Source of the DNA: a virus
Taxonomy: Duplodnaviria; Heunggongvirae; Uroviricota; Caudoviricetes
Virus record (IMG/VR): IMGVR_UViG_2541047887_000002
Length of the DNA: 24,712 nucleotides
Strand: one strand, 5' to 3'
Part shown: positions 1-24,712 of the stretch, one piece after another
How the letters are laid out: every line of letters begins with the position of its first letter
Position numbering within the stretch: the stretch's first letter is position 1
The notes under the pieces: model-generated
Databases searched by the model: none
The model's input: only the letters and a program-made list of their open reading frames with translations
What the model was told of the DNA's origin: nothing
Position numbers and translations under genes: made by a program

Positions 1-224
1 GATAATTCGGTTTCACCTGCATCACGCCCGGCAATGCGCACCTGATACCAGCCGTCATTCAGTTTCTGACGAAACGCCGGGAGCTGTGTGGACAACGCCC
101 GGATGGCTTCAGCCCCCGTTTTTACACGAAGGTCGATGCGGCGGCCAAATCGTTGTAAATCCCCGTAAAGGCAGATGCGTGCCATGCCCGGTGACGCCAG
201 AGGGAGTGTGTGCGTCGCTGCCAT
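1..224 (-). CDS. I: Tail tip assembly protein I (lambda gpI-like), N-terminal part; gene continues beyond the window start
   Basis: Minus-strand ATG at 222-224 translates to MAATHTLPLASPGMARICLYGDLQRFGRRIDLRVKTGAEAIRAL..., matching the lambda gpI N-terminus as I recall it. It overlaps the 3' end of K by about 100 nt. Shorter than 60 aa in the window, so absent from the ORF track. Confidence 0.65.
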   Translation of the reverse strand, partial: MAATHTLPLASPGMARICLYGDLQRFGRRIDLRVKTGAEAIRALSTQLPAFRQKLNDGWYQVRIAGRDAGETEL

Positions 225-865
225 TTGTCGGTATACCTCTCTCGTTTGCTCAGTTGTTCAGGAATATGGTGCAACAGCTCACCGTCGCCGCAGTAAATGG
301 CGGCATGATTCGGCACCGATGAACCAAAACAGCACAGCAGCACATCGCCCGGCTGCGCCGCTGACAACGGCACCTGATACAGCCCTGTGGCCTCCAGATT
401 ATCCAGATAGAGATTCTGGCCGTTACACCACCAGTCATCCTCACGATGAAAGTCCGGCATCTCAATCCCCGCCAGATGATAAGCATCCCGGAACAGCGTG
501 TAACAGTCCGTCGCCCCGTGCTCAAAGCGCCGCCCGGTAAGATGCGGCACACAGCGGAATTTATGAATCTCACCCCGGCAGACCAGCCACCAAGGCAAAT
601 CGCTCTGCACCTGCAGCCGCCTGTCAGCCTCACTCAGCCAGGGCAGGCCACCGGGGTGGCTGTGGACCAGCGCCACAATCTCACCCTGCATCTCTGCCCG
701 CAGCCAGTCCTCCGGCGACATCCGGAAATACGCCTCCGGCTCACCGGAGATATTCACGCAGGGAAAATATCTTTCCCCTTCCGGCGTTCTCACCACGAAG
801 CCGCACGACTCCGCTGGCGCACATCGCCGGGCGTGCGCCAGAATCGCTGATTCTGTCTGTGTCAT
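122..865 (-). CDS. K: Tail tip assembly protein K (NlpC/P60 plus JAB/MPN-like), long form of 247 aa
   Basis: ORF 122..907 with the first ATG at 863-865 (MTQTESAILAHARR...). Contains the HSHPGG motif and a C-terminal Cys/His region typical of lambda gpK. Lambda's annotated 199-aa K would start at the internal MSPEDW. Confidence 0.85.
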   Translation of the reverse strand: MTQTESAILAHARRCAPAESCGFVVRTPEGERYFPCVNISGEPEAYFRMSPEDWLRAEMQGEIVALVHSHPGGLPWLSEADRRLQVQSDLPWWLVCRGEIHKFRCVPHLTGRRFEHGATDCYTLFRDAYHLAGIEMPDFHREDDWWCNGQNLYLDNLEATGLYQVPLSAAQPGDVLLCCFGSSVPNHAAIYCGDGELLHHIPEQLSKRERYTDKWQRRTHSLWRHRAWHASAFTGIYNDLAAASTFV

Positions 866-869
866 GGGA

Positions 870-1568
870 TTACTGCGAAAGTTTGTTAATGGAAAGGAAG
901 CCGCCAAAGTTGCCGACGTTATTGCGAAACTTACAGCCGCTCAGGCATTTGCTGCATTTATCCTTCGTGATATCGGACGTCGGCTGGTCATATTCATCCG
1001 CAACCGCCGGACCGTGATAACCGCACTCATCACCGCGATAGGTCCAGGTGCAGGTGTTGGCCAGCATGGTACGTCCCGGAAAAACAGCACCATCCGTTTC
1101 CGTCGGCGTGGACAGTACAAAAGAGGCACTCACCGCGCTCAGTTCGCTGCACTGCTCGATGCGCCAGCGGCTGATCACCTCCTGCTCTGGATCGGCTTCG
1201 CTGTTTCCGTTGACGAAGTTCACCACATCCAGAAAACGGGCGTAAACCTTACGCCTGACCACCGTTCCGCCGACCAGACTCTGCAGGTCTTCCGCCATCC
1301 CGGTGACCATGCCGTGCAGATTAGAGACTTTCAGCGTTGGCCTTGCACTGGCTCCTTTGCCGTTCATCTCAAATCCACTTCCCTGAATGGGATAGGCCTG
1401 ATACTGCCGCCCCTGCCAGGTGACTGGTTCACCTTTTTCGTTCTGCTCATTACAGAAGAAATAACGATCTCCGCCGACCTCTGTCAGATCAATTTCCCAG
1501 AGCACGACCAGCGCGGATTGCTCCGTTTTAGTGCACTCATTGAGTGTTTCCTGCTGTATATCCTGCAT
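870..1568 (-). CDS. L: Minor tail protein L (lambda gpL-like)
   Basis: 232-aa ORF MQDIQQETLNEC...FGGFLSINKLSQ, with the Cys-rich C-terminus characteristic of gpL. Its start overlaps the M stop (TGATG). Confidence 0.9.
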   Translation of the reverse strand: MQDIQQETLNECTKTEQSALVVLWEIDLTEVGGDRYFFCNEQNEKGEPVTWQGRQYQAYPIQGSGFEMNGKGASARPTLKVSNLHGMVTGMAEDLQSLVGGTVVRRKVYARFLDVVNFVNGNSEADPEQEVISRWRIEQCSELSAVSASFVLSTPTETDGAVFPGRTMLANTCTWTYRGDECGYHGPAVADEYDQPTSDITKDKCSKCLSGCKFRNNVGNFGGFLSINKLSQ

Positions 1569-1867
1569 CAGTGAGTGACCTCTTCAAAGGTACAGTTAAA
1601 ATCGGTATACATGGCATTATCCGAAATGCTCCACTCCCTGCAGACAACCCGGACAGTCCTGTTGTGTTTTGGCGGACGCCACAAAAAAGCACGAACCCCG
1701 GCATGACGGGATAAAAAACTGTCCAGCGCGGCACGGGAATATTCATCCGTGACACGAAATACCGGTTTAAACGTTTTCAGATCTGCATTCAGACCACCAG
1801 CCCGTCGCTGTTCATATCCGTCACCGAACTTTACCGTAATAACAGATGGCTTTCGTGTCGTCTCCAT
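1568..1867 (-). CDS. M: Minor tail protein M (lambda gpM-like)
   Basis: ATG at 1865-1867 (METTRKPSVITVKFGDGYEQR...), preceded by a GAGGGG Shine-Dalgarno. The upstream extension in the track would overlap the tape measure stop, so the internal start was chosen. Confidence 0.8.
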   Translation of the reverse strand: METTRKPSVITVKFGDGYEQRRAGGLNADLKTFKPVFRVTDEYSRAALDSFLSRHAGVRAFLWRPPKHNRTVRVVCREWSISDNAMYTDFNCTFEEVTH

Positions 1868-1901
1868 CCCCTCGCGGGGGATCCAGTTAAAAACTTCAGA
1901 C

Positions 1902-4900
1902 TCAGGCACTGCATAATCCTCCGTCCCGACGTGATGACTGCATAATTGACACAACCCTGCTGTCGATCAGATCCACCAGTCCCCTGGCTGAGCGCGCATC
2001 TATCTCGCCATTGCTCCCTTGATTCTGAATGCTGATGTGATACACGGGAGAATAAACAAATCCACCGCCACCATTCACATTTCCAATGGCCCTGACCCCA
2101 AGAGAGCCGTCCGCTGCCCGTGTCAGTGGCATGATTGCTTCAGGCCCGGCCTCGCCCATCAGCCCGGCACCTTTCGCAAAAGCAAAATACGTCGGGGTAT
2201 CCACAATGGTGTTACTGTAAGCACTCAGATTTGCCGATGTATAAACACCACCTTTTGCGTTTGCCACTGCACCGGAAAGCCAGTCGCCGACTGTACCAAG
2301 CCATCCTCCGGCACCGGACATGCTTTTGGAAAGTGACTTCAGCCCGTTAACGATGGCAGCGTTCATCAGAATTTTTGAAACTTCCTGGAGAATTGAACTC
2401 CCCCAGTTTCTCCAGTCCACAACATTTCCGGCCAGTGCATCGGAAATATTTGATACCAGCCCGTCCATAGTGGAAACGACAGCATCTGCCGCCTGCGAAG
2501 CATAATCGGTGGCACTGTCTGCCCAGTTCGTCAGTCCCTCCTGGAGTCCGGCATTCCAGTTACTGCGTAAAGCATCAGCCTTTGCATAATAATCCTGCTG
2601 ATCGCTGAGACGCTCTTCCAGATATTTTTCATTCAGAGATTTTTCCTGTTTCCACAGGGCTTCTTCAATTTCTCCGGCCTGATACTGTCTCAGTAGCTCG
2701 TTATTTTTCTGCTCAAACTCCTGCCGGATGCTCCACATTTCCTGAAGTCGTTCACGCATCCGTGAGCCTTCACCATATCCCAGTAACTGAGCCTCATTTG
2801 ATGCTCTGACACTGGCATTACTGTCCGCCAGACTGCTCTCATACGCAGCAAGCTGCTCACGAATCTTTTTCTGGTCGATGAGTGCTGCATTCTGCAAAAG
2901 CGTTTTTTTCTGCGCTTCTGACAGGGTTGATAATTCGCCCTGGCTGACCTGATATTTCATCTTAGCCAGTTCAGTATTCTGCCCTGCCAGTGCTATTTGC
3001 TCTTTTTGCTGTTTAATCAGTTGCTTATAAGTATCTTCTATTTTTTCCGCTTCGGTCTTTTTATGCGCTTTGGGTTTATTTGCCTGGTTATTTCGCCATG
3101 CATCCAGTGAGTTATTTATATAATTCAGTCTTGCTGTCTGATACGCCTCTCCCACAAAGCCGAGATCATCCGCAGCATAACCCAGGCGGGCACGCTCACG
3201 AGCTTCCCCCTTCAGGCGGGACAGAGCCAGTTCGCGCTCGCTGTTATTCAGTGCGGTCTGCTGTTTATCATCCAGGGTTGCCTGTGGTAGCCGTAACGGT
3301 ACATTCACCAGCCCCTGTCGCTGCTGAAGTAATTCATTACCGAGCCCGAGAAGGCGATTAAACTCGGTATGCTGCCCATTCATGATCAACAGGGACTGAT
3401 ACGCTTTGTTTTGTTCCGCTGCCTGTTGACGGATCAACGCCACCCGTCGCTCCTCCAGCCCGGCAAGCACATCCTGAATGGATTGCGCTTTGCCCTGCAT
3501 TTGAGTGAGGCGAGACTGTTCAACTGCCAGTTGATTTGTTGCTTCTGCAAGCCCTTCTGTGACAGTTTTTACCGACGTCATGTGGTTAATCATAAAACCG
3601 TTATCGGTTGTCCAGCCCGGGTTTGCCAGCACATACTGATAGCCAGCAATTTTTTCCTGTAAGGATTTAATCTTACTTTTCTGCTCGTCAATTAACCTGT
3701 TTTGCTCCTTCAGTGCCTGTCGCGTCTTTTCCTCATTATCTGACGCTTCAGGAAGCGACATTGCCGACGTTTTCTGGCGAATTTCGTCGATTGTTGCGGC
3801 ATACTGTCGTGCAGATTCTCTGGCCTGCTCCTGATTCTGATACATCGTGTACCAGGCCGCAGCCCCCAGCATGACGAGTCCCGGCACACCACCAACCAGC
3901 CCCAGCGCGCCACTTAATAAACGACTCCCCACTGACGTAACATTATTCAGCGTTGTCTGTGCCGCTGTTCTGGCCGCAATATTACGGGTAAGTGACACCT
4001 GGGCAGCTGTCAGCTTCGCTTCTGCTGCGGCCTGCCTTTCGGTACCGCGAGCAGCAACAACCGCCTGTTGCGCACGATAAACCGCCGCACGCGCCCTGGC
4101 GGTTGCTATCTGTGTCCCCCGAAGTTGCACTTCAGCAAGAGCCACTTCGTTTCTGGCTGCAGTAATTAATCCGGCAGTTGCAGATCCAGCAGACGACGCC
4201 ATATTGCCAAAATATCGGGCTACCCCGACGGCAACCAGAGCACCAGCAGCGGTTGCCACGGTGTCAATATTGCCTGCAATACCATTCAGCACACCGGAGA
4301 GCGTCTTCGTCACTCCGCTTGCCTCGTTCGCACCACCAACCCAGGCCATAAAGGCGTTTTCAACTTTGGTTGCAGAGGATGAAACCGTATCAGGCATTGC
4401 TGCATATTCATCACGCAACGCCCCAAGCTGACTAATCAGTGCAGGAACAACCTTATCGGCGGTCAGTTTTCCGTTATCCGCCATGGCCTTCAGATCCTTA
4501 CGGGCAACCCCCATTCCCGCAGCCAGCGCACGAATAACACGATCGCCGTTCTCATTCACCGAGTTAAACTCTTCACCGCGCAGCACTCCCTGCGCCAGTG
4601 CCTGACTGAACTGCGTGATCACCGAACTGGCTTCTGCTGTACTGGCACCGGATAATTTCAGGCCCGTGGAGATCGCCTCGGTGACTTTCAGTACCTCCTC
4701 AGAACTGTAACCATACTCCCGCATGGAAGCTGCAGAACGGGCAAAAAGGCTGGCGTTATCAGAAAACGCCGTCCCCGTTCTCTGGCTGATCGCCATTAAT
4801 TCACGCTGTGATGACTGAAAATCATCACTGGACTGTGAGGCCTGCTTCAGACGGGCATTTACTGAATTCCACTCATCGGCGAGAGAAATAAGATGACCGG

Positions 4901-5147
4901 TAGCAAAAGCCCCGGCAAATGCCCCCGCCATGTTCAGTGCCGAAGATTTAGCTGTATTTATCTGATCCGTCACTTCTGCCAGTGCACGCCGCATTTCACG
5001 GGATGCAGCAGCGGACTGTCGGCCTCCGTTCTGCATGGTACGGTAGTAATCCTGCCCCATACGCGAAGCCCGGGAGATCTCTGACTGGAATGACCGGGAA
5101 TTTGCCGAGATTTTAATAATCAGTTCACGTAATGTCGCCACACTCAT
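1902..5147 (-). CDS. H: Tail tape measure protein (1081 aa)
   Basis: Very long ORF with a coiled-coil, Ala/Gln-rich middle and a Gly-rich C-terminal part. It sits between GT and M as in lambda and HK97. GGAGA Shine-Dalgarno upstream of ATG 5145-5147. Confidence 0.9.
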   Translation of the reverse strand: MSVATLRELIIKISANSRSFQSEISRASRMGQDYYRTMQNGGRQSAAASREMRRALAEVTDQINTAKSSALNMAGAFAGAFATGHLISLADEWNSVNARLKQASQSSDDFQSSQRELMAISQRTGTAFSDNASLFARSAASMREYGYSSEEVLKVTEAISTGLKLSGASTAEASSVITQFSQALAQGVLRGEEFNSVNENGDRVIRALAAGMGVARKDLKAMADNGKLTADKVVPALISQLGALRDEYAAMPDTVSSSATKVENAFMAWVGGANEASGVTKTLSGVLNGIAGNIDTVATAAGALVAVGVARYFGNMASSAGSATAGLITAARNEVALAEVQLRGTQIATARARAAVYRAQQAVVAARGTERQAAAEAKLTAAQVSLTRNIAARTAAQTTLNNVTSVGSRLLSGALGLVGGVPGLVMLGAAAWYTMYQNQEQARESARQYAATIDEIRQKTSAMSLPEASDNEEKTRQALKEQNRLIDEQKSKIKSLQEKIAGYQYVLANPGWTTDNGFMINHMTSVKTVTEGLAEATNQLAVEQSRLTQMQGKAQSIQDVLAGLEERRVALIRQQAAEQNKAYQSLLIMNGQHTEFNRLLGLGNELLQQRQGLVNVPLRLPQATLDDKQQTALNNSERELALSRLKGEARERARLGYAADDLGFVGEAYQTARLNYINNSLDAWRNNQANKPKAHKKTEAEKIEDTYKQLIKQQKEQIALAGQNTELAKMKYQVSQGELSTLSEAQKKTLLQNAALIDQKKIREQLAAYESSLADSNASVRASNEAQLLGYGEGSRMRERLQEMWSIRQEFEQKNNELLRQYQAGEIEEALWKQEKSLNEKYLEERLSDQQDYYAKADALRSNWNAGLQEGLTNWADSATDYASQAADAVVSTMDGLVSNISDALAGNVVDWRNWGSSILQEVSKILMNAAIVNGLKSLSKSMSGAGGWLGTVGDWLSGAVANAKGGVYTSANLSAYSNTIVDTPTYFAFAKGAGLMGEAGPEAIMPLTRAADGSLGVRAIGNVNGGGGFVYSPVYHISIQNQGSNGEIDARSARGLVDLIDSRVVSIMQSSRRDGGLCSA

Positions 5148-5157
5148 TCTCCGGACG

Positions 5158-5179
5158 AAAAAAAACCGCCGAAGCGGTT
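5158..5179 (-). terminator. Intrinsic terminator-like hairpin between GT and the tape measure gene
   Basis: Minus strand reads AACCGC-UUCG-GCGGUU followed by a U-tract, immediately upstream of the tape measure Shine-Dalgarno. Confidence 0.4.
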
Positions 5180-5187
5180 ATGTTGAC

Positions 5188-5876
5188 TCACTGAGACACT
5201 ATTAAAAGCGCGTTTTCCAGTCCAGCAAATGGATCTGATACGCCTTCTGTCTGCTCCTTCTCCCACTGAAGAAGCGCATCATTCAGTGGCACTTTGACCC
5301 CCTGCGCACCGTAAACAGCTGAAACAATCTGGGCAGCCCGGATATCAGCCCGTTCGTCCCCCAGCGGGCTGAACCTGTCAAATTCTGCCCACATCATGAT
5401 TTCTGATGCGGACATTTCCCGGCGTAACTCTGACAATGTGCGCCCCATCCTGAGCGCCAGCATCATCAGAAAACGCATCCCCGGAAGCGCTACTTTTTTT
5501 TAACCTCGCCGGCATCACTGATTAGTTCCAGAGACTGCCGAAGAAGCCGCGCATGCACCGGGCCATACACGGCAATCACCTGTTCACGATCATCCTCTGA
5601 AAATACAGGTTGCAGTCCGGTATCACACAGAACATCGATGAACAGTTCAACATCCGCTTCCAGATTTCGGCGGGCGCGCTCCGCAACGGATAACGGTGTC
5701 TCATCATCTTTTGCTTTAACGATCTCCTGCCAGCGCAACCAGGCTTCTGCAGAAGGTTCCCGTAATACAACCGTTGCCCCTTCCCATTCAGGCACATCAA
5801 CAGTTTTATGGCGAAACCCCGACATCGTTGCCAGTGCCAGATTACGGATATTTTTAGTCATCACATCTATCCTCAT
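5188..5876 (-). CDS. GT: Tail assembly chaperone GT, made by a programmed -1 ribosomal frameshift
   Basis: Minus-strand heptamer A AAA AAG (plus 5493-5499) sits just before the G stop TAG. The -1 frame is open from the slip site to the stop at 5188 and encodes ...KKVALPGMRFLMMLALR.... Confidence 0.75.
5490..5876 (-). CDS. G: Tail assembly chaperone G
   Basis: 128-aa acidic protein ending GEVKKK-stop. Its start overlaps the V stop (TAATG). Its 3' end carries the slippery heptamer. Confidence 0.85.
   Translation of the reverse strand: MRIDVMTKNIRNLALATMSGFRHKTVDVPEWEGATVVLREPSAEAWLRWQEIVKAKDDETPLSVAERARRNLEADVELFIDVLCDTGLQPVFSEDDREQVIAVYGPVHARLLRQSLELISDAGEVKKK
5493..5499 (-). promoter_or_regulatory. 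-1 frameshift slippery heptamer A AAA AAG for G to GT
   Basis: Read directly from the sequence. The conserved G/GT frameshift of long-tailed phages is established knowledge. Confidence 0.7.
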
Positions 5877-6580
5877 TAACTGACGGTAACAGTGCAGGAA
5901 GTAGAGGTCACTTTGTTAACCGGGCTTGCTGAATCAGAAATCTCGCAGGTATATGCACCCGCATCACCGGATACTGCCGATGCCTTACTGAACGTTGCCG
6001 CCGTCTGTCCGGAAACAGGAGAACCACCTTTCTTCCAGACATAAGAATAAGGCGGCACACCACCCGCAGCCTCAACCGCCATTTCAAGTTTCGATCCGGA
6101 AGCAACCCGCAGCGTGCTTTTTAAATCGACCTTCACTTTCAGCGGCTCTGTCGTCAGCACAGGTTTACCTTTCAGGCGCAGAGAAAACGTTGCAGCCACA
6201 ACACCATTGGTTCCTGCAGACCAGGTATGCTGACGCACCTCTGCCATAAAGGTAAATCCGTTGCCTGACGGAAAAATAACTTTAAAGCCATACGTGGTGT
6301 CATTGTCATAGGCACTGCGCAACGCGTTCTGGGCAGCATTGAGGTAAAAGTTGCCTGACATGGAAATCTCTGAAGCAGCACCAAGGCCGTTAATATTTTC
6401 CTGCTCAACAGAACACAGCGTGGTGACATCAATATCCTGCTTTTGTCCTGCAGTAAACTGCACCTCTTTGATTGTACAGCTCAGGCCAAGATAGCTGGCA
6501 GAATCCAGGGTTTCTGCTGTTACCGGTGCAGACGAAATCATAATTTTCGTCAGTTGCGAACGCTCAAAATTAGAGGACAT
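5876..6580 (-). CDS. V: Major tail protein with C-terminal Ig-like domain
   Basis: ATG at 6578-6580 (MSSNFERSQ...) with an AGGAGA Shine-Dalgarno. The C-terminal segment GGVPPYSYVWKKGGSPVSG...AGAYTCEISD resembles a Big_2/Ig-like domain. Confidence 0.85.
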   Translation of the reverse strand: MSSNFERSQLTKIMISSAPVTAETLDSASYLGLSCTIKEVQFTAGQKQDIDVTTLCSVEQENINGLGAASEISMSGNFYLNAAQNALRSAYDNDTTYGFKVIFPSGNGFTFMAEVRQHTWSAGTNGVVAATFSLRLKGKPVLTTEPLKVKVDLKSTLRVASGSKLEMAVEAAGGVPPYSYVWKKGGSPVSGQTAATFSKASAVSGDAGAYTCEISDSASPVNKVTSTSCTVTVS

Positions 6581-6596
6581 ACTCGTCTCCTGAAAA

Positions 6597-6618
6597 TAAA
6601 AAACCCGCCAGCGGCGGG
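6597..6618 (-). terminator. Intrinsic terminator-like hairpin upstream of the major tail gene
   Basis: Minus strand reads CCCGCCGCUGGCGGG followed by UUUUUAUUUU, in the gap between the tail completion gene and V. Confidence 0.45.
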
Positions 6619-6639
6619 TGGGTAAAATCATTAACGACC

Positions 6640-6984
6640 TCAGGCTATTACCTGAAATTCAAGCGTGGCTCTGCTCAGACGGGAGTCAGGATCATACCCC
6701 TGCGTTTTAGAAATAACGGAGGGTGCCAGTTTCCTTACTGCATCAAGCGCCTGCTCACGAATATCATCTGCGTCATCAGGTACTGTCGCCCAGACATCGA
6801 TCTGCACGGTAATTCTGGATTCAGCCTGCCCATCAAGCACATCAGATGCCGTGTCAGACACCACAGAAAACACCAGCCACGGCGGAGATACCGCAGGCTT
6901 TCCCTCCGTCAGCGGGACCACATAAGGATAAACCTGTCCTCCGGCCAGCTGAGACAACAGGGAATACAGTGTGCCCTCCCTCAT
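6640..6984 (-). CDS. Tail completion/terminator protein (DUF3168-like); family assignment tentative
   Basis: 114-aa ORF in the conserved position just upstream of the major tail gene. Overlaps the next gene by 4 nt. Confidence 0.7.
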   Translation of the reverse strand: MREGTLYSLLSQLAGGQVYPYVVPLTEGKPAVSPPWLVFSVVSDTASDVLDGQAESRITVQIDVWATVPDDADDIREQALDAVRKLAPSVISKTQGYDPDSRLSRATLEFQVIA

Positions 6985-7430
6985 TTACTTAAGACCTCAT
7001 CAATAGCCTGATTCATTCGCTGTATGGCAACCTGCGCCGCCAGCTCCTCTGTCGTATCGAAAGCCGGGCGAATGAATGGATGCGCGGGCATGTTTATCGT
7101 TCCCAGCTCCACAAAGCGCCAGTAAAATGCATTTCGGGGATCGCTGGCTTTCATGCTGTTATCACTGTTTCCGGTTCGCAGGTTCCGTCCGCGAATGTGG
7201 ACACCCGAGATAATTTCCCCCCGACGCTTTGAACGCTGAGTGAGAACAACCACATTTTTCTTCAGTTTCCCGGTTCGCTCCGGCGCACGTTCAACAACTG
7301 CATCCCGCATAACTTCAGCACCGGCACGGGTGGCATCGCGCAGAACCTTATTGTTTTCTGCCCTGCTGAGCGTCTCCAGATCCCGTGCAATATCCGCCAG
7401 GCCGGAAAAATCAAGACTGAAATCCATCAC
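6981..7430 (-). CDS. HK97 gp10-family head-tail joining protein
   Basis: 149-aa ORF MMDFSLDFSGLADIARDLE..., translationally coupled to its neighbours. The position and start motif fit the HK97 gp10 family. Confidence 0.75.
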   Translation of the reverse strand: MMDFSLDFSGLADIARDLETLSRAENNKVLRDATRAGAEVMRDAVVERAPERTGKLKKNVVVLTQRSKRRGEIISGVHIRGRNLRTGNSDNSMKASDPRNAFYWRFVELGTINMPAHPFIRPAFDTTEELAAQVAIQRMNQAIDEVLSK

Positions 7431-7765
7431 ACATTCCCCTTCAGGCTGCAGAGTATTTCAAGCCGGGTAGCGCGTGCATCCGGTATTGGTGGACCTTCTA
7501 TACCCAGAATGGCCCCTTTAAATGCACCGGTCAGCACTTTCAGACGTGAAGTCGCTGTCACATCGCGCCGGAATCTCATCCAGACTCTGACCGTAGCCTG
7601 AGCGGTTTCTGCTCCGCCTGAGATTATCTCCCTCCCGCTGATACCCTTAACTTCTGCCCATACGGTAGCTCCCTCCGTCACCGTCTCCACCGGATGCCCT
7701 GACGGAGAGCGGGCGGTGGTGACATTCAGAATAATTACGCGATCACGTAATCTGCCCGCCTGCAT
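7427..7765 (-). CDS. Head-tail adaptor / head closure protein
   Basis: 112-aa ORF with synteny between the connector and gp10-like genes. Overlaps the next gene by 4 nt. Confidence 0.75.
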   Translation of the reverse strand: MQAGRLRDRVIILNVTTARSPSGHPVETVTEGATVWAEVKGISGREIISGGAETAQATVRVWMRFRRDVTATSRLKVLTGAFKGAILGIEGPPIPDARATRLEILCSLKGNV

Positions 7766-7773
7766 GTCTCCTC

Positions 7774-8091
7774 CTACAAAGGAATAAAACGATAAGGCTC
7801 CAGCAGAGAAGAAAAACCAAACGGGACTGGTGCCTTGCTGACATCTGAGGAATTTTCCCGGTTTTCGTACCAGTGCCCGACCAGCAACATGAGCGCCAGC
7901 AAAACATCATCAGCTATAAGCACCCCTTCAGGATCACCTTCCGGCACCGTCTCCTCATAAAGCTTACGGTTGATAAAATTTTCTGCCTTGCGGCAGGCAG
8001 CCCGGAAATACAGCATCAGTAACTCATCATCAGTTGCATCATCTGTATCAATACGGCACTGCGCCCTGAGTTTTTCCACTATTGCTGCCAT
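7774..8091 (-). CDS. gp6-like head-tail connector protein
   Basis: ATG at 8089-8091 (MAAIVEKLRAQCRIDTDDATDDELL...) with an AGGAG Shine-Dalgarno. The longer track ORF would overlap the capsid gene, so this internal start was chosen. Confidence 0.75.
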   Translation of the reverse strand: MAAIVEKLRAQCRIDTDDATDDELLMLYFRAACRKAENFINRKLYEETVPEGDPEGVLIADDVLLALMLLVGHWYENRENSSDVSKAPVPFGFSSLLEPYRFIPL

Positions 8092-8124
8092 CAGAAACTC
8101 CTGCCCGCAACACTGTGCGGGCAT

Positions 8125-8146
8125 AAAAAAACCGCGTCGGCGCGGT
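8125..8146 (-). terminator. Intrinsic terminator downstream of the major capsid gene
   Basis: Minus strand reads ACCGCGCCGACGCGGU followed by UUUUUU. A second hairpin (GCCCGCA...UGCGGGC) lies at 8102-8121. Confidence 0.5.
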
Positions 8147-8167
8147 CTGTAACTGAACAACGAGTGG

Positions 8168-9385
8168 TTATTTGCCAGTGAGCGCCTTGATGGCTGCCAC
8201 ATCTTCCAGCACACAGTCAAAACGATGGAAAGCCAGAAATGCCACCTGATCAAACTCAGCATAACGCTCAACCAGACGTTTCAGTTCCATATAAGTAACG
8301 CGGCGAATGATAAAGCGGTTGAAATCCCCCAGGAAAATGAATTTTTTTCCGGTACCAATCCCGTCAATAGCCTGATCAATAACATAAGGGATCCCCAGCA
8401 CAGTAGCCGGCGTACCGCCTGCAATATCCGGCAGCCATAACGGGCGTTTCTGCCCATCCTCCATCTCTTCAATAGTCTGCAATGTGGCATCATTGAATGC
8501 CCAGCGGTATTTCGGCCCACCACGATATGCCGGATCAATGGCATGTTTCAGGGCATTCATTTCTTTCCAGGTGAAAGCGGCAGAGGCTGCAGTCTGGATG
8601 GTTCCCGTCACCGACGCTGCCAGCCCTTTTGGCTGTAACGGTGATCCCGTTCCGGTCCCCTGAACCAGATATTTTGCCTCTCCACGACCAATACGCTGGG
8701 CAATACGGTTTGCCAGATAAGATTCAATATCCACCCCACTGTCCTGGAGCAGCTCATTGGACACACGAATTATTTTTGATGACAGCTTTTTAGCCCCCAG
8801 AATAGCGGTCCCGAACGTCACATCCTGTTCCGTTGCGGCTGTATTTTCCGCCAGCAGTTCGCCCTCTTCAGTCGTGCCATCAGACGTTGACCAGGTGATA
8901 TCCTGCCCGGTTGATGTGGTCAGAAGTTGCGCCACACTGGCAATCCCGCCATAAGCCTTCATGGTGTCAATGATTTTGTTACGCATCTGCGTGGGCACCG
9001 TATATCCGCCCTGAGAATCCGTTGTTACACTCTGAGCCCGCAGTTCACGCATCAGATTACGCTCTTCAGCATTCAGTTCTGCAAATCCGGCACGCAGAAA
9101 ACGGTTAAATGCCGCAGCGCGCTTCTCTTCCACCGCCTTTTTCCCGTTCTCCGCCTCATTATTCTGGCGCTCTTCCGGCCCGGACTCATCCACATATGCC
9201 TGATCCTGACGGCGCAACTCTTCTTCACGGGCGATTTGCTCATCCAGCGCATCCAGCTCAGCTTTCGCCCTGTTCCACTCTGCCCGTTGCTCATCAGTCC
9301 ATGCGTTATCACCAATTTTTTCATGCAGTGCACGCATATCCTTTGCAATGGTGTTTCGTTTTTGCTTCATCTCATGAAGTTTCAT
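8168..9385 (-). CDS. Major capsid protein, HK97 family, with N-terminal delta/scaffold domain
   Basis: 405-aa ORF with a coiled-coil N-terminal about 100 aa and a C-terminal HK97-fold region. Follows the prohead protease as in HK97. Confidence 0.9.
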   Translation of the reverse strand: MKLHEMKQKRNTIAKDMRALHEKIGDNAWTDEQRAEWNRAKAELDALDEQIAREEELRRQDQAYVDESGPEERQNNEAENGKKAVEEKRAAAFNRFLRAGFAELNAEERNLMRELRAQSVTTDSQGGYTVPTQMRNKIIDTMKAYGGIASVAQLLTTSTGQDITWSTSDGTTEEGELLAENTAATEQDVTFGTAILGAKKLSSKIIRVSNELLQDSGVDIESYLANRIAQRIGRGEAKYLVQGTGTGSPLQPKGLAASVTGTIQTAASAAFTWKEMNALKHAIDPAYRGGPKYRWAFNDATLQTIEEMEDGQKRPLWLPDIAGGTPATVLGIPYVIDQAIDGIGTGKKFIFLGDFNRFIIRRVTYMELKRLVERYAEFDQVAFLAFHRFDCVLEDVAAIKALTGK

Positions 9386-9399
9386 CGTCAGTAGTATCC

Positions 9400-9999
9400 T
9401 TATGCATTAAGAAGGGTCAAAAGACGCTCACGCGCCATTCGTTCGTTAACAGCTTTCTTCAGCGCACCACTCGCCCGCGCTTCCTGCCAGGCTTTCATTG
9501 AGCGGACACCAGAGTCTGCGTCCTGATAGGCCGGATATGTCACCGGGCTGACGTCATACAGACGAGAAATGCGCGTGATTTCCCGGATAACAATCCCCTC
9601 GTCGTCTTCATACCAGCTCTCTCCGTCACGGGCGACACGAAACGCGAACGAGGACTGATTAATGTCACCACGCAACATTGGAGACAGCACCAGGTCACAA
9701 ATAGTCGGAGTATCCGGTGCAACAATGTCATAACGTAAACCGCGTTCATCCACCGACAATGACAACGTGCCGGCAGAACTTCGTCCGAGAATGAAATTAG
9801 GATCATGATTAAACAAGCCACGTACATCATCATTCAGTACATCATCAAAAGCCCCCGGCTTGATGATTTCACGAAATCCCCACAGAGGTTCTGAACGACT
9901 GTTAAATACCGAGCCATACCCCAGAATGTGGGTCGGGGCATTATCATATTGTTCCGCCCGCACCTCCCCGCTGTAACAGCGCGTTTCACGGTCATTCAT
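9400..9999 (-). CDS. Prohead maturation protease, HK97 family
   Basis: 199-aa ORF between portal and capsid genes. Its start overlaps the portal stop (ATGAATGA). Confidence 0.85.
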   Translation of the reverse strand: MNDRETRCYSGEVRAEQYDNAPTHILGYGSVFNSRSEPLWGFREIIKPGAFDDVLNDDVRGLFNHDPNFILGRSSAGTLSLSVDERGLRYDIVAPDTPTICDLVLSPMLRGDINQSSFAFRVARDGESWYEDDEGIVIREITRISRLYDVSPVTYPAYQDADSGVRSMKAWQEARASGALKKAVNERMARERLLTLLNA

Positions 10000-11218
10000 C
10001 GTTCTTTTCCTCTTTGCCTTTCGTATCTTTAAAGTTATTCAACGGATTTGCTGCATTTACGCTGACCAGCATTTCATCCAGACCGTCAACCGGGTTCATA
10101 TCCTCAAATGCCCTGGCTTCATTCCGACTCATCCAGCCATCTGTAATGGCAAAGTGATAGAACTGCGCACGCTCCTGTGGGGTCCCACGGAGCAACCCCG
10201 TGAGGTTGAAACGAACGTAATACCCGGCAGCCCGTTCTGTACGGGTAAACAGGCGACGGTTAAGCTCCTGCTCCCAGTTCGCAACCCAGGGCATCATCGT
10301 GTAGCGAACAAACTGAATCGCCTGCTGCGTAATATTCGAAAATGTGGCTTTTTCCAGGTCATTAATCATGTGCGCCGGGACATTAAAAATCCCGGCAATC
10401 ATCGACCGGTTCAGCTTGGTCATATCAATGATCTGAGCATCCACCGGAGAAACTGTCAGAGCGCGGTAATCCAGTTGCGCAGGCAGCAACATGGTTTTAT
10501 TTTCCTGGCTGCGAAGCGCTGTCACCGCCCGCTGCCACATATTTTTAAGCCTGCCCCAGCTTTGTTCGTTCAGTTCATTTTTCACAGAAATAATACCGGC
10601 AGGACGGGCATTACCGTTAAAAAAGGCGCTGGTATACTGCTGGCCACTCATTCCCATACCAATGGTTTCAGCATGCTGCATGATCGGGCTCAGTCCCATT
10701 TTCTGATTGTTTCCCAGCGCCCTGATATGGATCATGTCGTCCGGACTTACCGCAAATGCACCCTCTTCGTTATACACCCCGTAAGTATGACGCCCACCGG
10801 TGTTAAGTAACGTGGTTTCCCATGGCATACAGCATTCAAGGCTGGTAACCTCTCCACGACGATTACGTTTTACCCACGTATAACCATTGCCCCACCCCAG
10901 CACATGACGCTGCTTCAGTTCCCGCCACTTATAGCTGGTCTGCCAGGCATTAGGTTCATCATGAACGAGCCAGAACAACGGATGATCGCGTGCCGGCTGA
11001 ACATGCTCATTCGTTTTTCGCATCACATGCAGGGGCATCTGAGCCACACTGGATGAAATAACATAAATACAGGCATAGACAGCAGCCAGCTTCATGGATG
11101 TTTCCGGACTGACATACACATCCCGGGCAAAAATATTATCCGTCTCAGCGGCCTCTCCGGTTACCGGAACCGAGGGATTTTCCAGAGGCTCACTGCGAAA
11201 CAGAGCATCAAGAAGCAT
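9992..11218 (-). CDS. Portal protein, HK97 family
   Basis: 408-aa ORF downstream of the large terminase, with typical portal size and an acidic C-terminal tail. Confidence 0.9.
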   Translation of the reverse strand: MLLDALFRSEPLENPSVPVTGEAAETDNIFARDVYVSPETSMKLAAVYACIYVISSSVAQMPLHVMRKTNEHVQPARDHPLFWLVHDEPNAWQTSYKWRELKQRHVLGWGNGYTWVKRNRRGEVTSLECCMPWETTLLNTGGRHTYGVYNEEGAFAVSPDDMIHIRALGNNQKMGLSPIMQHAETIGMGMSGQQYTSAFFNGNARPAGIISVKNELNEQSWGRLKNMWQRAVTALRSQENKTMLLPAQLDYRALTVSPVDAQIIDMTKLNRSMIAGIFNVPAHMINDLEKATFSNITQQAIQFVRYTMMPWVANWEQELNRRLFTRTERAAGYYVRFNLTGLLRGTPQERAQFYHFAITDGWMSRNEARAFEDMNPVDGLDEMLVSVNAANPLNNFKDTKGKEEKNDE

Positions 11219-11348
11219 GTTTTCTCCTCATGGACACCACCAGTGCATAAAGCAGCAACAAACAGCCCGACAGCATCAGAGACGCTGGCAGACCTGCATA
11301 CAGATAAACGCCAGCAGTGAGCAAACCGAAACCGATCAGCCCGGTCAT
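11208..11348 (-). CDS. Hypothetical small hydrophobic protein (46 aa), possible membrane peptide
   Basis: Hand-translated minus-strand ORF MTGLIGFGLLTAGVYLYAGLPASLMLSGCLLLLYALVVSMRRKHAS, between the large terminase and portal genes and overlapping the portal ATG. No clear Shine-Dalgarno. Confidence 0.25.
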   Translation of the reverse strand: MTGLIGFGLLTAGVYLYAGLPASLMLSGCLLLLYALVVSMRRKHAS

Positions 11349-11365
11349 ATCAGTAATAAGCTGTT

Positions 11366-13123
11366 TCACAGAATTAACAGGTCCTCATCAGGATCAAGCG
11401 TGGACAGAAAGTCATTCACGCCCCCTCCATTTACCAGAAAGCGGCTCATGGCTGTAAAAAGCGCAACAGGGCCGTCGATTTTGGCTTCCGGCGTGGATTT
11501 ATTCGGGAAGATGTTGTCGTTTTTGTCCGGTTTTACAGTAACGTTAGACATCATCCAGTTCATGACCGGATGATTGCTGTGATGGAAACGCCCGGCATAA
11601 ACCAGTGATTCCGTTTCCTTCATGGCCTCTGACAGATTGCGGACCGTCTGCGGAACCTCCACCAGCGGTATCCCTTCTTCAGCCAGTGCCAGGCTGAACT
11701 GCATTGCGCTCCACGGGTCAAATCCCAGTTCCCTGAGGTTTTCACCGCCAATCCATTCCAGTAAGTCACTTTTTATCTGAGCATGATCGATAACATCACC
11801 ATCCGTCAGGATGAGCTTATCCATCTCCGCCCACTTCCGGTAAAGTTCTGCCTGCTGCCGCGAGCATCGTTCCAGCCGTCCTTCCGGAAGCCAGAATTTA
11901 AAATCAGCATGAACATGTCCGTTATCGGTTCGCCAGAGTTTTGCCGCCGCACAGATATCAATCTTATGAGCAAGGTCGACGCCGACCCACATGGGATATG
12001 TTTTCAGCTCATGTTGTGGAGCAATGTATTCGCACTTCTCCCACTTAATCATATCCATCCAGGCAGATTCGGCAGTGACCCACACATTCATGTGTTTGGT
12101 AAAAAAATTCACCCGCGCAGAGACCTGCTCCTTCGCTTTTTTCGCCAGACGACGCAGATCATCCCAGCGTTTACAGATGCCCAGGCCAGGATTCGCTTTC
12201 TGCCAGACCGTTTCATCAAACGGATCATCTCCCTCATCAAGCGTGTAAATGATCGCAAAGTAAGAGTCGTCTTTTACAGCGCCCTCCACGTCGCTGTTAT
12301 AGCCTCGCAATACCTTGATGGCGTAATCACGCTGCTCGTAACAAATCCCTTCCTTGTTAAAGCCAGCCGTGGTGATACCAAATAACAGGGACTGCAGACG
12401 GGCACCGGTTGCCGTTTCCAGAACGTCCCACACGTCGCGGGTTTTATGTGCATGCAGCTCATCAATAATGGCGCAGTGGATGTTCAGACCGTCCAGGTTG
12501 TTTGCATCCGAGGAAAGCGGTTCAAATTTTGATGCGCTCTGCTCCTGGTAAATCGCCAGCTTGTTGAAATCAAACAACCGCCCGAGTGTCGACCGGGCTT
12601 TTCTGACCATATTTTTGGCGTCTTCAAACACGATTCTGGCCTGGTCACGCGTGGTTGCGGCTGAATACACCTCAGCTCCGCCTTCACTATCTGCCCCCGT
12701 CATATACAGGCCGATACCCGATGACAGTGTTGATTTTGCGTTTTTACGGGCGACTTCGTTGTACGCCGTCCGGAACCGGCGCACCATCACCGGACGTCCG
12801 CTGCCATCGCTGCGCATGACAACTTCCCCGGTTTCTTCATTGACCAGCGGAATGACAAAACCAAAAATATTAATGAGGATAAATACATGCCAGTCCATCA
12901 ACTCAATGGGCTGGCCTGCCAGTACCCCTTTTACATGAGGCACAAATTTGTAGAAATTCAGGATGTGCTGCGCACGGGGTTCACTGAAATAAATCCCCCG
13001 CTTTTCGCCGTACTTCAGATCATCAAGAAAACGCTGGCAGGCCAGGCGGACAAATTCGCCAGCAACAATTTCTCCTGCAACAACACGTTCGGCGTAGCGG
13101 ATCCCGTCAGCCACTTTTGCCAT
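11366..13123 (-). CDS. Terminase large subunit
   Basis: 585-aa ORF with an ATPase-like N-terminal region and nuclease-like C-terminal region. Its start overlaps the small terminase stop (ATGA). Confidence 0.9.
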   Translation of the reverse strand: MAKVADGIRYAERVVAGEIVAGEFVRLACQRFLDDLKYGEKRGIYFSEPRAQHILNFYKFVPHVKGVLAGQPIELMDWHVFILINIFGFVIPLVNEETGEVVMRSDGSGRPVMVRRFRTAYNEVARKNAKSTLSSGIGLYMTGADSEGGAEVYSAATTRDQARIVFEDAKNMVRKARSTLGRLFDFNKLAIYQEQSASKFEPLSSDANNLDGLNIHCAIIDELHAHKTRDVWDVLETATGARLQSLLFGITTAGFNKEGICYEQRDYAIKVLRGYNSDVEGAVKDDSYFAIIYTLDEGDDPFDETVWQKANPGLGICKRWDDLRRLAKKAKEQVSARVNFFTKHMNVWVTAESAWMDMIKWEKCEYIAPQHELKTYPMWVGVDLAHKIDICAAAKLWRTDNGHVHADFKFWLPEGRLERCSRQQAELYRKWAEMDKLILTDGDVIDHAQIKSDLLEWIGGENLRELGFDPWSAMQFSLALAEEGIPLVEVPQTVRNLSEAMKETESLVYAGRFHHSNHPVMNWMMSNVTVKPDKNDNIFPNKSTPEAKIDGPVALFTAMSRFLVNGGGVNDFLSTLDPDEDLLIL

Positions 13124-13605
13124 CAGTCTCTCGCTTTTAAAAGCTCTGCCAGCGGATCAACATTATCCGGTCCGGCGGTATTTACTTTTGCCCGGCTTGC
13201 CGGTGACATACCAAATTCTGCAAGCATCGCCCGGATCCGCTTCCAGGCATCCGCTTTCATCGCAGCAGCCGGGTGTGCCTTAATCAGCACATCACCGTTC
13301 TGCGTTTCCGAGCGGTAGGTGTACCCCTCAACATCGAGTGTTTCGCAGTGATGCCGGTATTCGGTATAGGCTTCCACCAGTAGCTCAAGCGCACGCGCAT
13401 CAAGCTGAGAAATGATCCCTTCCGCATTCAGCTCTTCCGCCATTCGCCTGAACCAGTACTTCCCCTGCGCCCCTAAATGTTGCGGAATTTTAGGGAGACC
13501 TTTTTCATCCTTTTTAGCGGTTTTTTTGAGGTCTTTAACTGGCCGCTTTGAGGGGTTGCCTCGTATCAAATGCAGGCGTGGCGGGATTTTCGGGGGTCCA
13601 GACAT
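13123..13605 (-). CDS. Terminase small subunit (P27-family like)
   Basis: 160-aa basic ORF immediately upstream of the large terminase and translationally coupled to it. Confidence 0.8.
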   Translation of the reverse strand: MSGPPKIPPRLHLIRGNPSKRPVKDLKKTAKKDEKGLPKIPQHLGAQGKYWFRRMAEELNAEGIISQLDARALELLVEAYTEYRHHCETLDVEGYTYRSETQNGDVLIKAHPAAAMKADAWKRIRAMLAEFGMSPASRAKVNTAGPDNVDPLAELLKARD

Positions 13606-13752
13606 AATCGGTTTTACCTATCAATCATTTGATCACATTCCAAAAAAAAGTTTTCGAACCTGCGGCGATGCGAGGAAAGGTCAGGCGGCGGTACTGAGCA
13701 GCCAGGGTTGCTGAGATTTGACCCGCCCCTCCCCTACAGATGGGAACTGTTA

Positions 13753-14103
13753 TCAATTGATGCGTTCGCGCGCTGTTTTTGCTTTATGACAGGGCCAGCA
13801 CAGACTCTGCAGGTTACTGTCTGCATCTGTGCCACCATGAGCTTTCGGAATGATGTGGTCCACAGTTCTGGCTTCAACGGCTCTCCCATTGCGCAGGCAG
13901 TTCTGACACAGATGATTATCACGCTTCAGTATGCGCGCACGTATGGCATCCCATTTCGAGCCATAGCCACGCTGGTGGCGGCTCAGTCCGCGTTGATGCT
14001 TTACCCATCCTTCGCCACGATGTTTATCGCAGTAACCAGAACTGTCTGTGGTTGTACCTGCACATCCACGCTTACGGCAGGCGCGTGGGATTAGTGCTGG
14101 CAT
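13753..14103 (-). CDS. HNH homing-type endonuclease, terminase-associated
   Basis: 116-aa ORF with CxxC...HxxxxH...CxxCH HNH motifs (CQNCLRNG...DHIIPKAHGG...CWPCH). Sits next to the terminase as in HK97-like phages. Confidence 0.85.
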   Translation of the reverse strand: MPALIPRACRKRGCAGTTTDSSGYCDKHRGEGWVKHQRGLSRHQRGYGSKWDAIRARILKRDNHLCQNCLRNGRAVEARTVDHIIPKAHGGTDADSNLQSLCWPCHKAKTARERIN

Positions 14104-14241
14104 GTTTCGCCCTTATATAAATCAAAGGTGACCTGCATTGAGTATCTCCATGGAATAGATTTGCTGCTGATATGAGACAGATCAATAGACTTCATGAGCC
14201 AACGGGTGTAGATATTACTTTTTACTTCAGAGGGTTAACTC

Positions 14242-14781
14242 ATGGATATTAAAGATAAAATCAATACCATTTTGTTATGTGACATTGCCATCCACCTAGG
14301 TATCGAAACTGATATTGATCCACAGCTTGTTAAATATGCTGTGTCATCTGGTAATGATTGGGTTATCAAGGCCGAATATTCACATTTGGATGTTGACGAA
14401 CCAAGTAAAGAAGATCGTGATTTTGTTACTGCTGTCTTGAATATGTATCGCGGACTTTCCAATGCTTTCAGGAAACTTAGTGATGACGAGCAAAAAGAAT
14501 TAGTCCGTGACCATCATCTAAAAATACATGATGGGGCAATTCAGCTCCCAGGTTTCGACGGTAATAATGAATGCGATTACTTCAGTATCATTGAGGCATA
14601 TCAGAAAATTGATCGCTTCCCCGAACAGAAACAGCCCATTGCCAATACTCATTCACGTACAGAACATCTCTATAACGCAATGCTTGATGAGTTTAAGAAA
14701 ATTGACGCTGTAAATCGAAGCTGGGATTTATCGAAGGAAGAACTGGCATCCATTCTTTCCACAGCTCCACGCAGTTTCTAA
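14242..14781 (+). CDS. YfbU-family (UPF0304) protein, moron gene on the opposite strand to the late operon
   Basis: 179-aa ORF with ATG at 14242 and an AGGG Shine-Dalgarno. AT-rich by eye. Sequence reminiscent of E. coli YfbU. Followed by its own plus-strand terminator. Confidence 0.7.
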   Translation: MDIKDKINTILLCDIAIHLGIETDIDPQLVKYAVSSGNDWVIKAEYSHLDVDEPSKEDRDFVTAVLNMYRGLSNAFRKLSDDEQKELVRDHHLKIHDGAIQLPGFDGNNECDYFSIIEAYQKIDRFPEQKQPIANTHSRTEHLYNAMLDEFKKIDAVNRSWDLSKEELASILSTAPRSF

Positions 14782-14786
14782 GTGCT

Positions 14787-15053
14787 TTAGGCGGGTTTCC
14801 AACCCGCCTTATTATGCTCGTATATAGAGAAGGAAGCACCCAAATTAACCAGCGCGGATTTCTTTTCCTCAATACGGCTGTTAAGTTCAGCAACTGCATG
14901 CGGGCGTATGGCCTCAAGAAAAGCACTATATTGATAGGCAGACTGGATTGTCACACCAAGCCCTGCACCACTTTCCAGTATACCTTTCTGTCGCTGTAGC
15001 TCTTTCATCTCGTTATAGATGTAATGTGCGTTACTTAGGTTTTCTACGTTCAC
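14787..15053 (-). CDS. Hypothetical protein (88 aa, GTG start); may be spurious
   Basis: Six-frame ORF convergent with the YfbU-like gene. Its last codons run through the terminator hairpin. GGAAG lies about 10 nt upstream of the GTG. No recognisable motif. Confidence 0.3.
   Translation of the reverse strand: MNVENLSNAHYIYNEMKELQRQKGILESGAGLGVTIQSAYQYSAFLEAIRPHAVAELNSRIEEKKSALVNLGASFSIYEHNKAGWKPA
14789..14815 (+). terminator. Intrinsic terminator of the YfbU-like gene
   Basis: 9-bp stem AGGCGGGUU / AACCCGCCU with a 3-nt loop, followed by UUAUUAU, starting 8 nt after the stop codon. Confidence 0.6.
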
Positions 15054-15208
15054 GCCCTAAGTTCTTCCTGCAGTTAGCCTGCACTGATTTGTTATGCGCC
15101 AATATGTCCCGCTTCGTCTGTTGCATTATCATAAGTAATAGCGTAGGTTGACACCTTGGCTCTCTTTCGCCACCGGCGAATCTTTAGCGGATTATCCTTG
15201 GCCGGTTT

Positions 15209-15676
15209 TTATCTGAGACATTGCTCACGAATGTATAGCTGTGCCCCTTCCAGTTGCTTCTGCATCGTCATCAACCGTTCTCTGAGGGTGAAATAATCCC
15301 GTTCAGCGGTGTCTGCCAGTCTGGGGCTGGTTGCATTATCCACGCTGGTGGGTCCGGTGGCTTCACGCACGGCTGCGGAGCAACTGGCATTGACCCGCAG
15401 GCGCTTACGACCAGCGGCAACATCAGCGCGCAGAGTTTCATTTTCAGCTTTCGCATTGGCTAATTCTCTCGAGTACTTTGCATCGAGCGCAGCAACATCA
15501 CGCTGACGCTGTTGCATGTCAGCGATGGTGGCAGTCGCCTGCTTCAGCTCACTGACTTTTTTATCACGCTGTTCTTTGTAGGCGATGGCGTTATCACGGT
15601 AATGATTGACCGCCCACGACAGGCAGACGATGGTGCAGATAACCAGAGTATAAATAATCGCTGCGACTCTGCTCAC
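15209..15676 (-). CDS. Rz: Rz i-spanin
   Basis: GTG start overlapping the endolysin stop (GTGA), with a GGGGGA Shine-Dalgarno. N-terminal transmembrane segment and coiled-coil periplasmic domain; collinear with lambda Rz. Confidence 0.85.
15271..15456 (-). CDS. Rz1: Rz1 o-spanin lipoprotein, embedded in the +1 frame of Rz
   Basis: 61-aa [25 protein letters not shown]... with lipobox LVVSAC and a Pro-rich mature part ([24 protein letters not shown]). Confidence 0.85.
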
Positions 15677-16206
15677 TGATCTATCCCCCAACAGGCTAAT
15701 GCGCTTTCCTGGTCACGACGAATAACCTGTCCATAGCAGTTATTTGAACGTATGCGGCAATCGCGCCCACCATCTTTTATCCACCAGCGAATCGCCTCGC
15801 ATGCGCCCTTACGATCACCGGCATTCAGCCGCTTATAAAACGTCGACGGGAAACACTTACCGGGGCCAATGTTATAGGGACAGAATGACGCTATACCCGC
15901 TTTCTGTGGTTCGGTCAGTGGTACTTTAATATTGCGCTCTACCCATGCCAGCGCCTTATCACGTTCAATAGCGTTAACCTGGTCGCATTTTTCCTTCGAC
16001 AGCTTCATTCCCGGTATGACGGGCTTACCATCCACCATTGTGGCACCCCGACAGATGGTCCAGATGCCGGCCCCATCGCGGTATGCCGTTGTGTGGTTAC
16101 CTTCTTTTTCATCCAGAAACTGGTCGAGAATATCAGGCGCGGGCGCACCGACGGCAATCAGTGCCAGAACGGCAGCCGACAGGCCGTATCTGATTTTTGC
16201 GTTCAT
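15673..16206 (-). CDS. R: SAR endolysin (T4-lysozyme-like / GH24, phage 21 R type)
   Basis: 177-aa ORF with an N-terminal hydrophobic signal-anchor-release segment ([18 protein letters not shown]) and catalytic spacing E-8aa-D-5aa-T ([16 protein letters not shown]). Confidence 0.9.
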
Positions 16207-16269
16207 GGATATTTATCAGGATTTATCGGTTTCTGCCCACGGACAGGTTTATCTGTTCCGGTCAGTGAC

Positions 16270-16620
16270 TTAAGGTTGTGATTCCGGAGGAGTCTTCAGA
16301 GAACCAGTAATTCTTCCTGGTAGCTTTCCTTTGTAGGTTATCCACACATTCTGCGCCTCTAAAATTACGGGGCGCTTTTCCGGCGACTGCTCATCCCCTT
16401 CACATAACCCGGCAGCAACATCCAGGAAGACCTGTCTGATGCTCCTTCTGGCTGCTGCCTCATAAAACCCCAGCGCGGCACCTTCAACACGGTCCAGCGA
16501 GATGTCCAGGTCAAAAATTTCACCGTCAAAGCGTTTTTTGTCCCGTAACGCTAAAGTTACCGTAACTTTATTCTCAAAATTGCGGATCCCTTTCACAATC
16601 AGTTCATAGTTTTGAGTCAT
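16270..16620 (-). CDS. YdfR-like (DUF1327) phage protein between holin and endolysin
   Basis: 116-aa ORF in the position that ydfR occupies in the E. coli Qin prophage (essQ-ydfR-rrrQ). Its Shine-Dalgarno region now abuts the IS911 left end. Confidence 0.65.
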   Translation of the reverse strand: MTQNYELIVKGIRNFENKVTVTLALRDKKRFDGEIFDLDISLDRVEGAALGFYEAAARRSIRQVFLDVAAGLCEGDEQSPEKRPVILEAQNVWITYKGKLPGRITGSLKTPPESQP

Positions 16621-16629
16621 TGAATTACT

Positions 16630-16632
16630 CTC
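16630..16632. repeat. Target-site duplication CTC, left copy
   Basis: Identical 3-bp CTC flanks both IS ends (16630-16632 and 17883-17885). Confidence 0.7.
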
Positions 16633-16704
16633 TGAAGTGGTTTACTGAATTTGGCCACCTGAACAGAGGTGATATGCTCACCTCAGAACAACACAGGTGC
16701 CATA

Positions 16705-18093
<1,389 letters not shown>

Positions 18094-18230
18094 AGCCTCA
18101 CCTCCGCAGCGAACGGATGGCGTAGTTATAAGGGGAGCGAAAAAGAAAGAATGCGCGATTGCGCAATATGGTAACGTCAGGGTATTATCCACTGGCTGAA
18201 TAGATCACTTCACGTTTTTTGTTCCTTGCC

Positions 18231-18258
18231 GCCCGTATCCATATGCGGGCTTTTTTTT
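18231..18258 (+). terminator. Plus-strand intrinsic terminator-like hairpin upstream of the holin
   Basis: 8-bp stem GCCCGUAU / AUAUGCGGGC followed by eight U on the plus strand. Confidence 0.4.
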
Positions 18259-18264
18259 GCATGT

Positions 18265-18294
18265 AAAAAGGCCCCAACACATGTGCGTGGGGCC
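18265..18294 (-). terminator. Minus-strand intrinsic terminator-like hairpin
   Basis: Minus strand reads GGCCCCACGCACAUGUGUUGGGGCC followed by UUUUU. Confidence 0.45.
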
Positions 18295-18494
18295 TGAGAG
18301 TATACATGGTTTCAGTCAACTGCATGGTGCCGGGTGCCTCCCGGTGAATTCAGTACCAGCACCTGAATCCGCGATTATCCCATATACCTACTCGCTGATT
18401 GCCCCTCCGCACAGGGGGATTCACCATGCCAGTTTCTTTTAACAAACTCCCCGCAAAACAGACAACTGTCAACCGTCTGAATTGTGAGACATTT

Positions 18495-18520
18495 AAAAAA
18501 AAGGCCCGCAAAAGCGAGCC
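18495..18520 (-). terminator. Intrinsic terminator after the tRNA cluster
   Basis: Minus strand reads GGCUCGC-UUUU-GCGGGCC followed by eight U, about 15 nt after the 3' end of the last tRNA. Confidence 0.55.
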
Positions 18521-18534
18521 GGGAAAAATAAGTC

Positions 18535-18611
18535 TGGCGCGTTGTACTGGATTCGAACCAGTGACCGATTGCTTAGAAGGCAATTGCTCTGTCCGGTTGA
18601 GCTAACAACGC
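18535..18611 (-). tRNA. tRNA-Arg (anticodon UCU)
   Basis: Hand-folded cloverleaf: acceptor GCGUUGU/ACAACGC, D-stem GCUC/GAGC, anticodon stem AUUGC/GCAAU with loop CUUCUAA, T-loop UUCGAAU, encoded 3' CCA. Confidence 0.75.
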
Positions 18612-18624
18612 AGGGTACAGATAA

Positions 18625-18701
18625 TGGACCGCCATCGAGGACTCGAACCCCGCGCAACCAGCTTCGAAGGCTGGTGCTCTATCCTGATGAGCTAATGGCG
18701 G
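18625..18701 (-). tRNA. tRNA-Arg (anticodon UCG)
   Basis: Hand-folded cloverleaf: acceptor CCGCCAU/AUGGCGG, D-stem GCUC/GAGC, anticodon stem CCAGC/GCUGG with loop CUUCGAA, T-loop UUCGAGU, encoded CCA. The 5' end is uncertain by 1 nt. Confidence 0.65.
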
Positions 18702-18708
18702 TATGTGA

Positions 18709-18784
18709 TGGTGGCCCTTGCTGGATTTGAACCAGCGACCTGGCGATTATGAGTCGCTCGCTCTCACCTCTGAGCTAAAGGGCC
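18709..18784 (-). tRNA. tRNA with anticodon CAU, most likely tRNA-Ile2 (ileX/ileZ-like); elongator Met not excluded
   Basis: Sequence GGCCCUUUAGCUCAG...GACUCAUAAUCGC...GGUUCAAAUCCAGCAAGGGCCACCA closely resembles E. coli ileX as I recall it. Anticodon loop CUCAUAA. Confidence 0.7.
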
Positions 18785-18904
18785 GGGCGCAGGATAATAA
18801 CGTTACGAAATCAATGTTGCAAGCATTCAAAAATCACCTGGTTAAAAATCACCCTTAGCTCCTCCACCAGCGCATTCACCATGTCTATCCGAGATAAGTG
18901 GCAC

Positions 18905-18934
18905 AAAAAAACCCGCTTGTGGGCGGGTTTTGTT
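18905..18934 (-). terminator. Bidirectional intrinsic terminator, candidate tR' of the late promoter
   Basis: Stem AAACCCGC / GCGGGUUU flanked by an A-tract and a U-rich tract, about 60-90 nt downstream of the Q-like stop codon. Confidence 0.55.
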
Positions 18935-18994
18935 TGCTTTTGCCATCACGTACAAAATCGGCAAAATATCAGATTTGCATGAAATATATGCCTT
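18935..18994 (-). promoter_or_regulatory. Candidate late promoter pR' and qut region (position-based only)
   Basis: AT-rich gap between the Q-like stop and the terminator. I could not place convincing -35/-10 hexamers by eye. Confidence 0.3.
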
Positions 18995-19684
18995 TCAATC
19001 TACTTTTGCAACACTTTGCTTTGAAAATGCCGCCTTTTGTTTTGAACGTGTTCTCATTACAAACAATAAAGCCTCACTATCCAGTCGTTGAAAAATGTGT
19101 TTCATTGCAACCCAGTGACGAGTAAATGTTTTGGACCAGTTTTTAGTTGTCACTCCCGCCAGTAATGCCAGCTCCTGGTATTCATAACCTTCCCCACCAA
19201 AAAGTTCTGCTTTTACTGCCTGCGCCGCCAGCCAGATTAATTTTTTCAGGCGTTCCTGCGTTTTCCCTGCAATTTTTCTGGTACCGGATTGAGTATTAAA
19301 TTCATTCCACGCCCACTGTGTTATCGCGATCTGATATTCCCAACAAATACTCCCGCCGTAACACCACAACAACCAGGCTTTATGATGCTCTTCAAGAGAC
19401 AGCAAAGCCCGCCGCCATGATGATGTCGAAAACTCAACCGGGCTGACCAGGGCAATTGATGAGCCATTCGCCAGTGATTGTTTTCCCGGGATTGGTGGAT
19501 TATCCCGCGTTATCATTTTTCCAGTCACTTCATCGCGGTACCGGATTTTTTTTCGCCTGTAACGCCCTGTATCGAACATGGCATTCTCCTGCCAGGCTTC
19601 AAGCTGACCTTTTGTTGCCCCACTCAAATCAGCGGTGGCGATAATGAGCTGCTCACGCACAAACTGTAAATACTGGTTATTCAT
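18995..19684 (-). CDS. Putative late-gene antiterminator (Q-like), assigned by position
   Basis: 229-aa ORF with ATG at 19682-19684 overlapping the RusA stop (ATGA). It lies directly upstream of the terminator, tRNAs and lysis genes. No clear zinc-finger motif, so the identity is tentative. Confidence 0.5.
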   Translation of the reverse strand: MNNQYLQFVREQLIIATADLSGATKGQLEAWQENAMFDTGRYRRKKIRYRDEVTGKMITRDNPPIPGKQSLANGSSIALVSPVEFSTSSWRRALLSLEEHHKAWLLWCYGGSICWEYQIAITQWAWNEFNTQSGTRKIAGKTQERLKKLIWLAAQAVKAELFGGEGYEYQELALLAGVTTKNWSKTFTRHWVAMKHIFQRLDSEALLFVMRTRSKQKAAFSKQSVAKVD

Positions 19685-20046
19685 GCGCACTCCAGTTCTG
19701 TGATTTTTATCCCCAGCCGCCCACCAGGAACGAGCTGACCGCGCACAATATTGATTTCATCAAACTGCTCGTCGTCTATAAGTAGTCCGGCATGCGTCAG
19801 CGCATCCAGTGGTGCCTTCAGGATATTGTCCAGGTCACGACGGCGCTTATCCGGTGGCTCTGCAATAATCTTTATCGCCAGCCTTCCGGACAGGTTTAAT
19901 TTCAGCCGCTGCTGGCGAACAATTAGCGCCACATCACGGCGATAACGCTTTCCGGCTTCCGAGATGAAATACGTATTGCCATGACGTCGCCAGTAGGTAT
20001 TCACCGTCGGCGGGTAAGGCAAAACAAATTCTATGCGTTCAGTCAT
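19681..20046 (-). CDS. rusA: RusA Holliday junction resolvase
   Basis: 121-aa ORF with PYPPTVNTYWRR and DKRRRDLDNILKAPLDALTHAGLLIDD motifs, matching RusA (compare DRRRRDLDNLQKAAFDAL in E. coli RusA). Confidence 0.9.
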   Translation of the reverse strand: MTERIEFVLPYPPTVNTYWRRHGNTYFISEAGKRYRRDVALIVRQQRLKLNLSGRLAIKIIAEPPDKRRRDLDNILKAPLDALTHAGLLIDDEQFDEINIVRGQLVPGGRLGIKITELECA

Positions 20047-21102
20047 TCATGCTTTCCACTTCAGGACACCCGAATTTCTCGCGTGCATTAAAAAACGAAT
20101 CAGCAACAACAGCTGGCTGCCGTGTTTTTCTTCAAAATCTTTTACCCCGGCGTGCAGTTCGTTATGACATTTACGGCACAGCGGAATAACAAACAAATCA
20201 TCAGCCTTTGTTCCCATCCCTCCCAGTCCATGACCAATGATGTGATGCGGATCATCTGCCTGATTACCGCACGTCATGCATTTCTGCGTTTTTACCCAAC
20301 GCGTGTATACAGGCATCTCTTCCCGTTGTGGTTTCTGGCGCTGGAGATACTGAGCCGGTGACTCCGGATCAACGGCAATGCTGACCACCGTCTTTTCCTG
20401 TGGCGGGTTTTGCTGGTGGGCATGAGGCAACGGCGCAAGATTTTTTGTGCGCTGCTTCAGTATGCTGGTGGCGGTCTGCTCTCCCGGTACGATGTCGCTT
20501 TCGCGGTACAAGGAGCGGATTTTTTCCGCACGTAACCCCAGAGAACGACGTAATACTGCCTCCGGAAGCGCGTCCGCCACCTGATTGCAGACCGCCCACC
20601 AGGATAATTCAGCCAGCGACAATTCCCGCTCCTGCGTGCCATTCATTGCATGGCGTATGACGTCAATCATCCATGCTGACAGGTTTTGATGAGCAAGTTG
20701 CCCGAGTGATTCGGATGTCTGGTCACGCAACTGGTTGTCGCAGTGCCAGCACAACACCATCGCGCCGGTACCGTAACGATGTATGACGATTTCACTGTGA
20801 TGATAGTCACCATGAGGCCACTGGCAGGATTTGACATGACGCAACAGCCAGTCAGACAGTGCCCCAGCGCCGCCAGCAGCACGAATCACCCGCTCATCGC
20901 TGAAAAATGGCAGTAATGATTTATCCTCCGCCAGCGGCTGGCGAACGGCAGGGACGACTCCGGACGGCAGACCGCGCATGCTTTTCGGTTCAGGCTCCAC
21001 CAGCACTCGAGGGTTATGAAATACTTGCATGGATTCACAGCCCGGCCTAAGGACCACCAGCCCGAGTTCCGGTACCAGAACAGGTCGAAGTAATACCCGC
21101 AC
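20047..21102 (-). CDS. YdfU-like (DUF968) protein with C-terminal HNH-like Cys/His motif
   Basis: C-terminus reads CMTCG...HHIIGHG...CRKCHNELH. GTG start at 21100-21102 is coupled to the upstream stop with a GGAGG Shine-Dalgarno; an alternative ATG lies at 21030. Same neighbourhood as ydfU in Qin. Confidence 0.7.
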   Translation of the reverse strand: MRVLLRPVLVPELGLVVLRPGCESMQVFHNPRVLVEPEPKSMRGLPSGVVPAVRQPLAEDKSLLPFFSDERVIRAAGGAGALSDWLLRHVKSCQWPHGDYHHSEIVIHRYGTGAMVLCWHCDNQLRDQTSESLGQLAHQNLSAWMIDVIRHAMNGTQERELSLAELSWWAVCNQVADALPEAVLRRSLGLRAEKIRSLYRESDIVPGEQTATSILKQRTKNLAPLPHAHQQNPPQEKTVVSIAVDPESPAQYLQRQKPQREEMPVYTRWVKTQKCMTCGNQADDPHHIIGHGLGGMGTKADDLFVIPLCRKCHNELHAGVKDFEEKHGSQLLLLIRFLMHARNSGVLKWKA

Positions 21103-21103
21103 G

Positions 21104-21376
21104 TTACCTCCAGATGCGTTGCTGGAATGTGCGGGACGGACGCGGTGGGCGTTCAGAGTAAGGAAGCCTGACGGAGATTATCCAGTGACGATAATCGAGG
21201 CTGAGGGCTTTCTTAATCTCGTATCCGCGTCTGCGGTAGTTATGAATTAGCCATTCGGCCTGTTCTTCAGTACATGGTGGGTGTTGGTACCAGTCGGTTT
21301 TAAATGCGTGTGAACGCCGCTCATGCCGGATGGCAAGGTCGGTATCAGAATTGTGAAATTTGGTTTTGTGCGCCAT
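21104..21376 (-). CDS. Hypothetical protein (90 aa)
   Basis: ORF with ATG at 21374-21376, tightly packed upstream of the DUF968 gene. No motif recognised. Confidence 0.5.
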   Translation of the reverse strand: MAHKTKFHNSDTDLAIRHERRSHAFKTDWYQHPPCTEEQAEWLIHNYRRRGYEIKKALSLDYRHWIISVRLPYSERPPRPSRTFQQRIWR

Positions 21377-21448
21377 CTGTTTTCTCTGCTGGCGCAGCAG
21401 GTGTCAGGTGTTCAGGCTGACGTGCGAATTGTAAACCAGAATGCCAGG

Positions 21449-21475
21449 AAAAAACAAAACCCGCCGAAGCGGGTT
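21449..21475 (-). terminator. Intrinsic terminator downstream of hok
   Basis: Minus strand reads AACCCGC-UUCG-GCGGGUU followed by UUGUUUUUU. Confidence 0.6.
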
Positions 21476-21543
21476 AAGTGCGGGTGCGTTGAGGATGCCT
21501 GACACATCAGAGGCGGCGAGGGATTTCTCCCTCGCCAAGTCTC

Positions 21544-21699
21544 TTACTCCTCAGGTTCGTAGACTGTGAAGACAGCGACCTCCGTCTGGCCGGTTCGGAT
21601 TCGTACCTCGCAGAGGTCTTTCCTCGTTACCAGTGCCGTCACTATGACGGTTAAACAGATGACGATCAGGGCGATTAACATCGCCTTTTGCTGCTTCAT
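21544..21699 (-). CDS. hok: Hok-family type I toxin (HokD/RelF-like, 51 aa)
   Basis: MKQQKAMLIALIVICLTVIVTALVTRKDLCEVRIRTGQTEVAVFTVYEPEE is near-identical to E. coli HokD as I recall it. AAGGAG Shine-Dalgarno upstream. Confidence 0.85.
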   Translation of the reverse strand: MKQQKAMLIALIVICLTVIVTALVTRKDLCEVRIRTGQTEVAVFTVYEPEE

Positions 21700-21756
21700 A
21701 GCCTGCTTCTCCTTGCCTTTCGGCACGTAAGAGGCTAACCTAGATTTGCCGTTCAT
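21544..21756 (-). CDS. mok: Mok-like overlapping reading frame (translational coupler for hok)
   Basis: In-frame upstream extension of 70 aa from ATG 21754-21756, as in hok/mok/sok loci. Confidence 0.4.
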   Translation of the reverse strand: MNGKSRLASYVPKGKEKQAMKQQKAMLIALIVICLTVIVTALVTRKDLCEVRIRTGQTEVAVFTVYEPEE

Positions 21757-21952
21757 AGATTGAGCCTCAGATTAATGTTAAGCGTCTTGCAGGACGCGTA
21801 ATGTTAACTGGGGCTTTTCTCTATCTGCCTTTGGTGTTCATGCCTGAGGCAGATAGCCTCAAGCACCCGCAGCAATTCTACTTAAGTTAGATAAGCTTTT
21901 CTATGGTATTCTCTCAGCGTCCCGTAAATACAGTCTCGGCTCATCATTTTTA

Positions 21953-22210
21953 TCACAGGTGCGAGGAAAATATATAGCGCCCTCCATCAAGCATAACGAA
22001 ATACATTTTCCATTCATCGCCATTCCTCAATTTAATACGAAGACTTTCCCCGCAAGTGTATTTATTAAACAACTGTTCCGATGTGCTAGTAAGAGGTATT
22101 TTTACCGTTATTACAACTACTGCCCCACCATTTAACTCTCGAAGTTCAGCATCCGCATCCACAAAAGATGAATAAATGTTATGATCTGGGTAATCAACAA
22201 TTAACTGCAT
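21953..22210 (-). CDS. Hypothetical protein (85 aa) in an AT-rich island
   Basis: ATG at 22208-22210 with an AAGGAG Shine-Dalgarno 5 nt upstream. AT-rich flanks by eye. No motif recognised. Confidence 0.55.
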   Translation of the reverse strand: MQLIVDYPDHNIYSSFVDADAELRELNGGAVVVITVKIPLTSTSEQLFNKYTCGESLRIKLRNGDEWKMYFVMLDGGRYIFSSHL

Positions 22211-22349
22211 ATTCACTCCTTAAATATAGCAACTAAAACAAACAACGATTTAACAGTAGGAATTGTTTTTATAACATATGAACGGTGCAAGATCTATCCA
22301 GATGAAGCCTCCCCTCACACCCCCCGTCTCATTACATGCATTTACTATC

Positions 22350-22865
22350 TCACCGTAAAACATCCTCCACGCTTATCAGTCCGTTTCGCTTCAGGTAGTC
22401 CATCGCCTTCTCCGGTAATTTGCAGTCCGGCTTGGCTTTTTTCAGTTGGCTGACCAGTCGTTTAACCCACATTGTTAATTCGCTAACCTGATTGCCGGAA
22501 GCTGGTGGGTTGTCGGCTTTACCCAGAATGACAGCACTGCAGGCCTCTTTGAGTACCCAATCAACAGCATCTTTCCATGCTCCTGTTTCGACTGGTGGAT
22601 TCTCACGCTTTACCTGTTCATAAAAGCGCACGGCTTTAACCAGTCCTTCTGATGTCAGTGGCACAGGCGGGGCAGTGAATAACGCCTGAATTTCATAGCT
22701 CGGCCTGTCGTTGCAATCCTCTTTTGTCGGTACATATTTCCAGTCACCAACCCACGGCTCCCCCTGTGAGTCCGTAATGCCTTTTTTCACGTAGCGATAT
22801 CGCCATGCAACTGGTTTTGCCTGCCCTGCCGTTTCATGTCCTTCCTGATAATTAATCTCGCTCAT
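22350..22865 (-). CDS. Hypothetical phage protein (171 aa)
   Basis: ORF whose start overlaps the stop of the upstream small ORF (ATGA). Confidence 0.6.
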   Translation of the reverse strand: MSEINYQEGHETAGQAKPVAWRYRYVKKGITDSQGEPWVGDWKYVPTKEDCNDRPSYEIQALFTAPPVPLTSEGLVKAVRFYEQVKRENPPVETGAWKDAVDWVLKEACSAVILGKADNPPASGNQVSELTMWVKRLVSQLKKAKPDCKLPEKAMDYLKRNGLISVEDVLR

Positions 22866-23038
22866 TCATCGCCCCACTCATCACAATATGCTTCGACCGG
22901 AGTTTTTCCTGCTTCGTAGTCATAACGCCATGCTTCAGCATCAGCGGCACTTCCACCGCGTAACTCTGCATAATCCATTAACAGTTCATGCCATTCTTCA
23001 AAACTGGCGTTATATTTAGTTGAACCAAAATCAGCCAT
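22862..23038 (-). CDS. Hypothetical small acidic protein (58 aa)
   Basis: Hand-translated MADFGSTKYNASFEEWHELLMDYAELRGGSAADAEAWRYDYEAGKTPVEAYCDEWGDE. Start overlaps the upstream stop (ATGGCTGA); stop overlaps the downstream start. Confidence 0.5.
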   Translation of the reverse strand: MADFGSTKYNASFEEWHELLMDYAELRGGSAADAEAWRYDYEAGKTPVEAYCDEWGDE

Positions 23039-23213
23039 TTTGTTCTTCCTCTTCGTCTTTTATTTCGTGGTATGAGTAATTGCAGTAGTTAAAGAAAATA
23101 TCTTTAGCTTCATCCTGTATTTCATCTGGTGTTGCATCATCATCCACTTCGAATTCATCCTCGAAATCTCCACCGGCTATTCCCGTTTCAATAATTATTT
23201 TGAATTTTCGCAT
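23031..23213 (-). CDS. Hypothetical small, very acidic protein (60 aa)
   Basis: MRKFKIIIETGIAGGDFEDEFEVDDDATPDEIQDEAKDIFFNYCNYSYHEIKDEEEEQNG, about 40 percent Asp/Glu. A hairpin at 23222-23240 lies just upstream. Confidence 0.55.
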   Translation of the reverse strand: MRKFKIIIETGIAGGDFEDEFEVDDDATPDEIQDEAKDIFFNYCNYSYHEIKDEEEEQNG

Positions 23214-23308
23214 TTCACTACCGCCCTTTAGGGCGGCCTCCTGATGTTCTGAGGGTGCAGAAATCCCTCCGGTTAAGGATTAAATTGTATTTACAGCGCT
23301 AAATTTAT

Positions 23309-23665
23309 TTATTCAGTTCTGGATTTTGTCGCCCTGCGTATCCGCGCTTTCGCGTTACGCTCAATCTGAATTAACTTTTCTATATTTTTCCGCCTTTCCT
23401 GTTCCTCCTGGCGCAATAGCCTTACATCATCTGCCAGTCTGGTTTCTCTTTTCGCCACTGAGAGCATCCAGTCAAACGGCTCCACAACTGCACCGCAGAT
23501 TTTACAGCGGACCTGACGCTCTTTTTCGTCAACCCGGACAGAAGCGTGATGGCAGTATGGTCTTTCCGATGGCTCATAAAGAAAATTAACCTGATTACGA
23601 GGGTCATCCTCTTTTACCGGAAATAAAACGATATTGCTTAACTCATCCTCTGGTTTTATTTCCAT
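23309..23665 (-). CDS. Hypothetical zinc-ribbon-like protein (118 aa)
   Basis: Strong Shine-Dalgarno AAGGAGAGGAG. Cys/His cluster CHH...CKIC, then a basic coiled-coil C-terminus. Confidence 0.6.
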   Translation of the reverse strand: MEIKPEDELSNIVLFPVKEDDPRNQVNFLYEPSERPYCHHASVRVDEKERQVRCKICGAVVEPFDWMLSVAKRETRLADDVRLLRQEEQERRKNIEKLIQIERNAKARIRRATKSRTE

Positions 23666-24104
23666 GCTCCTCTCCTTTGATGCGAATGCCAGCGACGCGT
23701 AATGCGTGTTCTAGGTCAATCAGGTAAAGCCAACTGCCATTTTCTTTAGGTATCATGACATGTCGCTCATCTGCATTTATCGGGTGTCCATATCGAAGGT
23801 CGTAGCGAGTCGGTAATTGAACTTCCCGCGCTTCCAGTTCAGCAATACGCTTGCTCCCATCAGAGATAACGCCTTCGTAATACTCACGCTGCTCGTTGAG
23901 TTGTGATTTTGCTTCTTCCAGTCCATCCAGCAAATCAGCGATAATATCCGCTTCCCGATGACGGATGTGACGCTTAAACGCAGCAAGAGCCGCATCACAA
24001 TCCCGTTCAGCATTTGGGCTGTCCGGGATAGCCTGATACCACGCCAGCGTCGACTGATAGTTTTGTGCTGCCTCACGAAGCGCCTCATAGTTAACCTCTC
24101 TCAT
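23643..24104 (-). CDS. Hypothetical nin-region protein (153 aa)
   Basis: ORF overlapping its upstream neighbour by 4 nt. Confidence 0.6.
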   Translation of the reverse strand: MREVNYEALREAAQNYQSTLAWYQAIPDSPNAERDCDAALAAFKRHIRHREADIIADLLDGLEEAKSQLNEQREYYEGVISDGSKRIAELEAREVQLPTRYDLRYGHPINADERHVMIPKENGSWLYLIDLEHALRVAGIRIKGEEHGNKTRG

Positions 24105-24397
24105 TGAGCCACCTCCTGATAAATCACCGCATGCCCCAGTTTCTCCGCCAGTGCCAGCTCTGCCTTAGCGCCCGCTGACCGCTGCCAGCCATTCAGCATG
24201 TAAATCGCATCCACACAACGAATCATTGCCATGCAAATATCCATGTAGTGCGGCTGTGTCAGCCCGTCCGGAAGTACTGCCGGGTTTAAGACGGTATGCC
24301 CTTCCCGTTTCAGTTCCTCTTCCACCTTGTGAAATGCCTCACGGTTGAAATTTTCATATCCCGTCATTGGACCGGCAATATAAACTCTCACCCTCAC
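24101..24397 (-). CDS. DUF4406-like protein (nucleoside 2-deoxyribosyltransferase-like fold)
   Basis: N-terminal VYIAGPMTG motif typical of this small phage family. Overlaps its upstream neighbour by 4 nt. Confidence 0.6.
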   Translation of the reverse strand: MRVRVYIAGPMTGYENFNREAFHKVEEELKREGHTVLNPAVLPDGLTQPHYMDICMAMIRCVDAIYMLNGWQRSAGAKAELALAEKLGHAVIYQEVAQ

Positions 24398-24690
24398 TCC
24401 ATCACCTCCTGAAAGTTTCCCCGATAGAACGCCAGCACACGCTGCATAACTTCGCTCCTCCTGCTCTCACGACAAATTATGTTCTGGTGCCTGTCGTAGC
24501 GGCGCATTTCGCCGTCTGGTAACGACCAGATAAGGTCCGGATCAACCACTGCAGGTTTCTTCACCTTTGCCCTTGAGAGTTTTTTGCGAGCATTTTGCCA
24601 GTCCTTACGCGCCTGTTCAGACGGGAATAACCCGTAACCAGAGTCGTATACATCGCCACTGGCAACCAGCTCTCTGGCGAGAACACTCAT
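24394..24690 (-). CDS. Hypothetical nin-region protein (98 aa)
   Basis: ORF with ATG at 24688-24690, 22 nt from the window end. Confidence 0.5.
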   Translation of the reverse strand: MSVLARELVASGDVYDSGYGLFPSEQARKDWQNARKKLSRAKVKKPAVVDPDLIWSLPDGEMRRYDRHQNIICRESRRSEVMQRVLAFYRGNFQEVME

Positions 24691-24712
24691 CAGATATCTT
24701 GTCGCACCTGTC

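Follow-up and report, generated by a model that had tools for sequence, protein, structure and literature searches.

The question raised by this locus is where the tail-tip gene K begins. In phage lambda K is annotated as encoding 199 residues, and in the 24,712-nt stretch of viral DNA analysed here (the window) the K reading frame continues upstream to an ATG adjoining gene L. The longer gene could be a special variant, or the lambda annotation could be at fault. We conclude that the window very probably carries a normal full-length K in the late operon of a common mosaic prophage, and that the 199-residue K of lambda is the artefact.

A common mosaic prophage

The late-gene half of a lambdoid Escherichia coli prophage, mosaic and of a common type, makes up the window; the genes, on the minus strand, lead from those of the early/nin region to those of the tail tip. 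The prophage in the complete genome of strain M1/5 is collinear with it at 99.99% identity, and the sole difference of layout is a 1,250-bp ISEc52 element that the M1/5 prophage lacks. At least 80% of the window arrangement is present in 119 complete E. coli genomes, and induced phages such as vB_EcoS-689R5 cover 89% of it at 97.7% identity. Each of these three comparisons speaks against the mosaic being an assembly chimera with no counterpart in a real genome, a proposition for which we found no support and to which we give practically no credence. The features upstream of K are as follows.

18259..21868, minus strand: upstream context, with an STnc100-like late leader, three tRNAs, Q, RusA, DUF968/YdfU and hokD/sok, with identities to Qin
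17728..18093, minus strand: S21-type pinholin (Pfam Phage_holin_2_1, PF04971, 120 bits); codons 1-70 (17883-18093) are native
16633..17882, plus strand: ISEc52, IS3 family, 1,250 bp, with terminal repeats TGAAGTGG...CCACTTCA and a 3-bp GAG target duplication
15209..16620, minus strand: distal lysis genes, namely YdfR/DUF1327, a GH24 endolysin, Rz and an embedded Rz1 (15271-15456)
7774..14103, minus strand: HK97-family packaging and head genes (HNH, P27-type TerS, TerL, a 53-aa ORF, portal, S78 protease, capsid, connector), assigned by Pfam
1902..7765, minus strand: HK97-like neck and tail shaft (head closure, gp10-like, tail completion, major tail protein, G, T, tape measure), assigned by Pfam
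1568..1909, minus strand: M, minor tail protein, with a mosaic junction at its 3' end (identities, DNA similarity)
870..1568, minus strand: L, minor tail protein (Pfam Phage_tail_L, 331 bits), its stop 4 nt before the K ATG

The initial annotation read the region as a three-way mosaic; its mosaic nature is borne out by the collinear M1/5 prophage, but at least seven blocks can be told apart by nearest relative. These are an early/nin region resembling that of Qin, a holin that matches S21 at the protein level, Qin-like ydfR and endolysin genes, lambda-like Rz/Rz1, a head module of the HK97 family but only distantly related to that phage, a neck and tail shaft resembling those of HK97, and an orphan M followed by lambda/21-like L-K-I. 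Such a pattern is usual for lambdoid phages, and the mosaic is an ordinary one. Qin is a cryptic prophage of E. coli K-12 (essQ-ydfR-rrrQ, hokD, ydfU), and its HokD and YdfU are 98% and 80% identical to those of the window.

The lysis cassette had been assigned to the phage 21 type with a ydfR-like insert. This is correct for the S21 holin and for the YdfR/DUF1327 gene lying between holin and endolysin, but not for the endolysin, whose closest relative is Qin RrrQ (92.7% identity); an assignment as the R21 orthologue (34% identity over 147 residues) was rejected. The endolysin has a SAR-like N-terminus (residues 7-24) and the residues E35-D44-T50, matching the GH24 E-x8-D-x5-T pattern. Qin shares the holin-ydfR-lysozyme order and has a YdfR that is 80% identical, but the window differs in its lambda-like Rz/Rz1 (Rz is 74–76% identical to those of lambda and phage 21), which has no match to Qin RzpQ, and in its holin, which equals S21 over 70 residues, is 83% identical to EssQ, and is interrupted by the insertion element. 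The dual-start MKSM motif, two transmembrane domains and S21 identity that define a pinholin are all present, and the 70 native amino acids (of 71) are identical to phage 21 S (S21-71) with 36 synonymous nucleotide differences. The 71-codon frame is not intact, however: read across the junction, 51 IS-encoded codons stand in place of codon 71 and the stop. The insertion, which the initial annotation did not mention, lies at the last sense codon of the holin; it is 100% identical to annotated ISEc52 copies, has an rve integrase domain (110 bits), and may bear on whether the prophage can still lyse its host.

The packaging and head genes belong to the families of the HK97 type, as had been thought: HNH, P27-family small terminase, large terminase, portal (PF04860), S78 protease and capsid (PF05065) all score above Pfam cut-offs, the HNH, terminase and portal-protease-capsid genes of HK97 fall into the same Pfam families, and the PGAP names of the M1/5 head genes agree. 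Close kinship is another matter, with TerL, portal and major capsid protein only 24–28% identical to those of HK97, and with no BLAST match of the protease and TerS to HK97 (NC_002167). The genes from head closure through tape measure, including gp10, tail completion, major tail protein and G/T, encode proteins with 51–80% aa identity to HK97; an A8-G slippery run is present at 5493-5501, and T lies in the -1 frame relative to G.

The claim that M, L, K and I are nearly identical to lambda stands for the last three, which are 91–97% identical to lambda as against 35–43% to HK97, and fails for M, which is 40%, 44% and 39% identical to its counterparts in lambda, phage 21 and HK97, respectively. 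For L the identity is 93% to the lambda protein and 94% to that of phage 21. Lambda-like DNA spans window positions 22-1588, starting only 20 nt ahead of the L start. The L-K-I gene order, with a 103-nt overlap of K and I, is that of lambda and phage 21, although here it is joined to a non-lambda M and an HK97-like tail shaft; in the near-identical M1/5 prophage J follows L-K-I.

The reading frame and domains of K

The features of the K region are as follows.

122..865, minus strand: K, full-length 247-codon gene for a predicted tail-tip assembly peptidase (translation; Pfam; a 247-aa C40 family peptidase in M1/5)
722..865, minus strand: the 48 N-terminal codons of K that are absent from the lambda reference annotation, here called the extension (alignment, pN/pS, AlphaFold2)
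719..721, minus strand: Met49 ATG, equivalent to the annotated start of lambda K (14276), with GGAGG 11 nt upstream
122..224, minus strand: K/I overlap of 103 nt, shared by K codons 214-247 and I codons 1-34 in frames offset by one base
1..224, minus strand: I, tail-tip protein with an N-terminal ubiquitin-like domain (Pfam); only the 5' part, the gene running off the window

K is open from the ATG at 865 to the stop at 122, and the start annotated for lambda corresponds to 721, so an in-frame ATG does lie 48 codons upstream as had been pointed out. It is located 4 nt past the L stop (5 nt in lambda). An intact 247-codon K ORF with its ATG 4–5 nt past the L stop is found in 80 of 80 related loci in IMG/VR, so that the check on conservation proposed at the outset did not refute the upstream ATG. 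The window gene is recognisable as lambda gpK both by its neighbours, with L before it and the start of I within it, and by the identity of 240 of its 247 residues (97.2%; 7 differ) to lambda K read from the corrected sequence described below. Because there is no Shine-Dalgarno sequence before the ATG at 865, initiation of the 247-codon K, which would occur at this ATG 4 nt past the L stop, is probably coupled to L termination.

The 48-codon extension has a pN/pS of 0.19 in the K frame, whereas the two alternative frames give 1.3 and 2.9, and its variation is concentrated at third codon positions; given this pN/pS, the extension evolves as coding sequence. In an alignment of 14 sequences reaching down to 36% identity it has 12 invariant columns, including E19.

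K is predicted to combine two peptidases, a JAB/JAMM metallopeptidase in its N-terminal part and an NlpC/P60 cysteine peptidase in its C-terminal part. Pfam Prok-JAB (PF14464) matches residues 3-105 over profile positions 3-113 of 114 (53.5 bits, cut-off 25), and NLPC_P60 (PF00877) matches residues 111-224 (49 bits, cut-off 23). The JAMM motif, defined as E-x(n)-H-S/T-H-x7-S-x2-D (PMC300881), appears as E19...H68-S-H70...S78-x2-D81 and is invariant from the window K to HK97 K (36% identity), and the catalytic Cys-His-His residues C121, H187 and H199 of the NlpC/P60 domain are invariant across the same alignment. An AlphaFold2 model has a mean pLDDT of 81.9, with residues 1-40 at 89–94. Within the extension lie one helix (3-15) and two strands (21-27, 30-36) of the JAB fold as well as the catalytic Glu19, and the alignment to 2KKS and 2KCQ, two JAB proteins of solved structure, begins at K residue 4. 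Foldseek matches the model to the JAMM enzymes 2KKS, PfJAMM1 5LD9 (target-normalised TM-score 0.64, rmsd 2.6 Å) and Rpn11, and to the NlpC/P60 enzymes MepS, LytE and CwlO. K thus shares the E...HxH...S..D motif and the fold with JAMM/MPN+ deubiquitinase-like peptidases (PfJAMM1, Rpn11, 2KKS), but its JAB domain is fused to NlpC/P60 and its peptidase role is putative.

It is difficult to reconcile these observations with a 199-residue K as the sole real product, the 48 upstream codons being a non-coding spacer, even though NC_001416 and UniProt TIPK_LAMBD annotate the gene in this way. The JAB domain is complete only with the extension, whose Glu19 is invariant; a pN/pS of 0.19 with third-position variation and an ORF intact at 80 of 80 loci are not those of a spacer; and the HK97 K alignment begins at residue 3. 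A short K as sole product is already contradicted by the present data, and we regard it as exceedingly unlikely.

A second possibility is that the lambda lineage makes two K isoforms, one of 247 residues from the L-coupled ATG and one of 199 residues from Met49, the latter keeping NlpC/P60 with a truncated JAB domain in an arrangement that would resemble the nested C/Nu3 genes. The GGAGG 11 nt 5' of the ATG at 721 is suggestive of this, both elements being retained in 69 of 71 close relatives, and the Met49 start is frequently picked by gene callers and curators. However, GGAGG is accounted for by the conserved residues Glu42-Pro43-Glu44, and Salmonella, Yersinia and HK97 homologues have Glu-Pro-Thr at that position, which cannot encode it. 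Met49 itself is replaced by Ile or Leu in those homologues and is ATA or CTG in two close relatives, and a protein begun at Met49 would have a JAB fold missing Glu19, a helix and two strands. We therefore consider a second isoform improbable, and favour the 247-residue protein as the normal K.

RefSeq already has the long form at this locus. It is annotated in the near-identical M1/5 prophage (PGAP), in phage 21 (OL657228; 247 aa, 94% identical to the window K) and in HK97, where K begins at the position adjoining L as in the window, and a re-sequenced lambda (PV340536) likewise has a full-length K. Only the lambda reference record, and annotations that have taken over its start, show the short K.

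A base missing from the lambda reference

The lambda reference NC_001416 (J02459) is without one G at 14266 (C>CG), reading GAGGCTATTT where the window and four lambda-derived genomes from different groups read GAGGCGTATTT. Its upstream ATG (14133) is consequently out of frame with the annotated K, and the initial comparison of the upstream ATG with lambda holds for the window but not for the reference sequence. The missing G would put the true K start out of frame in the 1982 lambda sequence. Because of this, the short K was annotated from the next in-frame ATG, which follows GGAGG. We conclude with high confidence that the canonical lambda K (NP_040598, TIPK_LAMBD; 199 aa) lacks its first 48 residues, including the JAMM catalytic Glu, and that the base missing at 14266 is the cause.

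Of the lambda contigs that contaminate assemblies of unrelated bacteria, 22 of 22 have the G, as do 120 of 120 IMG/VR matches, so that none of the 142 lambda-type sequences from these two collections is in the G-less state. The exact long lambda K occurs in at least 1,000 contigs, as against 194 for the short form; ten of ten contigs with an exact short-K call have the G, or some other base, at this site, and some re-sequenced lambdas contain the G with a short K annotated nonetheless. The change '14266 C>CG' is listed in a study of the MutaMouse lambda-gt10 (PMC6760142), and Feiss et al. (2022) note that many laboratory lambdas depart from the published sequence at the same 9 places (PMC9119081). 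We found no publication spelling out what the missing G means for K.

The missing base could instead be a real frameshift, private to Sanger's sequenced stock and tolerated with a truncated K. In laboratory lambda the gene for the side tail fibre, stf, is indeed known to be frameshifted (PMC10721106), and the G-less state is common to two GenBank lambda records. But these two, OR474059 (flagged UNVERIFIED) and OR974322 (gene coordinates identical to the reference), look as if they may be derived from the reference, and the absence of the state from all 142 lambda-type sequences, together with the G in lambda-gt10 and in four derivatives from different groups, makes a private frameshift seem very unlikely. 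An incomplete reference is thus our preferred explanation of the short K.

The overlap with I and the role of K

The overlap of about 100 nt between K and I that had been reported is exact at 103 nt, given the I start at 224, and is the same as that in lambda (14773-14875). The I ATG is kept in 71 of 71 sequences, and within the overlap pN/pS is 0.036 in the I frame and 3.7 in the K frame. As judged from these comparisons, the overlap is real and selection within it acts on the I frame; the final ~23 K residues are a poorly constrained tail. In HK97 there is no such overlap, and K has no C-terminal tail. The first 74 residues of the window I are 91% identical to both lambda I and phage 21 I, and Pfam Lambda_tail_I covers residues 14-73.

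K is described in the literature as an assembly factor, and gpK was undetected in lambda virions by mass spectrometry (PMC10721106). The JAB domain of K has been predicted to cleave the ubiquitin-like domain of I (PMC1779556), the substrate candidate encoded by the adjoining gene, and K would on this model remove the N-terminal domain of I; in virions only gpI residues 134-222 are resolved (PMC12617516).

For the window itself the meaning is slight, as it represents a routine mosaic prophage whose K is already full-length in RefSeq. The consequences lie with lambda, the most-used phage reference genome, in which K is given without half of its JAB domain and without the catalytic glutamate. If our reading is correct, then clones, interaction screens and models made from the annotated lambda ORF would have used a truncated and probably inactive protease, and the K-I cleavage predicted in 2006 would need the 247-residue protein. 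We recommend the 247-residue K for work on gpK, on tail-tip assembly and on the proposed K-I protease-substrate pair.

A common mosaic prophage

Nearly all of the genes in the 24.7 kb window, which covers a lambdoid E. coli prophage from its early-right part to the tail tip, lie on the minus strand. The prophage of E. coli strain M1/5 (NZ_CP053296) matches it at 99.95-99.99% identity in two collinear blocks, with a single large difference of 1,250 bp extra in the window; at least 80% of the window is covered in 119 further complete E. coli genomes, and induced phages including vB_EcoS-689R5, Evi and PhiR49_2 cover 66-89% of it at 95-99% identity. The arrangement is therefore both real and common, and an assembly chimera is ruled out by the M1/5 collinearity and the complete genomes with coverage of at least 80%. 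The PGAP annotation of the M1/5 prophage gives the following gene order:

First part: Q, three tRNAs, class II holin, YdfR, lysozyme, Rz, reverse-strand YfbU
Middle: HNH, P27-family TerS, TerL, portal, HK97-family protease, capsid, connector genes
Last part: major tail protein, G, T, tape measure, M, L, K, I, J

About 312 bp at the window end (24400-24712), part of a DUF977 ORF, have no match to the M1/5 prophage and mark a further mosaic boundary at the window edge.

Pfam searches confirm every family named in the initial annotation, and its description of the region as mosaic stands; the proposed three-way division among HK97, lambda and phage 21 does not, as identities to these reference phages are more fragmented. 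Pervasive mosaicism is expected for lambdoid phages and is no finding in itself.

Identities of the morphogenetic gene products to reference phages
TerL, portal, capsid: 24-28% to HK97
Protease, TerS: no BLAST match to HK97
Head closure, gp10-like, tail completion, major tail, G, T, tape measure: 51-80% to HK97, the most HK97-like block
M: 40% to lambda, 44% to phage 21, 39% to HK97
L: 93-94% to lambda and phage 21
K: 97% to corrected lambda (with a G at 14266), 94% to phage 21
I, first 74 residues: 91% to both lambda and phage 21

The head module is HK97-family yet, judged from these values, distant from HK97. The tail-tip genes M, L, K and I had been read as near-identical to lambda, which fails for M at only 40% identity, but L, K and I are indeed closer to lambda than to HK97 (91-97% versus 35-43%). 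Similarity to lambda DNA extends from 22 to 1588 (92.7%) and sets in 20 nt before the L start codon, placing a mosaic junction at the 3' end of M. A tblastn value of 87% identity between K and lambda, from residue 17, is an artefact of an alignment that crossed the frameshift in the reference; the corrected value is 97.2%. Elsewhere among these genes, a run of eight A then G directly before the G stop codon (5490-5501), with T in the -1 frame, is the expected putative slippery site of the conserved G/G-T tail-chaperone frameshift, and a conserved 53-residue hydrophobic ORF between TerL and portal overlaps both (11208-11369) and has no match in a Pfam search.

The lysis region and an insertion sequence

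The description of the lysis cassette as phage-21-type holds for the holin and not for the endolysin, and the lysis and nin genes (15209-16620 and 20047-21868) resemble Qin, the cryptic prophage of E. coli K-12, and not phage 21:

Holin: 70/70 residues identical to phage 21 S (S21-71), 83% to Qin EssQ
Endolysin: 34% to phage 21 R21, 92.7% to Qin RrrQ
YdfR, HokD, DUF968: 80%, 98% and 80% to their Qin counterparts (YdfU for DUF968)
Rz/Rz1: 74-76% to lambda and phage 21

A sok antisense RNA is located at 21694-21868. The holin DNA (17883-18093) differs from that of phage 21 (coordinates 39866-40081) at 36 of 210 nucleotides, all of them synonymous; that all 70 residues are kept despite these differences indicates that the pinholin protein is under apparently unusually strict purifying selection.

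The extra 1,250 bp (16633-17882), missed in the initial annotation, is an intact IS3-family element, ISEc52, with 100% identity to many annotated copies, terminal repeats TGAAGTGG, a GAG target duplication and an rve integrase domain in orfB; the M1/5 prophage, otherwise 99.99% identical, lacks it. The element interrupts the S21-type pinholin in its final sense codon, leaving residues 1-70 native with 51 IS-encoded residues in place of Glu71 and the stop codon (fusion at 17728-18093). It also lies between the holin and the remainder of the late operon, namely ydfR, endolysin, Rz and all of the morphogenetic genes.

An Rfam match to STnc100 (140 bits) in the stretch from the tRNA cluster to the holin (18259-18784) is probably a late-promoter leader. 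The tRNA anticodons are CAT (Ile in the M1/5 annotation), TCG (Arg) and TCT (Arg). Rz and HNH are separated by a block of low GC content (about 43-46%; 14242-15053) that contains the reverse-strand gene of the YfbU family and an ORF of 88 residues without a Pfam match; the block looks like a moron insertion beside the probable cos region.

The full-length K gene and its overlap with I

An in-frame ATG had been noted 48 codons upstream of the start with which lambda K is annotated. This is correct for the window and not for the lambda reference (NC_001416), in which the open K frame begins no earlier than 14258 and the ATG at 14133 belongs to another frame. The window features are:

872-870, minus strand: TAA stop codon of L
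865-122, minus strand: K reading frame, open from ATG at 865 to TAA at 124-122, 247 codons
721, minus strand: ATG equivalent to the annotated lambda K start, exactly 48 codons downstream of 865

Pfam matches K residues 3-105 to essentially the whole Prok-JAB profile and residues 111-224 to NlpC/P60. In an alignment reaching HK97 K (36% identity) the JAMM motif (E19, H68-S-H70, S78, D81) is invariant, as are 11 more positions within the first 48 residues, and the predicted catalytic glutamate, E19, falls inside the 48-codon extension. When K homologues are combined into a profile, its matches to the solved bacterial JAB proteins 2KKS and 2KCQ begin at K residue 4. Residues 1-40 are the highest-confidence part of an AlphaFold2 model (pLDDT 89-94), with a helix at 3-15 and strands at 21-27 and 30-36; Foldseek relates one half of the model to the JAMM enzymes 2KKS, PfJAMM1, Rpn11 and CSN5, and the other to NlpC/P60 endopeptidases.

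The upstream ATG is conserved: in each of the 80 IMG/VR relatives the 247-codon ORF is intact and its ATG follows the L stop by 4-5 nt. Among 71 distinct sequences the extension has a pN/pS of 0.19 with variation mostly at third codon positions, and the same nucleotides give 1.3 and 2.9 in the other two frames. K homologue clusters in a search of 5.8 billion proteins are mostly 244-249 residues long. Met49 is not a conserved start, since the Salmonella, Yersinia and HK97 homologues have Ile or Leu at its position. At the level of sequence and predicted structure, the domains, motif, fold model, intact ORFs, pN/pS and homologue lengths show the long K to be the real gene; by its domains K is a conserved putative two-peptidase protein, its gene tightly packed between L and I.

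The reported overlap of about 100 nt between K and I is confirmed as 103 nt (I start at 224, K end at 122), precisely the length it has in lambda and phage 21. A shorter I of 190 residues, starting at the K stop, is preferred by some gene callers. The longer I is supported by retention of its ATG in 71/71 sequences, by a pN/pS of 0.036 for the 33 I codons within K, and by a ubiquitin-like Lambda_tail_I domain (Pfam) from I residue 14. Read in the K frame the overlap has a pN/pS of 3.7, with variation at the second positions of K codons, which are the third positions of I codons. The C-terminal tail of K has low confidence in the AlphaFold2 model, and HK97 K differs in having neither this tail nor an overlap with I. 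The overlap is genuine, with the constraint in the I frame and little restraint on the final ~23 residues of K.

The K ATG has no Shine-Dalgarno sequence before it and lies only 4 nt from the L stop, so that K translation is probably coupled to that of L by termination-reinitiation. In lambda virions gpK was not detected by mass spectrometry (PMC10721106), and only residues 134-222 of gpI are resolved in the tail tip (PMC12617516). A prediction made by Iyer et al. (2006; PMC1779556) is that the K JAB domain frees the ubiquitin-like N-terminal domain of I. The match of the K model to PfJAMM1, whose structure was solved with the ubiquitin-like protein SAMP2, is consistent with such a cleavage.

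A missing base in the lambda reference

Alignment of the two K regions shows one length difference, GAGGC-TATTTCC in NC_001416 and GAGGCGTATTTCC in the window. The true K frame is broken in the reference by the lack of one G at this site (14265-14266). The sequence GAGGCGTATTTCC is also present in four lambda-derived genomes from different sequencing groups:

OM418625: lambda imm21
PV340536: lambda
EU078592: DE3
LC730321: Lambda_AGU, 48,503 bp

A pattern scan that accepted both states found the G in 120/120 IMG/VR matches and in 22/22 matches in a species-representative genome collection, so that none of the 142 lambda-type sequences scanned is in the reference-like state. The 22 are most likely lambda contamination, since 21 come from assemblies of non-Escherichia genera and several are low-coverage contigs that, at about 48.4-48.5 kb, are as long as a whole lambda genome. 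G-less lambda was also sought in raw assemblies among contigs with exact 199-residue K calls, and all 10 of the 10 examined have the extra base, the short calls being caused by other (homopolymer) indels or by where the gene caller placed the start. At least 1,000 contigs have the exact 247-residue lambda K, under the name "MULTISPECIES ... [Bacteria]". The 76-residue ORF predicted from the G-less reference was not found among 15 billion proteins, a weak argument, as gene callers would probably suppress ORFs overlapping K. Two GenBank lambda records lack the G, one flagged UNVERIFIED and the other with reference-identical gene coordinates, and both look as if derived from the reference. A programmed frameshift in lambda K is ruled out by the one continuous ORF in all relatives.

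The change 14266 C>CG is listed as a constitutional variant in a MutaMouse lambda-gt10 study (PMC6760142), and Feiss et al. (2022; PMC9119081) report nine differences from the published lambda sequence common to many laboratory lambdas. Beyond this table entry and this general remark, we found no explicit statement in the literature that the lambda K start is wrong. On this evidence the short K is very probably the legacy of one missing base, which leaves the K entries of the lambda reference and UniProt 48 residues short. The 199-residue K is still annotated in OM418625 and EU078592, where the G is present; PV340536, phage 21 and PGAP use 247 residues. RefSeq already annotates the window K at full length, and the window contains nothing of a new kind, being a common mosaic prophage with a classical lambda K/I overlap. 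The point to pass on is that a missing base has very probably truncated the K of the lambda reference and of UniProt; the record of it that we found is one line in a variant table, which does not state its meaning for K.

Follow-up and report, generated by a model that had tools for sequence, protein, structure and literature searches.

The late structural operon of this prophage carries hairpins that look like terminators between its own genes, which raises the question of what they do there. The window, i.e. the whole stretch analysed (24,712 nucleotides of IMGVR_UViG_2541047887_000002), comes from an HK97-like E. coli prophage whose late structural operon lies on the minus (coding) strand. 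Three compact GC stem-loops followed by U-tracts, referred to as HP1, HP2 and HP3, stand on this strand at the borders of the head, neck, tail-tube and tape-measure blocks (Table 1). Just three intergenic gaps of the structural operon exceed 14 nt (76, 59 and about 40-46 nt) and each is occupied by one of the hairpins. The major tail protein shows 73% identity to HK97 gp12. The GenBank record of phage PhiR49_2, which is 99.9% identical, has no regulatory features across this region.

Table 1. Hairpins, genes and RNA features of the window, in decreasing order of coordinates (folding energies of HP1-HP3 from RNAfold).
Feature	Coordinates	Strand	Description	Energy (kcal/mol)
Terminator after hok/mok	21458-21475	-	AACCCGC-UUCG-GCGGGUU; hok/mok match PHROG 251, sok matches Rfam RF01794	-13.2 to -13.8
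Q-like late antiterminator gene	18995-19690	-	PHROG 304, E 2e-107	
tRNA-cluster terminator	18503-18520			-12.6
STnc100-family sRNA	18259-18458	-	PR'-leader-like; Rfam RF02076, 140 bits	
Terminal hairpin of the sRNA	18269-18295			-18.5
Major capsid protein gene	8168-9385	-	PHROG 10, E 2e-103; upstream of HP1	
HP1	8129-8148 (stem)	-	AGACCGCG-CCGA-CGCGGUUU; 8 bp, 5 GC pairs, 4-nt loop; starts 19 nt past the capsid stop codon; U7 at 8125-8131	-11.2
Second hairpin	8102-8123	-	UGCCCGCA-CAGUGU-UGCGGGCA; without U-tract; lies immediately 5' to GGAG (8098-8101), the Shine-Dalgarno site of the head-tail adaptor gene	
Head-tail adaptor (Ad1) gene	7774-8091	-	PHROG 40; downstream of HP1; 318-nt CDS in the PhiR49_2 annotation	
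Tail terminator (HK97 gp11-like) gene	6640-6984	-	PHROG 347 and 78; upstream of HP2	
HP2	6603-6619 (stem)	-	ACCCGCC-GCU-GGCGGGU; 7 bp, 6 GC pairs, 3-nt loop; starts 20 nt past the stop codon; between the tail-terminator and major tail genes; U-tract UUUUUUAUUUU (U6AU4) down to 6593; Shine-Dalgarno AGGAG 6587-6591	-12.6
Major tail (tube) protein gene	5876-6580	-	PHROG 158, E 8e-111; start codon 6578-6580; downstream of HP2	
Tail assembly chaperone genes G and T	5188-5876 (G 5490-5876, T 5188-5478)	-	PHROG 344, 337, 14766; upstream of HP3	
HP3	5164-5179 (stem)	-	AACCGC-UUCG-GCGGUU; 6 bp, 4 GC pairs, 4-nt loop; 8 nt past the stop codon, the shortest of the three distances; between the chaperone G/T and tape-measure genes; U8 5158-5165; GGAG 5149-5152	-8.5
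Tape-measure gene	1902-5141	-	PHROG 339, E = 0; downstream of HP3; start probably GTG at 5139-5141; 3240 nt in the PhiR49_2 annotation	

Positions 1-13605 of the window were scanned for perfect stems of 6 bp or more, four or more of the pairs being GC, that enclose a loop of 3-5 nt and are followed by 8 nt containing no fewer than 6 T. The coding strand gave exactly three matches, HP1, HP2 and HP3, and the antisense strand of the same interval gave none. Shuffling the sequence 300 times with dinucleotides preserved gave on average 0.15 strict matches (sd 0.38) and never as many as three. The three terminator-like hairpins that the initial annotation had placed on the coding strand inside the late operon are located as claimed; the UUCG-type loops it attributed to them occur in HP3 only, the loops of HP1 and HP2 being CCGA and GCU. 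The folding energies it had suggested calculating are moderate and comparable to those of the tRNA-cluster and hok terminators, and the accompanying local-shuffle test is weak on its own, with z of -1.3 to -2.0, since a short GC-rich window readily refolds. All three hairpins have the anatomy of intrinsic terminators: their stems are GC-rich and within the usual range of about 5-14 bp, they have short loops and stand on the transcribed strand past a stop codon, and a U-tract adjoins them on the 3' side.

Conservation was assessed in 55 diverse prophages, from Enterobacterales to Burkholderia. A positional orthologue of HP2 is present at 53 of 53 loci; its geometry is fixed and its stem shows compensatory changes. 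Other junctions have a hairpin plus U-tract in 0-7% of cases, the junction between the major tail and chaperone G genes in 25%, and random 78-nt windows in 4%. The distance from stop codon to stem in the pre-major-tail hairpins has a median of 18 nt and is mostly 16-22 nt (49 relatives), which should put the stem just outside the span of the terminating ribosome; that from the end of the stem to the start codon is 16-25 nt (median 21, 49 sequences). At least 6 T in 8 nt are found after 98% of these hairpins, against 6% of background GC hairpins.

The sequence of the pre-major-tail stems varies (10 distinct inner stems) while pairing is kept in 89% of cells. In an alignment that was fitted to the covariance model, and is for that reason biased towards the structure, double-sided changes affect 97 cells versus 31.9 +/- 4.5 after shuffling (0/500 shuffles) and concern all 5 pairs of the model; the covariation score from this alignment is 0.689, compared with 0.17 after shuffling (0/500) and no more than 0.21 when the partners were slid. 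By the compensatory-change criterion of intrinsic terminators, the pairing of this hairpin is held by selection. Of the 51 loops, 22 are UNCG tetraloops, with TTCG found in 7 of the 51 pre-major-tail hairpins, and this abundance of UNCG is a signature at the RNA level. At three loci (L092, L093 and L099) DNA has been inserted upstream, yet the hairpin still adjoins the major tail gene. The inserted gene of L099 is flanked by two near-identical copies of the hairpin; the copy that follows the tail-terminator gene keeps the hairpin and a U6 tract, without an adjoining Shine-Dalgarno sequence and with the next start codon some 130 nt away.

The covariance model derived from the pre-major-tail sites also matches the pre-tape-measure sites, the two having in common a layout of spacer, hairpin, U-tract, Shine-Dalgarno and start codon; HP3 itself is matched by covariance model R1 (E 0.0016). 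A hairpin plus U-tract lies between the chaperone T and tape-measure genes at 39 of 51 loci (about 76%), and 84% of the pre-tape-measure hairpins are followed by 6 or more T in 8 nt (background 6%, as above). The gap between these two genes ranges from 12 to 3473 nt across loci, and in relatives with inserts of 0.3-3.5 kb the hairpin still follows the insert. Morons are cassettes with their own promoter and terminator, and in HK97 gene 15 occupies the site that separates the chaperone genes from the tape-measure gene (PMC3594210). HP3 is thus exactly at the first-described moron site and resembles the terminator half of a cassette, whereas HP1 and HP2 are not at usual moron sites. In the window, the 40-46 nt that separate the tape-measure gene from chaperone T hold HP3 alone, no extra ORF or promoter-like site being found there; identification of the HP3 site as a moron cassette was rejected, since it has no inserted ORF with a promoter.

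The near-identity of HP3 to the hok terminator, pointed out in the initial annotation, applies to the hairpin itself: both have the core CCGC-UUCG-GCGG followed by a U-tract, and their flanks are unrelated. The exact hok-type hairpin also precedes the tape-measure gene in Yersinia prophages. The likeness implies no relationship. Other, unrelated sites have the C(UUCG)G design too; judged from the sequences, the likeness reads as convergence on a generic design and not as shared descent.

After the capsid gene, a GC hairpin is present in all 44 distinct sequences, with a strong U-tract in just 43%; at 36 of 47 loci of the diverse-prophage set a hairpin plus U-tract was scored. The core of HP1 is unchanged among close relatives. 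In 10 of 80 of them a mosaic joint falls exactly at HP1: the capsid module is a different one and the common sequence begins only from GCGGTTTTTTATG on. The 91-nt fold that includes the second hairpin has a z of -3.4, and this second hairpin is kept, with compensatory changes, in relatives of the same capsid/adaptor type. Only this post-capsid site, among the three, looks like a pure stabiliser.

In keeping with the Q-operon setting presumed in the initial annotation, the structural operon lies downstream of both a Q-like gene and an STnc100-family sRNA that ends in a strong hairpin, likely the target terminator of Q. From established lambdoid biology, this arrangement leads us to expect that Q-modified polymerase reads through HP1-HP3. 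Burkholderia phages also carry the pre-major-tail hairpin, and in one of them no recognisable Q-like protein was found; an efficient terminator would then require other antitermination. As far as its text goes, the EHEC Term-seq paper treats only tR' (PMC7547250).

We consider, with a probability of about 0.6, that HP1-HP3 are intrinsic (Rho-independent) terminators at module borders, read through by Q-modified polymerase and stopping unmodified polymerase. They would punctuate the operon into head, connector/neck, tail tube plus chaperones, and tape measure plus tail tip. During lytic growth, RNA polymerase modified by Q at PR' would pass all three, and polymerase without the modification, which could stem from leak in the prophage state, internal promoters, moron promoters or transcription of the adjoining host DNA, would halt at them. 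Such termination would insulate the silent tail genes and offer inserted morons a ready-made terminator. On read-through transcripts the hairpins may be left as stable 3' caps after endonucleolytic cuts in the adjacent U/A-rich tract, a role that would be most plausible at the post-capsid hairpin. The near-invariant U-tract at the HP2 and HP3 sites (98% and 84% versus 6%) argues for real termination, or a role specific to the U-tract, over a bare protective hairpin. Because the stems are short (6-8 bp, with only -8.5 kcal/mol for HP3), termination may be partial. If it ever attenuates, a terminator before the gene of the most abundant tail protein is counter-intuitive.

The initial annotation had favoured a punctuation of the mRNA instead, which we hold to be unlikely. 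Any termination would then be too slight to be of use; RNase E would cut the long Q-driven transcript in its A/U-rich tracts, each hairpin would protect either the segment before it at the 3' end or the one behind it at the 5' end, and the proportions of the capsid, neck, tube and tape-measure products would follow from the half-lives of the segments. The post-capsid site speaks for such a scheme, since its GC hairpin is universal and its strong U-tract is not, so that there the hairpin outweighs the terminator tail. Every module ends in a hairpin, the major tail gene with the G/T block is flanked by HP2 and HP3, and stabilisers of this kind have precedents in the malE-malF REP and papBA hairpins and in 5' stem-loops. 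However, a protective hairpin needs no U-tract, yet one is nearly always present at the other two sites, and the stop-to-stem spacing of 16-22 nt is typical of working terminators. HP2 would in addition stabilise a segment of low-copy neck genes, for which there is no obvious need. Setting the ratios by simple attenuation fits HP2 poorly as well, given its position downstream of these neck genes and upstream of the abundant tube gene.

The constant layout before the major tail and tape-measure genes could also reflect translation initiation: the hairpin would insulate the Shine-Dalgarno sequence from upstream structure or ribosomes, the U-tract would act as an S1 or standby site, and both genes would be initiated efficiently and independently. 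This fits the tight spacing between stem and start codon (16-25 nt), the single covariance model for the two sites, the Shine-Dalgarno sequence left unpaired in the centroid fold, and the persistence of the hairpin beside the major tail gene in L092, L093 and L099. It fits less well with HP1, where the second hairpin cuts the U-tract off from the Shine-Dalgarno sequence, and with the L099 copy that keeps its hairpin and U6 far from any start codon. Moreover, the low-copy tape-measure protein needs no enhancer, and lambda V and H are expressed without such a module. Overall we judge this role improbable.

A function in the DNA itself, with the palindromes serving as boundary sequences for mosaic exchange and moron insertion and the RNA hairpin as a by-product, appears very improbable. 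The T-tract is confined to one strand, and a recombination hotspot would keep sequence and not pairing, against the compensatory changes and the UNCG enrichment described above. The largest group of breakpoints (19 of 80 relatives) is at the border between Ad1 and Hc1, which has no hairpin, although the exchange of the capsid module exactly at HP1 in 10 of 80 close relatives, the classical moron slot at HP3 with its variable gap (12 to 3473 nt; PMC3594210) and the insertion between duplicated hairpins in L099 would all agree with such joints. Finally, chance GC-rich palindromes without function, with which only the modest local-shuffle z values are in keeping, are refuted by the shuffles, the placement of all three hairpins in the sole sizeable gaps, and the 53/53 conservation and covariation of the pre-major-tail hairpin.

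Two known element types were also considered and rejected. RNase III sites of the T7 or lambda type require a duplex of about 20 bp or more, and the stems here have 6-8 bp. REP/BIME repeats form a dispersed family in which each imperfect palindrome measures about 35 nt and lacks a U-tract, and they are ruled out for hairpins of 16-20 nt that differ from one another and carry U-tracts. An Rfam search returned no match at the HP1, HP2 or HP3 sites.

A stronger proposal, which we put forward only tentatively, is that the hairpin, U-tract and Shine-Dalgarno sequence before the major tail gene form an obligatory cis-element for tail-tube expression, beyond a terminator that is read through. The module is found in 53/53 tail modules of the HK97 type, in a range that runs from E. 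coli to Burkholderia, at a spacing fixed to both the stop and the start codon. Were this so, the element could be a checkpoint that lets only antiterminated polymerase transcribe the tail genes, and, once processed, could also serve as a 5' stabiliser and standby-site enhancer giving a high yield of tube protein.

If the hairpins act as terminators in the way we favour, they would offer a means of keeping a 20-kb lytic read-through operon silent and modular in the prophage, and a reason why morons and mosaic joints cluster at certain gene borders. They are regulatory features to be added to records of the PhiR49_2 type. Three natural terminators of graded strength, together with a pre-major-tail hairpin conserved across families, might also make a test set for Q-type antitermination.

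Among known systems, the T-phi terminator of T7 follows capsid gene 10 and has T7 RNA polymerase as its target; in E. coli operons, the malE-malF REP and papBA intercistronic hairpins lend stability to the mRNA segments upstream of them, and stem-loops at the 5' end make E. coli mRNAs more stable. T-phi, malE-malF REP and papBA resemble the present case in having a hairpin directly after the gene of an abundant protein, whose mRNA is raised relative to the downstream genes through partial termination or 3' protection. Neither T-phi nor the intercistronic stabilisers, however, account for a hairpin before such a gene, as with HP2. Lambda likewise has a polycistronic late operon under Q antitermination, in which gene D is followed by a hairpin plus U-tract and capsid gene E by a C(UUCG)G hairpin. 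In contrast to the window, it has neither gap nor hairpin between U and V (7 nt) or between T and H (overlapping genes); such punctuation is therefore not required in a Q-driven late operon. The ratios of lambda late proteins were reportedly attributed mainly to translation initiation by Sampson, Hendrix et al. (1988).

The closest parallel is HK97 itself, and the conservation check proposed for it in the initial annotation proved decisive. Its GenBank record (AF069529) lists features named "terminator, putative" at the same three junctions: 5192-5213 following gp5, 6692-6719 separating gp11 from gp12, and 8398-8422 ahead of gene H. The paper that goes with this record is Juhala et al. (2000), J Mol Biol 299:27. 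A "rho-independent terminator" is likewise annotated after the capsid gene in the mEp390 record. All three HK97 junctions are syntenic with those of the window, on the same strand, with the same build of hairpin plus U-tract and homologous flanking proteins, and the stem core of HP2 (CCCGCC/GGCGGG) is identical. The differences are that HK97 has two extra sites (one where the portal gene ends, the other past gp12) that are absent from the window, that its pre-tape-measure hairpin follows moron gene 15 where the slot is empty here, and that its post-capsid hairpin has a short U-tract (UUUU) without the second hairpin. Terminators at these borders have been part of the HK97 annotation since 2000, and current understanding is not overturned: HP1-HP3 are sound but ordinary, real and conserved hairpins that match terminators already annotated in HK97, and by synteny and sequence they are best regarded as positional orthologues of the putative terminators of that phage.

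All three hairpins that the initial annotation had placed on the coding (minus) strand of the late operon lie exactly at the sites it named: HP1 after the major capsid gene, HP2 before the major tail gene and HP3 before the tape measure gene. Their folding energies are terminator-like (-11.2, -12.6 and -8.5 kcal/mol, respectively), within the range of the other terminators of the window (-12.6 kcal/mol for that of the tRNA cluster and about -13.5 kcal/mol for that of hok). The "UUCG-type loops" attributed to the set are overstated because HP3 alone has one, the loops of HP1 and HP2 being CCGA and GCU. Energy z-scores against local shuffles are weak (-1.3 to -2.0), but such scores are uninformative for hairpins of 16-20 nt and a composite-motif test was used instead. 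A permissive hairpin scan gave about 130 matches and was useless, so the criteria were tightened: stems had to be perfect and 6 bp or longer with no fewer than 4 GC pairs, loops had to measure 3-5 nt, and 6 or more of the 8 nt that follow had to be T. Within the 13.6-kb structural region the coding strand holds three matches to this motif, exactly HP1-HP3, for an expectation of 0.15 +/- 0.38; three matches were reached in 0 of 300 shuffles, and the antisense strand of the same region has none. The motif at these sites is thus not due to chance. The three gaps holding HP1-HP3 are also the only intergenic gaps above 14 nt in the structural region.

Features of the late region and of the upstream Q region, in order of transcription
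Feature	Position	Strand	Description	Source
Q-like antiterminator	18995-19690	-	upstream of structural genes
tRNA-Met, tRNA-Arg, tRNA-Arg	18535-18784	-	downstream of Q-like gene
tRNA-cluster terminator	18503-18520		after tRNAs, before STnc100 match
STnc100-family sRNA	18259-18458	-	full-length match, 140 bits	Rfam
Large terminase	11366-13123	-		PHROG / PhiR49_2
Portal	9992-11218	-		PHROG / PhiR49_2
Protease	9400-9999	-		PHROG / PhiR49_2
Major capsid	8168-9385	-		PHROG / PhiR49_2
HP1	8129-8148	-	AGACCGCG-CCGA-CGCGGUUU, then U7
Second hairpin, 8 bp	8102-8123	-	UGCCCGCA-CAGUGU-UGCGGGCA, after HP1 U-tract
Head-tail adaptor Ad1	7774-8091	-		PHROG / PhiR49_2
Head closure Hc1	7427-7765	-		PHROG / PhiR49_2
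Neck protein Ne1	6981-7430	-		PHROG / PhiR49_2
Tail terminator (gp11-like)	6640-6984	-		PHROG / PhiR49_2
HP2	6603-6619	-	ACCCGCC-GCU-GGCGGGU, then UUUUUUAUUUU
Major tail protein	5876-6580	-		PHROG / PhiR49_2
Chaperones G and T	5188-5876	-		PHROG / PhiR49_2
HP3	5164-5179	-	AACCGC-UUCG-GCGGUU, then U8
Tape measure	1902-5141	-		PHROG / PhiR49_2
Tail-tip genes	after tape measure	-		PHROG / PhiR49_2

The window belongs to a lambdoid prophage of E. coli with HK97-type virion genes on the minus strand, whose order in the direction of transcription was taken from PHROG matches and the annotation of PhiR49_2. Across positions 4800-8600, which span the hairpins, identity is 100% with vB_EcoS-611R1 and vB_EcoS-689R5 and 99.9% with PhiR49_2, and 119 complete E. 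coli genomes match at least 80% of the whole window at one place. For the tape measure gene the GTG start (5139-5141) is more likely than the ATG (5145-5147), because GGAG lies 7 nt from the GTG and just 1 nt from the ATG and because the PhiR49_2 CDS is the shorter one. Upstream, the STnc100 match ends in a hairpin of -18.5 kcal/mol (18269-18295), so that the prophage probably has its PR' leader and tR' here; the hok/sok cassette lies further upstream than the Q-like gene, the tRNAs and STnc100. A 10-bp hairpin between Q and tRNA-Met (18908-18931) looks bidirectional since T-rich tails flank it on both strands, and a plus-strand terminator-like hairpin with T8 (18231-18250) adjoins the 3' end of STnc100, with which it is convergent.

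In 80 close IMG/VR relatives the hairpin cores are essentially invariant, a one-base change of the outer stem occurring in just 5 of the 80 loci; what otherwise varies is the length of the T runs. Those at 5158-5165, 6598-6603 and 8125-8131 differ by 1-2 T among near-identical relatives whose stems are essentially fixed, which looks like homopolymer slippage.

Diversity was obtained by scanning species-representative genomes with an alignment of the major tail protein. This gave 51 prophages of Escherichia relatives, Klebsiella, Serratia, Providencia, Morganella, Yersinia, Pantoea and Burkholderia, with major tail proteins 29-79% identical to that of the window; HK97, a Klebsiella phage, mEp390 and a Burkholderia phage were added. 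Among the 53 distinct junction sequences, 52 have a compact GC hairpin with a T-tract just 5' of the Shine-Dalgarno of the major tail gene. Counted by locus, a hairpin with a U-tract is present before the major tail gene in 53/53, after the capsid gene in 36/47 and before the tape measure gene in 39/51, against 13/53 for the junction of the major tail gene with chaperone G, 0-7% for every other junction and 4% for random 78-nt windows. Spacing before the major tail gene is fixed: the stem follows the upstream stop codon after 16-22 nt, and another 16-25 nt separate it from the start codon. The spacer after the stop codon (6620-6639 in the window) is C/A-rich, with 14% G vs 28% overall, and in nearly all cases the C-rich arm of the stem is the 5' one.

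At this junction ten distinct inner stems occur, with pairing retained. The MAFFT alignment holds the stems in shifted registers, so that RNAalifold undercounts the pairs; the sequences were therefore re-aligned with a covariance model built on these sites. In the model-fitted alignment 89% of cells are paired and all five pairs show double-sided changes (97 cells vs 31.9 +/- 4.5 in shuffles, 0/500), with a covariation score of 0.689 vs 0.17 when shuffled and at most 0.21 with slid partners. Such an alignment favours the structure, yet every sequence folds alone into a hairpin of -7 to -15.5 kcal/mol. UNCG tetraloops make up 22 of 51 loops, an abundance that is an RNA-level signature.

The initial annotation had likened HP3 to the hok terminator. 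They have in common a CCGC-UUCG-GCGG core and a U-tract, while their flanks are unrelated. A common origin was rejected, as only a generic hairpin is common to both; Yersinia prophages have the exact hok-type hairpin before the tape measure gene, and many sites have UUCG loops. The likeness is a case of convergence on a common terminator design.

The U-tracts differ between sites. A GC hairpin follows the capsid gene in 44/44 distinct sequences, only 43% of which have a strong U-tract (6 or more T among the 8 nt that follow); such a tract is found in 98% before the major tail gene and 84% before the tape measure gene, for a background of 6% among GC hairpins of the same loci. The post-capsid element thus behaves like a hairpin that does not need to terminate, and the other two like full terminators, or elements in which the U-tract itself matters. 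The second hairpin, just after the U-tract of HP1, has no such tract itself and directly abuts the Shine-Dalgarno of the head-tail adaptor gene. It is kept with compensatory changes (e.g. CCUGCG/CGCAGG) in relatives of the same capsid/adaptor type, and translation of the adaptor, a low-copy protein, might be damped or insulated by it.

Exchange or insertion of genes is seen at these borders in relatives. In 10 of the 80 close relatives homology with the window stops exactly at HP1, where a different capsid gene is found, its stop codon inside the loop of its own hairpin; only GCGGUUUUUUAUG onward is common with the window. This mosaic joint maps to 8120-8139. Another 19 relatives break at the Ad1/Hc1 border near 7770, where there is no hairpin. 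Between chaperone and tape measure genes the gap measures tens of nt in some loci and 0.3-3.5 kb, with inserted genes, in the others; most of the latter retain a hairpin before the tape measure gene. HK97 carries gene 15, the first moron, at this place; in the window the slot is empty. Morons have been described as bringing a promoter and a terminator of their own (PMC3594210). In an Enterobacter intestinihominis prophage (L099, 4170-4990) a 176-codon ORF between the tail-terminator and major tail genes is flanked by near-identical terminators, CCCGC-UCCG-GCGGG U6 and CCCGC-UUCG-GCGGG U5, as if the resident terminator had been the insertion site or had been duplicated.

The best-supported reading makes HP1-HP3 intrinsic terminators that mark module borders. 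Read-through of terminators by Q-modified polymerase is established lambdoid biology, and the presence of a Q gene suggests that it would apply here. Unmodified polymerase, judging from anatomy, stop-codon spacing and conserved U-tracts, would be stopped, which could insulate silent tail genes and provide a terminator for inserted morons. The initial annotation, whose observation stands, had these sites probably not stopping transcription and perhaps setting mRNA stability or processing instead, and so protein ratios; this interpretation is partly supported. That the hairpins also cap processed mRNA segments is plausible, the post-capsid one fitting best, but simple attenuation for protein ratios does not fit HP2, which stands upstream of the gene of the abundant tube protein. 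A role in translation initiation, to which the place of hairpin and U-tract beside the Shine-Dalgarno could point, is less likely; the upstream terminator copy of L099 retains its U6 though far from any start codon. A DNA-only role in recombination and a chance origin are both disfavoured by strand specificity, UNCG loops and covariation. RNase III sites (the stems are too short), REP elements and an sRNA gene (no Rfam match, no promoter at the sites) were rejected. The literature searched, on stem-loops or terminators that follow capsid or tail genes and on late-operon Term-seq, yielded no measurement or experiment on the HP1-HP3 sites, and Hfq-CRAC supplements made no mention of tail or capsid loci.

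The comparison with HK97 proposed by the initial annotation bears out all three junctions. The GenBank record of HK97 carries "regulatory: terminator, putative" features after gp5 (5192-5213), in the gp11/gp12 gap (6692-6719) and after gp12, as well as at the end of the portal gene and, after moron gene 15 and just before the tape measure gene, at 8398-8422; that of mEp390 has "rho-independent terminator" features after the portal and capsid genes. By position, HP1-HP3 are thus orthologous to elements whose annotation dates from 2000, and the HP2 stem core CCCGCC/GGCGGG is the same in HK97 and the window. They are putative late-operon terminators of a known, HK97 type, whose function we infer from sequence; the one addition of mild interest is that the hairpin before the major tail gene is conserved almost universally. 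Burkholderia phage vB_E253 has the hairpins before the major tail gene and after the capsid gene and none before the tape measure gene; no Q-like protein was found in it by annotation or PHROGs. In lambda, D is followed by a hairpin with a U-tract and E by a C(UUCG)G hairpin, but there is no gap at U/V (7 nt) or at T/H, where the genes overlap. The hairpin before the major tail gene is therefore a hallmark of the HK97-type tail module and not general to Q-dependent late operons.

Follow-up and report, generated by a model that had tools for sequence, protein, structure and literature searches.

The A AAA AAG site at the G/T junction of an Escherichia coli lambdoid prophage, and the same heptamer in a separate IS3-family insertion

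In many tailed phages, as in lambda, a tail gene is followed by a segment that lies in another reading frame. The locus described here raises the question of how such a segment is translated. In an E. coli prophage, the tail gene G ends on the heptamer A AAA AAG, and the frame that runs on behind it, T, lies one base back. The same heptamer is also present elsewhere in this DNA, in an insertion sequence (IS). It was therefore asked whether G and T are joined by a −1 ribosomal frameshift, and whether the site in the IS has any bearing on the one in the phage gene. The initial annotation had called a −1 fusion at both places, and had taken the occurrence of two such events in one stretch of DNA as a check of each by the other. 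It is highly probable that the phage site is a case of ordinary programmed −1 ribosomal frameshifting that gives a minor G-T fusion, that the IS site works likewise, and that the two are independent cases on A AAA AAG.

The window, i.e., the whole analysed stretch of 24,712 nucleotides, comes from an E. coli lambdoid prophage that has head genes of the HK97 type, and covers its late region. Its G/T region is 100% identical to prophages of E. coli CE10 and other strains. Once the IS is removed, the window differs from the prophage of E. coli M1/5 by 4 mismatches in 23,147 bases. The major tail gene, the G/T unit (5188-5861) and the tape measure gene follow one another, all on the minus strand (Table 1). 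The major tail protein is matched by Pfam Ig_2 above the cut-off and by Phage_TTP_11 below the threshold. As G/T is flanked by the major tail and the tape measure genes, it occupies the canonical G/GT position.

Table 1. Positions of the features discussed, in coordinates of the window
Feature	Position	Strand	Remarks
Tape measure protein	1902..5147	-	directly downstream of T; Pfam Phage_HK97_TLTM (E 2e-93), TMP_3, Tape_meas_lam_C
T segment, -1 frame after the slip	5188..5493	-	101 codons + TGA; Pfam and PHROG matches
Gene G, tail assembly chaperone, 123 aa	5490..5861	-	ATG 5861, stop TAG 5492-5490
Slippery heptamer A AAA AAG (phage)	5493..5499	-	X XXY YYZ phase; last two sense codons of G
A8 run containing the phage heptamer	5494..5501	-	sequence
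TAA of the -1 frame, directly 5' of the phage heptamer	5500..5502	-	reading frames
Major tail tube protein, C-terminal Ig-like domain	5876..6631	-	directly upstream of G; PHROG 158 major tail protein, E 8e-111
CTC target-site duplication, 3 bp	left 16630..16632, right 17883-17885		sequence; empty-site comparison
IS3-family IS, 1250 bp (NCBI name ISEc52, IS911-like)	16633..17882	+	imperfect terminal inverted repeats TGAAGTGG...CCACTTCA, with 5'-TG...CA-3' ends
orfA, 100 aa	16705..17007	+	ATG 16705, stop 17005-17007; Pfam HTH_Tnp_1
GGAA at the place of the SD-like GGAG of IS911	16942..16945	+	11 nt 5' of the heptamer; alignment
orfB frame (-1)	16953..17852	+	starts at the ATT codon directly before the heptamer, ends at the stop; Pfam rve, E 1.6e-31
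Slippery heptamer A AAA AAG (IS)	16956..16962	+	in phase with orfA; identical in the compared IS911 and ISEc52 copies
Predicted branched stem-loop 3' of the IS heptamer	16962..17039	+	single-sequence fold, z = -0.46, not significant alone
Class II holin gene broken by the IS	17728..18093	-	70 native residues + 51 IS-encoded residues (121-aa ORF)

At the end of G, the minus strand reads GAG GTT AAA AAA AAG TAG. The TAG, which is the zero-frame stop, follows the heptamer directly, and the −1 frame, once past its own TAA, is open for 101 codons as far as the TGA at 5190-5188. With the TAA in the −1 frame on one side and the TAG in the zero frame on the other, the window for a productive shift is exactly the 7-nt heptamer. 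Both halves carry the domains of known families. G matches Pfam PF06222, Phage_TAC_1 (the lambda gpG family), over the full profile (positions 1-124; E 2.8e-58; 195.7 bits against a cut-off of 25), as well as PHROG 344, tail assembly chaperone. In the modelled G-T fusion, which is 224 aa long when counted from ATG 5861, the T part matches PF06223, Phage_tail_T (lambda gpT; E 8.2e-19; 68.3 bits against a cut-off of 25.9). The fusion is also matched by PHROG 337 and PHROG 14766, the latter being a 224-position profile that spans both halves; in the NCBIfam scan, no model matches it. For G, an upstream ATG at 5876 is an alternative start, from which the protein has 128 aa. The predicted junction peptide of the −1 fusion is ...AGEVKKKVALPGMR..., and the G-T junction sequence predicted at the slip site is ...DAGEVKKKVALPGMR. 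This G/T pair is present in 902 of 5426 complete E. coli genomes. The heptamer being in phase, the 101 codons being open and both Pfam domains being present, the reading of this site as an A AAA AAG with an open −1 frame behind it is upheld.

The bare heptamer A AAA AAG occurs 12 times on the two strands of the window, against an expectation of 5.4 +/- 2.3. Only two of these copies, those of the phage gene and of the IS, combine a place in a real gene with the slippery phase and with a long −1 continuation. Of the remaining 10, some are in terminators, some on the non-coding strand and some in real genes but in the wrong phase. As both of the downstream frames carry Pfam domains (Phage_tail_T, E 8e-19; rve, E 2e-31), the arrangement is not the product of chance.

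The conservation of the site was followed in two sets of relatives. The first consisted of ten phages with G proteins that are 28-69% identical, and at the homologous G/T junction all 10 have a site that is slippery or nearly so. It is A AAA AAG in Stx2 phage 1717, Serratia OS31, Burkholderia phi1026b and Bcep176; G GGA AAG in HK542 and Salmonella SW-37; A AAA AAA/C in a Halomonas phage; G GAA AAG in HK446 and SaltyDalty; and A GCA AAG TAA in a Klebsiella phage. In the records of HK446 and Bcep176, a joined G-T product is already annotated. For the second set, one genome per GTDB species was scanned with an alignment of six G sequences as the query, an alignment of 9 sequences having proved too divergent, and 73 loci of 40-70% identity were obtained. 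At 71 of the 73 loci, G is followed by a −1 ORF of 80 codons or more; the two loci without it look like damaged copies. Three homologous loci, among them that of Leclercia adecarboxylata NCTC13032, were also seen with a broken G/T, either with T in frame 0 or +1 or with a truncated G, and these are probably decayed prophages or assembly indels.

Every one of the 71 loci has an in-phase A AAG inside the G/T overlap. The heptamer is canonical in 50 of them (45 with A AAA AAG and 5 with G GGA AAG), and in the other 21 only the in-phase A AAG is kept. The non-canonical forms include G GAA AAG, of the HK446 type, and A GCA AAG with TAA directly behind it, of the Klebsiella and Pantoea types; their sequences suggest slippage of a single tRNA-Lys, possibly aided by the stop codon. 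The stop of G follows the slip motif directly in 45 loci. The length of the A run at the site varies from 3 to 9, with 7-9 A in 43 loci and only 3-4 A in 26 (G GGA AAG, A GCA AAG and G GAA AAG), and the distance from the end of the heptamer to the conserved T motif LALRxGRTL is constant at 32 or 35 nt in the homologues. Taken together, the in-phase A AAG in all loci, the variable run and the constant spacing indicate, at the level of sequence, that the conserved feature is a phase-specific translational slip site and not a homopolymer. Along with the domain homology of G and T and the gene order, this in-phase site in 71 of 71 informative loci bears out the recoding call for the phage genes.

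How would the fusion be made? From the homologues and the literature, we infer that slippage occurs, what its efficiency may be and how the chaperone works. Most ribosomes on G would stop at the TAG behind the heptamer and release the 123-aa chaperone. In a small fraction, the tRNA-Lys(UUU) species paired to the P-site codon AAA and the A-site codon AAG would re-pair one base back on AAA AAA, and translation would resume with GTA through the T frame to yield the 224-aa G-T fusion. By homology to lambda, the G part would bind the tape measure protein and the T part would recruit the major tail protein. A low and fixed GT:G ratio would thus be written into the mRNA. In lambda, G and GT are made at about 30:1, and the arrangement is widely conserved (PMC5009743). 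The lambda ratio depends on the thiolation of U34 in tRNA-Lys, and there, too, the G stop is adjacent to the slip site (PMC3296357). Such an adjacent stop, found in lambda and in the 45 loci mentioned above, may help by slowing the decoding in the A site.

The efficiency of A AAA AAG is known to vary widely with its surroundings. In a reporter, it gave 0.29% frameshifting without stimulators, 4.3% with the stimulators of IS911 and 39% with the IS3 pseudoknot (PMC4066793). No conserved RNA structure was found 3' of the phage heptamer with RNAalifold, which returned 0 pairs for 9 homologues. The window's own hairpin near the site (z -2.8) begins about 21 nt downstream of the heptamer; it was considered as a stimulator and rejected, being not conserved and too far away. 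Upstream, there is a GAGG at 5507-5504. Its distance from the heptamer falls on the limit of the 6-17 nt reported to be stimulatory for SD-like elements, or slightly beyond it (PMC4066793), and the GAGG is not conserved in the homologues.

An Rfam scan of the whole window detected STnc100, sok and three tRNAs, and found no frameshift element among the Rfam families. These RNAs are encoded on the minus strand at 18259-18458, 18535-18784 and 21694-21868 (STnc100, the three prophage tRNA genes and the sok antitoxin RNA). STnc100 is situated just upstream of the holin gene, and the sok antitoxin RNA adjoins hokD. The three prophage tRNAs are Arg-UCU, Arg-UCG and one with a CAU anticodon, annotated as tRNA-Ile in RefSeq. 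The idea that a tRNA-Lys of the prophage itself tunes the slippage was rejected, as none of the three is a tRNA-Lys.

The ribosomal reading has to be weighed against others, the simplest of which is that the split between G and T is only a homopolymer indel, of sequencing or of mutation, in what is truly one in-frame G-T ORF. Homopolymer runs are indeed error-prone, and four IMG/VR contigs have A7 instead of A8. However, among the 106 IMG/VR contigs with the same flanks, which are otherwise A8 (102 independent contigs), the A9 allele that would fuse G and T in frame is found in none. The 80 loci obtained through protein similarity all have A8, as do 5 RefSeq and phage records, and the two-frame arrangement is conserved across genera. 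The four A7 contigs come from four different sequence backgrounds; in them, T falls into the +1 frame and G is longer by about 40 residues, with no fusion, so that they represent either homopolymer sequencing errors or (recurrent) inactivating mutations. An indel bringing G and T into one frame, the possibility raised in the initial annotation, was therefore not encountered. The existence of a single true ORF is extremely improbable, and by these sequence comparisons the two-frame arrangement is real, a sequencing indel being excluded at the population level. It is also possible to imagine that no recoding takes place, the heptamer being incidental and T being made separately, by termination-reinitiation or by its own initiation at ATG 5478 or 5466. 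These ATGs lie 11 and 23 nt past the G stop, and T is a stand-alone CDS in RefSeq and in several phage records. Nevertheless, neither ATG is preceded by a good Shine-Dalgarno sequence, and no homologue has the −1 frame closed between the slip site and the first Met, a stretch in which K-V-x-x-P is conserved. In HK542 and phi1026b, the first Met even falls inside the conserved motif F-L-M-x-L-A-L-R. The in-phase A AAG at 71 of 71 loci and the extent of PHROG 14766, whose 224 positions cover both halves, also argue against it, as does lambda, in which T is made only as GT (PMC5009743, PMC3296357). A separately made T is, thus, very unlikely.

More weight has to be given to the RNA polymerase. 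Instead of, or besides, the ribosome, it may stutter on the T8 template and add one A; the A9 mRNA would then be read straight from G into T, and GT would carry an extra lysine at the junction (EVKKKKVALPG). The run here is eight A long, and runs of 7-9 A stand at the site in 43 of the 71 homologues. Bacterial RNA polymerase is known to slip efficiently on 9 A or T, and 8 A are apparently used productively in some IS elements (PMC5009743, PMC1088944). On the other hand, the 26 homologues with only 3-4 A still keep the −1 arrangement, and for this reason transcriptional slippage is not the conserved mechanism. The invariant feature is the in-phase A AAG, which is a translational trait, and not the length of the run; the phase matters to ribosomes and not to RNA polymerase, and it is always the slippery one. 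The lambda site, GGGAAAG, is also known to shift ribosomally (PMC5009743, PMC3296357). Transcriptional slippage on the A8 run could contribute, but as the explanation of the fusion it is unlikely. A combined reading, in our estimate quite doubtful, takes A8 as a signal at two levels, where stuttering of the polymerase (A8 to A9) and −1 slippage of the ribosome both feed GT, and where the A7 alleles are partly rescued rather than dead or erroneous. If true, it would explain why 7-9 A, more than the heptamer needs, predominate in the G genes of enterobacteria. Programmed −1 ribosomal frameshifting, thus, stays as the preferred reading of the phage site.

The second site of the window belongs to the IS, and there the same slip would fuse OrfA to OrfB into the OrfAB transposase, aided by the predicted branched stem-loop downstream. 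The −1 frame has 296 open codons, up to 17852, and the modelled OrfAB fusion has 382 aa and matches the NCBIfam model transpos_IS3 with 380.6 bits. The claim of a −1 OrfAB fusion at this heptamer is hence supported by its phase with orfA and by the open 296-codon frame. The recoding call is further supported by the cassette itself, which from the ATT codon through the heptamer and for another 58 nt does not differ from that of a copy annotated as IS911. The predicted stem-loop would correspond to the three-way-junction stimulator of IS911, and in its basal stem two changes in the 3' strand, relative to the IS911 copy, keep the pairing (A-U to G-U, and C/A to C-G).

The name of the element needs some care. 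Copies named ISEc52 by PGAP, such as that of E. coli Nissle 1917, are 100% identical to the IS. With a Shigella dysenteriae copy that RefSeq annotates as IS911, it shares 94.2% DNA identity and 368 of 380 OrfAB residues. By the ISfinder convention, isoforms share at least roughly 95% DNA identity. The designation IS911 given in the initial annotation fits the 1250-bp length, the sizes of OrfA and OrfAB and the heptamer; it is imprecise as regards the NCBI name ISEc52, the 94.2% identity and the GGAA in place of GGAG. By alignment, the upstream GGAG stimulator of IS911, 11 nt 5' of the heptamer, is absent in this IS. The change from GGAG to GGAA is synonymous in OrfA and is also present in the ISEc52 reference copy. 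The GGAG of IS911 stimulates frameshifting, and it was mutated in order to build the reporter without stimulators (PMC4066793). In IS911, this GGAG is both the frameshift stimulator and the ribosome-binding site for AUU-initiated OrfB. With GGAA in its place, a lower output of OrfAB and OrfB than in IS911 is predicted.

Another difference lies near the end of the element, where a run of A6 (17841-17846) stands against A5 in the 1249-bp RefSeq copies of ISEc52 and IS911. Owing to the A6, OrfAB ends in ...RYWKKL (382 aa), 7 residues shorter than the ...RYWKNSNxVASFC (389 aa) of the A5 copies, and PGAP flags identical IS copies as frameshifted pseudogenes. This pseudogene flag is given although the length of OrfAB equals that of the experimentally studied IS911, for which an OrfA of 100 aa and an OrfAB of 382 aa are published (PMC2909936). 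Of 5426 complete E. coli genomes, 4886 contain sequence that matches this IS, and near-full-length copies are present in 1800.

The IS entered the prophage separately and recently; it lies within the holin gene and is oriented on the opposite strand. It is flanked by the CTC duplication, whereas in E. coli M1/5 the site is empty, with the sequence ...TTACTCTCCCCGTG... uninterrupted. The insertion took place 8 bp from the 3' end of the holin gene, so that the final residue, E71, is replaced by the 51-residue tail read from the IS. The 1250 bp, in antisense, now stand between the holin and the rest of the lysis/late operon, G/T included, and lysis timing and late-gene expression may be affected. 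The initial description of the two sites was correct in its coordinates; it missed the A8 run, the stop right after the phage heptamer and the position of the IS on the opposite strand within the holin gene.

This history decides whether one site can vouch for the other. Since the element transposed independently, with its own CTC duplication, and is missing from the otherwise identical prophage of E. coli M1/5, the proposed mutual validation of the two events is invalid. That both use one heptamer is to be expected, as no other efficient −1 site is as common in E. coli as A AAA AAG, which stands in 45 of the 71 G/T homologues and in 6 of the 8 IS clusters in Table S4 of Sharma et al. 2014 (PMC4066793). 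The only true connection between them is the tRNA, since each relies on tRNA-Lys(UUU), a single species in E. coli, and on the modification of its U34. On account of this shared dependence, changes in the host's U34 modification should shift tail stoichiometry and transposase output together.

Both of the frameshift cases are already documented; each represents a known family and a known type of feature, and the current understanding is unchanged by them. For annotation, they do have some consequence, as RefSeq and most phage records list G and T separately, with T from an internal ATG and without the fusion product, which only a few curated records, those of HK446 and Bcep176, show. In the RefSeq and GenBank entries for the identical prophages, G is placed at 5490-5861 and T, as a gene of its own, at 5188-5466, and a fusion feature is missing.

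Among the known systems, the gamma/tau site of E. coli dnaX has the same A AAA AAG heptamer and the same slippage of tRNA-Lys. In dnaX, a strong upstream SD and a downstream hairpin bring frameshifting to about 50%, and the frameshift product is the shorter protein. The phage site differs in that no conserved stimulator was found with it, and in that its frameshift product is the longer protein.

The nearest model for the phage site is G/GT of lambda, described by Levin, Hendrix and Casjens in 1993 and by Xu, Hendrix and Duda in 2004 (both as cited in PMC5009743 and PMC3296357). The two share the PF06222 and PF06223 families, the order of major tail, G, T and tape measure genes, the −1 shift on the final codons of G, whose stop directly follows the heptamer, and an A-site AAG read by tRNA-Lys(UUU). 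They differ in the heptamer itself, which is G GGA AAG in lambda and A AAA AAG here, and consequently in the P-site tRNA, which is Gly in lambda and Lys here. In addition, the heptamer here sits in an A8 run, and the capsid and connector genes are HK97-like.

The heptamer itself recurs in the cluster of ECs1801, the tail assembly chaperone of an E. coli O157 Sakai prophage, listed as A_AAA_AAG_25 in Table S4 of Sharma et al. 2014 and marked 'true', i.e., safely inferred (PMC4066793). It resembles the present site in being a tail assembly chaperone gene of an E. coli prophage, in conserving A AAA AAG in phase, and in that its −1 product is the longer one. The comparison was made with the G of the lambdoid Stx phage 1717, presumed to belong to that cluster. 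That G is about 68% identical to the G of the window and has A AAA AAG with TAG directly behind it, though in an A6 run in place of the A8 found here.

Similarly, the IS site has its counterpart in IS911, a member of the IS3 group, which is entered in the same table as A_AAA_AAG_3 and is also marked 'true' (PMC4066793). The OrfAB frameshift of IS911 is known from Polard et al. 1991 and Rettberg et al. 1999 (as cited in PMC4066793 and PMC2909936), and the fold of its downstream stimulator is branched (PMC5009743). Both are 1250-bp elements of the IS3 family with an OrfA of 100 aa, an OrfAB of 382 aa and a 3-bp target duplication. In both, ATT stands before A AAA AAG, and the 58 nt 3' of the heptamer are identical; a branched stem-loop is predicted for the element of the window. 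The element of the window is set apart by its 94.2% DNA identity to the annotated copy, by the NCBI name ISEc52 and by GGAA for GGAG.

What the first reader, a model, noticed from the sequence alone, without database searches (positions are those of the whole stretch)
13606..13752. Candidate cos/packaging site between the HNH gene and the small terminase
In HK97-like phages the cohesive-end site lies in the short gap between the terminase-associated HNH endonuclease and the small terminase gene. This 147-bp gap contains an A8 tract, GC-rich blocks (GGTCAGGCGGCGG and GACCCGCCCCTCCCC) and no ORF. If this is the cos site, the prophage genome is permuted so that head and tail genes lie to the left and lysis and early genes to the right.
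Basis: inference. Interest (0 to 1): 0.3.

Follow-up and report, generated by a model that had tools for sequence, protein, structure and literature searches.

The report
HK97-type cos site of a prophage
The 147-bp gap between the HNH endonuclease and small terminase genes of this E. coli prophage is very probably its cohesive-end (cos) DNA packaging site, an ordinary member of the well-known HK97/phiP27 type.

Summary
The gap 13606-13752 lies between an HNH gene (13753-14103, minus) and a P27-family small terminase gene (13123-13605, minus). It holds the A8 tract and both GC-rich blocks as described.

Read in gene direction, the gap aligns with the cos regions of HK97, phiP27, SfI and SfV. 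All share a G-rich/GTCAAATC block, a 22-nt spacer and then ACCGCC. The cos annotated in phiP27, the cohesive end mapped in SfI and the HK97 record end all project onto window 13681-13690. The predicted 10-nt 3' overhang is 5'-CGCCGCCTGA-3' on the minus strand.

Two relatives with the window's own terminase type agree. The Proteus phage Pm34 record breaks exactly at the predicted bottom-strand nick. An assembly chimera in phage Fraca starts within 3 nt of the predicted top-strand nick.

Downstream lies a conserved block ending in the A8/T8 tract (13642-13669). It resembles the HK97 small-terminase site, which combines a G:C base pair with an A-tract.

TerL matches only HK97 TerL among solved structures. 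There is no similarity to lambda cos.

No virion ends were measured for this prophage, so the exact nick positions remain inference. This is a new member of a known kind, of low interest. The one open point is the unstudied conserved upstream block.

The parts
13753..14103 (-). Terminase-associated HNH endonuclease gene (116 aa)
   Evidence: Pfam HNH E=1.9e-16. 89% identical to phiP27 L34. 37% identical to HK97 gp74 over a 70-residue local alignment, E=7e-12. Best PDB sequence match is the chain named HNH endonuclease, 5H0M.
13715..13734 (-). Block A: GGGGAGGGGCGGGTCAAATC, a conserved upstream cos element. A cosQ-like role or a role in positioning the nuclease is inferred, not shown.
   Evidence: Conserved in HK97, phiP27, SfV, SfI, Klebsiella, Morganella and Proteus phages at a fixed 22-nt distance from ACCGCC. 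Its position follows the cut site and not the HNH stop codon, which lies about 260 nt further upstream in HK97.
13693..13714 (-). 22-nt spacer of fixed length and variable sequence
   Evidence: Low-information columns in 110 unique relatives. Spacer length 22 accounts for 66 of 145 unique IMG/VR matches to GGTCAAATC-N18-26-ACCGCC.
13681..13690 (-). Predicted cohesive end: 10-nt 3' overhang 5'-CGCCGCCTGA-3'. Gene-direction strand (window minus strand) nicked between 13681 and 13680; window plus strand nicked between 13690 and 13691. The near-invariant ACCGCC motif is at 13687-13692.
   Evidence: An ungapped alignment places the phiP27 cos-site CGCCCGCCCC, the SfI cos TGCCCGCCCC and the last 10 nt of the HK97 record, CGCCGCCAAA, on these bases. 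The Pm34 record breaks at -11|-10. The Fraca chimera junction is at +1..+3. The nick positions are inferred by homology and were not measured.
13642..13669 (-). Block C: ATCGCCGCAGGTTCGAAAAC-T8 (+12 to +39), the putative small-terminase recognition site.
   Evidence: Conserved in the 7 of 8 aligned phages that carry this TerS type (46-100% protein identity across that group). Replaced by a different sequence in phiP27, SfV and HK97, whose TerS differ. Analogous to the HK97 TerS site at +15..+29, which has a C:G pair at 21 plus an A-tract.
13619..13631 (+). IHF-core consensus TATCAATCATTTG (WATCAANNNNTTR), a possible DNA-bending site between the TerS site and the terS start
   Evidence: This is the only exact match in the 24.7-kb window. 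It is retained in 22 of 29 unique relatives of the GGTTCGAAAAC subgroup and in 0 of 26 of the GGTTAGAAAAC subgroup. Binding was not tested.
13123..13605 (-). Small terminase gene (160 aa, P27 family)
   Evidence: Pfam Terminase_4 E=5e-25. RefSeq names it 'phage terminase small subunit P27 family'. 20-23% identical to the phiP27 and SfV TerS.
11366..13123 (-). Large terminase gene (585 aa)
   Evidence: Pfam TerL_ATPase and TerL_nuclease. Its only PDB sequence match is HK97 TerL 6Z6D, E=1e-35. 38% identical to phiP27 L36.

Best explanation
The gap is the cos site of a lambdoid E. coli prophage that packages DNA by the HK97/phiP27 mechanism. Read in the direction of the genes (window minus strand), it has three parts. 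The first is an upstream G-rich/GTCAAATC block (13715-13734). After a 22-nt spacer comes the cleavage region, ACCGCCGCCTGA|CC. The terminase, stimulated by the HNH endonuclease, makes staggered nicks there (between 13690|13691 on the window plus strand and between 13681|13680 on the minus strand). These nicks leave 10-nt 3' cohesive ends, CGCCGCCTGA. The third part lies on the genome-left side: a recognition block for the small terminase that ends in a T8 (A8) tract (13642-13669), possibly followed by an IHF bending site (13619-13631). Packaging would start at this end, proceed through terS, terL, head and tail genes, and stop at the next cos in the concatemer after the lysis and HNH genes.

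Shown here: the gene identities, the sequence homology of the site to cos sites with recorded ends, and the conservation and fixed spacing of the blocks. Inferred: the exact nick positions, the 3' polarity, which protein binds which block, and whether this copy is still active.
For: Gene context: HNH, Terminase_4 TerS, HK97-like TerL, portal, S78 protease and HK97-fold capsid. TerL matches only HK97 TerL among PDB sequences. In the alignment of 11 phage cos regions, the phiP27 'cos-site', the SfI cos TGCCCGCCCC and the HK97 right record end CGCCGCCAAA (record position 1 is +1 according to T16 and C:G21) all fall on window 13681-13690. The SfI cos was found as a 10-nt gap between run-off reads of virion DNA, which is the result expected for 3' overhangs. 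HK97 has 10-nt 3' overhangs, cleavage stimulated by HNH gp74, and a TerS site at +15..+29 made of a C:G pair plus an A-tract. Among phages with the window's own TerS type, the Pm34 linear record is broken at GGAC|CGCCCCCTTA, which is -11|-10. The first 127 nt of the Fraca record duplicate an internal TerL segment and are fused at +1..+3 of the predicted left end. In 110 unique IMG/VR relatives, ACCGCC, the +1/+2 CC and block A are near-invariant at fixed spacing while the spacer varies. The region occurs in 926 of 5426 complete E. coli genomes, always between TerS and HNH in the rows listed. No promoter-like site, terminator-like site or Rfam match competes for the gap.
Against: No virion DNA ends were measured for this prophage or for a close (>95%) relative. 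The predicted overhang CGCCGCCTGA is not identical to any mapped one (HK97 CGCCGCCAAA; phiP27 and SfI YGCCCGCCCC). Whether the Pm34 record ends were determined experimentally is unknown to me. The window's TerS shows no detectable sequence similarity to HK97 TerS (E=1.5), and its predicted structure gave no significant PDB match, so transferring the HK97 DNA-recognition mode is an analogy. The T tract starts at +32 here and at +24 in HK97. Phage records that are 95-99% identical run through the site without a break. That is expected for assemblies from concatemers or prophages, but it gives no support. The prophage may be defective: in E. coli M1/5, which carries an identical 251-bp cos region, the integrase is frameshifted.
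Confidence: 0.85

Rival explanations
1. The cos site is in this gap, but the nicks are not at 13681-13690. For example, they could be shifted by a few bases, or the overhang could have a different length or polarity, because the overhang sequence and the TerS differ from those of the mapped phages.
For: The last 3-4 bases of the predicted overhang vary among relatives (TAA, TGA, TAG, CAA, TTA). The Fraca junction is ambiguous by 3 nt. The SfV record starts 7 nt upstream of the position mapped in SfI.
Against: Three independently recorded cos positions (HK97, phiP27, SfI) and the Pm34 record break coincide to the base in an ungapped alignment with invariant flanking ACCGCC.
Confidence: 0.1
2. 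The phage packages by a headful (pac) mechanism, and the gap is only an intergenic or translation-initiation region.
For: No physical data exist for this prophage. Close relatives in the phage collection are deposited without ends at this position.
Against: TerL groups with HK97 TerL, and no other PDB chain matched by sequence. The HNH-TerS-TerL arrangement is that of cos phages. The conserved non-coding blocks with fixed spacing, shared with phages that have defined ends, have no explanation under headful packaging. Only the last ~20 nt are needed for a ribosome-binding site.
Confidence: 0.03
3. The site is an inactive relic in a defective prophage. The sequence is cos-like but is no longer cut in this host.
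For: The M1/5 prophage with an identical 251-bp region has a frameshifted integrase. Many E. coli prophages are cryptic.
Against: All packaging genes in the window are intact ORFs with full-length Pfam matches. The cos blocks match the family consensus at every near-invariant position. Phage records with 95-99% identical modules are deposited as phages. This rival concerns activity, not identity.
Confidence: 0.15

Closest known systems
Bacteriophage HK97 cos (10-nt 3' overhang; cleavage by TerL gp2 stimulated by HNH gp74; TerS gp1 site at +15..+29)
   Same: The core architecture is the same: a G-rich block ending in (A/G)TCAAATCT, a 22-nt spacer, then ACCGCCGCC at the cut. TerL is homologous (6Z6D, E=1e-35). 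HNH is homologous (E=7e-12). An A/T tract lies downstream of the cut, before terS.
   Different: The last three overhang bases differ (TGA here, AAA in HK97). The sequence downstream of the cut is unrelated. TerS shows no detectable sequence similarity, and HK97 gp1 has no Pfam match. The T tract is at +32..+39 here and at +24..+30 in HK97. The HNH gene is 147 bp from terS here and about 370 bp in HK97.
cos sites of phiP27 (annotated CGCCCGCCCC) and of Shigella phages SfI, SfV, SfII and SfIV (TGCCCGCCCC, mapped in SfI)
   Same: The position is the same, between a near-identical HNH gene (89% protein identity to phiP27) and a Terminase_4/P27-family TerS. Block A is identical (GGGGAGGGGCGGGTCAAATC). 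DNA similarity runs from HNH up to the cut.
   Different: DNA similarity ends inside the cohesive end, at window 13687. The overhang reads CGCCGCCTGA instead of YGCCCGCCCC. The terminase-side half and TerS (20-23% identity) are of a different subtype.
Bacteriophage lambda cos (cosQ-cosN-cosB, 12-nt 5' overhang, IHF site I1)
   Same: The logic is the same: an upstream element, a nicking site, and a downstream small-terminase site just before the small terminase gene. An IHF-core consensus lies in the downstream part.
   Different: There is no sequence similarity (score 18 against a null mean of 17.9). The terminase family differs. The predicted overhang is 3' and 10 nt. An HNH accessory nuclease is present.

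Membership tests
HK97-type cos site (HNH-assisted terminase, 10-nt 3' cohesive ends) | Lies immediately upstream of the small terminase gene and downstream of a terminase-associated HNH gene | tested here: met
   HNH 13753-14103, gap, TerS 13123-13605, TerL 11366-13123, all on the minus strand.
HK97-type cos site (HNH-assisted terminase, 10-nt 3' cohesive ends) | Large terminase homologous to HK97 gp2 | tested here: met
   The only PDB sequence match is 6Z6D, E=1e-35, covering residues 122-572. Pfam TerL_ATPase and TerL_nuclease.
HK97-type cos site (HNH-assisted terminase, 10-nt 3' cohesive ends) | Sequence homology of the cleavage region to HK97 cos | tested here: met
   (A/G)TCAAATCT-N22-CCGCCGCC is shared. 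Local alignment score 34; 0 of 300 shuffles reach it.
HK97-type cos site (HNH-assisted terminase, 10-nt 3' cohesive ends) | Virion DNA has defined ends with 10-nt 3' extensions at this site | not testable with these tools
   Only indirect support is available: the Pm34 record break at -11|-10, the Fraca chimera at +1..+3 and the SfI run-off gap of 10 nt.
HK97-type cos site (HNH-assisted terminase, 10-nt 3' cohesive ends) | Small terminase of the HK97 gp1 type that binds a G:C pair plus an A-tract downstream of the cut | tested here: inconclusive
   A conserved block with a T8 tract is present at +12..+39. However, TerS has no sequence similarity to gp1, and the AlphaFold model (pLDDT 67) has no significant PDB match.
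P27-family small-terminase cos phages (phiP27, SfV, SfI) | TerS belongs to Pfam Terminase_4 / the NCBI 'P27 family' | tested here: met
   Terminase_4 E=5e-25. The same family is found for the phiP27 and SfV TerS. RefSeq uses the same product name.
P27-family small-terminase cos phages (phiP27, SfV, SfI) | cos at the homologous position, with cohesive-end sequence YGCCCGCCCC | tested here: not met
   The position is homologous, but the sequence is CGCCGCCTGA. Some IMG/VR relatives of the window type carry an intermediate form, CGCCCGCCAA. The window therefore belongs to a different cos subtype.
Lambda-type cos (12-nt 5' ends, gpNu1/gpA) | Sequence similarity to lambda cosN/cosB and a lambda-type terminase | tested here: not met
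   The alignment score is no better than shuffles. TerS and TerL belong to other Pfam families.

The most novel reading that the evidence does not exclude
The upstream block (G-run followed by GTCAAATC, 13715-13734) sits exactly 22 nt before ACCGCC in HK97, phiP27, the Sf phages and over a hundred prophage contigs, whichever small-terminase type follows it. It may be an uncharacterised, essential cos subsite of the whole HK97 supergroup. It could be a cosQ-like termination signal, or the site that positions the HNH/TerL nuclease pair so that two different enzymes nick 10 nt apart. The HK97 papers I could read define only the downstream TerS site and do not mention this block.
Probability: 0.4. 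Interest if true: 0.4.

Novelty: new member of a known kind. Interest (0 to 1): 0.2.

Why it matters
The practical value is in annotation. The result fixes the virion genome ends of a prophage module present in about 17% of complete E. coli genomes (926 of 5426). This helps to orient such prophages, to recognise assembly artefacts at phage termini, and to predict what the terminase can package, such as cos-bearing satellites or plasmids. The comparative result has some mechanistic value. The HK97-type cos looks modular: a core shared across the supergroup (block A, a 22-nt spacer, ACCGCC) is joined to a terminase-side half that is exchanged together with TerS, and a recombination junction lies inside the cohesive end. 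That gives testable targets for the HK97 in vitro packaging system. None of this would surprise a specialist.

Tried and rejected
- **Structure route for TerS:** an AlphaFold2 model from 33 homologues (pLDDT 67) gave no significant Foldseek match in the PDB (best E=0.38). A sequence search of the PDB with TerS also gave nothing. The 'HK97-like TerS fold' therefore stays untested.
- **Promoter and terminator scan and Rfam search of 13300-14300:** nothing relevant. An RNA-element or regulatory-region reading has no support.
- **Small ORFs in the gap**, some annotated as hypothetical proteins in relatives: rejected, because the T tract they cross varies between 6 and 9 nt.
- **Contig ends in IMG/VR as a proxy for physical ends:** the three loci with fewer than 200 nt upstream of block C do not start at the predicted cut.
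- **Literature:** the SfV paper (PMC134923) and Kala et al. 2014 (PMC4000778) are not held. No paper was found for Pm34 termini or for the ON4705xx phages.
- **Source of the window:** I first assumed it comes from E. coli M1/5. That is wrong beyond the local region, because the tRNA positions differ by about 1.25 kb.

Full report
**Observation**

All genes in this part of the window are on the minus strand. In gene order they run as follows: lysis genes (Rz-type 15209-15691, lysozyme 15673-16206), HNH endonuclease (13753-14103), the 147-bp gap (13606-13752), small terminase (13123-13605, Pfam Terminase_4), large terminase (11366-13123), portal, S78 prohead protease, HK97-fold capsid protein, and then tail genes.

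- The A8 tract is at 13642-13649.
- GGTCAGGCGGCGG is at 13679-13691.
- GACCCGCCCCTCCCC is at 13720-13734.
- No ORF of 50 aa or more lies inside the gap. A 43-aa TTG ORF on the minus strand crosses it.

The description is therefore accurate.

**Origin**

The 251 bases around the gap are 100% identical to E. coli M1/5. They are at least 90% identical in most of the 926 (of 5426) complete E. coli genomes that carry the region. In the rows listed they lie between 'phage terminase small subunit P27 family' and 'HNH endonuclease'. In M1/5 this is a lambdoid prophage next to tRNA-Ser and mtfA. The window is not collinear with M1/5 everywhere: its tRNA cluster lies about 1.25 kb further away than in M1/5. 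The window therefore comes from a related but different prophage.

**Comparison with cos sites whose ends are on record**

Read in gene direction, the gap is:

...CATCAATTGA (HNH stop) TAACAGTTCCCATCTGTA-GGGGAGGGGCGGGTCAAATC-TCAGCAACCCTGGCTGCTCAGT-ACCGCCGCCTGA|CCTTTCCTCGC-ATCGCCGCAGGTTCGAAAACTTTTTTTT-GGAATGTGATCAAATGATTGATAGGTAAAACCGATT-ATG (terS).

- **HK97.** The right end of the record reads GGGCAGGGGGGGGGATCAAATCT-22 nt-CCGCCGCCAAA, and the left end starts GTTTGAATTTAACGCTAACCCGATTTTTTT. Record position 1 is the +1 of the published cos numbering, because T16 and the C:G pair at 21 fit. HK97 has 10-nt 3' overhangs. The overhang is therefore the last ten bases of the record, CGCCGCCAAA.
- **phiP27.** The GenBank record carries a 10-bp 'cos-site' feature, CGCCCGCCCC.
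- **SfI.** Run-off sequencing of virion DNA left a 10-nt gap, TGCCCGCCCC, relative to the prophage (PMC3636060). A gap rather than an overlap is what 3' extensions give; that step is my inference.

In a MAFFT alignment of eleven phages, all three positions fall without gaps on the same ten window bases, 13681-13690 (CGCCGCCTGA on the minus strand). The HK97 similarity is significant: score 34, against a shuffle mean of 17.1 and a maximum of 28. Lambda cos shows none: 18 against 17.9.

**Support from phages with the window's own terminase type**

TerS is only 20-23% identical to the phiP27 and SfV TerS, and DNA similarity to phiP27 stops at window 13687, inside the cohesive end. I therefore looked for phages with a TerS of the window's type.

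- **Proteus phage Pm34** (TerS 62% identical). The linear record is broken between ...CCTAGGAC and CGCCCCCTTACCTCTTTTCAC.... That is between -11 and -10, the predicted nick on the opposite strand. The record corresponds to the physical bottom strand of a molecule with a 10-nt 3' overhang. I could not find out how its ends were determined.
- **Phage Fraca** (TerS 70% identical). The record runs through cos at its right end. It begins with a 127-nt duplicate of an internal TerL segment, fused through a 3-nt microhomology (CCT) to +1..+3 of the predicted left end. A chimera formed at a free DNA end would look like this.
- **Other assemblies.** The Evi assembly is rearranged across the region, and the 'circular' record of PSTRCR_117lys lacks about 38 nt spanning the site.

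These last observations are circumstantial, but all of them point to physical ends here.

**Anatomy and conservation**

The following features lie outside the 26 bases used for that selection:

- ACCGCC (-12 to -7) and the CC at +1/+2 are almost invariant.
- Block A (G-run plus GTCAAATC or GTTGAAAG/GTAAAAAC variants) is strongly conserved.
- The spacer has low information and a fixed length.
- The last bases of the overhang vary: CGCCGCCTAA 40, CGCCGCCTGA 32 (the window's form), CGCCGCCTAG 14, CGCCCGCCAA 12, and others.
- The T tract has 6, 7, 8 or 9 bases (34/38/37/1 sequences). No reading frame through it can therefore be conserved.

A second scan used GGTCAAATC-N18-26-ACCGCC, which does not depend on the terminase side. 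Spacer length 22 gave 66 of 145 unique hits. The true sites were followed by at least three unrelated downstream sequences: the window type, the phiP27/SfV type ACCCGCGAAA..., and others. The site therefore looks modular. A core (block A, 22 nt, ACCGCC) is shared across the HK97 supergroup and travels with the HNH/TerL side. A downstream half changes together with TerS.

**Mechanism**

Taken from HK97:

- TerS binds 15 bp starting 15 bp downstream of the cut. It reads one G:C pair directly and reads an adjacent A-tract through DNA shape.
- Bound TerS stalls the incoming motor so that the cut site sits in the TerL nuclease.
- HNH gp74 stimulates cleavage and may cut the second strand.

Inferred for the window:

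- Block C (13642-13669, CGCCGC...GAAAAC-T8) is the TerS site.
- The two nicks have non-symmetric contexts (TGA^CC on one strand, GCG^GT on the other), as expected if two different nucleases act.
- Block A is a cosQ-like or nuclease-positioning element.
- The IHF-core consensus TATCAATCATTTG (13619-13631) may supply a bend, as site I1 does in lambda cosB. It is the only exact match in the whole window. It is kept in 22 of 29 unique relatives of the window's subgroup, although the unspecified positions vary, but in none of the sister subgroup.

The TerS analogy rests on position and composition only. TerS has no sequence similarity to HK97 gp1, and the structure route was uninformative.

**Rivals**

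- **Headful packaging** is very unlikely given the TerL type, the HNH gene and the conserved cos core.
- **A shift of the nicks by a few bases** cannot be excluded without end mapping.
- **An inactive copy** is possible. Whether this copy is active is unknown: the packaging genes are intact, but the M1/5 relative has a frameshifted integrase.
- **No alternative function for the gap** was found. No promoter-like site, terminator-like site or Rfam family explains it.

**Verdict**

The feature is an ordinary HK97/phiP27-type cos site of a very common E. coli prophage module. It counts as a new member of a known kind. Its cohesive-end sequence differs in the last bases from those mapped so far. 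Interest is low. The one point that may deserve an experiment is the supergroup-wide upstream block at a fixed 22-nt distance from the cut. The HK97 papers I could read do not address it.

Noticed in passing
window 13687 (edge of similarity to phiP27); L001 2499-2510: A mosaic junction lies inside the cohesive end. DNA similarity to phiP27 (HNH 89% at protein level) runs from the HNH gene to window 13687 and then stops. The terminase side is of a different lineage (TerS 20% identical, TerL 38%).
   Followed up: partly
L014 (Escherichia phage CharmingMan, PP925830.1), about 130-150 nt upstream of terS: The ~19-bp cleavage core CCAAAGGACCGCCGCCTAA is present in inverted orientation (TTAGGCGGCGGTCCTTTGG), while block A and block C keep their normal orientation. 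This is either a real inversion of the nicking site or an assembly artefact at the phage termini.
   Followed up: no
L015/L016/L246 (Fraca, LR597645.1); L017 (Evi, LR597642.1); L141/L142 (PSTRCR_117lys, MW358929.1): Three deposited phage assemblies are corrupted exactly at cos. Fraca starts with a 127-nt duplicate of internal TerL sequence. Evi has an inverted 128-nt terS piece in place of window 13650-13831. PSTRCR_117lys lacks about 38 nt across the site and is labelled circular.
   Followed up: partly
window 13619-13631 (+): The only exact match to the IHF core consensus WATCAANNNNTTR in the whole 24.7-kb window lies in the gap, between the T8 tract and the terS start. It is conserved in 22 of 29 unique relatives of the window's subgroup.
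   Followed up: partly
window 13738-13762; L009 about 650-680 (HK97): The similarity to HK97 extends upstream of block A (CATCAATTGATAAC...CCCATC against CATCAAATGAGAAT...CGCATC). Here it overlaps the HNH stop codon; in HK97 the same stretch is non-coding. Several relatives have an inverted repeat TCAAATGA...TCATTTGA at this place. This may be a further cos subsite.
   Followed up: no
window 14242-14781 (+): A YfbU-family gene (Pfam YfbU, E=6.5e-12) sits on the opposite strand between the lysis cassette and the HNH gene. It looks like a moron inserted just upstream of the packaging module.
   Followed up: no
window 18535-18784 (-): Three tandem tRNA genes: Arg-tct, Arg-tcg and a CAT anticodon that ARAGORN calls Met and RefSeq calls Ile in M1/5. 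They lie upstream of the lysis genes. They are about 1.25 kb further from the holin than in E. coli M1/5, so the window carries an extra segment there.
   Followed up: no
window 5494-5501 (-), between ORFs 5490-5876 and 5188-5478: An A8 run on the coding strand lies at the very end of the tail assembly chaperone ORF, just before the gpT-like ORF. This is the expected place for the programmed -1 frameshift that makes the G-T fusion protein.
   Followed up: no
L138 38742-39792 (E. coli M1/5, outside the window): The integrase of the M1/5 prophage that carries the identical cos region is annotated as frameshifted. At least that copy may be unable to excise.
   Followed up: no

Follow-up and report, generated by a model that had tools for sequence, protein, structure and literature searches.

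The interval between the HNH endonuclease gene and the Rz spanin gene of a lambdoid prophage of Escherichia coli is a true moron cassette, set in a slot of variable cargo that separates the lysis cassette from packaging. In the stretch of DNA analysed here (24,712 nucleotides, IMG/VR record IMGVR_UViG_2541047887_000002; below called the window) this cassette carries a divergent member of the YfbU family. We consider it plausible, with the weight divided about evenly for and against, that the gene is expressed in the lysogen as a candidate defence gene resembling Kamadhenu, a YfbU-domain antiphage protein.

The window comes from an E. coli lambdoid, HK97-like prophage whose late operon lies on the minus strand. 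It contains tail genes, an HK97-type head and portal, and then packaging and lysis genes; beyond the HNH gene the order continues with Rz/Rz1 (annotated at RefSeq as ‘lysis protein / Rz1 family lipoprotein’), a lysozyme gene and a DUF1327 gene. Strain CE10 has an identical region within a complete lambdoid prophage, where the YfbU-like gene bears the locus tag CE10_RS05480. Features in and around the slot are collected in Table 1; on rechecking, every position in the original prediction proved correct, including the flanking HNH start (14103), the Rz stop (15209) and the ORFs between them.

Table 1. Features of the cargo slot and its flanks, in window coordinates
Feature	Coordinates	Strand	Remarks
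Large terminase gene	11366-13123	-	Late operon
P27-type small terminase gene	13123-13605	-	Late operon
HNH endonuclease gene	13753-14103	-	Packaging module; Pfam HNH, E 1.9e-16; start codon marks the slot's left edge
AT-rich cargo DNA specific to the cassette (island proper)	14104-15068		Resembles none of the GNAT, iss and empty forms of the slot
Upstream region of the YfbU-like gene, promoter presumed	14104-14241	+	Includes Shine-Dalgarno GAGGG, 14230-14234
Gene for 179-aa divergent YfbU-family protein, Kamadhenu-like candidate defence gene	14242-14781	+	Antisense to the late operon
Gene for 88-aa protein, independent cargo	14787-15053	-	Late-operon orientation; phrog_5415, E 2e-38, residues 1-76
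Hairpin GGCGGGTT-TCC-AACCCGCC followed by TTATTATG, likely terminator of the YfbU-like gene	14790-14816	+	From folding
Spacer downstream of Rz	15069-15208		Common to sibling prophages; outside the cassette
Rz spanin gene	15209-15691	-	Pfam Phage_lysis, E 1.9e-49; right edge of the slot
Rz1 ORF embedded in Rz	15271-15456		

The island was originally drawn as the whole of 14104-15208. That extent stands for 14104-15068 and fails for 15069-15208, which is post-Rz DNA shared with a sibling prophage: from 15069 on, the window is 98% identical to a prophage carrying a GNAT acetyltransferase gene in the slot, and from about 15155 it shows 93.8% identity with the PhiR phages. On the left, similarity to the iss, GNAT and empty siblings breaks exactly at the HNH start codon. 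The right break depends on the version compared, falling at 15069 (GNAT), 15210 (iss) or 15239 (phage Evi). The expected break in composition is present, GC dropping to 0.36-0.46 over 14150-15199 against about 0.51-0.55 on both sides; the YfbU-like gene itself has a GC of 0.39, versus 0.51 in its flanks. No direct or inverted repeats flanking the cassette and no transposon-like ends were found, and an Rfam scan of the island gave no RNA family.

What occupies the slot changes among close relatives. Sibling E. coli prophages with HNH genes 98-99% identical to that of the window have in the same HNH-Rz slot either iss (a bor homologue), a GNAT acetyltransferase gene or nothing, and in every case the cargo lies on the plus strand, opposite the late operon. 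The slot is empty in H205/H206 and in Evi, where it measures only about 50 bp; the insert is therefore dispensable for the phage. This comparison across related prophages bears out the reading of the interval as a moron island in the slot and orientation of lambda bor: it lies between core modules, can be dispensed with, is swapped for other cargo across a left junction at the HNH start codon, deviates in composition and brings its own probable terminator (hairpin 14790-14808). The YfbU-like gene occurs in 225 of the 5426 complete E. coli genomes, always on the chromosome and at 95% identity or more. This HNH type is found in about 1011 complete E. coli genomes, and the 225 amount to about a fifth of that number.

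The resemblance to lambda bor and E. coli iss covers location past the end of Rz and ahead of the packaging genes, antisense orientation, low GC and an own hairpin, and iss sits in exactly the same slot in siblings. The products are unrelated, however. Bor/Iss is an outer-membrane lipoprotein that gives serum resistance, whereas the window protein is a cytoplasmic helical protein in whose sequence a signal peptide and lipobox are not visible. Since the slot also holds cargo outside defence (iss for serum resistance, GNAT), position alone does not imply a defence role; nothing relevant on a lambdoid defence hotspot at the Rz-HNH/terminase junction came up in the literature searched.

Homologues recur as cargo in other settings. 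Relatives at 30-83% identity are found in unrelated prophages of Enterobacterales, Aeromonas and Pseudomonas, mostly antisense to the late genes, and the position between lysis and terminase genes is the commonest. Homologues at 39-83% identity (from Enterobacter, Providencia, Citrobacter, Superficieibacter and uncultured samples) share that position and run antisense to the late genes, in prophages that differ in their lysis cassettes and in their terminases (lambda Nu1/GpA type or P27/HNH type). One of these backgrounds also has a Ser/Thr kinase and a PP2C phosphatase in the slot, with HicAB nearby. Other placements, all of more distant relatives, are between Q and the lysis genes (a Pseudomonas prophage), next to a prophage recombinase (Aeromonas) and late in the genome of a Yersinia P2-like phage. 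A further one, at 29% identity, has an EcoRI restriction-modification system and a NucS-like nuclease as neighbours, and another is in a chromosomal island without recognisable phage or defence genes. Over eight prophage backgrounds, window included, the GC of the gene is 11-19 points under that of the upstream phage DNA and 2-15 points under that of the other side. Neighbouring genes are not conserved across the homologues: there is no conserved partner gene.

These placements also bear on whether the gene might serve the lytic or packaging cycle of the phage itself, or act for the phage as a counter-defence against a host system. It does adjoin the packaging genes, a conserved cos-like sequence stands directly beside it where the terminase is of lambda type, and YfbU-like proteins are present in deposited phage genomes. 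Nevertheless we rate such a role as quite improbable. The gene runs counter to all lytic transcription units; it is missing from Evi and from siblings whose packaging and lysis genes are the same; and its homologues are also found on plasmids and, as noted, beside a restriction-modification system, away from any phage.

The 179-aa protein had been assigned to the YfbU family from its letters only, and profile and structure searches agree. It matches the Pfam YfbU model PF03887 over residues 46-172 (E 6.5e-12; 46.3 bits, cutoff 25), the sole Pfam domain above cutoff, as well as phrog_6084 (E 8e-83). A profile of 30 subfamily members finds the PDB structures 1WPB and 4LR3 (E 3e-9, residues 54-173), and the structure model of the protein has the two-domain helical YfbU fold. 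RefSeq already labels the gene ‘YfbU family protein’. A Pfam match to the Cfr10I/Bse634I restriction enzymes (E 0.0015, 18.4 bits) was rejected: it is below its cutoff of 27, and the model is of the helical YfbU fold. Compared with homologues at 81-83% identity, dN/dS is 0.075-0.126 where dS could be estimated; the ORF is thus a functional gene under purifying selection, not a chance reading frame.

The protein is not an orthologue of housekeeping YfbU of E. coli (b2294; PDB 1WPB, 4LR3; UPF0304). It scores 34.8 bits against a cutoff of 90 with the NCBIfam equivalog model NF003936, is about 21% identical to K-12 YfbU (BLASTP E 0.044) and has 179 aa versus 164. The core motif GFD...E...Y is common to both. 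The housekeeping gene is a core chromosomal gene adjoining hxpA and yfbV, while the window gene is prophage cargo. A profile search of the whole library returned 2112 clusters at 50% identity, 850 of them at E<=1e-10, most of about 175-190 aa. Across 294 collected members, which include Enterococcus (plasmid-borne) and Listeria forms, residues G104, F105, D106, N108, E110, N135 and H137 are conserved at 90-99%, the polar ones among them (D106, N108, E110, N135, H137) at 90-98%. Where K-12 YfbU has GFDAATE and NAQ, the clade of the window protein has GFDGNNE and N[S/T]H at the same positions. Judged by these sequences, the window protein is a member of a distinct clade of ~180 aa, mostly on mobile elements, with the signature GFDGNxE...N[S/T]H. 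The polar signature residues look like a clade-specific binding or catalytic site, which is our prediction for them.

Kinship with host YfbU opens another reading, that the gene is a lysogenic-conversion factor: a paralogue tuning the stress or DNA-damage death response of the host, or another host trait, as iss and bor do. Family and fold are common to the two proteins, the cargo of the sibling slots (iss and GNAT) consists of host-trait rather than defence genes, and mazEF-linked killing after DNA damage reportedly depends on E. coli yfbU as a ‘death gene’ (PMC2646832). Conversion of this kind nonetheless seems unlikely to us, given the low identity and failed equivalog score reported above and the presence in the window protein of N108 and H137, which host YfbU lacks. 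Furthermore, the only role assigned by experiment to a YfbU protein borne on a mobile element is antiphage (PMC11381338). Regulated cell death and abortive infection are in any case not mutually exclusive.

Convergent to the YfbU-like gene is the predicted 88-aa ORF, confirmed on the minus strand, which had been left as either a partner gene or an artefact. It is neither. The product matches phrog_5415 and has no Pfam or NCBIfam match; a single-sequence AlphaFold2 model gives, at modest confidence (pLDDT 69.8), a two-helix hairpin. That it belongs to a PHROG family with relatives in large virulent phages (111-164 kb) speaks against an artefact. In Citrobacter phage Chris1 a 69% identical copy is alone in the lysis-to-terminase slot, in late-operon orientation, and ends at residue 76. 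The window ORF has 12 extra codons compared with this copy; its end lies inside the hairpin of the YfbU-like gene, so that its last codons are encoded by the hairpin.

The two genes might still form a two-gene module, for example toxin and antitoxin or effector plus immunity. They are adjacent and convergent, both lie within the cassette-specific DNA and travel together in E. coli, and the shorter frame passes through the hairpin of the longer gene. Against this, tblastn found no homologue of the 88-aa protein near the YfbU-like genes of loci L003-L014, matching only the identical E. coli island; the small convergent ORFs at those loci (62 to 143 aa) are unrelated to it. With gene tables added to tblastn, no counterpart was present beside eight diverged YfbU-like genes in all; at those outside L003-L014 the gene tables show nothing of comparable size. 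Chris1, which has its copy in the same slot, and the virulent phages have the 88-aa family but no YfbU gene, and Kamadhenu functions as a single gene (PMC11381338). The lack of co-occurrence largely refutes a module, which we now regard as very improbable indeed. Because of the phrog_5415 match, the Chris1 and virulent-phage relatives and the absence beside other YfbU-like genes, the 88-aa gene is on the comparative evidence a real, independent cargo gene of the late operon.

The original prediction also stated that YfbU is not a named phage-defence factor. This is incorrect. Kamadhenu, a YfbU-domain protein of 180 aa from the Lactococcus plasmid pUCCL624 (pUCCL624_130, BioProject PRJNA1086404), was described by Grafakou et al., NAR 2024 (PMC11381338) and is a validated single-gene antiphage system (PMC11381338). 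Its action follows DNA injection, and at high multiplicity of infection the phenotype is one of abortive infection (PMC11381338); its escape mutants all have a change at G22 of a Sak-like single-strand annealing protein (PMC12184496). The novelty claimed for the window gene was therefore overstated: a YfbU-domain defence was already known in Kamadhenu, and what is new is a YfbU-family candidate borne by a Gram-negative prophage. Among the papers searched, none deals with a YfbU protein carried by an enterobacterial prophage.

The likeness to Kamadhenu is that of a stand-alone gene on a mobile element, encoding a single protein of nearly the same size (180 and 179 aa) with PF03887 as its only domain and without an obligatory partner. 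It is drawn from Pfam family, fold and size. The settings differ, one being a Lactococcus plasmid and the other a prophage of a Gram-negative enterobacterium. Searching PLSDB by tblastn with the window protein, K-12 YfbU and an Enterococcus plasmid YfbU gave no Lactococcus YfbU match, and a further protein search and cluster look-up for the Lactococcus form gave only the Enterococcus and Listeria forms. PADLOC 2023 had no match for the 179-aa or the 88-aa protein. Neither PADLOC nor DefenseFinder includes Kamadhenu (PMC13335696), so the PADLOC result is uninformative on this point.

Signals for separate expression of the YfbU-like gene were mostly as predicted. Its own Shine-Dalgarno sequence is found 7 nt before the ATG. 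The terminator proposed to start 8 nt after the stop codon corresponds to a GC-rich hairpin, with a folding energy of -16.5 kcal/mol for a 44-nt stretch that includes it; a consensus terminator scan made no call there because the T tract TTATTATG is interrupted. All four diverged homologues checked (L003, L007, L011, L017) have a hairpin after the stop codon too. The promoter is placed upstream of the gene by presumption, as the region contains no convincing sigma-70 consensus (the best candidate matches 8/12 positions with a 19-nt spacer). Two promoter scans, which took in the region ahead of the gene and those of four homologues, gave no candidate better than expected by chance.

The lysogen expression, antiphage activity, trigger and effector chemistry that we infer for the Kamadhenu-like candidate would fit together as follows. 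The gene would be transcribed from the prophage at a low level, on the strand opposite the late operon, with transcripts ending at its own hairpin. The protein would be a single-protein abortive-infection or superinfection defence of the Kamadhenu kind, acting after DNA injection in a manner linked to the recombination machinery of the invader (its single-strand annealing protein), and the infected cell would be stopped from making phage. BstA (PMC8585504) is similarly a lone prophage gene, proposed to abort the infection of competing phages, although it has no sequence or fold relationship to the window protein. A lone abortive-infection gene in a prophage raises the question of how the prophage itself escapes. 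On its way to the HNH and terminase genes, late transcription has to pass antisense across the gene and so could lower its expression; upon induction, Q-antiterminated late transcription may in this way reduce expression and limit self-targeting. Antisense late transcription in the window prophage is only a proposed substitute for a self-immunity element. The Gifsy prophage defence protein GiPD474 is treated as unrelated: it has an ATPase domain and was absent from the results of the YfbU literature search.

If the defence reading is true, an unrecognised defence consisting of one gene would be present in about 4% of the complete E. coli genomes and in many prophages of other Enterobacterales. 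It escapes PADLOC and DefenseFinder, which would bear on host-range prediction in phage therapy and typing. The junction between Rz and the HNH/terminase genes is an exchange slot for iss, GNAT, kinase plus phosphatase and YfbU-like genes, and can be mined for more cargo. The sole functional lead for the YfbU/UPF0304 fold, whose structure was solved in 2004, would move into E. coli and its coliphages, where the candidate triggers Redβ, Erf, Sak and RecT would become open to dissection. More tentatively, and with considerable doubt on our part, the ~180-aa signature clade of Proteobacterial prophages, Enterococcus plasmids and Listeria could form a single pan-bacterial family of abortive-infection effectors, each working as one protein and sensing phage recombination proteins or their DNA intermediates, with housekeeping YfbU as a domesticated relative. 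Were that so, it could explain why housekeeping YfbU is reportedly needed in cell death after DNA damage.

The slot between lysis and terminase genes gathers accessory or defence-like cargo of several kinds. One prophage (L033/L034), whose YfbU-like gene is 63% identical, carries in the same slot a Ser/Thr kinase and PP2C phosphatase pair, and has a HicAB toxin-antitoxin pair immediately upstream of its holin gene. In a sibling prophage with a GNAT acetyltransferase as cargo (L026), the slot is directly followed downstream by a 66-aa hypothetical gene that lies on the same strand as the late operon; this prophage shares with the window the spacer that follows Rz.

A cos-like sequence, GCCGTTTCCCGCGTG...GGAGTACCTTTT, is conserved in three different prophages, where it is flanked on one side by a Nu1-type small terminase gene and on the other by the YfbU-like gene. 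This arrangement would put the cargo gene at the very right-hand end of the chromosome as packaged, the position likewise held by lambda bor.

Members of phrog_5415, the family of the convergent 88-aa protein, are also encoded by virulent phages with large genomes: Escherichia phages IME392 and EP_H11 (111-116 kb), Erwinia phage Bue1 (164 kb) and a 70-kb Salmonella phage. Because the gene is common to temperate and virulent phages, it more likely serves the phage than the lysogen.

An IS3-family element has the DUF1327/ydfR gene on one side and the holin gene on the other. It was inserted at the holin 3′ end or within a few codons of it, and the holin reading frame now runs on into the element. 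Since the insertion comes between the late promoter and the genes for lysozyme and Rz, along with every late gene further downstream, lysis and late expression may be defective in this copy of the prophage. Elsewhere in the window are several RNA genes, among which the sok antitoxin RNA implies a hok/sok module in the prophage.

Coordinates of features in the window and in related loci
Feature	Location	Strand	Basis
88-aa gene (phrog_5415)	window 14787-15053	minus	
Post-Rz spacer	window 15069-15208		
IS3-family element	window 16628-17901		99% identity to ISEc52
orfA of element	window 16669-17007		
orfB of element	window 17034-17852		
Holin ORF extended into element	window 17728-18192	minus	
STnc100 sRNA	window 18259-18458	minus	Rfam, 140 bits
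Three tRNA genes	window 18538-18784	minus	Rfam
sok antitoxin RNA	window 21694-21868	minus	Rfam, 112 bits
cos-like sequence	L003 ~5820-5880		
cos-like sequence	L007 ~5810-5870		
cos-like sequence	L011 ~5850-5910		
Kinase/phosphatase and HicAB pairs	L033/L034 5990-7488 and 9538-10170		
66-aa gene observation, GNAT-carrying sibling	L026 1859-2059 and 2304-2789		
YfbU-family gene, Enterococcus plasmid example	L025 4001-4528		

YfbU-family genes abound on plasmids of Enterococcus (257-269 records in the plasmid collection PLSDB); many are carried by conjugative or mobilizable plasmids, and many are truncated copies. Listeria has 180-aa forms as well. In light of Kamadhenu, the single-gene antiphage system from a Lactococcus plasmid, the Enterococcus and Listeria genes may be regarded as further candidate defence genes.

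Follow-up and report, generated by a model that had tools for sequence, protein, structure and literature searches.

Convergent pairs of small RNAs (sRNAs) in the moron site downstream of the late promoter PR' have been described for the prophages Sp3, 4, 5, 9, 10, 11, 15 and 17 (PMC4104026), and are also covered in a review (PMC7873438). Among the orthologs of the STnc100 family, EcOnc05 (~222 nt) was found by Hfq crosslinking and Northern blot in Sakai (Tree et al, 2014; PMC4104026), EcOnc27 and EcOnc06 were likewise detected by both methods (PMC4104026), and STnc100_4 was detected by Northern blot (PMC5331693). PasD1 and PasD2 of EPEC E2348/69 are prophage sRNAs adjoining Q and holin genes; PasD is Hfq-dependent, measures 172–173 nt (Pearl Mizrahi et al, 2021; PMC8550237), and has been reported to share the fold and a common origin with STnc100 (Zhu, Shabalina and Storz, 2026, preprint). 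In phage 933W and prophage Sp5, the order of elements is Q, ileZ-argN-argO, stx2AB, STnc100 (EcOnc27, or sRNA103), AsxR, nanS-p and S. The 933W pair consists of STnc100 on the plus strand (3778–3983) and AsxR on the minus strand (3985–4037).

The window analysed here, the whole stretch of 24,712 nucleotides, is part of a lambda-like, Sp4-like, stx-negative E. coli prophage, which is an ordinary and already known arrangement. The genes of the interval treated here are on the minus strand, and the predicted convergent sRNA lies on the plus strand (Table 1). We consider it highly probable (about 0.85) that the interval 18094–18934 is a late-operon leader, in which a succession of small transcription units, each complete in itself, fills the space from PR' to the holin gene. 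Counted from PR', these units would be a short PR'–tR' leader; an ileZ-argN-argO operon equipped with a dedicated promoter and terminator; an Hfq-binding STnc100-family sRNA of the EcOnc05 type, with a conserved multi-hairpin 5' domain, a variable single-stranded linker that probably is the seed, and a terminator of its own; and, on the opposite strand, a convergent sRNA of ~64 nt and EcOnc08 type, at the position of the anti-sRNA AsxR in 933W. A first-pass annotation had seen in this interval three tRNAs followed by an empty cargo slot; its observations were confirmed in part, and its interpretation was partly supported. The main yield is a correction of the annotation, since the seemingly empty DNA between tRNAs and lysis genes carries two sRNA genes known from EHEC and EPEC. 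Genome pipelines leave such DNA blank or assign spurious "hypothetical proteins" to it. The current understanding is unchanged by this locus.

Table 1. Features in and around the interval between Q and the holin gene (window coordinates).
Feature	Position	Strand	Basis or remark
Late antiterminator Q gene	18995..19690	-	Pfam PF06323 Phage_antiter_Q, E 8.5e-91; upstream of the tRNAs
PR'-like late promoter, TTGCAA-17-TATATT	18983..19011	-	Consensus scan; directly after Q as in the 933W annotation; function inferred
tR'-like intrinsic terminator	18901..18931	-	Hairpin scan; stem 18931-18908 plus T-run
tRNA-operon promoter-like site, TTGCAA-17-TATTAT	18794..18822	-	Scan; equivalent to 933W "pT; putative tRNA promoter", just upstream of ileZ
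CAU tRNA, putative ileZ ortholog (tRNA-Ile2, predicted AUA reader after lysidine modification)	18709..18784	-	ARAGORN; Rfam 70.6 bits
tRNA-Arg (UCG), argN ortholog	18625..18701	-	ARAGORN; Rfam 56.2 bits; alignment
tRNA-Arg (UCU), argO ortholog	18535..18611	-	ARAGORN; Rfam 70.1 bits; alignment
tRNA-operon intrinsic terminator, GGCTCGC-TTTT-GCGGGCC + U8	18495..18520	-	Scan; stem 18520-18503; same element annotated as terminator in 933W
Site A	between tRNA terminator and STnc100		Holds stx in Stx phages; empty here
Unoccupied cargo junction A	18492..18494		Position of stx2AB (1.33 kb) in Stx2 phages
Predicted short-form STnc100 promoter	18436..18465	-	TTGTCT 18465-18460, 18 nt spacer, TGtTAAAAG, -10 at 18441-18436; read from the sequence
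STnc100-family sRNA gene, EcOnc05 type	18259..18458	-	Rfam RF02076, model positions 1-206 of 206
STnc100 structured 5' domain	18429-18322	-	Closing helix 18429-18422 with 18329-18322; P1 18418-18402; P4 18344-18330
STnc100 single-stranded linker, candidate seed	18321-18296	-	
STnc100 terminator and U-tract	18295-18269	-	
Predicted convergent sRNA (~64 nt), EcOnc08 type	18195..18258	+	Terminator, homology, geometry
Convergent-sRNA terminator + U8 (18251-18258)	18231-18250	+	Scan; fold -17.4 kcal/mol, z -3.76
Predicted convergent-sRNA promoter	18159..18188	+	TTGCGC 18159-18164, 18 nt spacer, TATTAT 18183-18188
Small hairpin TGCGCAATCGCGCA and T-rich run in holin leader	18152..18165	-	Scan; overlaps -35 of convergent-sRNA promoter
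Site B	between sRNA pair and holin		nanS-p-like esterase genes in Stx phages; empty here
Class II holin gene, dual-start MKSM motif	17728..18093 (ATG 18093-18091)	-	Translation; PHROG holin families

Comparison with Sakai Sp4 (O157:H7; Tree et al, 2014; PMC4104026) showed the same order and spacing of the tRNA trio (ileZ1-argN1-argO1), the terminator, EcOnc05 and the convergent EcOnc08, a junction between tRNA terminator and sRNA that is likewise free of cargo, and identically annotated tRNA anticodons. The two align without a break over window positions 18787–18153 (88% over 644 nt). They differ in the STnc100 3' linker and terminator module, where the window has a module of its own, in Q and the genes upstream of it, and in the convergent RNA, which is just ~75% identical; moreover, the large esterase-like ORF ECs_1088 comes next in Sp4, whereas the holin gene follows immediately in the window. 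With 933W and Sp5 the window shares the tRNA trio, the tRNA terminator, the STnc100 5' domain and the geometry of the convergent pair, but it is without stx2AB at junction A and without an esterase at site B, has another Q type (PF06323, 231 aa) and another STnc100 3' module, and its convergent partner is not AsxR.

The Q gene lies in DNA that is identical in E. coli M1/5, where it is annotated "bacteriophage antitermination protein Q". As had been noticed earlier, the tRNA cluster is placed downstream of Q and tR'; it also follows PR' and lies upstream of the lysis cassette, and its own predicted promoter and terminator occupy the positions annotated in 933W. The predicted PR'–tR' leader RNA is ~75 nt long, and a 76 nt version folds at -24.3 kcal/mol (z -3.25). 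Matches of this RNA to isrK/isrJ and leader families fell below the Rfam threshold and were treated as chance. The number of consensus terminators, four as against 2.3 ± 1.5 in shuffled sequences, is not above chance; taken singly, terminator hairpins are much more stable than their shuffled versions (z -3.7 and -3.8), that of the tRNA operon folding at -14.0 kcal/mol (z -3.66). Among the three terminators previously proposed, those of the tRNA operon and of STnc100 act in the late-strand direction, while the third (18231–18250) has its U-tract on the plus strand only and so would terminate an RNA convergent with the late transcript and not the latter itself.

All three tRNAs with anticodons CAU, UCG and UCU were recovered on the minus strand, and they are the ileZ-argN-argO trio of Stx-type lambdoid phages in the same place, with 97% mean column identity to the trios of 933W, Sakai Sp4 and Stx2a_WGPS6. 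ARAGORN, which goes by the anticodon alone, calls the CAU tRNA Met; the identical gene is annotated as tRNA-Ile in M1/5 (PGAP) and as ileZ1 in Sakai, and a single base separates it from ileZ of 933W. Its acceptor stem, read directly from the sequence, contains C4-G69 and C5-G68, which are TilS determinants. It is designated here a putative isoleucine tRNA and ileZ ortholog. The role of phage tRNAs was reportedly treated by Plunkett et al. 1999 and Schmidt et al. 1997, besides the 933W record. Per 1000 codons, AUA occurs 6.1 times in late genes, 14.8 times in early genes and 3.8 times in a core sample; the corresponding values are 6.1, 7.4 and 1.0 for AGA, 5.2, 9.2 and 0.2 for AGG, 6.1, 7.4 and 3.0 for CGA, and 14.4, 13.6 and 3.7 for CGG. 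These five codons are thus 1.6 to 24 times commoner in phage genes than in the core reference, which is one sample of 29 genes. The earlier suggestion that the tRNAs may boost late-gene translation is supported to the extent that the codons they read are enriched in phage genes; early genes share this enrichment, AUA being more frequent there than in late ones. Judged by these counts and the single 29-gene sample, the tRNAs may benefit the phage.

The 442 bp between the last tRNA and the holin start, previously put at roughly 440 bp and described as holding only terminators and small stem-loops, do contain these hairpins, and in addition a full-length match to STnc100. The match to RF02076 covers the entire model with 140.2 bits, compared with a gathering score of 47 (E 2.8e-31), so that the alternative offered by the first-pass annotation, a small structured RNA, proved correct; the small stem-loops noticed at about 18407–18423 and 18335–18350 are the STnc100 hairpins P1 and P4. 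Furthermore, the EcOnc05 Northern probe (Tree et al, 2014) matches the window exactly at 18366–18400; the STnc_100 PCR primers of PMC12370729 are exact matches as well. When 11 sequences were aligned (Escherichia, Shigella, Enterobacter and Leclercia), 98.3% of cells were paired, compared with 37–45% in slid controls, although the search pattern itself had imposed helix 5 and one half of helix 1; seven pairs are altered on both sides, and these changes are compensatory across genera. The exact-pattern scan, run on one genome per species, returned only 9 loci, a number adequate for covariation and not for distribution. One pattern match was an 888 bp contig labelled "Xanthomonas pisi", of which ~300 bp are identical to 933W and which is probably contamination. 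Conservation is much stronger in the 5' domain than in the putative seed. In an Enterobacter prophage that lacks the tRNAs and whose Q belongs to another family, the order Q, STnc100, holin/lysozyme is kept.

A discrete, Hfq-associated STnc100 transcript, demonstrated for the orthologs, is predicted for the window by analogy. The short form would start near 18430 and measure ~167 nt, similar to PasD. Northern sizes of the orthologs (~222 nt for EcOnc05, 235/247 nt for EcOnc27, and 172–187 nt for PasD, EcOnc06 and EcOnc13) do not fit a single 5' end, so the 5' end in the window may lie anywhere between ~18484 and ~18430. At the position of the predicted promoter, 933W has TTGCCT-18-TAAAAA and Enterobacter has TTGACC-18-TAATTT or TTGACT-18-TAGATT. 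Both sRNA promoters are poor fits to the consensus and went undetected in the scan, and were therefore read by eye and homology. For the seed and terminator module of PasD (UGUGAG...CUGGCUGCGCAUG; probe of PMC8550237), no match was found in the window within 3 mismatches, and the window RNA, unlike PasD, bears the STnc100/EcOnc05 sequence type. No established target of STnc100 is found in the literature. GGA or Shine-Dalgarno-like hairpin motifs were considered as a decoy for CsrA or the ribosome and dropped, as the P1 motif is lost in Enterobacter.

The plus-strand candidate resembles AsxR (RF02703) and AgvB (RF02702) in position and orientation relative to STnc100, in small size and in its 3' terminator. 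Its terminator reaches 18258, immediately next to the end of the STnc100 match at 18259; the 933W counterparts are 3985 and 3983. Both promoter hexamers are kept in VT1-Sakai and Stx2a_EC3283 and align with the AsxR promoter of 933W; where AsxR begins has been determined with 5' RLM-RACE for O157, which has the same AsxR sequence as 933W (PMC4104026). The candidate is 72–75% identical to the element at the same position in Sakai Sp4, VT1-Sakai and Stx2a phages, and the EcOnc08 Hfq-crosslink peak of Sakai (1179938–1180010) falls on the stretch aligned with it. EcOnc08, which belongs with EcOnc21 and EcOnc42 (Tree et al, 2014), was detected by Hfq crosslinking and as a Northern band of ~271 nt (PMC4104026), far longer than the 64 nt predicted here, and its published probe, just upstream of the crosslink peak, has no match in the window within 4 mismatches. 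Rfam searches of 17850–19100 (E up to 5) returned neither AsxR, AgvB, Esr41 nor any other sRNA family besides STnc100. Likewise, the conserved ~42 nt 3' consensus of AsxR and AgvB has no window match within 3 mismatches, and the candidate shows no sequence or model similarity to this region. Since neither PasD nor AsxR/AgvB matched, the window RNAs are not filed under those names.

Across 5426 complete E. coli genomes, the plus-strand RNA forms a distinct allele. In 97 of them it is conserved at 99% identity or more, whereas its identity to the EcOnc08 type of EHEC is ~75%; no intermediates between the two were found in this set. Predicted duplexes of the plus-strand RNA with STnc100, and of both RNAs with the holin leader, did not beat shuffles (fractions 0.25–0.96), and thus give no evidence of base-pairing regulation within the pair or of holin. 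By analogy with AsxR and AgvB, the plus-strand RNA may have sponge activity. A more specific proposal is that it acts as an anti-sRNA or sponge on a host target unlike those of AsxR and AgvB, so that this non-EHEC prophage would owe a regulatory specificity of its own to this RNA and to the STnc100 linker peculiar to the window; separately, the strongly conserved STnc100 5' domain might have an undescribed cis or protein-binding role. We regard this proposal as tentative and rather unlikely.

The toxin insertion point could be located to a junction of 2–3 bp. Window positions 18849–18494 correspond to WGPS6 6001–6356 and positions 18491–18401 to WGPS6 7690–7779; the flank sequences of 933W and VT1-Sakai agree with this junction, and in VT1-Sakai the downstream boundary of the stx1 cassette is at the same point. 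The stxA/stxB genes, which in Stx phages stand between the tRNAs (or tR') and STnc100, are absent from the window, and since the stx2AB flanks are adjacent, the toxin site is empty, not decayed. STnc100 begins 75 nt past stxB in Stx2 phages (see also PMC12370729) and 79 nt past stx1B. The notion of an empty cargo slot holds for the junction and does not extend to the 440 bp itself. A conserved region unrelated to cargo sites had been named as evidence against that notion, and this is half the case: the region is conserved and probably functional, but it borders two cargo sites. In strain M15, a close relative, iraM and DUF1737 genes occupy site B. The contiguous, stx-free form of site A is present in 1035 of the 5426 genomes, about one-fifth, and may be useful for tracking stx cassettes between prophage backbones.

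A decayed remnant of a lost cargo gene, as had also been suggested, would explain why the 440 bp lack a credible ORF and why toxin genes are found nearby in related phages. This reading is refuted by the alignments: the stx flanks adjoin directly with no residue, and the 440 bp are homologous to DNA downstream of stxB, not to stx, and carry two conserved sRNA genes that likewise follow stxB in Stx phages. The 140-bit match to a curated RNA family with compensatory changes argues in the same direction, as does the 99–100% identity of the compact form in 97 complete E. coli genomes and the deposited complete phage genome PhiR49_2, and the probability of decay appears close to negligible. Small proteins encoded in the gap, such as ORFs of 68 aa (18399–18605, plus strand), 46 aa (18325–18185, minus strand) and 45 aa (18062–18199, plus strand), are also highly improbable. 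Hypothetical proteins are annotated here by the PhiR49_2 record and PGAP, ribosome-profiling footprints occur on some STnc100 copies (PMC5331693), and two ORFs match PHROGs of unknown function (phrog_27294, E 1.4e-45; phrog_19985, E 1.2e-12). PHROG families built by automated annotation of conserved DNA would arise here even if the ORFs were spurious; lying antisense to a tRNA gene and the sRNA, the PHROG matches were judged gene-calling artefacts. The 68 aa ORF runs antisense across a tRNA gene together with its terminator and across the predicted promoter of STnc100, the 46 aa ORF crosses two terminators in a module that is replaced in relatives, and the ORF from the closing-helix AUG has 25 codons here and 11 in 933W. 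With the remaining ORFs lacking a family match, the gap is without a credible protein gene, as first described.

The STnc100 domain and its hairpins might instead act only in cis, as a late-operon leader serving as a transcription barrier that Q-modified polymerase alone can cross, or as an element for processing or stability of the lysis mRNA, the discrete RNAs of other strains then being by-products. Such a role would fit the constant placement of STnc100, which is always found on the late strand with Q/PR' on one side and the lysis genes on the other, including in Enterobacter with its other Q family and no tRNAs, the far stronger conservation of the 5' domain than of the seed region, and the lack of a validated direct target. 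Nevertheless, STnc100 comes with a terminator of its own and with a promoter-like site whose position is conserved, its orthologs are abundant, Hfq-bound and Hfq-stabilised in uninduced cultures (PMC4104026; for PasD, PMC8550237), and PasD occurs in many RIL-seq chimeras with mRNAs (PMC8550237). We consider an exclusively cis-acting role improbable, and cis and trans roles are mutually compatible.

The sequence data establish what the tRNAs, STnc100 and the flanks are and where they lie, the empty junctions and the codon counts; for the stacked transcription units, we infer promoters, transcript ends and expression in this strain, a trans-acting role of the sRNAs, and read-through by Q. In the lysogen, a separate sigma-70 promoter would drive each unit and a separate terminator would halt it, with tRNAs and sRNAs being produced and the lysis genes silent. 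Once the prophage is induced, RNA polymerase modified by Q would start from PR', pass every late-strand terminator and reach the holin gene, and the tRNAs may add decoding capacity for AUA, AGA/AGG and CGA/CGG. In this prophage, the last holin codon is hit by an ISEc52 insertion, which yields a 121 aa fusion instead of a 71 aa protein and probably cripples lysis; the late-operon logic may hence no longer operate here. In the holin leader, 933W and Sp4 carry a stronger hairpin at the place equivalent to the small window hairpin.

The late-operon leader of this stx-negative, Sp4-like lambdoid E. coli prophage, whose genes lie on the minus strand, follows a known layout that has already been reported from EHEC prophages. 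The first-pass annotation had placed a toxin slot, empty and perhaps decayed, next to a tRNA cluster; its observation was partly confirmed and its interpretation is partly supported. The Q-like gene and candidate tR' that it reported upstream of the tRNAs were both found, and its feature started at 18094, the base adjoining the ATG (18093-18091) of a class II holin gene downstream. Together, the PR'-like promoter and the hairpin would yield a leader of ~75 nt. This predicted leader (18901-18976, minus strand) is a positional analog of the Stx-phage StxS sRNA with a different Q/PR' type, and its Rfam matches are sub-threshold only (isrK, 22.7 bits; isrJ, 24.5 bits).

Features of the late-operon leader (window coordinates)
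Feature	Position	Strand	Evidence
Q antiterminator gene	19690-18995	-	PF06323, E 8.5e-91
PR'-like promoter, after Q	19011-18983	-	
Strong hairpin with T-run, tR'-like, after PR'	18931-18901	-	
tRNA, anticodon CAU (ileZ ortholog)	18784-18709	-	ARAGORN; Rfam tRNA model 70.6 bits
tRNA, anticodon UCG (argN ortholog)	18701-18625	-	ARAGORN; Rfam tRNA model 56.2 bits
tRNA, anticodon UCU (argO ortholog)	18611-18535	-	ARAGORN; Rfam tRNA model 70.1 bits
STnc100 (RF02076), full-length	18458-18259	-	Rfam, 140.2 bits (gathering score 47), E 2.8e-31
STnc100 closing helix, several hairpins inside	18429-18422 with 18329-18322	-	
STnc100 hairpin P1	18418-18402	-	
STnc100 hairpin P4	18344-18330	-	
STnc100 linker, 26 nt	18321-18296	-	
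STnc100 terminator	18295-18269	-	
Predicted convergent RNA, ~64 nt	18195-18258	+	fold -17.4 kcal/mol, z -3.8
Predicted promoter	TTGCGC 18159-18164, 18 nt spacer, TATTAT 18183-18188	+	

ARAGORN found exactly three tRNA genes, and the Rfam model agrees that the trio seen in the sequence is real. The trio has a mean column identity of 97% with ileZ-argN-argO, CCA is encoded in all three genes, and identical copies of the CAU gene are annotated tRNA-Ile. Per 1000 codons in late genes, early genes and a reference of 29 core genes, respectively, we counted 6.1, 14.8 and 3.8 AUA; 6.1, 7.4 and 1.0 AGA; 5.2, 9.2 and 0.2 AGG; 6.1, 7.4 and 3.0 CGA; and 14.4, 13.6 and 3.7 CGG. The tRNAs thus fit a phage-wide codon bias; the idea that they serve rare codons holds to that extent, but not its restriction to late genes.

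The last tRNA and the holin are 442 bp apart; as claimed, the hairpins in this gap are real and an ORF check found no credible protein gene in it. Rather than only terminators and stem-loops, the gap contains a full-length STnc100, the kind of small structured RNA that had been offered as an alternative; the supposedly stand-alone stem-loops at ~18335-18350 and ~18407-18423 are its hairpins P4 and P1. Antisense ORFs over argO and STnc100 (18399-18605 and 18281-18439, plus strand), taken for hypothetical proteins both in public annotations and in PHROG families (phrog_27294), appear to be systematic gene-calling errors in DNA that is conserved but non-coding.

Among 11 distinct STnc100 copies (Escherichia, Shigella, Enterobacter and Leclercia genomes and Stx phages), 98.3% of pairs in the 5' domain are kept, versus 37-45% with partners slid, and both sides are altered in 7 pairs, with one hairpin and half of the closing helix fixed by the search pattern itself. 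Unlike this domain, the 3' linker and terminator are exchanged among copies as a module, in line with the published account of STnc100 and PasD, a prophage sRNA of EPEC, as RNAs with a common fold and different seeds (Zhu, Shabalina and Storz 2026). A search of the window found no PasD module. The copies share the 5' domain and diverge totally straight after the closing helix (...CACCATGCA|), as compared at window 18321/18322 and from 2770-2881 onward in E. coli M15 (L007); the module seems to be exchanged by recombination at a fixed joint, and cargo exchange may use the conserved tRNAs and STnc100 domain as homology anchors. The proposed STnc100 promoter, TTGTCT-18-TGtTAAAAG with a start near 18430 (minus strand), is weak by consensus, and Enterobacter copies have TTGACC-18-TAATTT at the same place. 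Ortholog Northern sizes point to an additional, longer form with its start near 18484.

The third terminator assigned to the gap (18231-18250) has a U-tract on the plus strand only, abuts the STnc100 end and would belong to a predicted convergent gene; with the promoter hexamers, it predicts a short plus-strand RNA. The Stx2 phage 933W has the same geometry (STnc100 3778-3983, plus; AsxR 3985-4037, minus), and its AsxR promoter aligns with the window hexamers. Identity with the anti-sRNAs AsxR (RF02703) or AgvB (RF02702) was rejected, as neither an Rfam nor a consensus-sequence match was found. Elements at the same position in Sakai Sp4, VT1-Sakai and many Stx2a phages are ~75% homologous to the window RNA. 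Across complete E. coli genomes, the candidate region (18150-18262) is bimodal, with at least 99% identity in 97, 60-80% in 673 and none between; no genome record among the matches listed annotates it.

In Stx2 phages, the tRNA terminator is followed by stx2AB and then by STnc100, 75 nt past stxB. The cassette flanks align to the window through 18494 on one side and from 18491 on the other, so that the site of the 1.33 kb cassette is here a 2-3 bp junction. The toxin slot near the tRNAs is indeed unoccupied (~18492-18494), and the stx1 cassette has its downstream boundary at the same junction. Relative to the empty site, a short direct repeat brackets stx2, with ATCTGCG where the cassette starts and ATCTGTG just beyond it (933W ~2412-2418 and ~3741-3747; window ~18492); this may be fortuitous or may reflect cassette acquisition. 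The contiguous stx-free form occurs in 1035 of 5426 complete E. coli genomes, O157:H7 and O104:H4 among them. A second cargo site separates the sRNA pair from the holin: Stx phages carry esterase genes there, and M15, with a prophage that is 98.5% identical elsewhere, carries iraM and a DUF1737 gene. Copies of the compact form with 99-100% identity occur in 97 genomes and in two deposited phage genomes, PhiR49_2 and vB_EcoS-611R1. The configuration is thus minimal but intact rather than decayed.

Convergent Hfq-bound sRNA pairs occupy the moron site downstream of PR' in eight Sakai prophages, with EcOnc05 (plus, ~222 nt) and EcOnc08 (minus, ~271 nt) at 1179806-1180010 in Sp4 (Tree et al. 2014, PMC4104026). 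Sakai 1179416-1180046 aligns contiguously with window 18787-18153 (88%), spanning ileZ1-argN1-argO1, the terminator and both small RNAs. The EcOnc05 probe matches 18366-18400 exactly, the EcOnc06 probe has one mismatch, and STnc_100 PCR primers (PMC12370729) match exactly. On the window, the crosslink peak of EcOnc08 extends from where the U-tract ends to a few bases beyond the predicted -10, which supports a short convergent RNA, though the reported Northern band is longer. Elsewhere in the literature, EcOnc27 (sRNA103) overlaps STnc100 downstream of stx2B, and STnc100 copies are transcribed in EDL933. For the most part we infer a mechanism of stacked units, each with its own promoter-like site and terminator, in which tRNAs and sRNAs would be made in the lysogen with the lysis genes off; on induction, polymerase that starts at PR' and is modified by Q would pass the late-strand terminators.

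A 1250-bp IS3-family element (16633-17882; annotated as the IS911-like ISEc52 in matching genomes) sits in the last holin codon, with a 3 bp target duplication, GAG (17885-17883 and 16632-16630). The insertion turns the 71 aa holin into a 121 aa fusion and cuts it off from the YdfR/lysozyme/spanin genes, which probably makes the prophage lysis-defective. In M1/5 and other genomes, the Q-to-holin region and flanking prophage genes are present without the IS. The early region contains a hok/sok-type type I toxin-antitoxin locus (21694-21868, minus; Rfam sok 111.7 bits), overlapped by a small ORF (21544-21756, minus) annotated hokD in M1/5. An 888-bp contig of Xanthomonas pisi DSM 18956 (L017) matches the 933W STnc100/AsxR region without a single difference over the ~300 bp compared, and most likely reflects contamination of the assembly with E. 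coli Stx-phage DNA.

Follow-up and report, generated by a model that had tools for sequence, protein, structure and literature searches.

Convergent intrinsic terminators immediately upstream of a prophage holin gene raise the question of which transcripts end there. We analysed a window of 24,712 nt (the whole stretch of DNA under study), which is part of a lambdoid Escherichia coli prophage with its late genes on the minus strand. The original prediction described a plus-strand terminator at 18231-18258 and a minus-strand terminator at 18265-18294, lying 6 nt apart just upstream of the holin gene. These coordinates were confirmed by sequence and folding, and the holin start codon is at 18093-18091 (minus), so that the position relative to holin also holds. 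It was further supposed that two opposed transcription units normally meet at such a pair, while only minus-strand genes were evident. The first of these statements is borne out, with a predicted sRNA gene of ~64 nt as the plus-strand unit. The second has to be revised, since this predicted gene has a predicted promoter of its own on the plus strand (18159-18258 in all). We conclude that the hairpin pair is very probably the shared 3' boundary of two convergent sRNA genes, an 'sRNA dyad', located in the late-operon leader.

The locus and its facing terminators

On the late strand, the antiterminator gene Q is followed by the tRNAs, the dyad (18195-18458) and the holin start at 18093 (Table 1). 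Due to the lack of a moron or esterase gene here, the dyad lies directly between the tRNAs and holin. The order of the tRNAs matches ileZ-argN-argO of the Sakai prophages Sp4 and Sp5, which is the tRNA cluster of Stx-like phages with ileZ as its first gene. The tRNA at 18709-18784 (minus) was called tRNA-Met (CAT) by ARAGORN, and an identical gene is annotated in RefSeq as tRNA-Ile (ileZ type). Between Q and the tRNAs, a pR'-like promoter is found at 19011-18983 (minus), and a hairpin at 18908-18931 with A- and T-runs on both sides is a candidate for tR'; together they would yield a short StxS-like pR' RNA. Just downstream of this tR' candidate, 18890-18876 (minus) reads GGAUAGACAUGGUGA, identical to a homologous EPEC intergenic site that forms RIL-seq chimeras with MgrR. 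In the early region of the prophage, an Rfam match to the sok antitoxin RNA (111.7 bits, 21694-21868, minus) implies a putative hok/sok-type toxin-antitoxin module.

Table 1 Features of the late-operon leader around the facing terminators, in late-strand order.
Feature	Position	Strand	Remarks
Antiterminator Q	18995-19690	minus	first in late-strand order
tRNA cluster Ile2/Met-CAU, Arg-UCG, Arg-UCU	18535-18784	minus	upstream of dyad on late strand
Terminator 3' of tRNA cluster	18495-18520	minus	
STnc100-type sRNA (EcOnc27/sRNA103 type)	18259-18458	minus	Rfam RF02076
Minus intrinsic terminator	18265-18294	minus	bulged stem 18270-18294, then U5 18269-18265
Spacer GCATGT	18259-18264		6 nt between the T-runs
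Plus intrinsic terminator	18231-18258	plus	8-bp stem, loop CCAT, T8
Seed CCUUGCC	18224-18230	plus	abuts terminator stem
U-rich tract	18216-18223	plus	5' of seed
Predicted ~64-nt Hfq-type sRNA, EcOnc08 family	18195-18258	plus	antisense to late transcript; 5' end by analogy
Predicted sigma-70 promoter	18159-18188	plus	TTGCGC 18159-18164, 18-nt spacer, TATTAT 18183-18188
Palindrome TGCGCGATTGCGCA	18152-18165		overlaps -35 box of plus sRNA promoter
Class II holin gene	17728-18093	minus	downstream of dyad on late strand

The plus hairpin has the stem GCCCGTAT/ATGCGGGC (18231-18238/18243-18250), which encloses the loop CCAT and is followed by T8 at 18251-18258; its folding energy is -12.8 kcal/mol (z -3.1). 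The minus hairpin is more stable, with -19.1 kcal/mol (z -4.4), and none of 200 shuffled sequences folded as well. On the plus strand, CCTTGCC precedes the plus hairpin and TGAGAGTA follows the minus hairpin. As the T-run is on one side only of each hairpin, each terminator works one way. A single bidirectional terminator of the A-tract/stem/U-tract type was considered and rejected, because there are two separate stems, each with a T-run on one side only.

Chance seldom produces such an arrangement. Exactly one facing terminator pair, that at 18231-18294, occurs in the 24.7-kb window when loops of up to 12 nt are allowed, and any such pair was found in only 2 of 200 dinucleotide-preserving shuffles (mean 0.01); the loop limit was adopted after seeing the data and was applied to the shuffles by the same rule. 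A first chance simulation, before the loop limit was widened, had missed the bulged minus hairpin. Likewise, the automated terminator scan lists the plus hairpin and misses the minus one because its stem is bulged. Simple terminator-like sites showed no overall excess in the window (10 versus 8.6 expected). Terminator-like hairpins over the whole window are strand-biased, with 18 on the minus strand versus 4 on the plus strand, which fits a prophage segment in which almost all transcription is on the minus strand. Dozens of related prophage loci have the pair in the same place and orientation, although the hairpin sequences themselves differ; the spacer is 5-6 nt in all of these loci, and that of phiSTEC1589-Stx1c is the identical GCATGT.

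The two predicted sRNAs and their family

The minus-strand partner was matched by the Rfam model RF02076 over its full length (model positions 1-206) at 18458-18259 (minus), scoring 140.2 bits where the gathering threshold is 47 (E 2.8e-31). The minus hairpin aligns to the terminal helix of this model and the match ends exactly there; from this alignment, the minus hairpin is the predicted intrinsic terminator of STnc100. Members of the STnc100 family occupy the same slot in Sakai Sp5, Sakai Sp4 and EPEC PP6. In Sp5, STnc100 lies 75 nt after stx2B and contains the northern probe used for EcOnc27, and in the literature on EHEC Sakai, EcOnc27 (= sRNA103) binds Hfq and has a length of about 235-247 nt.

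The plus-strand unit reads, from 5' to 3', as a body, a U-rich tract, CCUUGCC, a GC-rich hairpin and U8, which is the layout of an Hfq-dependent trans-acting sRNA. A U-rich tract together with a GC hairpin and U8 is established as the usual Hfq-binding 3' module (PMC4104026). The predicted promoter of the plus-strand unit, TTGCGC-N18-TATTAT, was omitted by the automated promoter scan since its -35 box is weak, with 3 of 6 bases agreeing with the consensus. Nevertheless, TATTAT and the 18-nt spacing are constant across all aligned variants, and the promoter has a positional homologue in Sp5, the TTGCGC-N18-TAAAAT that precedes AsxR. The start of AsxR was mapped by 5' RLM-RACE (PMC4104026), and its 5' end (position 4682 of the Sp5 locus, L003) is the 7th base after the TAAAAT -10 box. 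By analogy with AsxR, we infer that the window sRNA starts at ~18195 and is ~64 nt long; expression of this particular allele is likewise expected from its homologues. The palindrome TGCGCGATTGCGCA that overlaps the -35 box reads on the late strand (18165-18152, minus) as a weak terminator-like hairpin followed by TTCTTTCTTT. Sakai Sp4, Sakai Sp5 and EPEC PP6 have all kept a related palindrome. In the minimum-energy fold of the window allele, part of the seed is sequestered in a 5' stem.

Longer transcripts have been published for homologues: the EHEC northern band for EcOnc08/21/42 is at ~271 nt (PMC4104026), and the estimated length of the EPEC homologue is ~182 nt (PMC8550237). Therefore, the main species may start upstream of the proposed promoter, and a longer species here may start inside the holin gene. 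A second plus promoter within the holin gene, suited to an antisense RNA of ~270 nt, was sought by eye and in the promoter scan, and no convincing one was found by the former and none by the latter. No ORF remnant is present between promoter and terminator. ORFs have been called over the dyad in public records, at 18185-18325 (minus) and 18281-18439 (plus); they are represented by the 46-aa hypothetical protein XSB43084.1 of PhiR49_2 and the RefSeq pseudo-CDS HLK60_RS25930. These ORFs, which overlie STnc100 and the hairpins, are probably spurious. Neither sRNA of the dyad is annotated in any RefSeq/GenBank record examined.

To place the plus-strand sRNA, we used a covariance model (R1) that draws on 8 EcOnc08-type variants and excludes the window allele. 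R1 matches 18194-18257 (plus) over its full length (model positions 1-70) with 53.8 bits (E 1.8e-10), and its next best match in the window has 16.8 bits. Relative to the family consensus, the window allele has three compensated pairs in the terminator stem. In an alignment of 10 distinct variants, 97.5% of stem cells form pairs, and in two of the pairs both partners are substituted, which is modest evidence of covariation given that the independent variants are few and the alignment was fitted to the model. The seed CCUUGCC is invariant in all family variants. These comparisons place the plus-strand sRNA in the EcOnc08 family as a divergent allele, with ~74% identity to EcOnc08. EcOnc08/21/42 of Sakai Sp4 and the Stx1 phage and the sRNA of EPEC PP6 are homologous to it from promoter to terminator, with the identical seed, and face the same partner in the same orientation. 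There are also differences. The U/G-rich tract of the window allele is 5 nt shorter than that of the EcOnc08 family, and the top of its terminator stem with the loop reads UAU-CCAU-AUG, as opposed to GCGU-CUCCCW-GCGC in the family.

For the homologues, binding by Hfq is on record. The layout facing the STnc100 terminator is also found in Sakai Sp4 and in prophage PP6 of EPEC E2348/69. EcOnc08 is an Hfq-CRAC peak (Table S2 of Tree et al. 2014, PMC4104026), and this peak in Sp4 (1179938-1180010, minus) coincides with the segment homologous to the window sRNA (L125 2439-2511). In EPEC, 'E2348C_1409.E2348C_1408.IGR' is an Hfq RIL-seq sRNA for which EcOnc08/21/42 are listed as homologues (Pearl Mizrahi et al. 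2021, PMC8550237), and its 3' end (1444797) falls on the homologous U-run. Hfq binding, expression and targets of the window allele are thus predicted from this published work on homologues, whereas its anatomy, its family relationship, its conservation and its independence of the neighbouring IS element are observed directly in the sequences compared here.

The window allele is present at >=99% identity, that is, at least 99%, in 97 of 5,426 complete E. coli genomes, and the EcOnc08 type (60-80% identity) in 673 of them. No intermediates between the two were found among these 5,426 genomes, nor was any annotation under any sRNA match in them. IMG/VR viral contigs were searched with CGGGCGGCAAGGAA, which gave many chance matches, and a BLAST filter kept ~45 of 120 loci. 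These ~45 loci represent 25 distinct sequences, in which the promoter, the seed, the terminator and the 5-6-nt spacer are conserved. A search of genome contigs with the 14-mer TTCCTTGCCGCCCG gave, among the matches listed, only chance matches in unrelated phyla.

Relation to published prophage dyads

Tree et al. (2014, PMC4104026) described convergent Hfq-binding sRNAs in eight Sakai prophages, where they occupy the moron site downstream of pR', and such 'dyads', located between the late promoter and the lysis genes, have been noted as an arrangement whose reason is unclear (Sy and Tree 2021, PMC7873438). The window agrees with them in position and in having two 3' ends that face each other on opposite strands. 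In the Sakai dyads, for instance EcOnc27/STnc100 versus AsxR in the Stx2 phage Sp5, the position after Q, the tRNAs and any moron and ahead of the lysis genes is the same as here, and so is the late-strand partner, STnc100. As predicted for the window, their antisense partner is short, starts from a TTGCGC-N18-TAnnAT promoter and stops at an intrinsic terminator, and the facing terminators are likewise only a few nt apart; in Sp5, STnc100 at 4423-4628 (+) faces AsxR at 4630-4682 (-). Unlike in the Sakai dyads, a moron (stx) is lacking here, as are the esterase and DUF6645 genes, and the antisense partner is neither AsxR nor AgvB. The window is one more example of the published prophage sRNA dyads, with a distinct allele as the antisense partner.

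AsxR and AgvB are prophage anti-sRNAs that act in trans by sponging FnrS and GcvB (PMC4104026). AsxR (RF02703) and AgvB (RF02702) share with the window sRNA the slot, the strand, the promoter position, the size class (51-60 nt) and GCCCG at the start of the terminator stem. Identity with either was ruled out, as neither Rfam model matches 17850-18560 at E values up to 10 and the ~42-nt 3' region that AsxR and AgvB share has no match here. Aligned with AsxR, the window sRNA is similar at the promoter and the stem base only and has a different body. The EcOnc08-family model recognizes only the terminator of AsxR (9.3 bits, E 2.2). The GcvB-target motif CACAACA is absent from 18195-18258.

PasA and PasC of EPEC are antisense, Hfq-bound prophage sRNAs (Zhu, Shabalina and Storz 2026, bioRxiv 10.64898/2026.05.13.724894). 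They lie immediately upstream of a class II holin gene, as does the pair studied here, but their slot is different, between an esterase gene and holin. Homology was ruled out, since a BLAST comparison of 17883-18320 with the PasA locus of E2348/69 aligned only the holin coding region.

The frame around the antisense sRNA also recurs with other contents. In phiSTEC1589-Stx1c (L127 1445-1511), TTGCGC-N18-TATTAT, T8 and GCATGT face an STnc100 terminator. The body of that sRNA is different, with the seed-like element CUUGCCAA, and it scores 31.7 bits against the EcOnc08 model. A different body in the same frame points to a slot that works like a cassette. Mosaicism is evident in the region: in the window, GCATGT and the 3' end of STnc100 resemble Sp5/phiSTEC1589, while the antisense sRNA resembles Sp4/EPEC PP6.

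Proposed function and alternative explanations

By analogy with the homologues, we propose that a trans-acting sRNA has the plus hairpin as its terminator and Hfq module. The sRNA (18195-18258) would be made from its own TTGCGC-N18-TATTAT promoter, and the plus hairpin would set its 3' end, serve with the U-tail as the module for Hfq binding and end protection, and prevent antisense transcription into STnc100 and the tRNAs. STnc100 would be transcribed in the late-gene direction and end at the minus hairpin, which would likewise provide it with a 3' end, an Hfq and end-protection module and transcript containment. Extending lambda biology to this prophage, the minus hairpin would stop polymerase unmodified by Q before holin in a lysogen, and Q-modified polymerase would pass it on induction.

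As to targets, GGCAAGG or GGCAGGG is common to the RIL-seq targets of the EPEC homologue, namely cfa, tir, the yagU IGR, pcm and emrA (Table S7, PMC8550237), and the seed CCUUGCC is the exact complement of GGCAAGG. The predicted duplex energies of the window allele with the targets equal those of the EPEC sRNA. They are better than those of shuffled controls for cfa, yagU, emrA and E2348C_3965, and not better for tir, pcm and dppA. Because the family seed is kept, the window allele probably targets the same host mRNAs as the EPEC homologue (cfa and others), in this case in non-EHEC strains.

Alternatively, the dyad may act mainly in cis. Antisense pairing (e.g. with RNase III cleavage) and convergent transcription would combine with the STnc100 terminator to hold back leaky late transcription in lysogens, or else they would separate STnc100 and any moron message from the lysis mRNA; the late transcript, abundant after induction, would titrate the sRNA. 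Indeed, the sRNA gene lies wholly within the late transcription unit on the opposite strand, and its RNA is perfectly complementary to the late/lysis leader ~100 nt upstream of the holin start. Moreover, prophages differ in the sRNA body but agree in its slot and in the spacing, antisense species of ~182-271 nt occur in EPEC and EHEC, and the literature leaves the reason for the dyad arrangement unclear (PMC7873438). However, the seed is strictly conserved and RIL-seq found trans targets for the homologue, AsxR and AgvB, which occupy this slot elsewhere, are trans-acting sponges of other sRNAs, and in other prophages the downstream gene is not holin. We thus consider a mainly cis-acting dyad improbable.

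A second cis role added to trans action is a related idea, which we regard as rather unlikely. The comparison of prophages suggests a cassette in which a fixed TTGCGC-N18-TAnnAT promoter and a terminator facing STnc100 enclose interchangeable bodies, those of AsxR, AgvB, EcOnc08, the phiSTEC1589 variant and the window allele. Here the antisense slot lies right on the holin leader. In addition to the trans action of the sRNA, it and the late transcript would titrate one another or be cleaved together, which would make the dyad a switch between lysogeny and induction. If true, such a switch would couple host sRNA networks to lysis and answer why these sRNAs come as dyads.

The IS element beside holin offers a quite different explanation. 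An IS3-family element (IS911/ISEc52-like) of 1250 bp at 16633-17882 interrupts the class II holin gene in its last codons and has a 3-bp target duplication (CTC). Owing to read-through into the IS, which replaces the last codon, the resulting holin has 121 aa, with 70 of its 71 native residues intact, the change E71V and 50 IS-derived residues, and the IS separates holin from the ydfR, lysozyme and Rz genes. Due to the altered holin and this separation, the prophage is probably lysis-defective. The original prediction proposed that the plus hairpin stops antisense transcripts running through the holin start, including IS911-type read-out. The transposase ORFs are on the plus strand and read towards holin, and the plus terminator lies in the path of such read-out, 140 nt beyond the start of holin, so that an incidental stop of this kind is physically plausible. 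As the origin of the hairpin it fails. The comparison with IS-free homologous prophages that had been proposed as a check goes against it, as M1/5 and PhiR49_2 carry the identical pair (100% over 161 nt): apart from the IS, 14001-19800 shows 100% identity with the E. coli M1/5 prophage, and 18090-18540 is 100% identical to phage PhiR49_2 from ECOR13. The pair is present in hundreds of genomes and in other contexts, including prophages in which the gene next to the homologous pair is an esterase or DUF6645 gene rather than holin, and a predicted promoter and a seed of its own stand in front of the hairpin. The exact IS-holin junction occurs in 0 of 5,426 complete E. coli genomes, which, together with the IS-free pairs, indicates that the IS is a recent arrival beside an old element. 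It is therefore very improbable that the hairpin exists for this purpose.

Equally improbable is a plus terminator left as a relic of a lost moron gene (the lost plus-strand cargo that had been suggested), or a pair formed as a recombination scar between mosaic modules: the region is indeed a mosaic of Sp5/phiSTEC1589-like and Sp4/PP6-like parts, and morons have been inserted and lost at this site (PMC4104026), but the short unit is intact and conserved in its promoter, U-tract, seed and compensated terminator stem, it holds no ORF remnant from promoter to terminator, and its homologues are expressed and Hfq-bound (PMC4104026, PMC8550237). The identical pair in IS-free prophages means that neither IS911 insulation nor lost cargo explains it.

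For the preferred reading, two convergent sRNA genes that end at a shared boundary, the window adds little that is new in principle, because convergent Hfq-binding pairs at this site have been published and the partners AsxR, AgvB and EcOnc27 have been studied. The EcOnc08-type family, however, is without an Rfam model, and in the records examined probably spurious ORFs are called over the sRNA. The conserved promoter and terminator frame around variable bodies could be used to find further prophage sRNAs.

What the first reader, a model, noticed from the sequence alone, without database searches (positions are those of the whole stretch)
20047..21102. DUF968/YdfU-like protein with HNH-like metal-binding C-terminus next to RusA
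The C-terminal 60 residues carry a CxxC...HH...GHG...CxxCH arrangement that looks like an HNH/zinc-ribbon nuclease, attached to a 280-aa N-terminal region of unknown function. It is coupled upstream of the RusA resolvase and the antiterminator. Such proteins are poorly characterised and could be a recombination or replication accessory nuclease. The start codon is ambiguous: GTG at 21102 or ATG at 21030.
Basis: partly seen in the sequence, partly recalled or inferred. Interest (0 to 1): 0.4.

Follow-up and report, generated by a model that had tools for sequence, protein, structure and literature searches.

The report
Known prophage YdfU-family HNH nuclease gene
This gene encodes an ordinary, very common E. 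coli prophage protein of the YdfU/DUF968 family, whose tail end was already classed in 2017 as a zinc-stabilised DNA-cutting (HNH) domain, though nobody has yet shown by experiment what the protein does.

Summary
The ORF is real: 20047..21102, minus strand, 351 aa. The Cys/His motif is there as described (C275xxC278…H286H287…GH291G…C309xxC312H313…H317).

It is a Pfam DUF968 protein (E=9e-64) and is 80% identical to E. coli K-12 YdfU. RefSeq already annotates an identical copy, and 4578 of 5426 complete E. coli genomes carry similar DNA. A 2017 classification had placed DUF968 in the His-Me/HNH superfamily and noted the RusA and Q neighbours.

What this work adds:
- **Conservation.** The catalytic and zinc residues are conserved across about 75 divergent representatives.
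- **Closest characterised relative.** By sequence this is S. aureus phage ΦNM1 Gp16, a RecA-stimulated nickase (93.5% profile probability).
- **Start codon.** The start is the GTG at 21102.
- **N-terminal domain.** The N-terminal 227 residues contain a second conserved four-ligand zinc site, on what looks like a catalytically dead HNH-like finger.
- **Neighbours.** A junction resolvase is adjacent in 6 of 16 contexts, including one of a different fold.

The most likely role is an accessory early-gene nickase acting on recombination or replication intermediates. That role is inferred, not shown. Interest is low to moderate.

The parts
20047..21102 (-). DUF968/YdfU-family CDS, 351 aa, GTG start, TGA stop at 20047-20049
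   Evidence: ORF list. Pfam DUF968 E=9e-64 and HNHc_6 E=1.5e-7. PHROG 96 E=4e-165. RefSeq WP_021517578.1 in an identical copy. 80% identity to K-12 YdfU.
21107..21111 (-). Shine-Dalgarno GGAGG, 4 nt upstream of the GTG start
   Evidence: Sequence. Conserved with the GTG in 73 of 75 close relatives.
20422..21102 (-). N-terminal domain, residues 1-227; residues 1-159 are not covered by any Pfam model
20725..20826 (-). Second predicted zinc site and beta-beta-alpha knuckle, residues 93-126 (C93, H101, C118, C121, D122); no conserved catalytic His
   Evidence: In 78 representatives: C93 75/78, C118 75/78, position 101 His48/Cys24, position 121 Cys41/His35. Pairs at (101,121): (H,C) 36, (C,H) 24, (H,H) 11, (C,C) 0. 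Strands 105-110 and 113-118 then helix 119-125. Position 108 is His in only 5 of 37.
20380..20421 (-). Disordered, length-variable interdomain linker, residues 228-241
   Evidence: pLDDT below 50 for 228-241. Residues 221-229 are gaps in 30-32 of 37 homologues.
20050..20379 (-). C-terminal His-Me (HNH) nuclease domain, residues 242-351
20152..20280 (-). HNH core, residues 275-317: zinc ligands C275/C278/C309/C312; catalytic set H286, H287, D302, H313, H317
   Evidence: Conservation counts. Residue-by-residue correspondence to the mutated Gp16 residues (PMC12817073).
19681..20046 (-). RusA Holliday-junction resolvase; its ATG directly abuts the DUF968 stop
   Evidence: PF05866 E=8e-16. PHROG 34. 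Adjacent in 76 of 80 close viral loci.
18995..19690 (-). Late-gene antiterminator Q, overlapping the RusA 3' end by 10 nt
   Evidence: PF06323 E=8.5e-91. The Q allele varies among relatives; this type is present in 23 of 80.
21104..21376 (-). Upstream 90-aa ORF of unknown function; its TAA stop lies 1 nt before the DUF968 GTG
   Evidence: PHROG 1212, unknown function. Detected in 75 of 80 close loci. Not related to K-12 Rem. Not conserved in distant contexts.

Best explanation
The gene encodes a two-domain accessory DNA nuclease of the lambdoid 'nin' region, a member of the YdfU/DUF968 family.

Shown or strongly supported:
- The C-terminal ~110 residues form a zinc-stabilised beta-beta-alpha-metal (HNH) domain.
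- All four structural zinc ligands are present (C275, C278, C309, C312).
- The full catalytic set is present: H287 as the likely general base, H286/H313/H317 as metal ligands, and D302 in the 'N' position.
- The gene is packed with no spacer between a small upstream ORF and RusA-Q, at the end of the early operon.

Inferred:
- The gene is co-translated with its neighbours as a delayed-early gene.
- The protein nicks DNA by the one-metal HNH mechanism. This follows its closest characterised relatives, PhiNM1 Gp16 (a nickase stimulated by RecA) and P1 Ref (a RecA-dependent D-loop nickase).
- Its substrates are branched recombination or replication intermediates. Its products feed the adjacent junction resolvase, which helps recombination-dependent phage replication before Q switches on late genes.
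- The N-terminal 227 residues do not cut. They are built around a second zinc knuckle that looks like an HNH finger without catalytic residues, and they most likely provide targeting to a DNA structure or a partner protein.
- The function is accessory, not essential.
For: - Active site: D302 75/75, H287 72/75, H286 71/75, H313 69/75, H317 67/75. 52 of 75 representatives, including this protein, keep both the catalytic and the zinc sets.
- Homology to a characterised enzyme: the C-domain profile matches PhiNM1 Gp16 at 93.5% probability, E=2e-7, over 67 columns. Gp16 in turn hits Pfam DUF968 above threshold, 29.1 against 27.8 bits.
- What is shown for Gp16: it is early-expressed, binds dsDNA, nicks plasmid DNA, binds RecA, and RecA enhances its cleavage. 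Zinc-ligand mutants lose activity or toxicity (PMC12817073).
- What is shown for Ref: it is a RecA-dependent HNH nickase that acts on D-loops (abstracts of PMC3973344 and PMC4330346).
- Context, 16 distinct settings: a resolvase is immediately adjacent in 6. These are RusA on either side in the window clade, mEp390, Klebsiella phi6.3, Pantoea AH07 and Serratia BZS1, plus a DUF1064/PHROG-190 resolvase of a different fold in L089. A late regulator (Q, Antiterm, DUF1133 or Lpa) follows in about 11 of 16.
- Equivalent slot: DLP12 has ybcO-rusA-ylcG-quuD, so a lone HNH sits in the same place.
- Published hypothesis: Jablonska et al. 2017 proposed a recombination role for this group.
Against: - No member of DUF968 has been tested biochemically or genetically for this role. 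Everything about substrate, RecA involvement and cooperation with RusA is by analogy.
- Gp16 and Ref have different N-terminal parts (NinB-like, and basic disordered), so partner or substrate choice may not carry over.
- RusA adjacency is absent in 9-10 of 16 contexts, including K-12 Qin itself.
- P1 pdcB knock-down and insertion show no plaque defect. However, the PdcB clade has lost the catalytic histidines, so this says little about active members.
- pTM 0.56 means the relative position of the two domains is not predicted.
Confidence: 0.5

Rival explanations
1. Host-directed early nuclease. The protein mainly damages or condenses host DNA to shut down host replication and bias the cell towards phage production, as reported for PhiNM1 Gp16, rather than processing phage recombination intermediates.
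For: Gp16, the closest characterised sequence relative of the C-domain, inhibits host growth, condenses the nucleoid and suppresses host replication. The gene sits in the early operon. The catalytic site is intact.
Against: The family is kept in thousands of resident prophages (4578 of 5426 E. coli genomes) and in cryptic Qin, with no conserved neighbouring inhibitor gene. The recurring pairing with junction resolvases of two different folds points to phage DNA metabolism. The two roles do not exclude each other.
Confidence: 0.2
2. Non-catalytic zinc-finger DNA-binding or regulatory protein. Both beta-beta-alpha fingers serve only to bind DNA or a partner, for example to help the adjacent late-gene regulator.
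For: The gene lies immediately upstream of Q, Antiterm or Lpa in most contexts. Some records label relatives as regulators or Q. The P1 PdcB-like clade has lost H286/H287/H313/H317 but keeps the zinc cysteines. The N-domain finger lacks catalytic residues.
Against: In this protein and in 67 of 75 representatives the complete H-H-D-H-H set is conserved, including in a clade that lost the zinc cysteines. That pattern is what selection for catalysis produces. No HTH or known regulator domain was found.
Confidence: 0.08
3. Packaging helper: an HNH endonuclease that works with terminase to cut concatemers, like HK97 gp74.
For: Phage HNH proteins often have this role (introduction of PMC12817073). 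In P1, pdcB lies about 600 bp upstream of pacA.
Against: This prophage has a separate canonical HNH (PF01844, E=2e-16) at 13753..14103, directly beside the Terminase_4 small subunit. The DUF968 gene is about 6 kb away in the early operon. L085 likewise has both. P1 pdcB is dispensable while pacA and pacB are essential.
Confidence: 0.04
4. Selfish or conflict element: a free-standing homing endonuclease, or a prophage-encoded defence or exclusion nuclease.
For: HNH domains are common in homing endonucleases and defence systems. Lambdoid nin regions are mosaic, and the Q allele next to the module is swapped between relatives.
Against: No PADLOC match. No intron, intein or typical homing DNA-binding modules. 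The gene holds the same operon position across Escherichia, Klebsiella, Pantoea, Serratia, Salmonella, Vibrio and P1-like elements. It is co-oriented and abutting inside the early lytic operon rather than being a separately promoted moron.
Confidence: 0.06

Closest known systems
E. coli K-12 YdfU (Qin prophage), Pfam DUF968 PF06147; His-Me finger group 7 of Jablonska et al. 2017
   Same: 80% identical over the full length. Same Pfam family. Same hok-...-YdfU-Q region of a Qin-like prophage. Already classified as a His-Me finger with RusA and Q neighbours noted.
   Different: K-12 Qin has no RusA between ydfU and the Q gene, and its upstream gene rem is unrelated to the 90-aa ORF here. Position 312 is His in YdfU and Cys here.
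S. aureus phage PhiNM1 Gp16 (Pfam HNHc_6 PF16784), a RecA-stimulated nickase
   Same: The C-terminal HNH domains are homologous: hhalign 93.5%, E=2e-7, with reciprocal Pfam cross-hits. Ligand-for-ligand correspondence: C278=C148, H287=H157, C309=C181, C312=H184, H313=H185, H317=H189. Both are early genes of temperate phages that also encode RusA.
   Different: Gp16's N-terminal domain is NinB/Orf-like. The N-domain here matches only HNHc_6 profile positions 119-184 and shows no NinB similarity. RecA binding is untested here.
Bacteriophage P1 Ref (PDB 3PLW, Pfam RecA_dep_nuc PF16786)
   Different: No Pfam RecA_dep_nuc hit. Ref has a 76-residue basic disordered N-terminus instead of a 227-residue folded domain (abstract of PMC4330346). 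Different genome position in P1, which separately carries the DUF968 homologue PdcB.
DLP12/phage 82 YbcO (PDB 3G27, Pfam PF07102/DUF1364)
   Different: YbcO is 96 aa, a lone HNH domain with no equivalent of the N-terminal 227 residues.
Lambda NinG/Rap junction-specific endonuclease (PF05766)
   Same: A His-Me finger nuclease in the nin region a few genes upstream of Q. It is the functional analogy used in the literature.
   Different: No detectable sequence relationship beyond a CxxC: hhalign 8.5% and no Pfam hit. It is a different His-Me group (24 against 7).

Membership tests
Pfam DUF968 (PF06147) / YdfU family | Match to the family HMM above the gathering score | tested here: met
   215 bits against a cutoff of 27.8, E=9.1e-64, residues 160-343 covering profile positions 1-169 of 171. 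80% identity to K-12 YdfU.
Pfam DUF968 (PF06147) / YdfU family | Full-length architecture shared with family members (N-terminal domain, linker, C-terminal HNH) | tested here: met
   PHROG 96 aligned over 1-348 against profile 1-334 of 334. 37 full-length representatives align end to end.
His-Me finger / HNH nuclease superfamily | Beta-beta-alpha-metal fold | tested here: met
His-Me finger / HNH nuclease superfamily | Catalytic His at the end of beta1 and metal-binding His/Asn/Asp in the helix | tested here: met
   H287 72/75, H286 71/75, D302 75/75, H313 69/75, H317 67/75.
His-Me finger / HNH nuclease superfamily | Metal-dependent nuclease activity | not testable with these tools
   Needs purified protein. 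No experimental report was found for any DUF968 member.
Pfam HNHc_6 (PF16784; PhiNM1 Gp16 type) | HNH module matching the family HMM | tested here: met
   31.7 bits against a cutoff of 26.6, E=1.5e-7, but only profile positions 119-184 of 204. hhalign to Gp16 93.5%.
Pfam HNHc_6 (PF16784; PhiNM1 Gp16 type) | N-terminal NinB/Orf-like domain | tested here: not met
RecA-dependent nuclease Ref (PF16786) | Match to the family HMM | tested here: not met
RecA-dependent nuclease Ref (PF16786) | Nuclease activity that depends on RecA filaments | not testable with these tools
   Requires biochemistry or an interaction assay.
NinG/Rap (PF05766) | Sequence homology to lambda Rap | tested here: not met
   No Pfam hit. 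hhalign probability 8.5% over 13 columns.
Terminase-associated HNH (HK97 gp74 type) | Gene adjacent to the terminase genes | tested here: not met
   A different HNH (PF01844) at 13753..14103 holds that position, next to Terminase_4 at 13123..13605.
Known anti-phage defence systems (PADLOC) | Match to any defence-system protein model | tested here: not met
   No families at E<=0.01 for the protein or its two neighbours.

The most novel reading that the evidence does not exclude
DUF968 proteins are tandem His-Me finger enzymes. A dead N-terminal HNH-like zinc finger acts as a built-in pseudo-dimer partner or structure sensor, restricting the live C-terminal HNH to single-strand nicks at RecA-made D-loops or stalled forks. 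These proteins would then form a two-step processing pair with whichever junction resolvase (RusA or the DUF1064 type) sits next to them. That would make them a second, very widespread class of RecA- or structure-directed phage nickase besides Ref and Gp16.
Probability: 0.15. Interest if true: 0.55.

Novelty: already known. Interest (0 to 1): 0.22.

Why it matters
In itself the finding is routine. The gene is annotated, near-ubiquitous in E. coli prophages, and its HNH nature and RusA/Q neighbourhood were published in 2017.

The remaining value is that a protein family present in about 85% of complete E. coli genomes still has no experimentally defined function. This analysis gives a concrete route to one:
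- a characterised homologue, Gp16, whose mutated residues map one-to-one onto this protein;
- a predicted second zinc site;
- clades that have naturally lost either the catalytic or the zinc residues;
- a recurring resolvase partner.

If the RecA- or structure-directed nickase idea holds, it would clarify how lambdoid phages lacking Rap handle recombination intermediates. It might also yield another programmable nickase like Ref.

Tried and rejected
- NCBIfam gave no model for the protein, and PADLOC gave no hit.
- The PDB sequence search gave only weak hits: YbcO E=0.38 and McrA E=1.1.
- The first homologue search returned only relatives at least 88% identical (nearly all >=92%), useless for conservation. 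The 50%-clustered search was used instead.
- The search for related loci failed with the diverse alignment. With a narrower alignment it returned only 83-99% identical E. coli loci. These served for start-codon and synteny checks only.
- Internal duplication test: hhalign of the N-terminal zinc region against the C-domain aligned them in the expected register, but it was not significant (E=0.036, probability 1.4%). A duplication origin is therefore not claimed.
- A permissive Pfam scan of the N-domain found nothing relevant.
- The AFDB library was unavailable. Foldseek of the N-domain against BFVD gave no significant match, best E=0.11.
- Search for a conserved small partner or immunity ORF upstream: the 90-aa ORF is unrelated to K-12 Rem and to the upstream ORFs of distant relatives. 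Only DUF4406 recurs. The idea was rejected.
- N-domain fusions to tail-fibre or J proteins were judged prophage-deletion or assembly chimeras, not real architectures.
- The literature search for ydfU/ybcO was swamped by YBCO superconductor papers.

Full report

Yes. The window has an ORF at 20047..21102 on the minus strand: 351 aa with a GTG start. Its translation carries C275-x2-C278, H286-H287, G290-H291-G292, C309-x2-C312-H313 and H317.

The match is far beyond chance:
- Pfam DUF968: E=9.1e-64, 215 bits against a 27.8-bit cutoff.
- HNHc_6: E=1.5e-7, above its cutoff.
- PHROG 96 "HNH endonuclease": E=3.8e-165 over the full length.

The neighbours are as stated. RusA (19681..20046) starts on the base after the DUF968 stop codon. 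The Q antiterminator (18995..19690) overlaps the RusA end by 10 nt. A 90-aa ORF (21104..21376) ends 1 nt before the DUF968 start.

**2. Start codon**

The start is the GTG at 21102.
- In 75/75 close relatives the equivalent codon is GTG, and in 73 of them a GGAGG lies 4 nt upstream.
- Residues 1-24 are conserved out to P1 PdcB and Vibrio phage proteins, which start at the same aligned position.
- Those residues form confident beta-strands in the models.
- RefSeq annotates the 351-aa form.

**3. What it is, and how well known**

The window is an E. coli lambdoid prophage with HK97-type structural genes and a Qin-like early region. It is 100% identical to strain M1/5 apart from an IS insertion.

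The protein is 80% identical to K-12 YdfU. RefSeq annotates an identical copy as WP_021517578.1, "DUF968 domain-containing protein". DNA similar to this region occurs in 4578 of 5426 complete E. coli genomes and in 175 phage records, from Escherichia to Vibrio and P1.

Jablonska et al. 2017 (PMC5714182) had already done three things:
- They placed DUF968 with YbcO/DUF1364 in His-Me finger group 7.
- They listed RusA and Q as typical neighbours.
- They proposed a recombination role similar to NinG.

No experimental work on any DUF968 member was found. The exception is that P1 pdcB is dispensable for plaque formation.

**4.

*Conservation.* A search of the 50%-clustered library found 2155 representatives. 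Among the 75 listed representatives that carry the C-domain:

| Position | Conserved |
|---|---|
| D302 | 75/75 |
| H287 | 72/75 |
| H286 | 71/75 |
| H313 | 69/75 |
| H317 | 67/75 |
| C275 | 71/75 |
| C309 | 66/75 |
| C278 | 62/75 |
| 312 (Cys or His) | 62/75 |

Neither test refutes the interpretation.

**5. Natural variants**

The per-sequence table shows two informative clades.
- A P1 PdcB-like clade has lost H286/H287/H313/H317 but keeps all four zinc cysteines. It is probably inactive, so the non-essentiality of pdcB says little about active members.
- A Vibrio-like clade has lost C278/C309/C312 but keeps the full catalytic set.

Overall, 52 of 75 representatives keep both sets, 15 keep only the catalytic set, 5 keep only the zinc set, and 3 keep neither. 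The window protein keeps both.

**6. Closest characterised relatives**

Profile comparison of the C-domain gives the following:

| Comparator | hhalign probability |
|---|---|
| S. aureus phage ΦNM1 Gp16 | 93.5% (E=2e-7, 67 columns) |
| YbcO | 79.6% |
| P1 Ref | 70.5% |
| λ NinG/Rap | 8.5% |

Gp16 is an HNHc_6 protein and itself hits Pfam DUF968 above threshold. Residues correspond one-to-one: C278=C148, H287=H157, C309=C181, C312=H184, H313=H185, H317=H189.

Gp16 has been shown to be early-expressed, to bind dsDNA, to nick and then linearise plasmid DNA, and to bind RecA, which enhances its cleavage. It also promotes phage replication, and its zinc-ligand mutants are inactive (PMC12817073). 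Ref is a RecA-dependent nickase of D-loops.

**7. The N-terminal two-thirds**

Pfam has no model for residues 1-159. A separate model of residues 1-227 is confident: pLDDT 92.2 and pTM 0.80. It has a beta-hairpin (105-110, 113-118) followed by a helix (119-125).

The region carries a conserved four-ligand site. In 78 representatives: C93 75/78, C118 75/78, position 101 His48/Cys24, position 121 Cys41/His35. Positions 101 and 121 swap reciprocally: (H,C) 36, (C,H) 24, (H,H) 11 and never (C,C). That fits one shared metal site, although relatedness among the sequences inflates such counts.

I read this as a second, catalytically dead HNH-like zinc finger, with moderate confidence only. The N-versus-C profile comparison is not significant, and Foldseek against viral structures found nothing. 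The 2017 paper does not mention such a domain.

The linker (228-241) is disordered and variable in length. A pTM of 0.56 means the relative orientation of the two domains is unknown.

**8. Genomic context**

Among 80 close viral loci, the orf90-DUF968-RusA block is nearly fixed: RusA is adjacent in 76. The Q allele varies, and this window's type is present in only 23.

Across 16 distinct contexts:
- A junction resolvase is immediately adjacent in 6. RusA lies downstream in the window clade and Serratia BZS1. It lies upstream in mEp390, Klebsiella phi6.3 and Pantoea AH07. L089 has a resolvase of a different fold (DUF1064/PHROG 190) in the downstream slot.
- ST64B has RusA one gene away.
- K-12 Qin, SfIV, P1-like elements, Vibrio phage Her and others have no resolvase next to the gene.

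The more constant feature is position. The gene sits at the end of the early operon, directly or nearly directly upstream of the late regulator (Q, Antiterm, DUF1133 or Lpa) in about 11 of 16 contexts. DLP12 carries ybcO-rusA-ylcG-quuD, so a lone HNH holds the same slot.

**9. Most likely mechanism**

*Shown or strongly supported:* a zinc-stabilised HNH domain with a complete active site, encoded in a tightly packed early-operon block with RusA and Q.

*Inferred:*
- The protein nicks DNA by the one-metal HNH mechanism.
- It acts on branched recombination or replication intermediates, possibly with RecA.
- It feeds the adjacent resolvase.
- The N-domain targets rather than cuts.
- The function is accessory.

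My confidence is about 0.9 for family and fold, and about 0.5 for the mechanism as a whole.

**10. Rivals**

- **Host-directed early nuclease like Gp16 (0.2).** This is not mutually exclusive with the main reading.
- **Non-catalytic DNA-binding or regulatory protein (0.08).** The conserved catalytic set argues against it.
- **Packaging helper (0.04).** This prophage has a separate PF01844 HNH next to the terminase.
- **Homing or defence element (0.06).** There is no PADLOC hit, and the operon position is stable across genera.

**11. Verdict**

This is an ordinary member of a known, annotated, very common family. Interest is low to moderate. It comes only from the family's lack of experimental characterisation, plus the new, testable leads: homology to Gp16, a second zinc finger, and resolvase partners of two folds.

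Noticed in passing
window 16669-17852 (+): Two overlapping-frame ORFs (112 aa and 272 aa, the latter an IS3-type transposase orfB) form an IS insertion between the lysis genes and the tRNA cluster. The otherwise 100% identical prophage of strain M1/5 lacks it: the window matches in two pieces with 94% coverage. Strain MSB1_4E has an 'IS3-like element ISEc52' under its match.
   Followed up: partly
window 18535-18784 (-): Cluster of three phage tRNAs just downstream of Q: Arg(tct), Arg(tcg) and a CAT-anticodon tRNA. ARAGORN calls the last one Met, but RefSeq annotates it as tRNA-Ile.
   Followed up: no
window 18259-18458 (-): Rfam hit to the sRNA family STnc100 (140 bits, E=3e-31), next to the tRNA cluster in the region between Q and the lysis genes.
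   Followed up: no
window 21544-21868 (-): A hok/sok type I toxin-antitoxin locus about 170 nt upstream of the 90-aa ORF: Hok/Gef PF01848 E=6e-22, and sok RNA RF01794 at 112 bits.
   Followed up: no
window 13753-14103 (-) and 13123-13605 (-): A separate canonical HNH endonuclease (PF01844, E=2e-16) sits next to a Terminase_4 (P27-family) small subunit, the usual packaging-associated HNH arrangement. The prophage therefore encodes two unrelated HNH proteins.
   Followed up: yes
L002 3905-4948 (P1 pdcB); P0208, P0234, P0202, P0225: The P1 PdcB-like clade of DUF968 has replaced the catalytic histidines (286/287/313/317) while keeping all four zinc cysteines. It is probably a pseudo-nuclease, which weakens the relevance of the 'pdcB is non-essential' data.
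   Followed up: partly
P0147, P0176, P0178, P0146, P0227 (database proteins): Proteins whose first 115-225 residues are the DUF968 N-domain, fused to phage tail-fibre, tail-collar or tip-attachment protein J domains. They are most likely products of prophage internal deletions or misassemblies, not functional architectures.
   Followed up: partly
P0265 (database protein, 282 aa): An HTH_36 + Phg_2220_C (phage replication-protein C-terminus) region fused to the DUF968-type HNH C-domain. This suggests the HNH module is swapped between different N-terminal targeting domains.
   Followed up: no
L089 1112-1450: In a distant relative's locus the gene after DUF968 is a DUF1064/PHROG-190 'Holliday junction resolvase' (E=8.5e-24). 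It stands in the place RusA holds here and is followed by an Antiterm-family regulator.
   Followed up: yes
window 24101-24397 (-); L004 3642-3932; L085 3717-4007: A DUF4406 (nucleoside 2-deoxyribosyltransferase-like) gene recurs near DUF968. It is directly upstream in Vibrio phage Her and in L085 (53% identical to the window's copy), and about 3 kb upstream here.
   Followed up: partly
L100 1971-2925 (Salmonella phage ST64B sb47/sb48): The DUF968 homologue is annotated as two CDS, and the tblastn match comes in two pieces. The cause is a frameshift, either real or a sequencing error.
   Followed up: no
window 21323-21502 (+): A 59-aa ORF antisense to the start of the 90-aa ORF is annotated as a hypothetical protein in RefSeq (WP_001112736.1 in M1/5). 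It looks like a spurious call.
   Followed up: no

Follow-up and report, generated by a model that had tools for sequence, protein, structure and literature searches.

The minus strand of the 24,712-nucleotide stretch of viral DNA analysed here (the window) almost certainly carries, at 21449-21903, a hok/mok/sok type I toxin-antitoxin module that is complete, appears functional and belongs to the hokD/hokW subgroup; the surrounding DNA is the nin region of a lambdoid prophage of E. coli. This is an already known kind of element, annotated in phages and in thousands of genomes. The Rfam family RF01794 matches 21868-21694 (-) over the full model (1-157) with 111.7 bits against a gathering score of 59 (E=5.6e-25), and the match is therefore far beyond chance. 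No frameshift, stop codon or IS was found within 21449-21903. The analysis demonstrates the elements of the module, their conservation and the alternative predicted folds of the mRNA; their positions are collected in Table 1.

In terms of coding content, the 70-aa product of the longer frame matches the whole of the Pfam family PF01848 (HOK_GEF, positions 1-42 of 42, E=6.4e-22, cut-off 22 bits) and PHROG 251, “MokW-like host killing” (E=7.9e-32). Hok itself is made up of the last 51 codons of this frame and starts with MKQQKAML. It is identical to HokD of K-12 at 50 of 51 positions, with V46 here and A46 in HokD, and to HokW of phage 933W at 47 of 51, while Mok and the MokW annotated in 933W share 89% identity. 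The Hok of plasmid R1 is clearly related to that of the window and far more divergent than the members of the hokD/hokW group are among themselves; HokW and R1 Hok share 44% identity (PMC8621323). Taken together with RF01794, these matches bear out the initial annotation, which had read the locus as a hok/mok type I toxin with a Hok nearly identical to HokD, an overlapping mok frame and a terminator downstream of hok. This terminator is the only intrinsic one that the scan found in the region.

Table 1. Features of the hok/mok/sok module and its upstream neighbour, in window coordinates (mRNA positions are those of the hok mRNA).
Feature	Coordinates	Strand	Basis or remark
Upstream neighbour ORF, 85/87 aa	21953-22216	-	stretch of 34-40% GC
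hok promoter, TAGAAA-17-TAGAAT	21875-21903	-	consensus scan; predicted start 21868
Full-length hok mRNA, ~417 nt	21452-21868	-	promoter and terminator positions
tac, mRNA nt 1-12, GGGUGCUUGAGG	21857-21868	-	pairs with fbi (full-length) or ucb (3'-trimmed)
ucb (anti-SD), AAGCCCC, mRNA nt 53-59	21810-21816	-	pairs with mok SD or tac
Predicted Sok RNA, ~71-75 nt	21748-21822	+	projected from 933W sokW misc_RNA
mok Shine-Dalgarno (SD) region, GAGGCU, mRNA nt 101-106	21763-21768	-	8 nt upstream of mok ATG
mok, 70 codons	21544-21756	-	ORF list; overlaps hok, common stop codon
Hypervariable patch, Sok nt 1-6 and loop of the hok-mRNA target hairpin	21742-21753		13-locus comparison
sok promoter, TTGCCT (21713-21718), 17 nt, TAACCT (21736-21741)	21713-21741	+	positional homology with 933W and R1-type
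dcb, AGCCUC, mRNA nt 133-138	21731-21736	-	pairs with mok SD in 3'-trimmed fold
hok CDS, 51 aa, Hok/Gef membrane toxin	21544-21699	-	Pfam PF01848, 77.3 bits
fbi, CCUCAACGCACCC, mRNA nt 375-387	21482-21494	-	pairs with tac in full-length MFE
hok intrinsic terminator, 7-bp GC-rich stem (21475-21458), GNRA-like loop, U tract (T run to ~21449)	21449-21475	-	scan

E. coli M1/5 has, integrated beside a tRNA-Ser gene, a prophage with 99.95-99.99% identity to the window. Along the minus strand, the module is preceded by nin genes (DUF977, DUF4406, Ead/Ea22 and others), a 171-aa ORF and the 85-aa AT-rich ORF, and it is followed by a 90-aa ORF, DUF968, RusA, Q, three tRNAs, STnc100 and the lysis and morphogenesis genes. 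This gene order agrees with the lambdoid nin-region placement proposed at the outset, and the unrelated AT-rich ORF described as the upstream neighbour is indeed there. Searches of Pfam, PHROG and PADLOC with this 85-aa ORF gave no match, and a homologue search returned 15 matches, of which the named ones are all E. coli hypothetical proteins. The conserved hok/sok module spans approximately 21885-21450, with flanking DNA that differs between hosts, and no evidence was found that would make the 85-aa ORF part of it, the conserved boundary being at about 21885.

The start of the RF01794 leader model falls at 21868, exactly on the predicted start of hok transcription. Among the 13 hokD/W-type loci sampled, the -10 hexamer of the hok promoter and the start site are conserved and the -35 region is variable. 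The 417-nt mRNA has a predicted minimum free energy of -177.9 kcal/mol (z = -9.5 against shuffled sequences). In the full-length fold, tac and fbi are paired in a duplex of 12 bp with one bulge (-21.5 kcal/mol), and ucb is paired with the mok SD through its GCCCC (nt 55-59). When fbi and the terminator are removed, tac pairs with ucb at all three end-points folded, and the mok SD pairs with dcb at two of the three. Closed full-length and open truncated conformers have been described for R1 (PMC9841398), and the predicted folds of the window mRNA reproduce this switch in silico. Alignment to hok/sok loci, a check suggested by the initial annotation, placed the sok promoter by comparison with 933W and R1-type sequence and showed the leader to be conserved; the fold-back elements follow from the predicted folds and the tac/fbi comparison.

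This structure is kept under substitution. The complementarity of tac and fbi is also present in 933W, in pE94-3, in an R1-type plasmid and in pENT-812c, with compensatory changes that give GGGUGC/GCACCC in the hokD/W-type sequences, the window included, and GGCGC/GCGCC in R1 and its type. Across the 13 hokD/W-type loci used as the sample for structure conservation, the trimmed-leader structure has 87.8% pairing (slid controls, 31-54%), and 7 of its pairs show changes in both partners, where shuffles give 1.7. The helices of the tac stem are 97-99% paired with 3 covarying pairs, and the pairs between the mok SD and dcb are kept in 12-13 of the 13 loci.

As for the antisense RNA, a simple sigma-70 consensus scan found the hok promoter and did not find that of sok, because the -10 hexamer of the latter, TAACCT, matches the consensus at only 3 of 6 positions. 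Since the scan did not flag it, the strength of the sok promoter is uncertain. We therefore relied on homology to 933W and to an R1-type sequence, rather than on the promoter scan, to locate sok. The segment 21694-21742, which takes in the sok promoter together with the stretch past its -35 hexamer, is identical in the window and 933W, and plasmid-borne hokD-type relatives have TTGACC and TAATCT at the same sites. The R1-type alignment shows TTGCGC-17-TATCCT, which we take to be the R1 sok promoter, at the same position and with the same spacing as the hexamers of the window. In Sp5/933W, mutation of the sokW -10 hexamer unmasked HokW toxicity, and sokW in trans gave rescue (PMC8621323). The sok -10 hexamer is abutted on the opposite strand by dcb; in R1 a Sok-promoter mutation likewise falls in dcb (PMC9841398).

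The 71-nt sokW misc_RNA of 933W (2568-2638 of locus L001) projects to 21748-21818 (+). The predicted Sok has a 9-nt free single-stranded 5' tail, a long hairpin and a CUUUUCUCU tail, and its 75-nt form folds at -31.5 kcal/mol (z = -5.3). It is complementary to nt 47-121 of the hok mRNA, a stretch that spans the mok SD (nt 101-104) and AUG (nt 113-115). An earlier expectation of a plus-strand Sok around 21.70-21.80 kb was thus right about the strand and close in position, if slightly too far to the left. A minus-strand Sok, which the Rfam “sok” match might suggest, was rejected: RF01794 spans the hok mRNA from +1 to the hok AUG and is modelled in the hok-sense orientation, so a minus-strand match is the hok leader and not the antisense RNA.

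The hokD locus of K-12 has to be considered next. In the Qin prophage, hokD (relF) has the same hok SD, CDS, fbi and terminator as the window, with 97% identity over 265 nt. The two loci are also syntenic, both being followed by DUF968 (ydfU) and Q-like genes. Synteny is kept downstream, where the window and K-12 share 81.6% identity in the 90-aa ORF and the DUF968/ydfU-like gene, with the difference that in K-12 rem lies between hokD and the homologue of the 90-aa ORF, which is not the case in the window. The alignment of K-12 hokD covers solely 21450-21713, a segment that begins 14 nt before the hok ATG and includes the terminator. Beyond this point the 3' end of relE stands in place of the hok promoter, tac, ucb, the mok start, the sok -10 hexamer and the sok RNA, and the common segment includes a single base of the sok -35 hexamer, the first. 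It follows that the K-12 locus is the rearranged and truncated one and that of the window is intact. The relBE genes are not a functional partner of hok.

To place the two forms in the species, we surveyed 5426 complete E. coli genomes with a 601-nt query that includes the whole leader. Any match to the query was found in 4739 genomes, and 2301 have a copy that covers at least 80% of it, with the whole leader, compared with 1173 that have the relE-hokD junction. The initial annotation had stated that hokD lies directly downstream of relBE in K-12, which is correct, the 3' end of relE abutting the truncated hokD; it had also treated the missing relBE partner as unusual, and this did not hold, given the truncation in K-12 and the full-length locus in 2301 genomes. 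Its remark that no RelE or RelB motif is seen agrees with the Pfam scan, which gave no RelE/RelB match in the scanned ORFs upstream of hok to 24690 (a set that excludes the 60-aa ORF at 23031-23213). The window thus lacks the relB-relE-hokD (relBEF) arrangement of K-12 and has the full leader.

One could read the window hok as HokD/RelF detached from its relBE operon, an unusual “orphan” with possibly new regulation. The near identity of the two Hok proteins would fit, as would the K-12-like 3' UTR and terminator and a site upstream of the ydfU-like DUF968 gene that is syntenic with Qin. We consider this reading extremely improbable, since the change runs the opposite way: it is K-12 that is without promoter, tac, ucb, mok start and sok, while the window has the complete ancestral architecture common to 933W, plasmid-borne hokD-type copies and R1. 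Full-length copies are found in more genomes than the relE-hokD junction, and a nin arrangement without relBE is also annotated in “Escherichia phage Rac” (MN652886) and mEp460. The relBE-hokD locus of K-12 is therefore unsuitable as the reference architecture, because the window shows the intact form of the hokD locus. The M1/5 prophage does carry a RelE/ParE and RelB pair beside its repressor; the pair lies beyond the window, at a distance of 6.6 kb upstream of hok. As a counterpart of K-12 relBE this pair was rejected; it is unrelated to the K-12 arrangement, because its toxin has no BLASTP similarity to K-12 RelE.

Both Rac MN652886 and mEp460 have mok/hok between the replication/nin genes and Q, as in the window. 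The order in Rac is HP5-mok-hok-rem...Q, where HP5 is the same small AT-rich ORF that lies directly upstream in the window, and the two sequences are 94% identical over query positions 1-545. The Sok-tail alleles of Rac and mEp460 differ from that of the window, and downstream of hok they have rem, where the window has the 90-aa ORF (PHROG 1212) and DUF968.

The hokW-mokW-sokW locus of 933W/Sp5 (AF125520; Takada et al. 2021, PMC8621323), whose annotation in 933W dates from 1999, aligns to the window without gaps at 93.2% nucleotide identity over 414 nt. The 70-codon mok, the 51-codon hok and the tac and fbi sequences are common to both. The Sok hairpins differ at one loop base (21791), and both have an extra inner GCGUC stem. 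The window copy lies in the nin region, whereas that of 933W is at the far right end of the phage genome. The K-12-type terminator of the window is absent at the equivalent position in 933W, and the C-terminus of Hok reads TVYEPEE in the window and VDYESEK in HokW.

A more distant likeness is seen with the hok/sok (parB) locus of R1, carried by a conjugative plasmid rather than a prophage, which has the same gene organisation and regulatory elements in the same order. Compared to R1, the window leader is without the 15-nt insertion in the loop of the tac hairpin and has an extra 16-nt inner hairpin in the Sok-target stem. The sequence TACGAA at the C-terminal Tyr codon is invariant between the two. 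TadA A-to-I editing (Tyr to Cys) has been reported for hokB and hokD (bioRxiv 10.1101/2025.08.07.668861), and full toxicity of the window Hok might require such editing of Tyr47 to Cys.

We infer the expression, processing, toxicity and biological role of the window copy, and the mechanism given here is drawn from homology with plasmid R1 hok/sok and Sp5 hokW-sokW. A weak constitutive promoter would produce a stable 417-nt hok mRNA, kept silent in translation by the tac-fbi pairing and by ucb, which would cover the mok ribosome-binding site. Slow trimming of the 3' end would remove fbi, after which tac would pair with ucb and the mok site with dcb; in R1 the trimmed conformer is the translatable and Sok-binding form (PMC9841398). 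Translation of Hok is expected to be coupled to that of mok. The unstable Sok, made from the opposite strand, would pair across the mok start and block translation of mok, and hence of hok, and the pairing of the two RNAs would lead to cleavage by RNase III. Once Sok synthesis stops, Hok would be made and inserted into the inner membrane, with depolarisation or lysis as the probable outcome.

In the copies of the nin region, hok is co-oriented with the early rightward operon, and read-through from the induced pR promoter would run against the convergent sok promoter. Such read-through could shut sok off by transcriptional interference and, if true, would explain the RecA-dependent loss of Sok reported for hokW-sokW.

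[quoted passage not shown] In Sp5, sokW RNA is lost after mitomycin C treatment, and the appearance of HokW is RecA-dependent and precedes endolysin by about 1 h. Deletion of hokW-sokW leads to growth arrest about 40 min later and halves phage release, with normal growth unaffected (PMC8621323). Since direct data on a close relative come from Sp5 alone, we rank a lysis-helper role first: most likely, Hok of the window copy would be made on induction and would speed up lysis and phage release. The locus tested is the one at the far right end and not in nin, so this role may not transfer to the window copy.

Prophage addiction and the exclusion of other phages are possible alternative roles. A superinfecting phage that stops host transcription, or loss of the prophage, would let Sok decay, and Hok would then kill the cell. 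Post-segregational killing is the classical plasmid function, and hok genes are approximately four-fold enriched in prophages (bioRxiv 10.1101/2025.08.07.668861). Furthermore, in the account cited within PMC8621323, R1 hok/sok carried by a high-copy plasmid lowered the plating of T4 by 42% and made its plaques about 85% smaller. On the contrary, hok is not enriched near defence systems, and the same preprint reports single-copy chromosomal hok loci without post-segregational killing (bioRxiv 10.1101/2025.08.07.668861). PADLOC gave no match (E<=1e-3) for Mok/Hok or for 7 neighbouring ORFs, and what the deletion altered in Sp5 was lysis timing and phage yield, not normal growth. That abortive infection or addiction, rather than help in lysis, is the main role appears to us possible but doubtful.

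A silent locus is a further alternative, that is, an evolutionary relic, intact in sequence, that contributes nothing to the prophage. The hok loci of K-12 have been described as inactive (PMC1635323), and in published work summarised elsewhere native chromosomal hokA, hokB and hokC gave no post-segregational killing or rifampicin activation (bioRxiv 10.1101/2025.08.07.668861). Related copies are decaying as well, with IS421 interrupting the 3' UTR in two loci (L005 and L007), in addition to the truncated hokD of K-12. The window copy, however, is uninterrupted and has all regulatory elements with their alternative predicted folds; across lineages its leader keeps at least 95% conservation and shows compensatory changes, and the near-identical hokW-sokW is active (PMC8621323). 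A relic is thus very improbable, and a lysis helper is still the reading that we favour.

The value of the locus as a discovery is small, hok/sok of lambdoid prophages being catalogued (a 2025-26 survey lists 3852 prophage copies) and the function of hokW-sokW having been tested in 2021. What the exact coordinates of Sok, tac, ucb, dcb and fbi offer is that a lysis-timer role of the nin copies becomes cleanly testable, in comparison with Sp5 hokW-sokW.

Lastly, the conservation of the leader is broken at one place. Over the 13 loci, the two 10-nt bins of 21741-21760 differ from the window sequence with a mean mismatch of 0.29-0.33, a value that is mostly 0-0.05 and nowhere above 0.12 in the remaining leader. 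The patch lies just after the mok AUG and shows at least 9 alleles among the 13 loci. Because it encodes nt 1-6 of Sok together with the target loop, it plausibly determines specificity and so limits cross-talk between copies that reside in the same genome. In the comparison with 933W, 8 of the 28 differences fall in 21743-21757; as these substitutions cluster at Sok nt 1-6 and the target loop, the Sok of the window and SokW of 933W may not cross-protect.

We tentatively suggest, as a possible but rather improbable idea, that diversifying selection on this patch may have produced a “private” Sok, combined in the nin copies with silencing of sok by pR read-through. The places that match the hokD/W-type number 2 per E. 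coli genome in the median and up to 11, with roughly 11,000 E. coli copies in total. If a private Sok holds true, co-resident copies of this type would be mutually orthogonal addiction or lysis-timer modules.

Sequence variation across the hok leader is concentrated in one short patch. This patch takes in the beginning of the Sok RNA together with the loop of the target hairpin in the hok mRNA, and at least nine alleles of it were found among the 13 sampled hokD/W-type loci. The remaining leader, on the contrary, is nearly invariant in the same loci. The allele of the window, AACGGCAAATC, is also present in strains YZMc17-1 and 07_3722.

Within the coding region, the motif at the Tyr47 codon corresponds to the sequence found in the tRNA-Arg(ACG) anticodon loop. 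In the alignment, TACGAA is invariant between the hok genes of the window, phage 933W, K-12 (hokD) and plasmid R1. Recoding of Tyr to Cys through A-to-I editing by TadA has been reported in hokB, hokC, hokD and hokE (bioRxiv 10.1101/2025.08.07.668861). As far as the sequence goes, the motif and its invariance are consistent with such recoding.

At the 3' end, a short ORF annotated in RefSeq crosses the hok terminator and the region of the fold-back inhibitory element (fbi) in antisense. Given this course and the lack of any Pfam match for its 59-aa product, the annotated gene is probably spurious. In two related hokD-type loci, one on the chromosome of a chicken E. coli (L005) and one on an IncHI1B plasmid (L007), IS421 sits directly past the first 3' hairpin of hok, and the fbi is removed. 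These interrupted loci resemble hok loci on the K-12 chromosome that are associated with IS elements.

Features in and around the hok locus and in related loci
Feature	Location	Strand	Remarks
IS3-family insertion sequence, 1250 bp	window 16633-17882	+ (ORFs)	HTH_Tnp_1 and rve ORFs
STnc100 sRNA (140 bits) and three tRNA genes	window 18259-18784	-	between Q and holin gene
59-aa ORF	window 21323-21502	+	RefSeq hypothetical protein WP_001112736.1
CUACGAA	window 21557-21563	-	across hok Tyr47 codon
Hypervariable patch	window 21742-21753		Sok nt 1-6 and loop of hok mRNA target hairpin
85-aa ORF	window 21953-22210	-	directly upstream of hok promoter
IS421	L005 about 660-964; L007 about 660-960		hok 3' UTR, hokD-type loci
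RelE/ParE-family toxin and RelB antitoxin	L003 13192-13673		E. coli M1/5 sister prophage, outside window

The 85-aa ORF lies in a patch of 34-40% GC and has no match in Pfam, PHROG or PADLOC. Just 15 homologues were found in a database of 5.8 billion proteins, the named ones all being hypothetical proteins of E. coli. Phage Rac MN652886 also carries this ORF, there named "HP5", ahead of mok/hok. The gene is a moron-like orphan.

In the M1/5 prophage, the RelE/ParE-RelB pair adjoins the repressor genes, around 6.6 kb upstream of hok, and its toxin has no similarity to K-12 RelE detectable by BLASTP. The pair lies beyond the part of the prophage covered by the window, which extends to 24712 and whose final 312 nt (24401-24712) gave no alignment with the M1/5 segment used for comparison.

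The M1/5 prophage, otherwise 99.99% identical, is without the IS3-family element. This element ends in 27-nt terminal inverted repeats, TGAAGTGG...CCACTTCA, is accompanied by a 3-bp target duplication, and is inserted two codons ahead of the stop of the P21-type holin. The insertion thus alters the holin C-terminus and splits off the genes for DUF1327 and lysozyme from that for the holin, which may impair the lysis cassette.

Between Q and the holin gene, neither the list of ORFs of at least 90 aa nor the M1/5 annotation contains a toxin gene. The three tRNA genes are Ile, Arg and Arg by the M1/5 annotation, and the interval is similar in its arrangement to the late-regulatory region of Stx phages.
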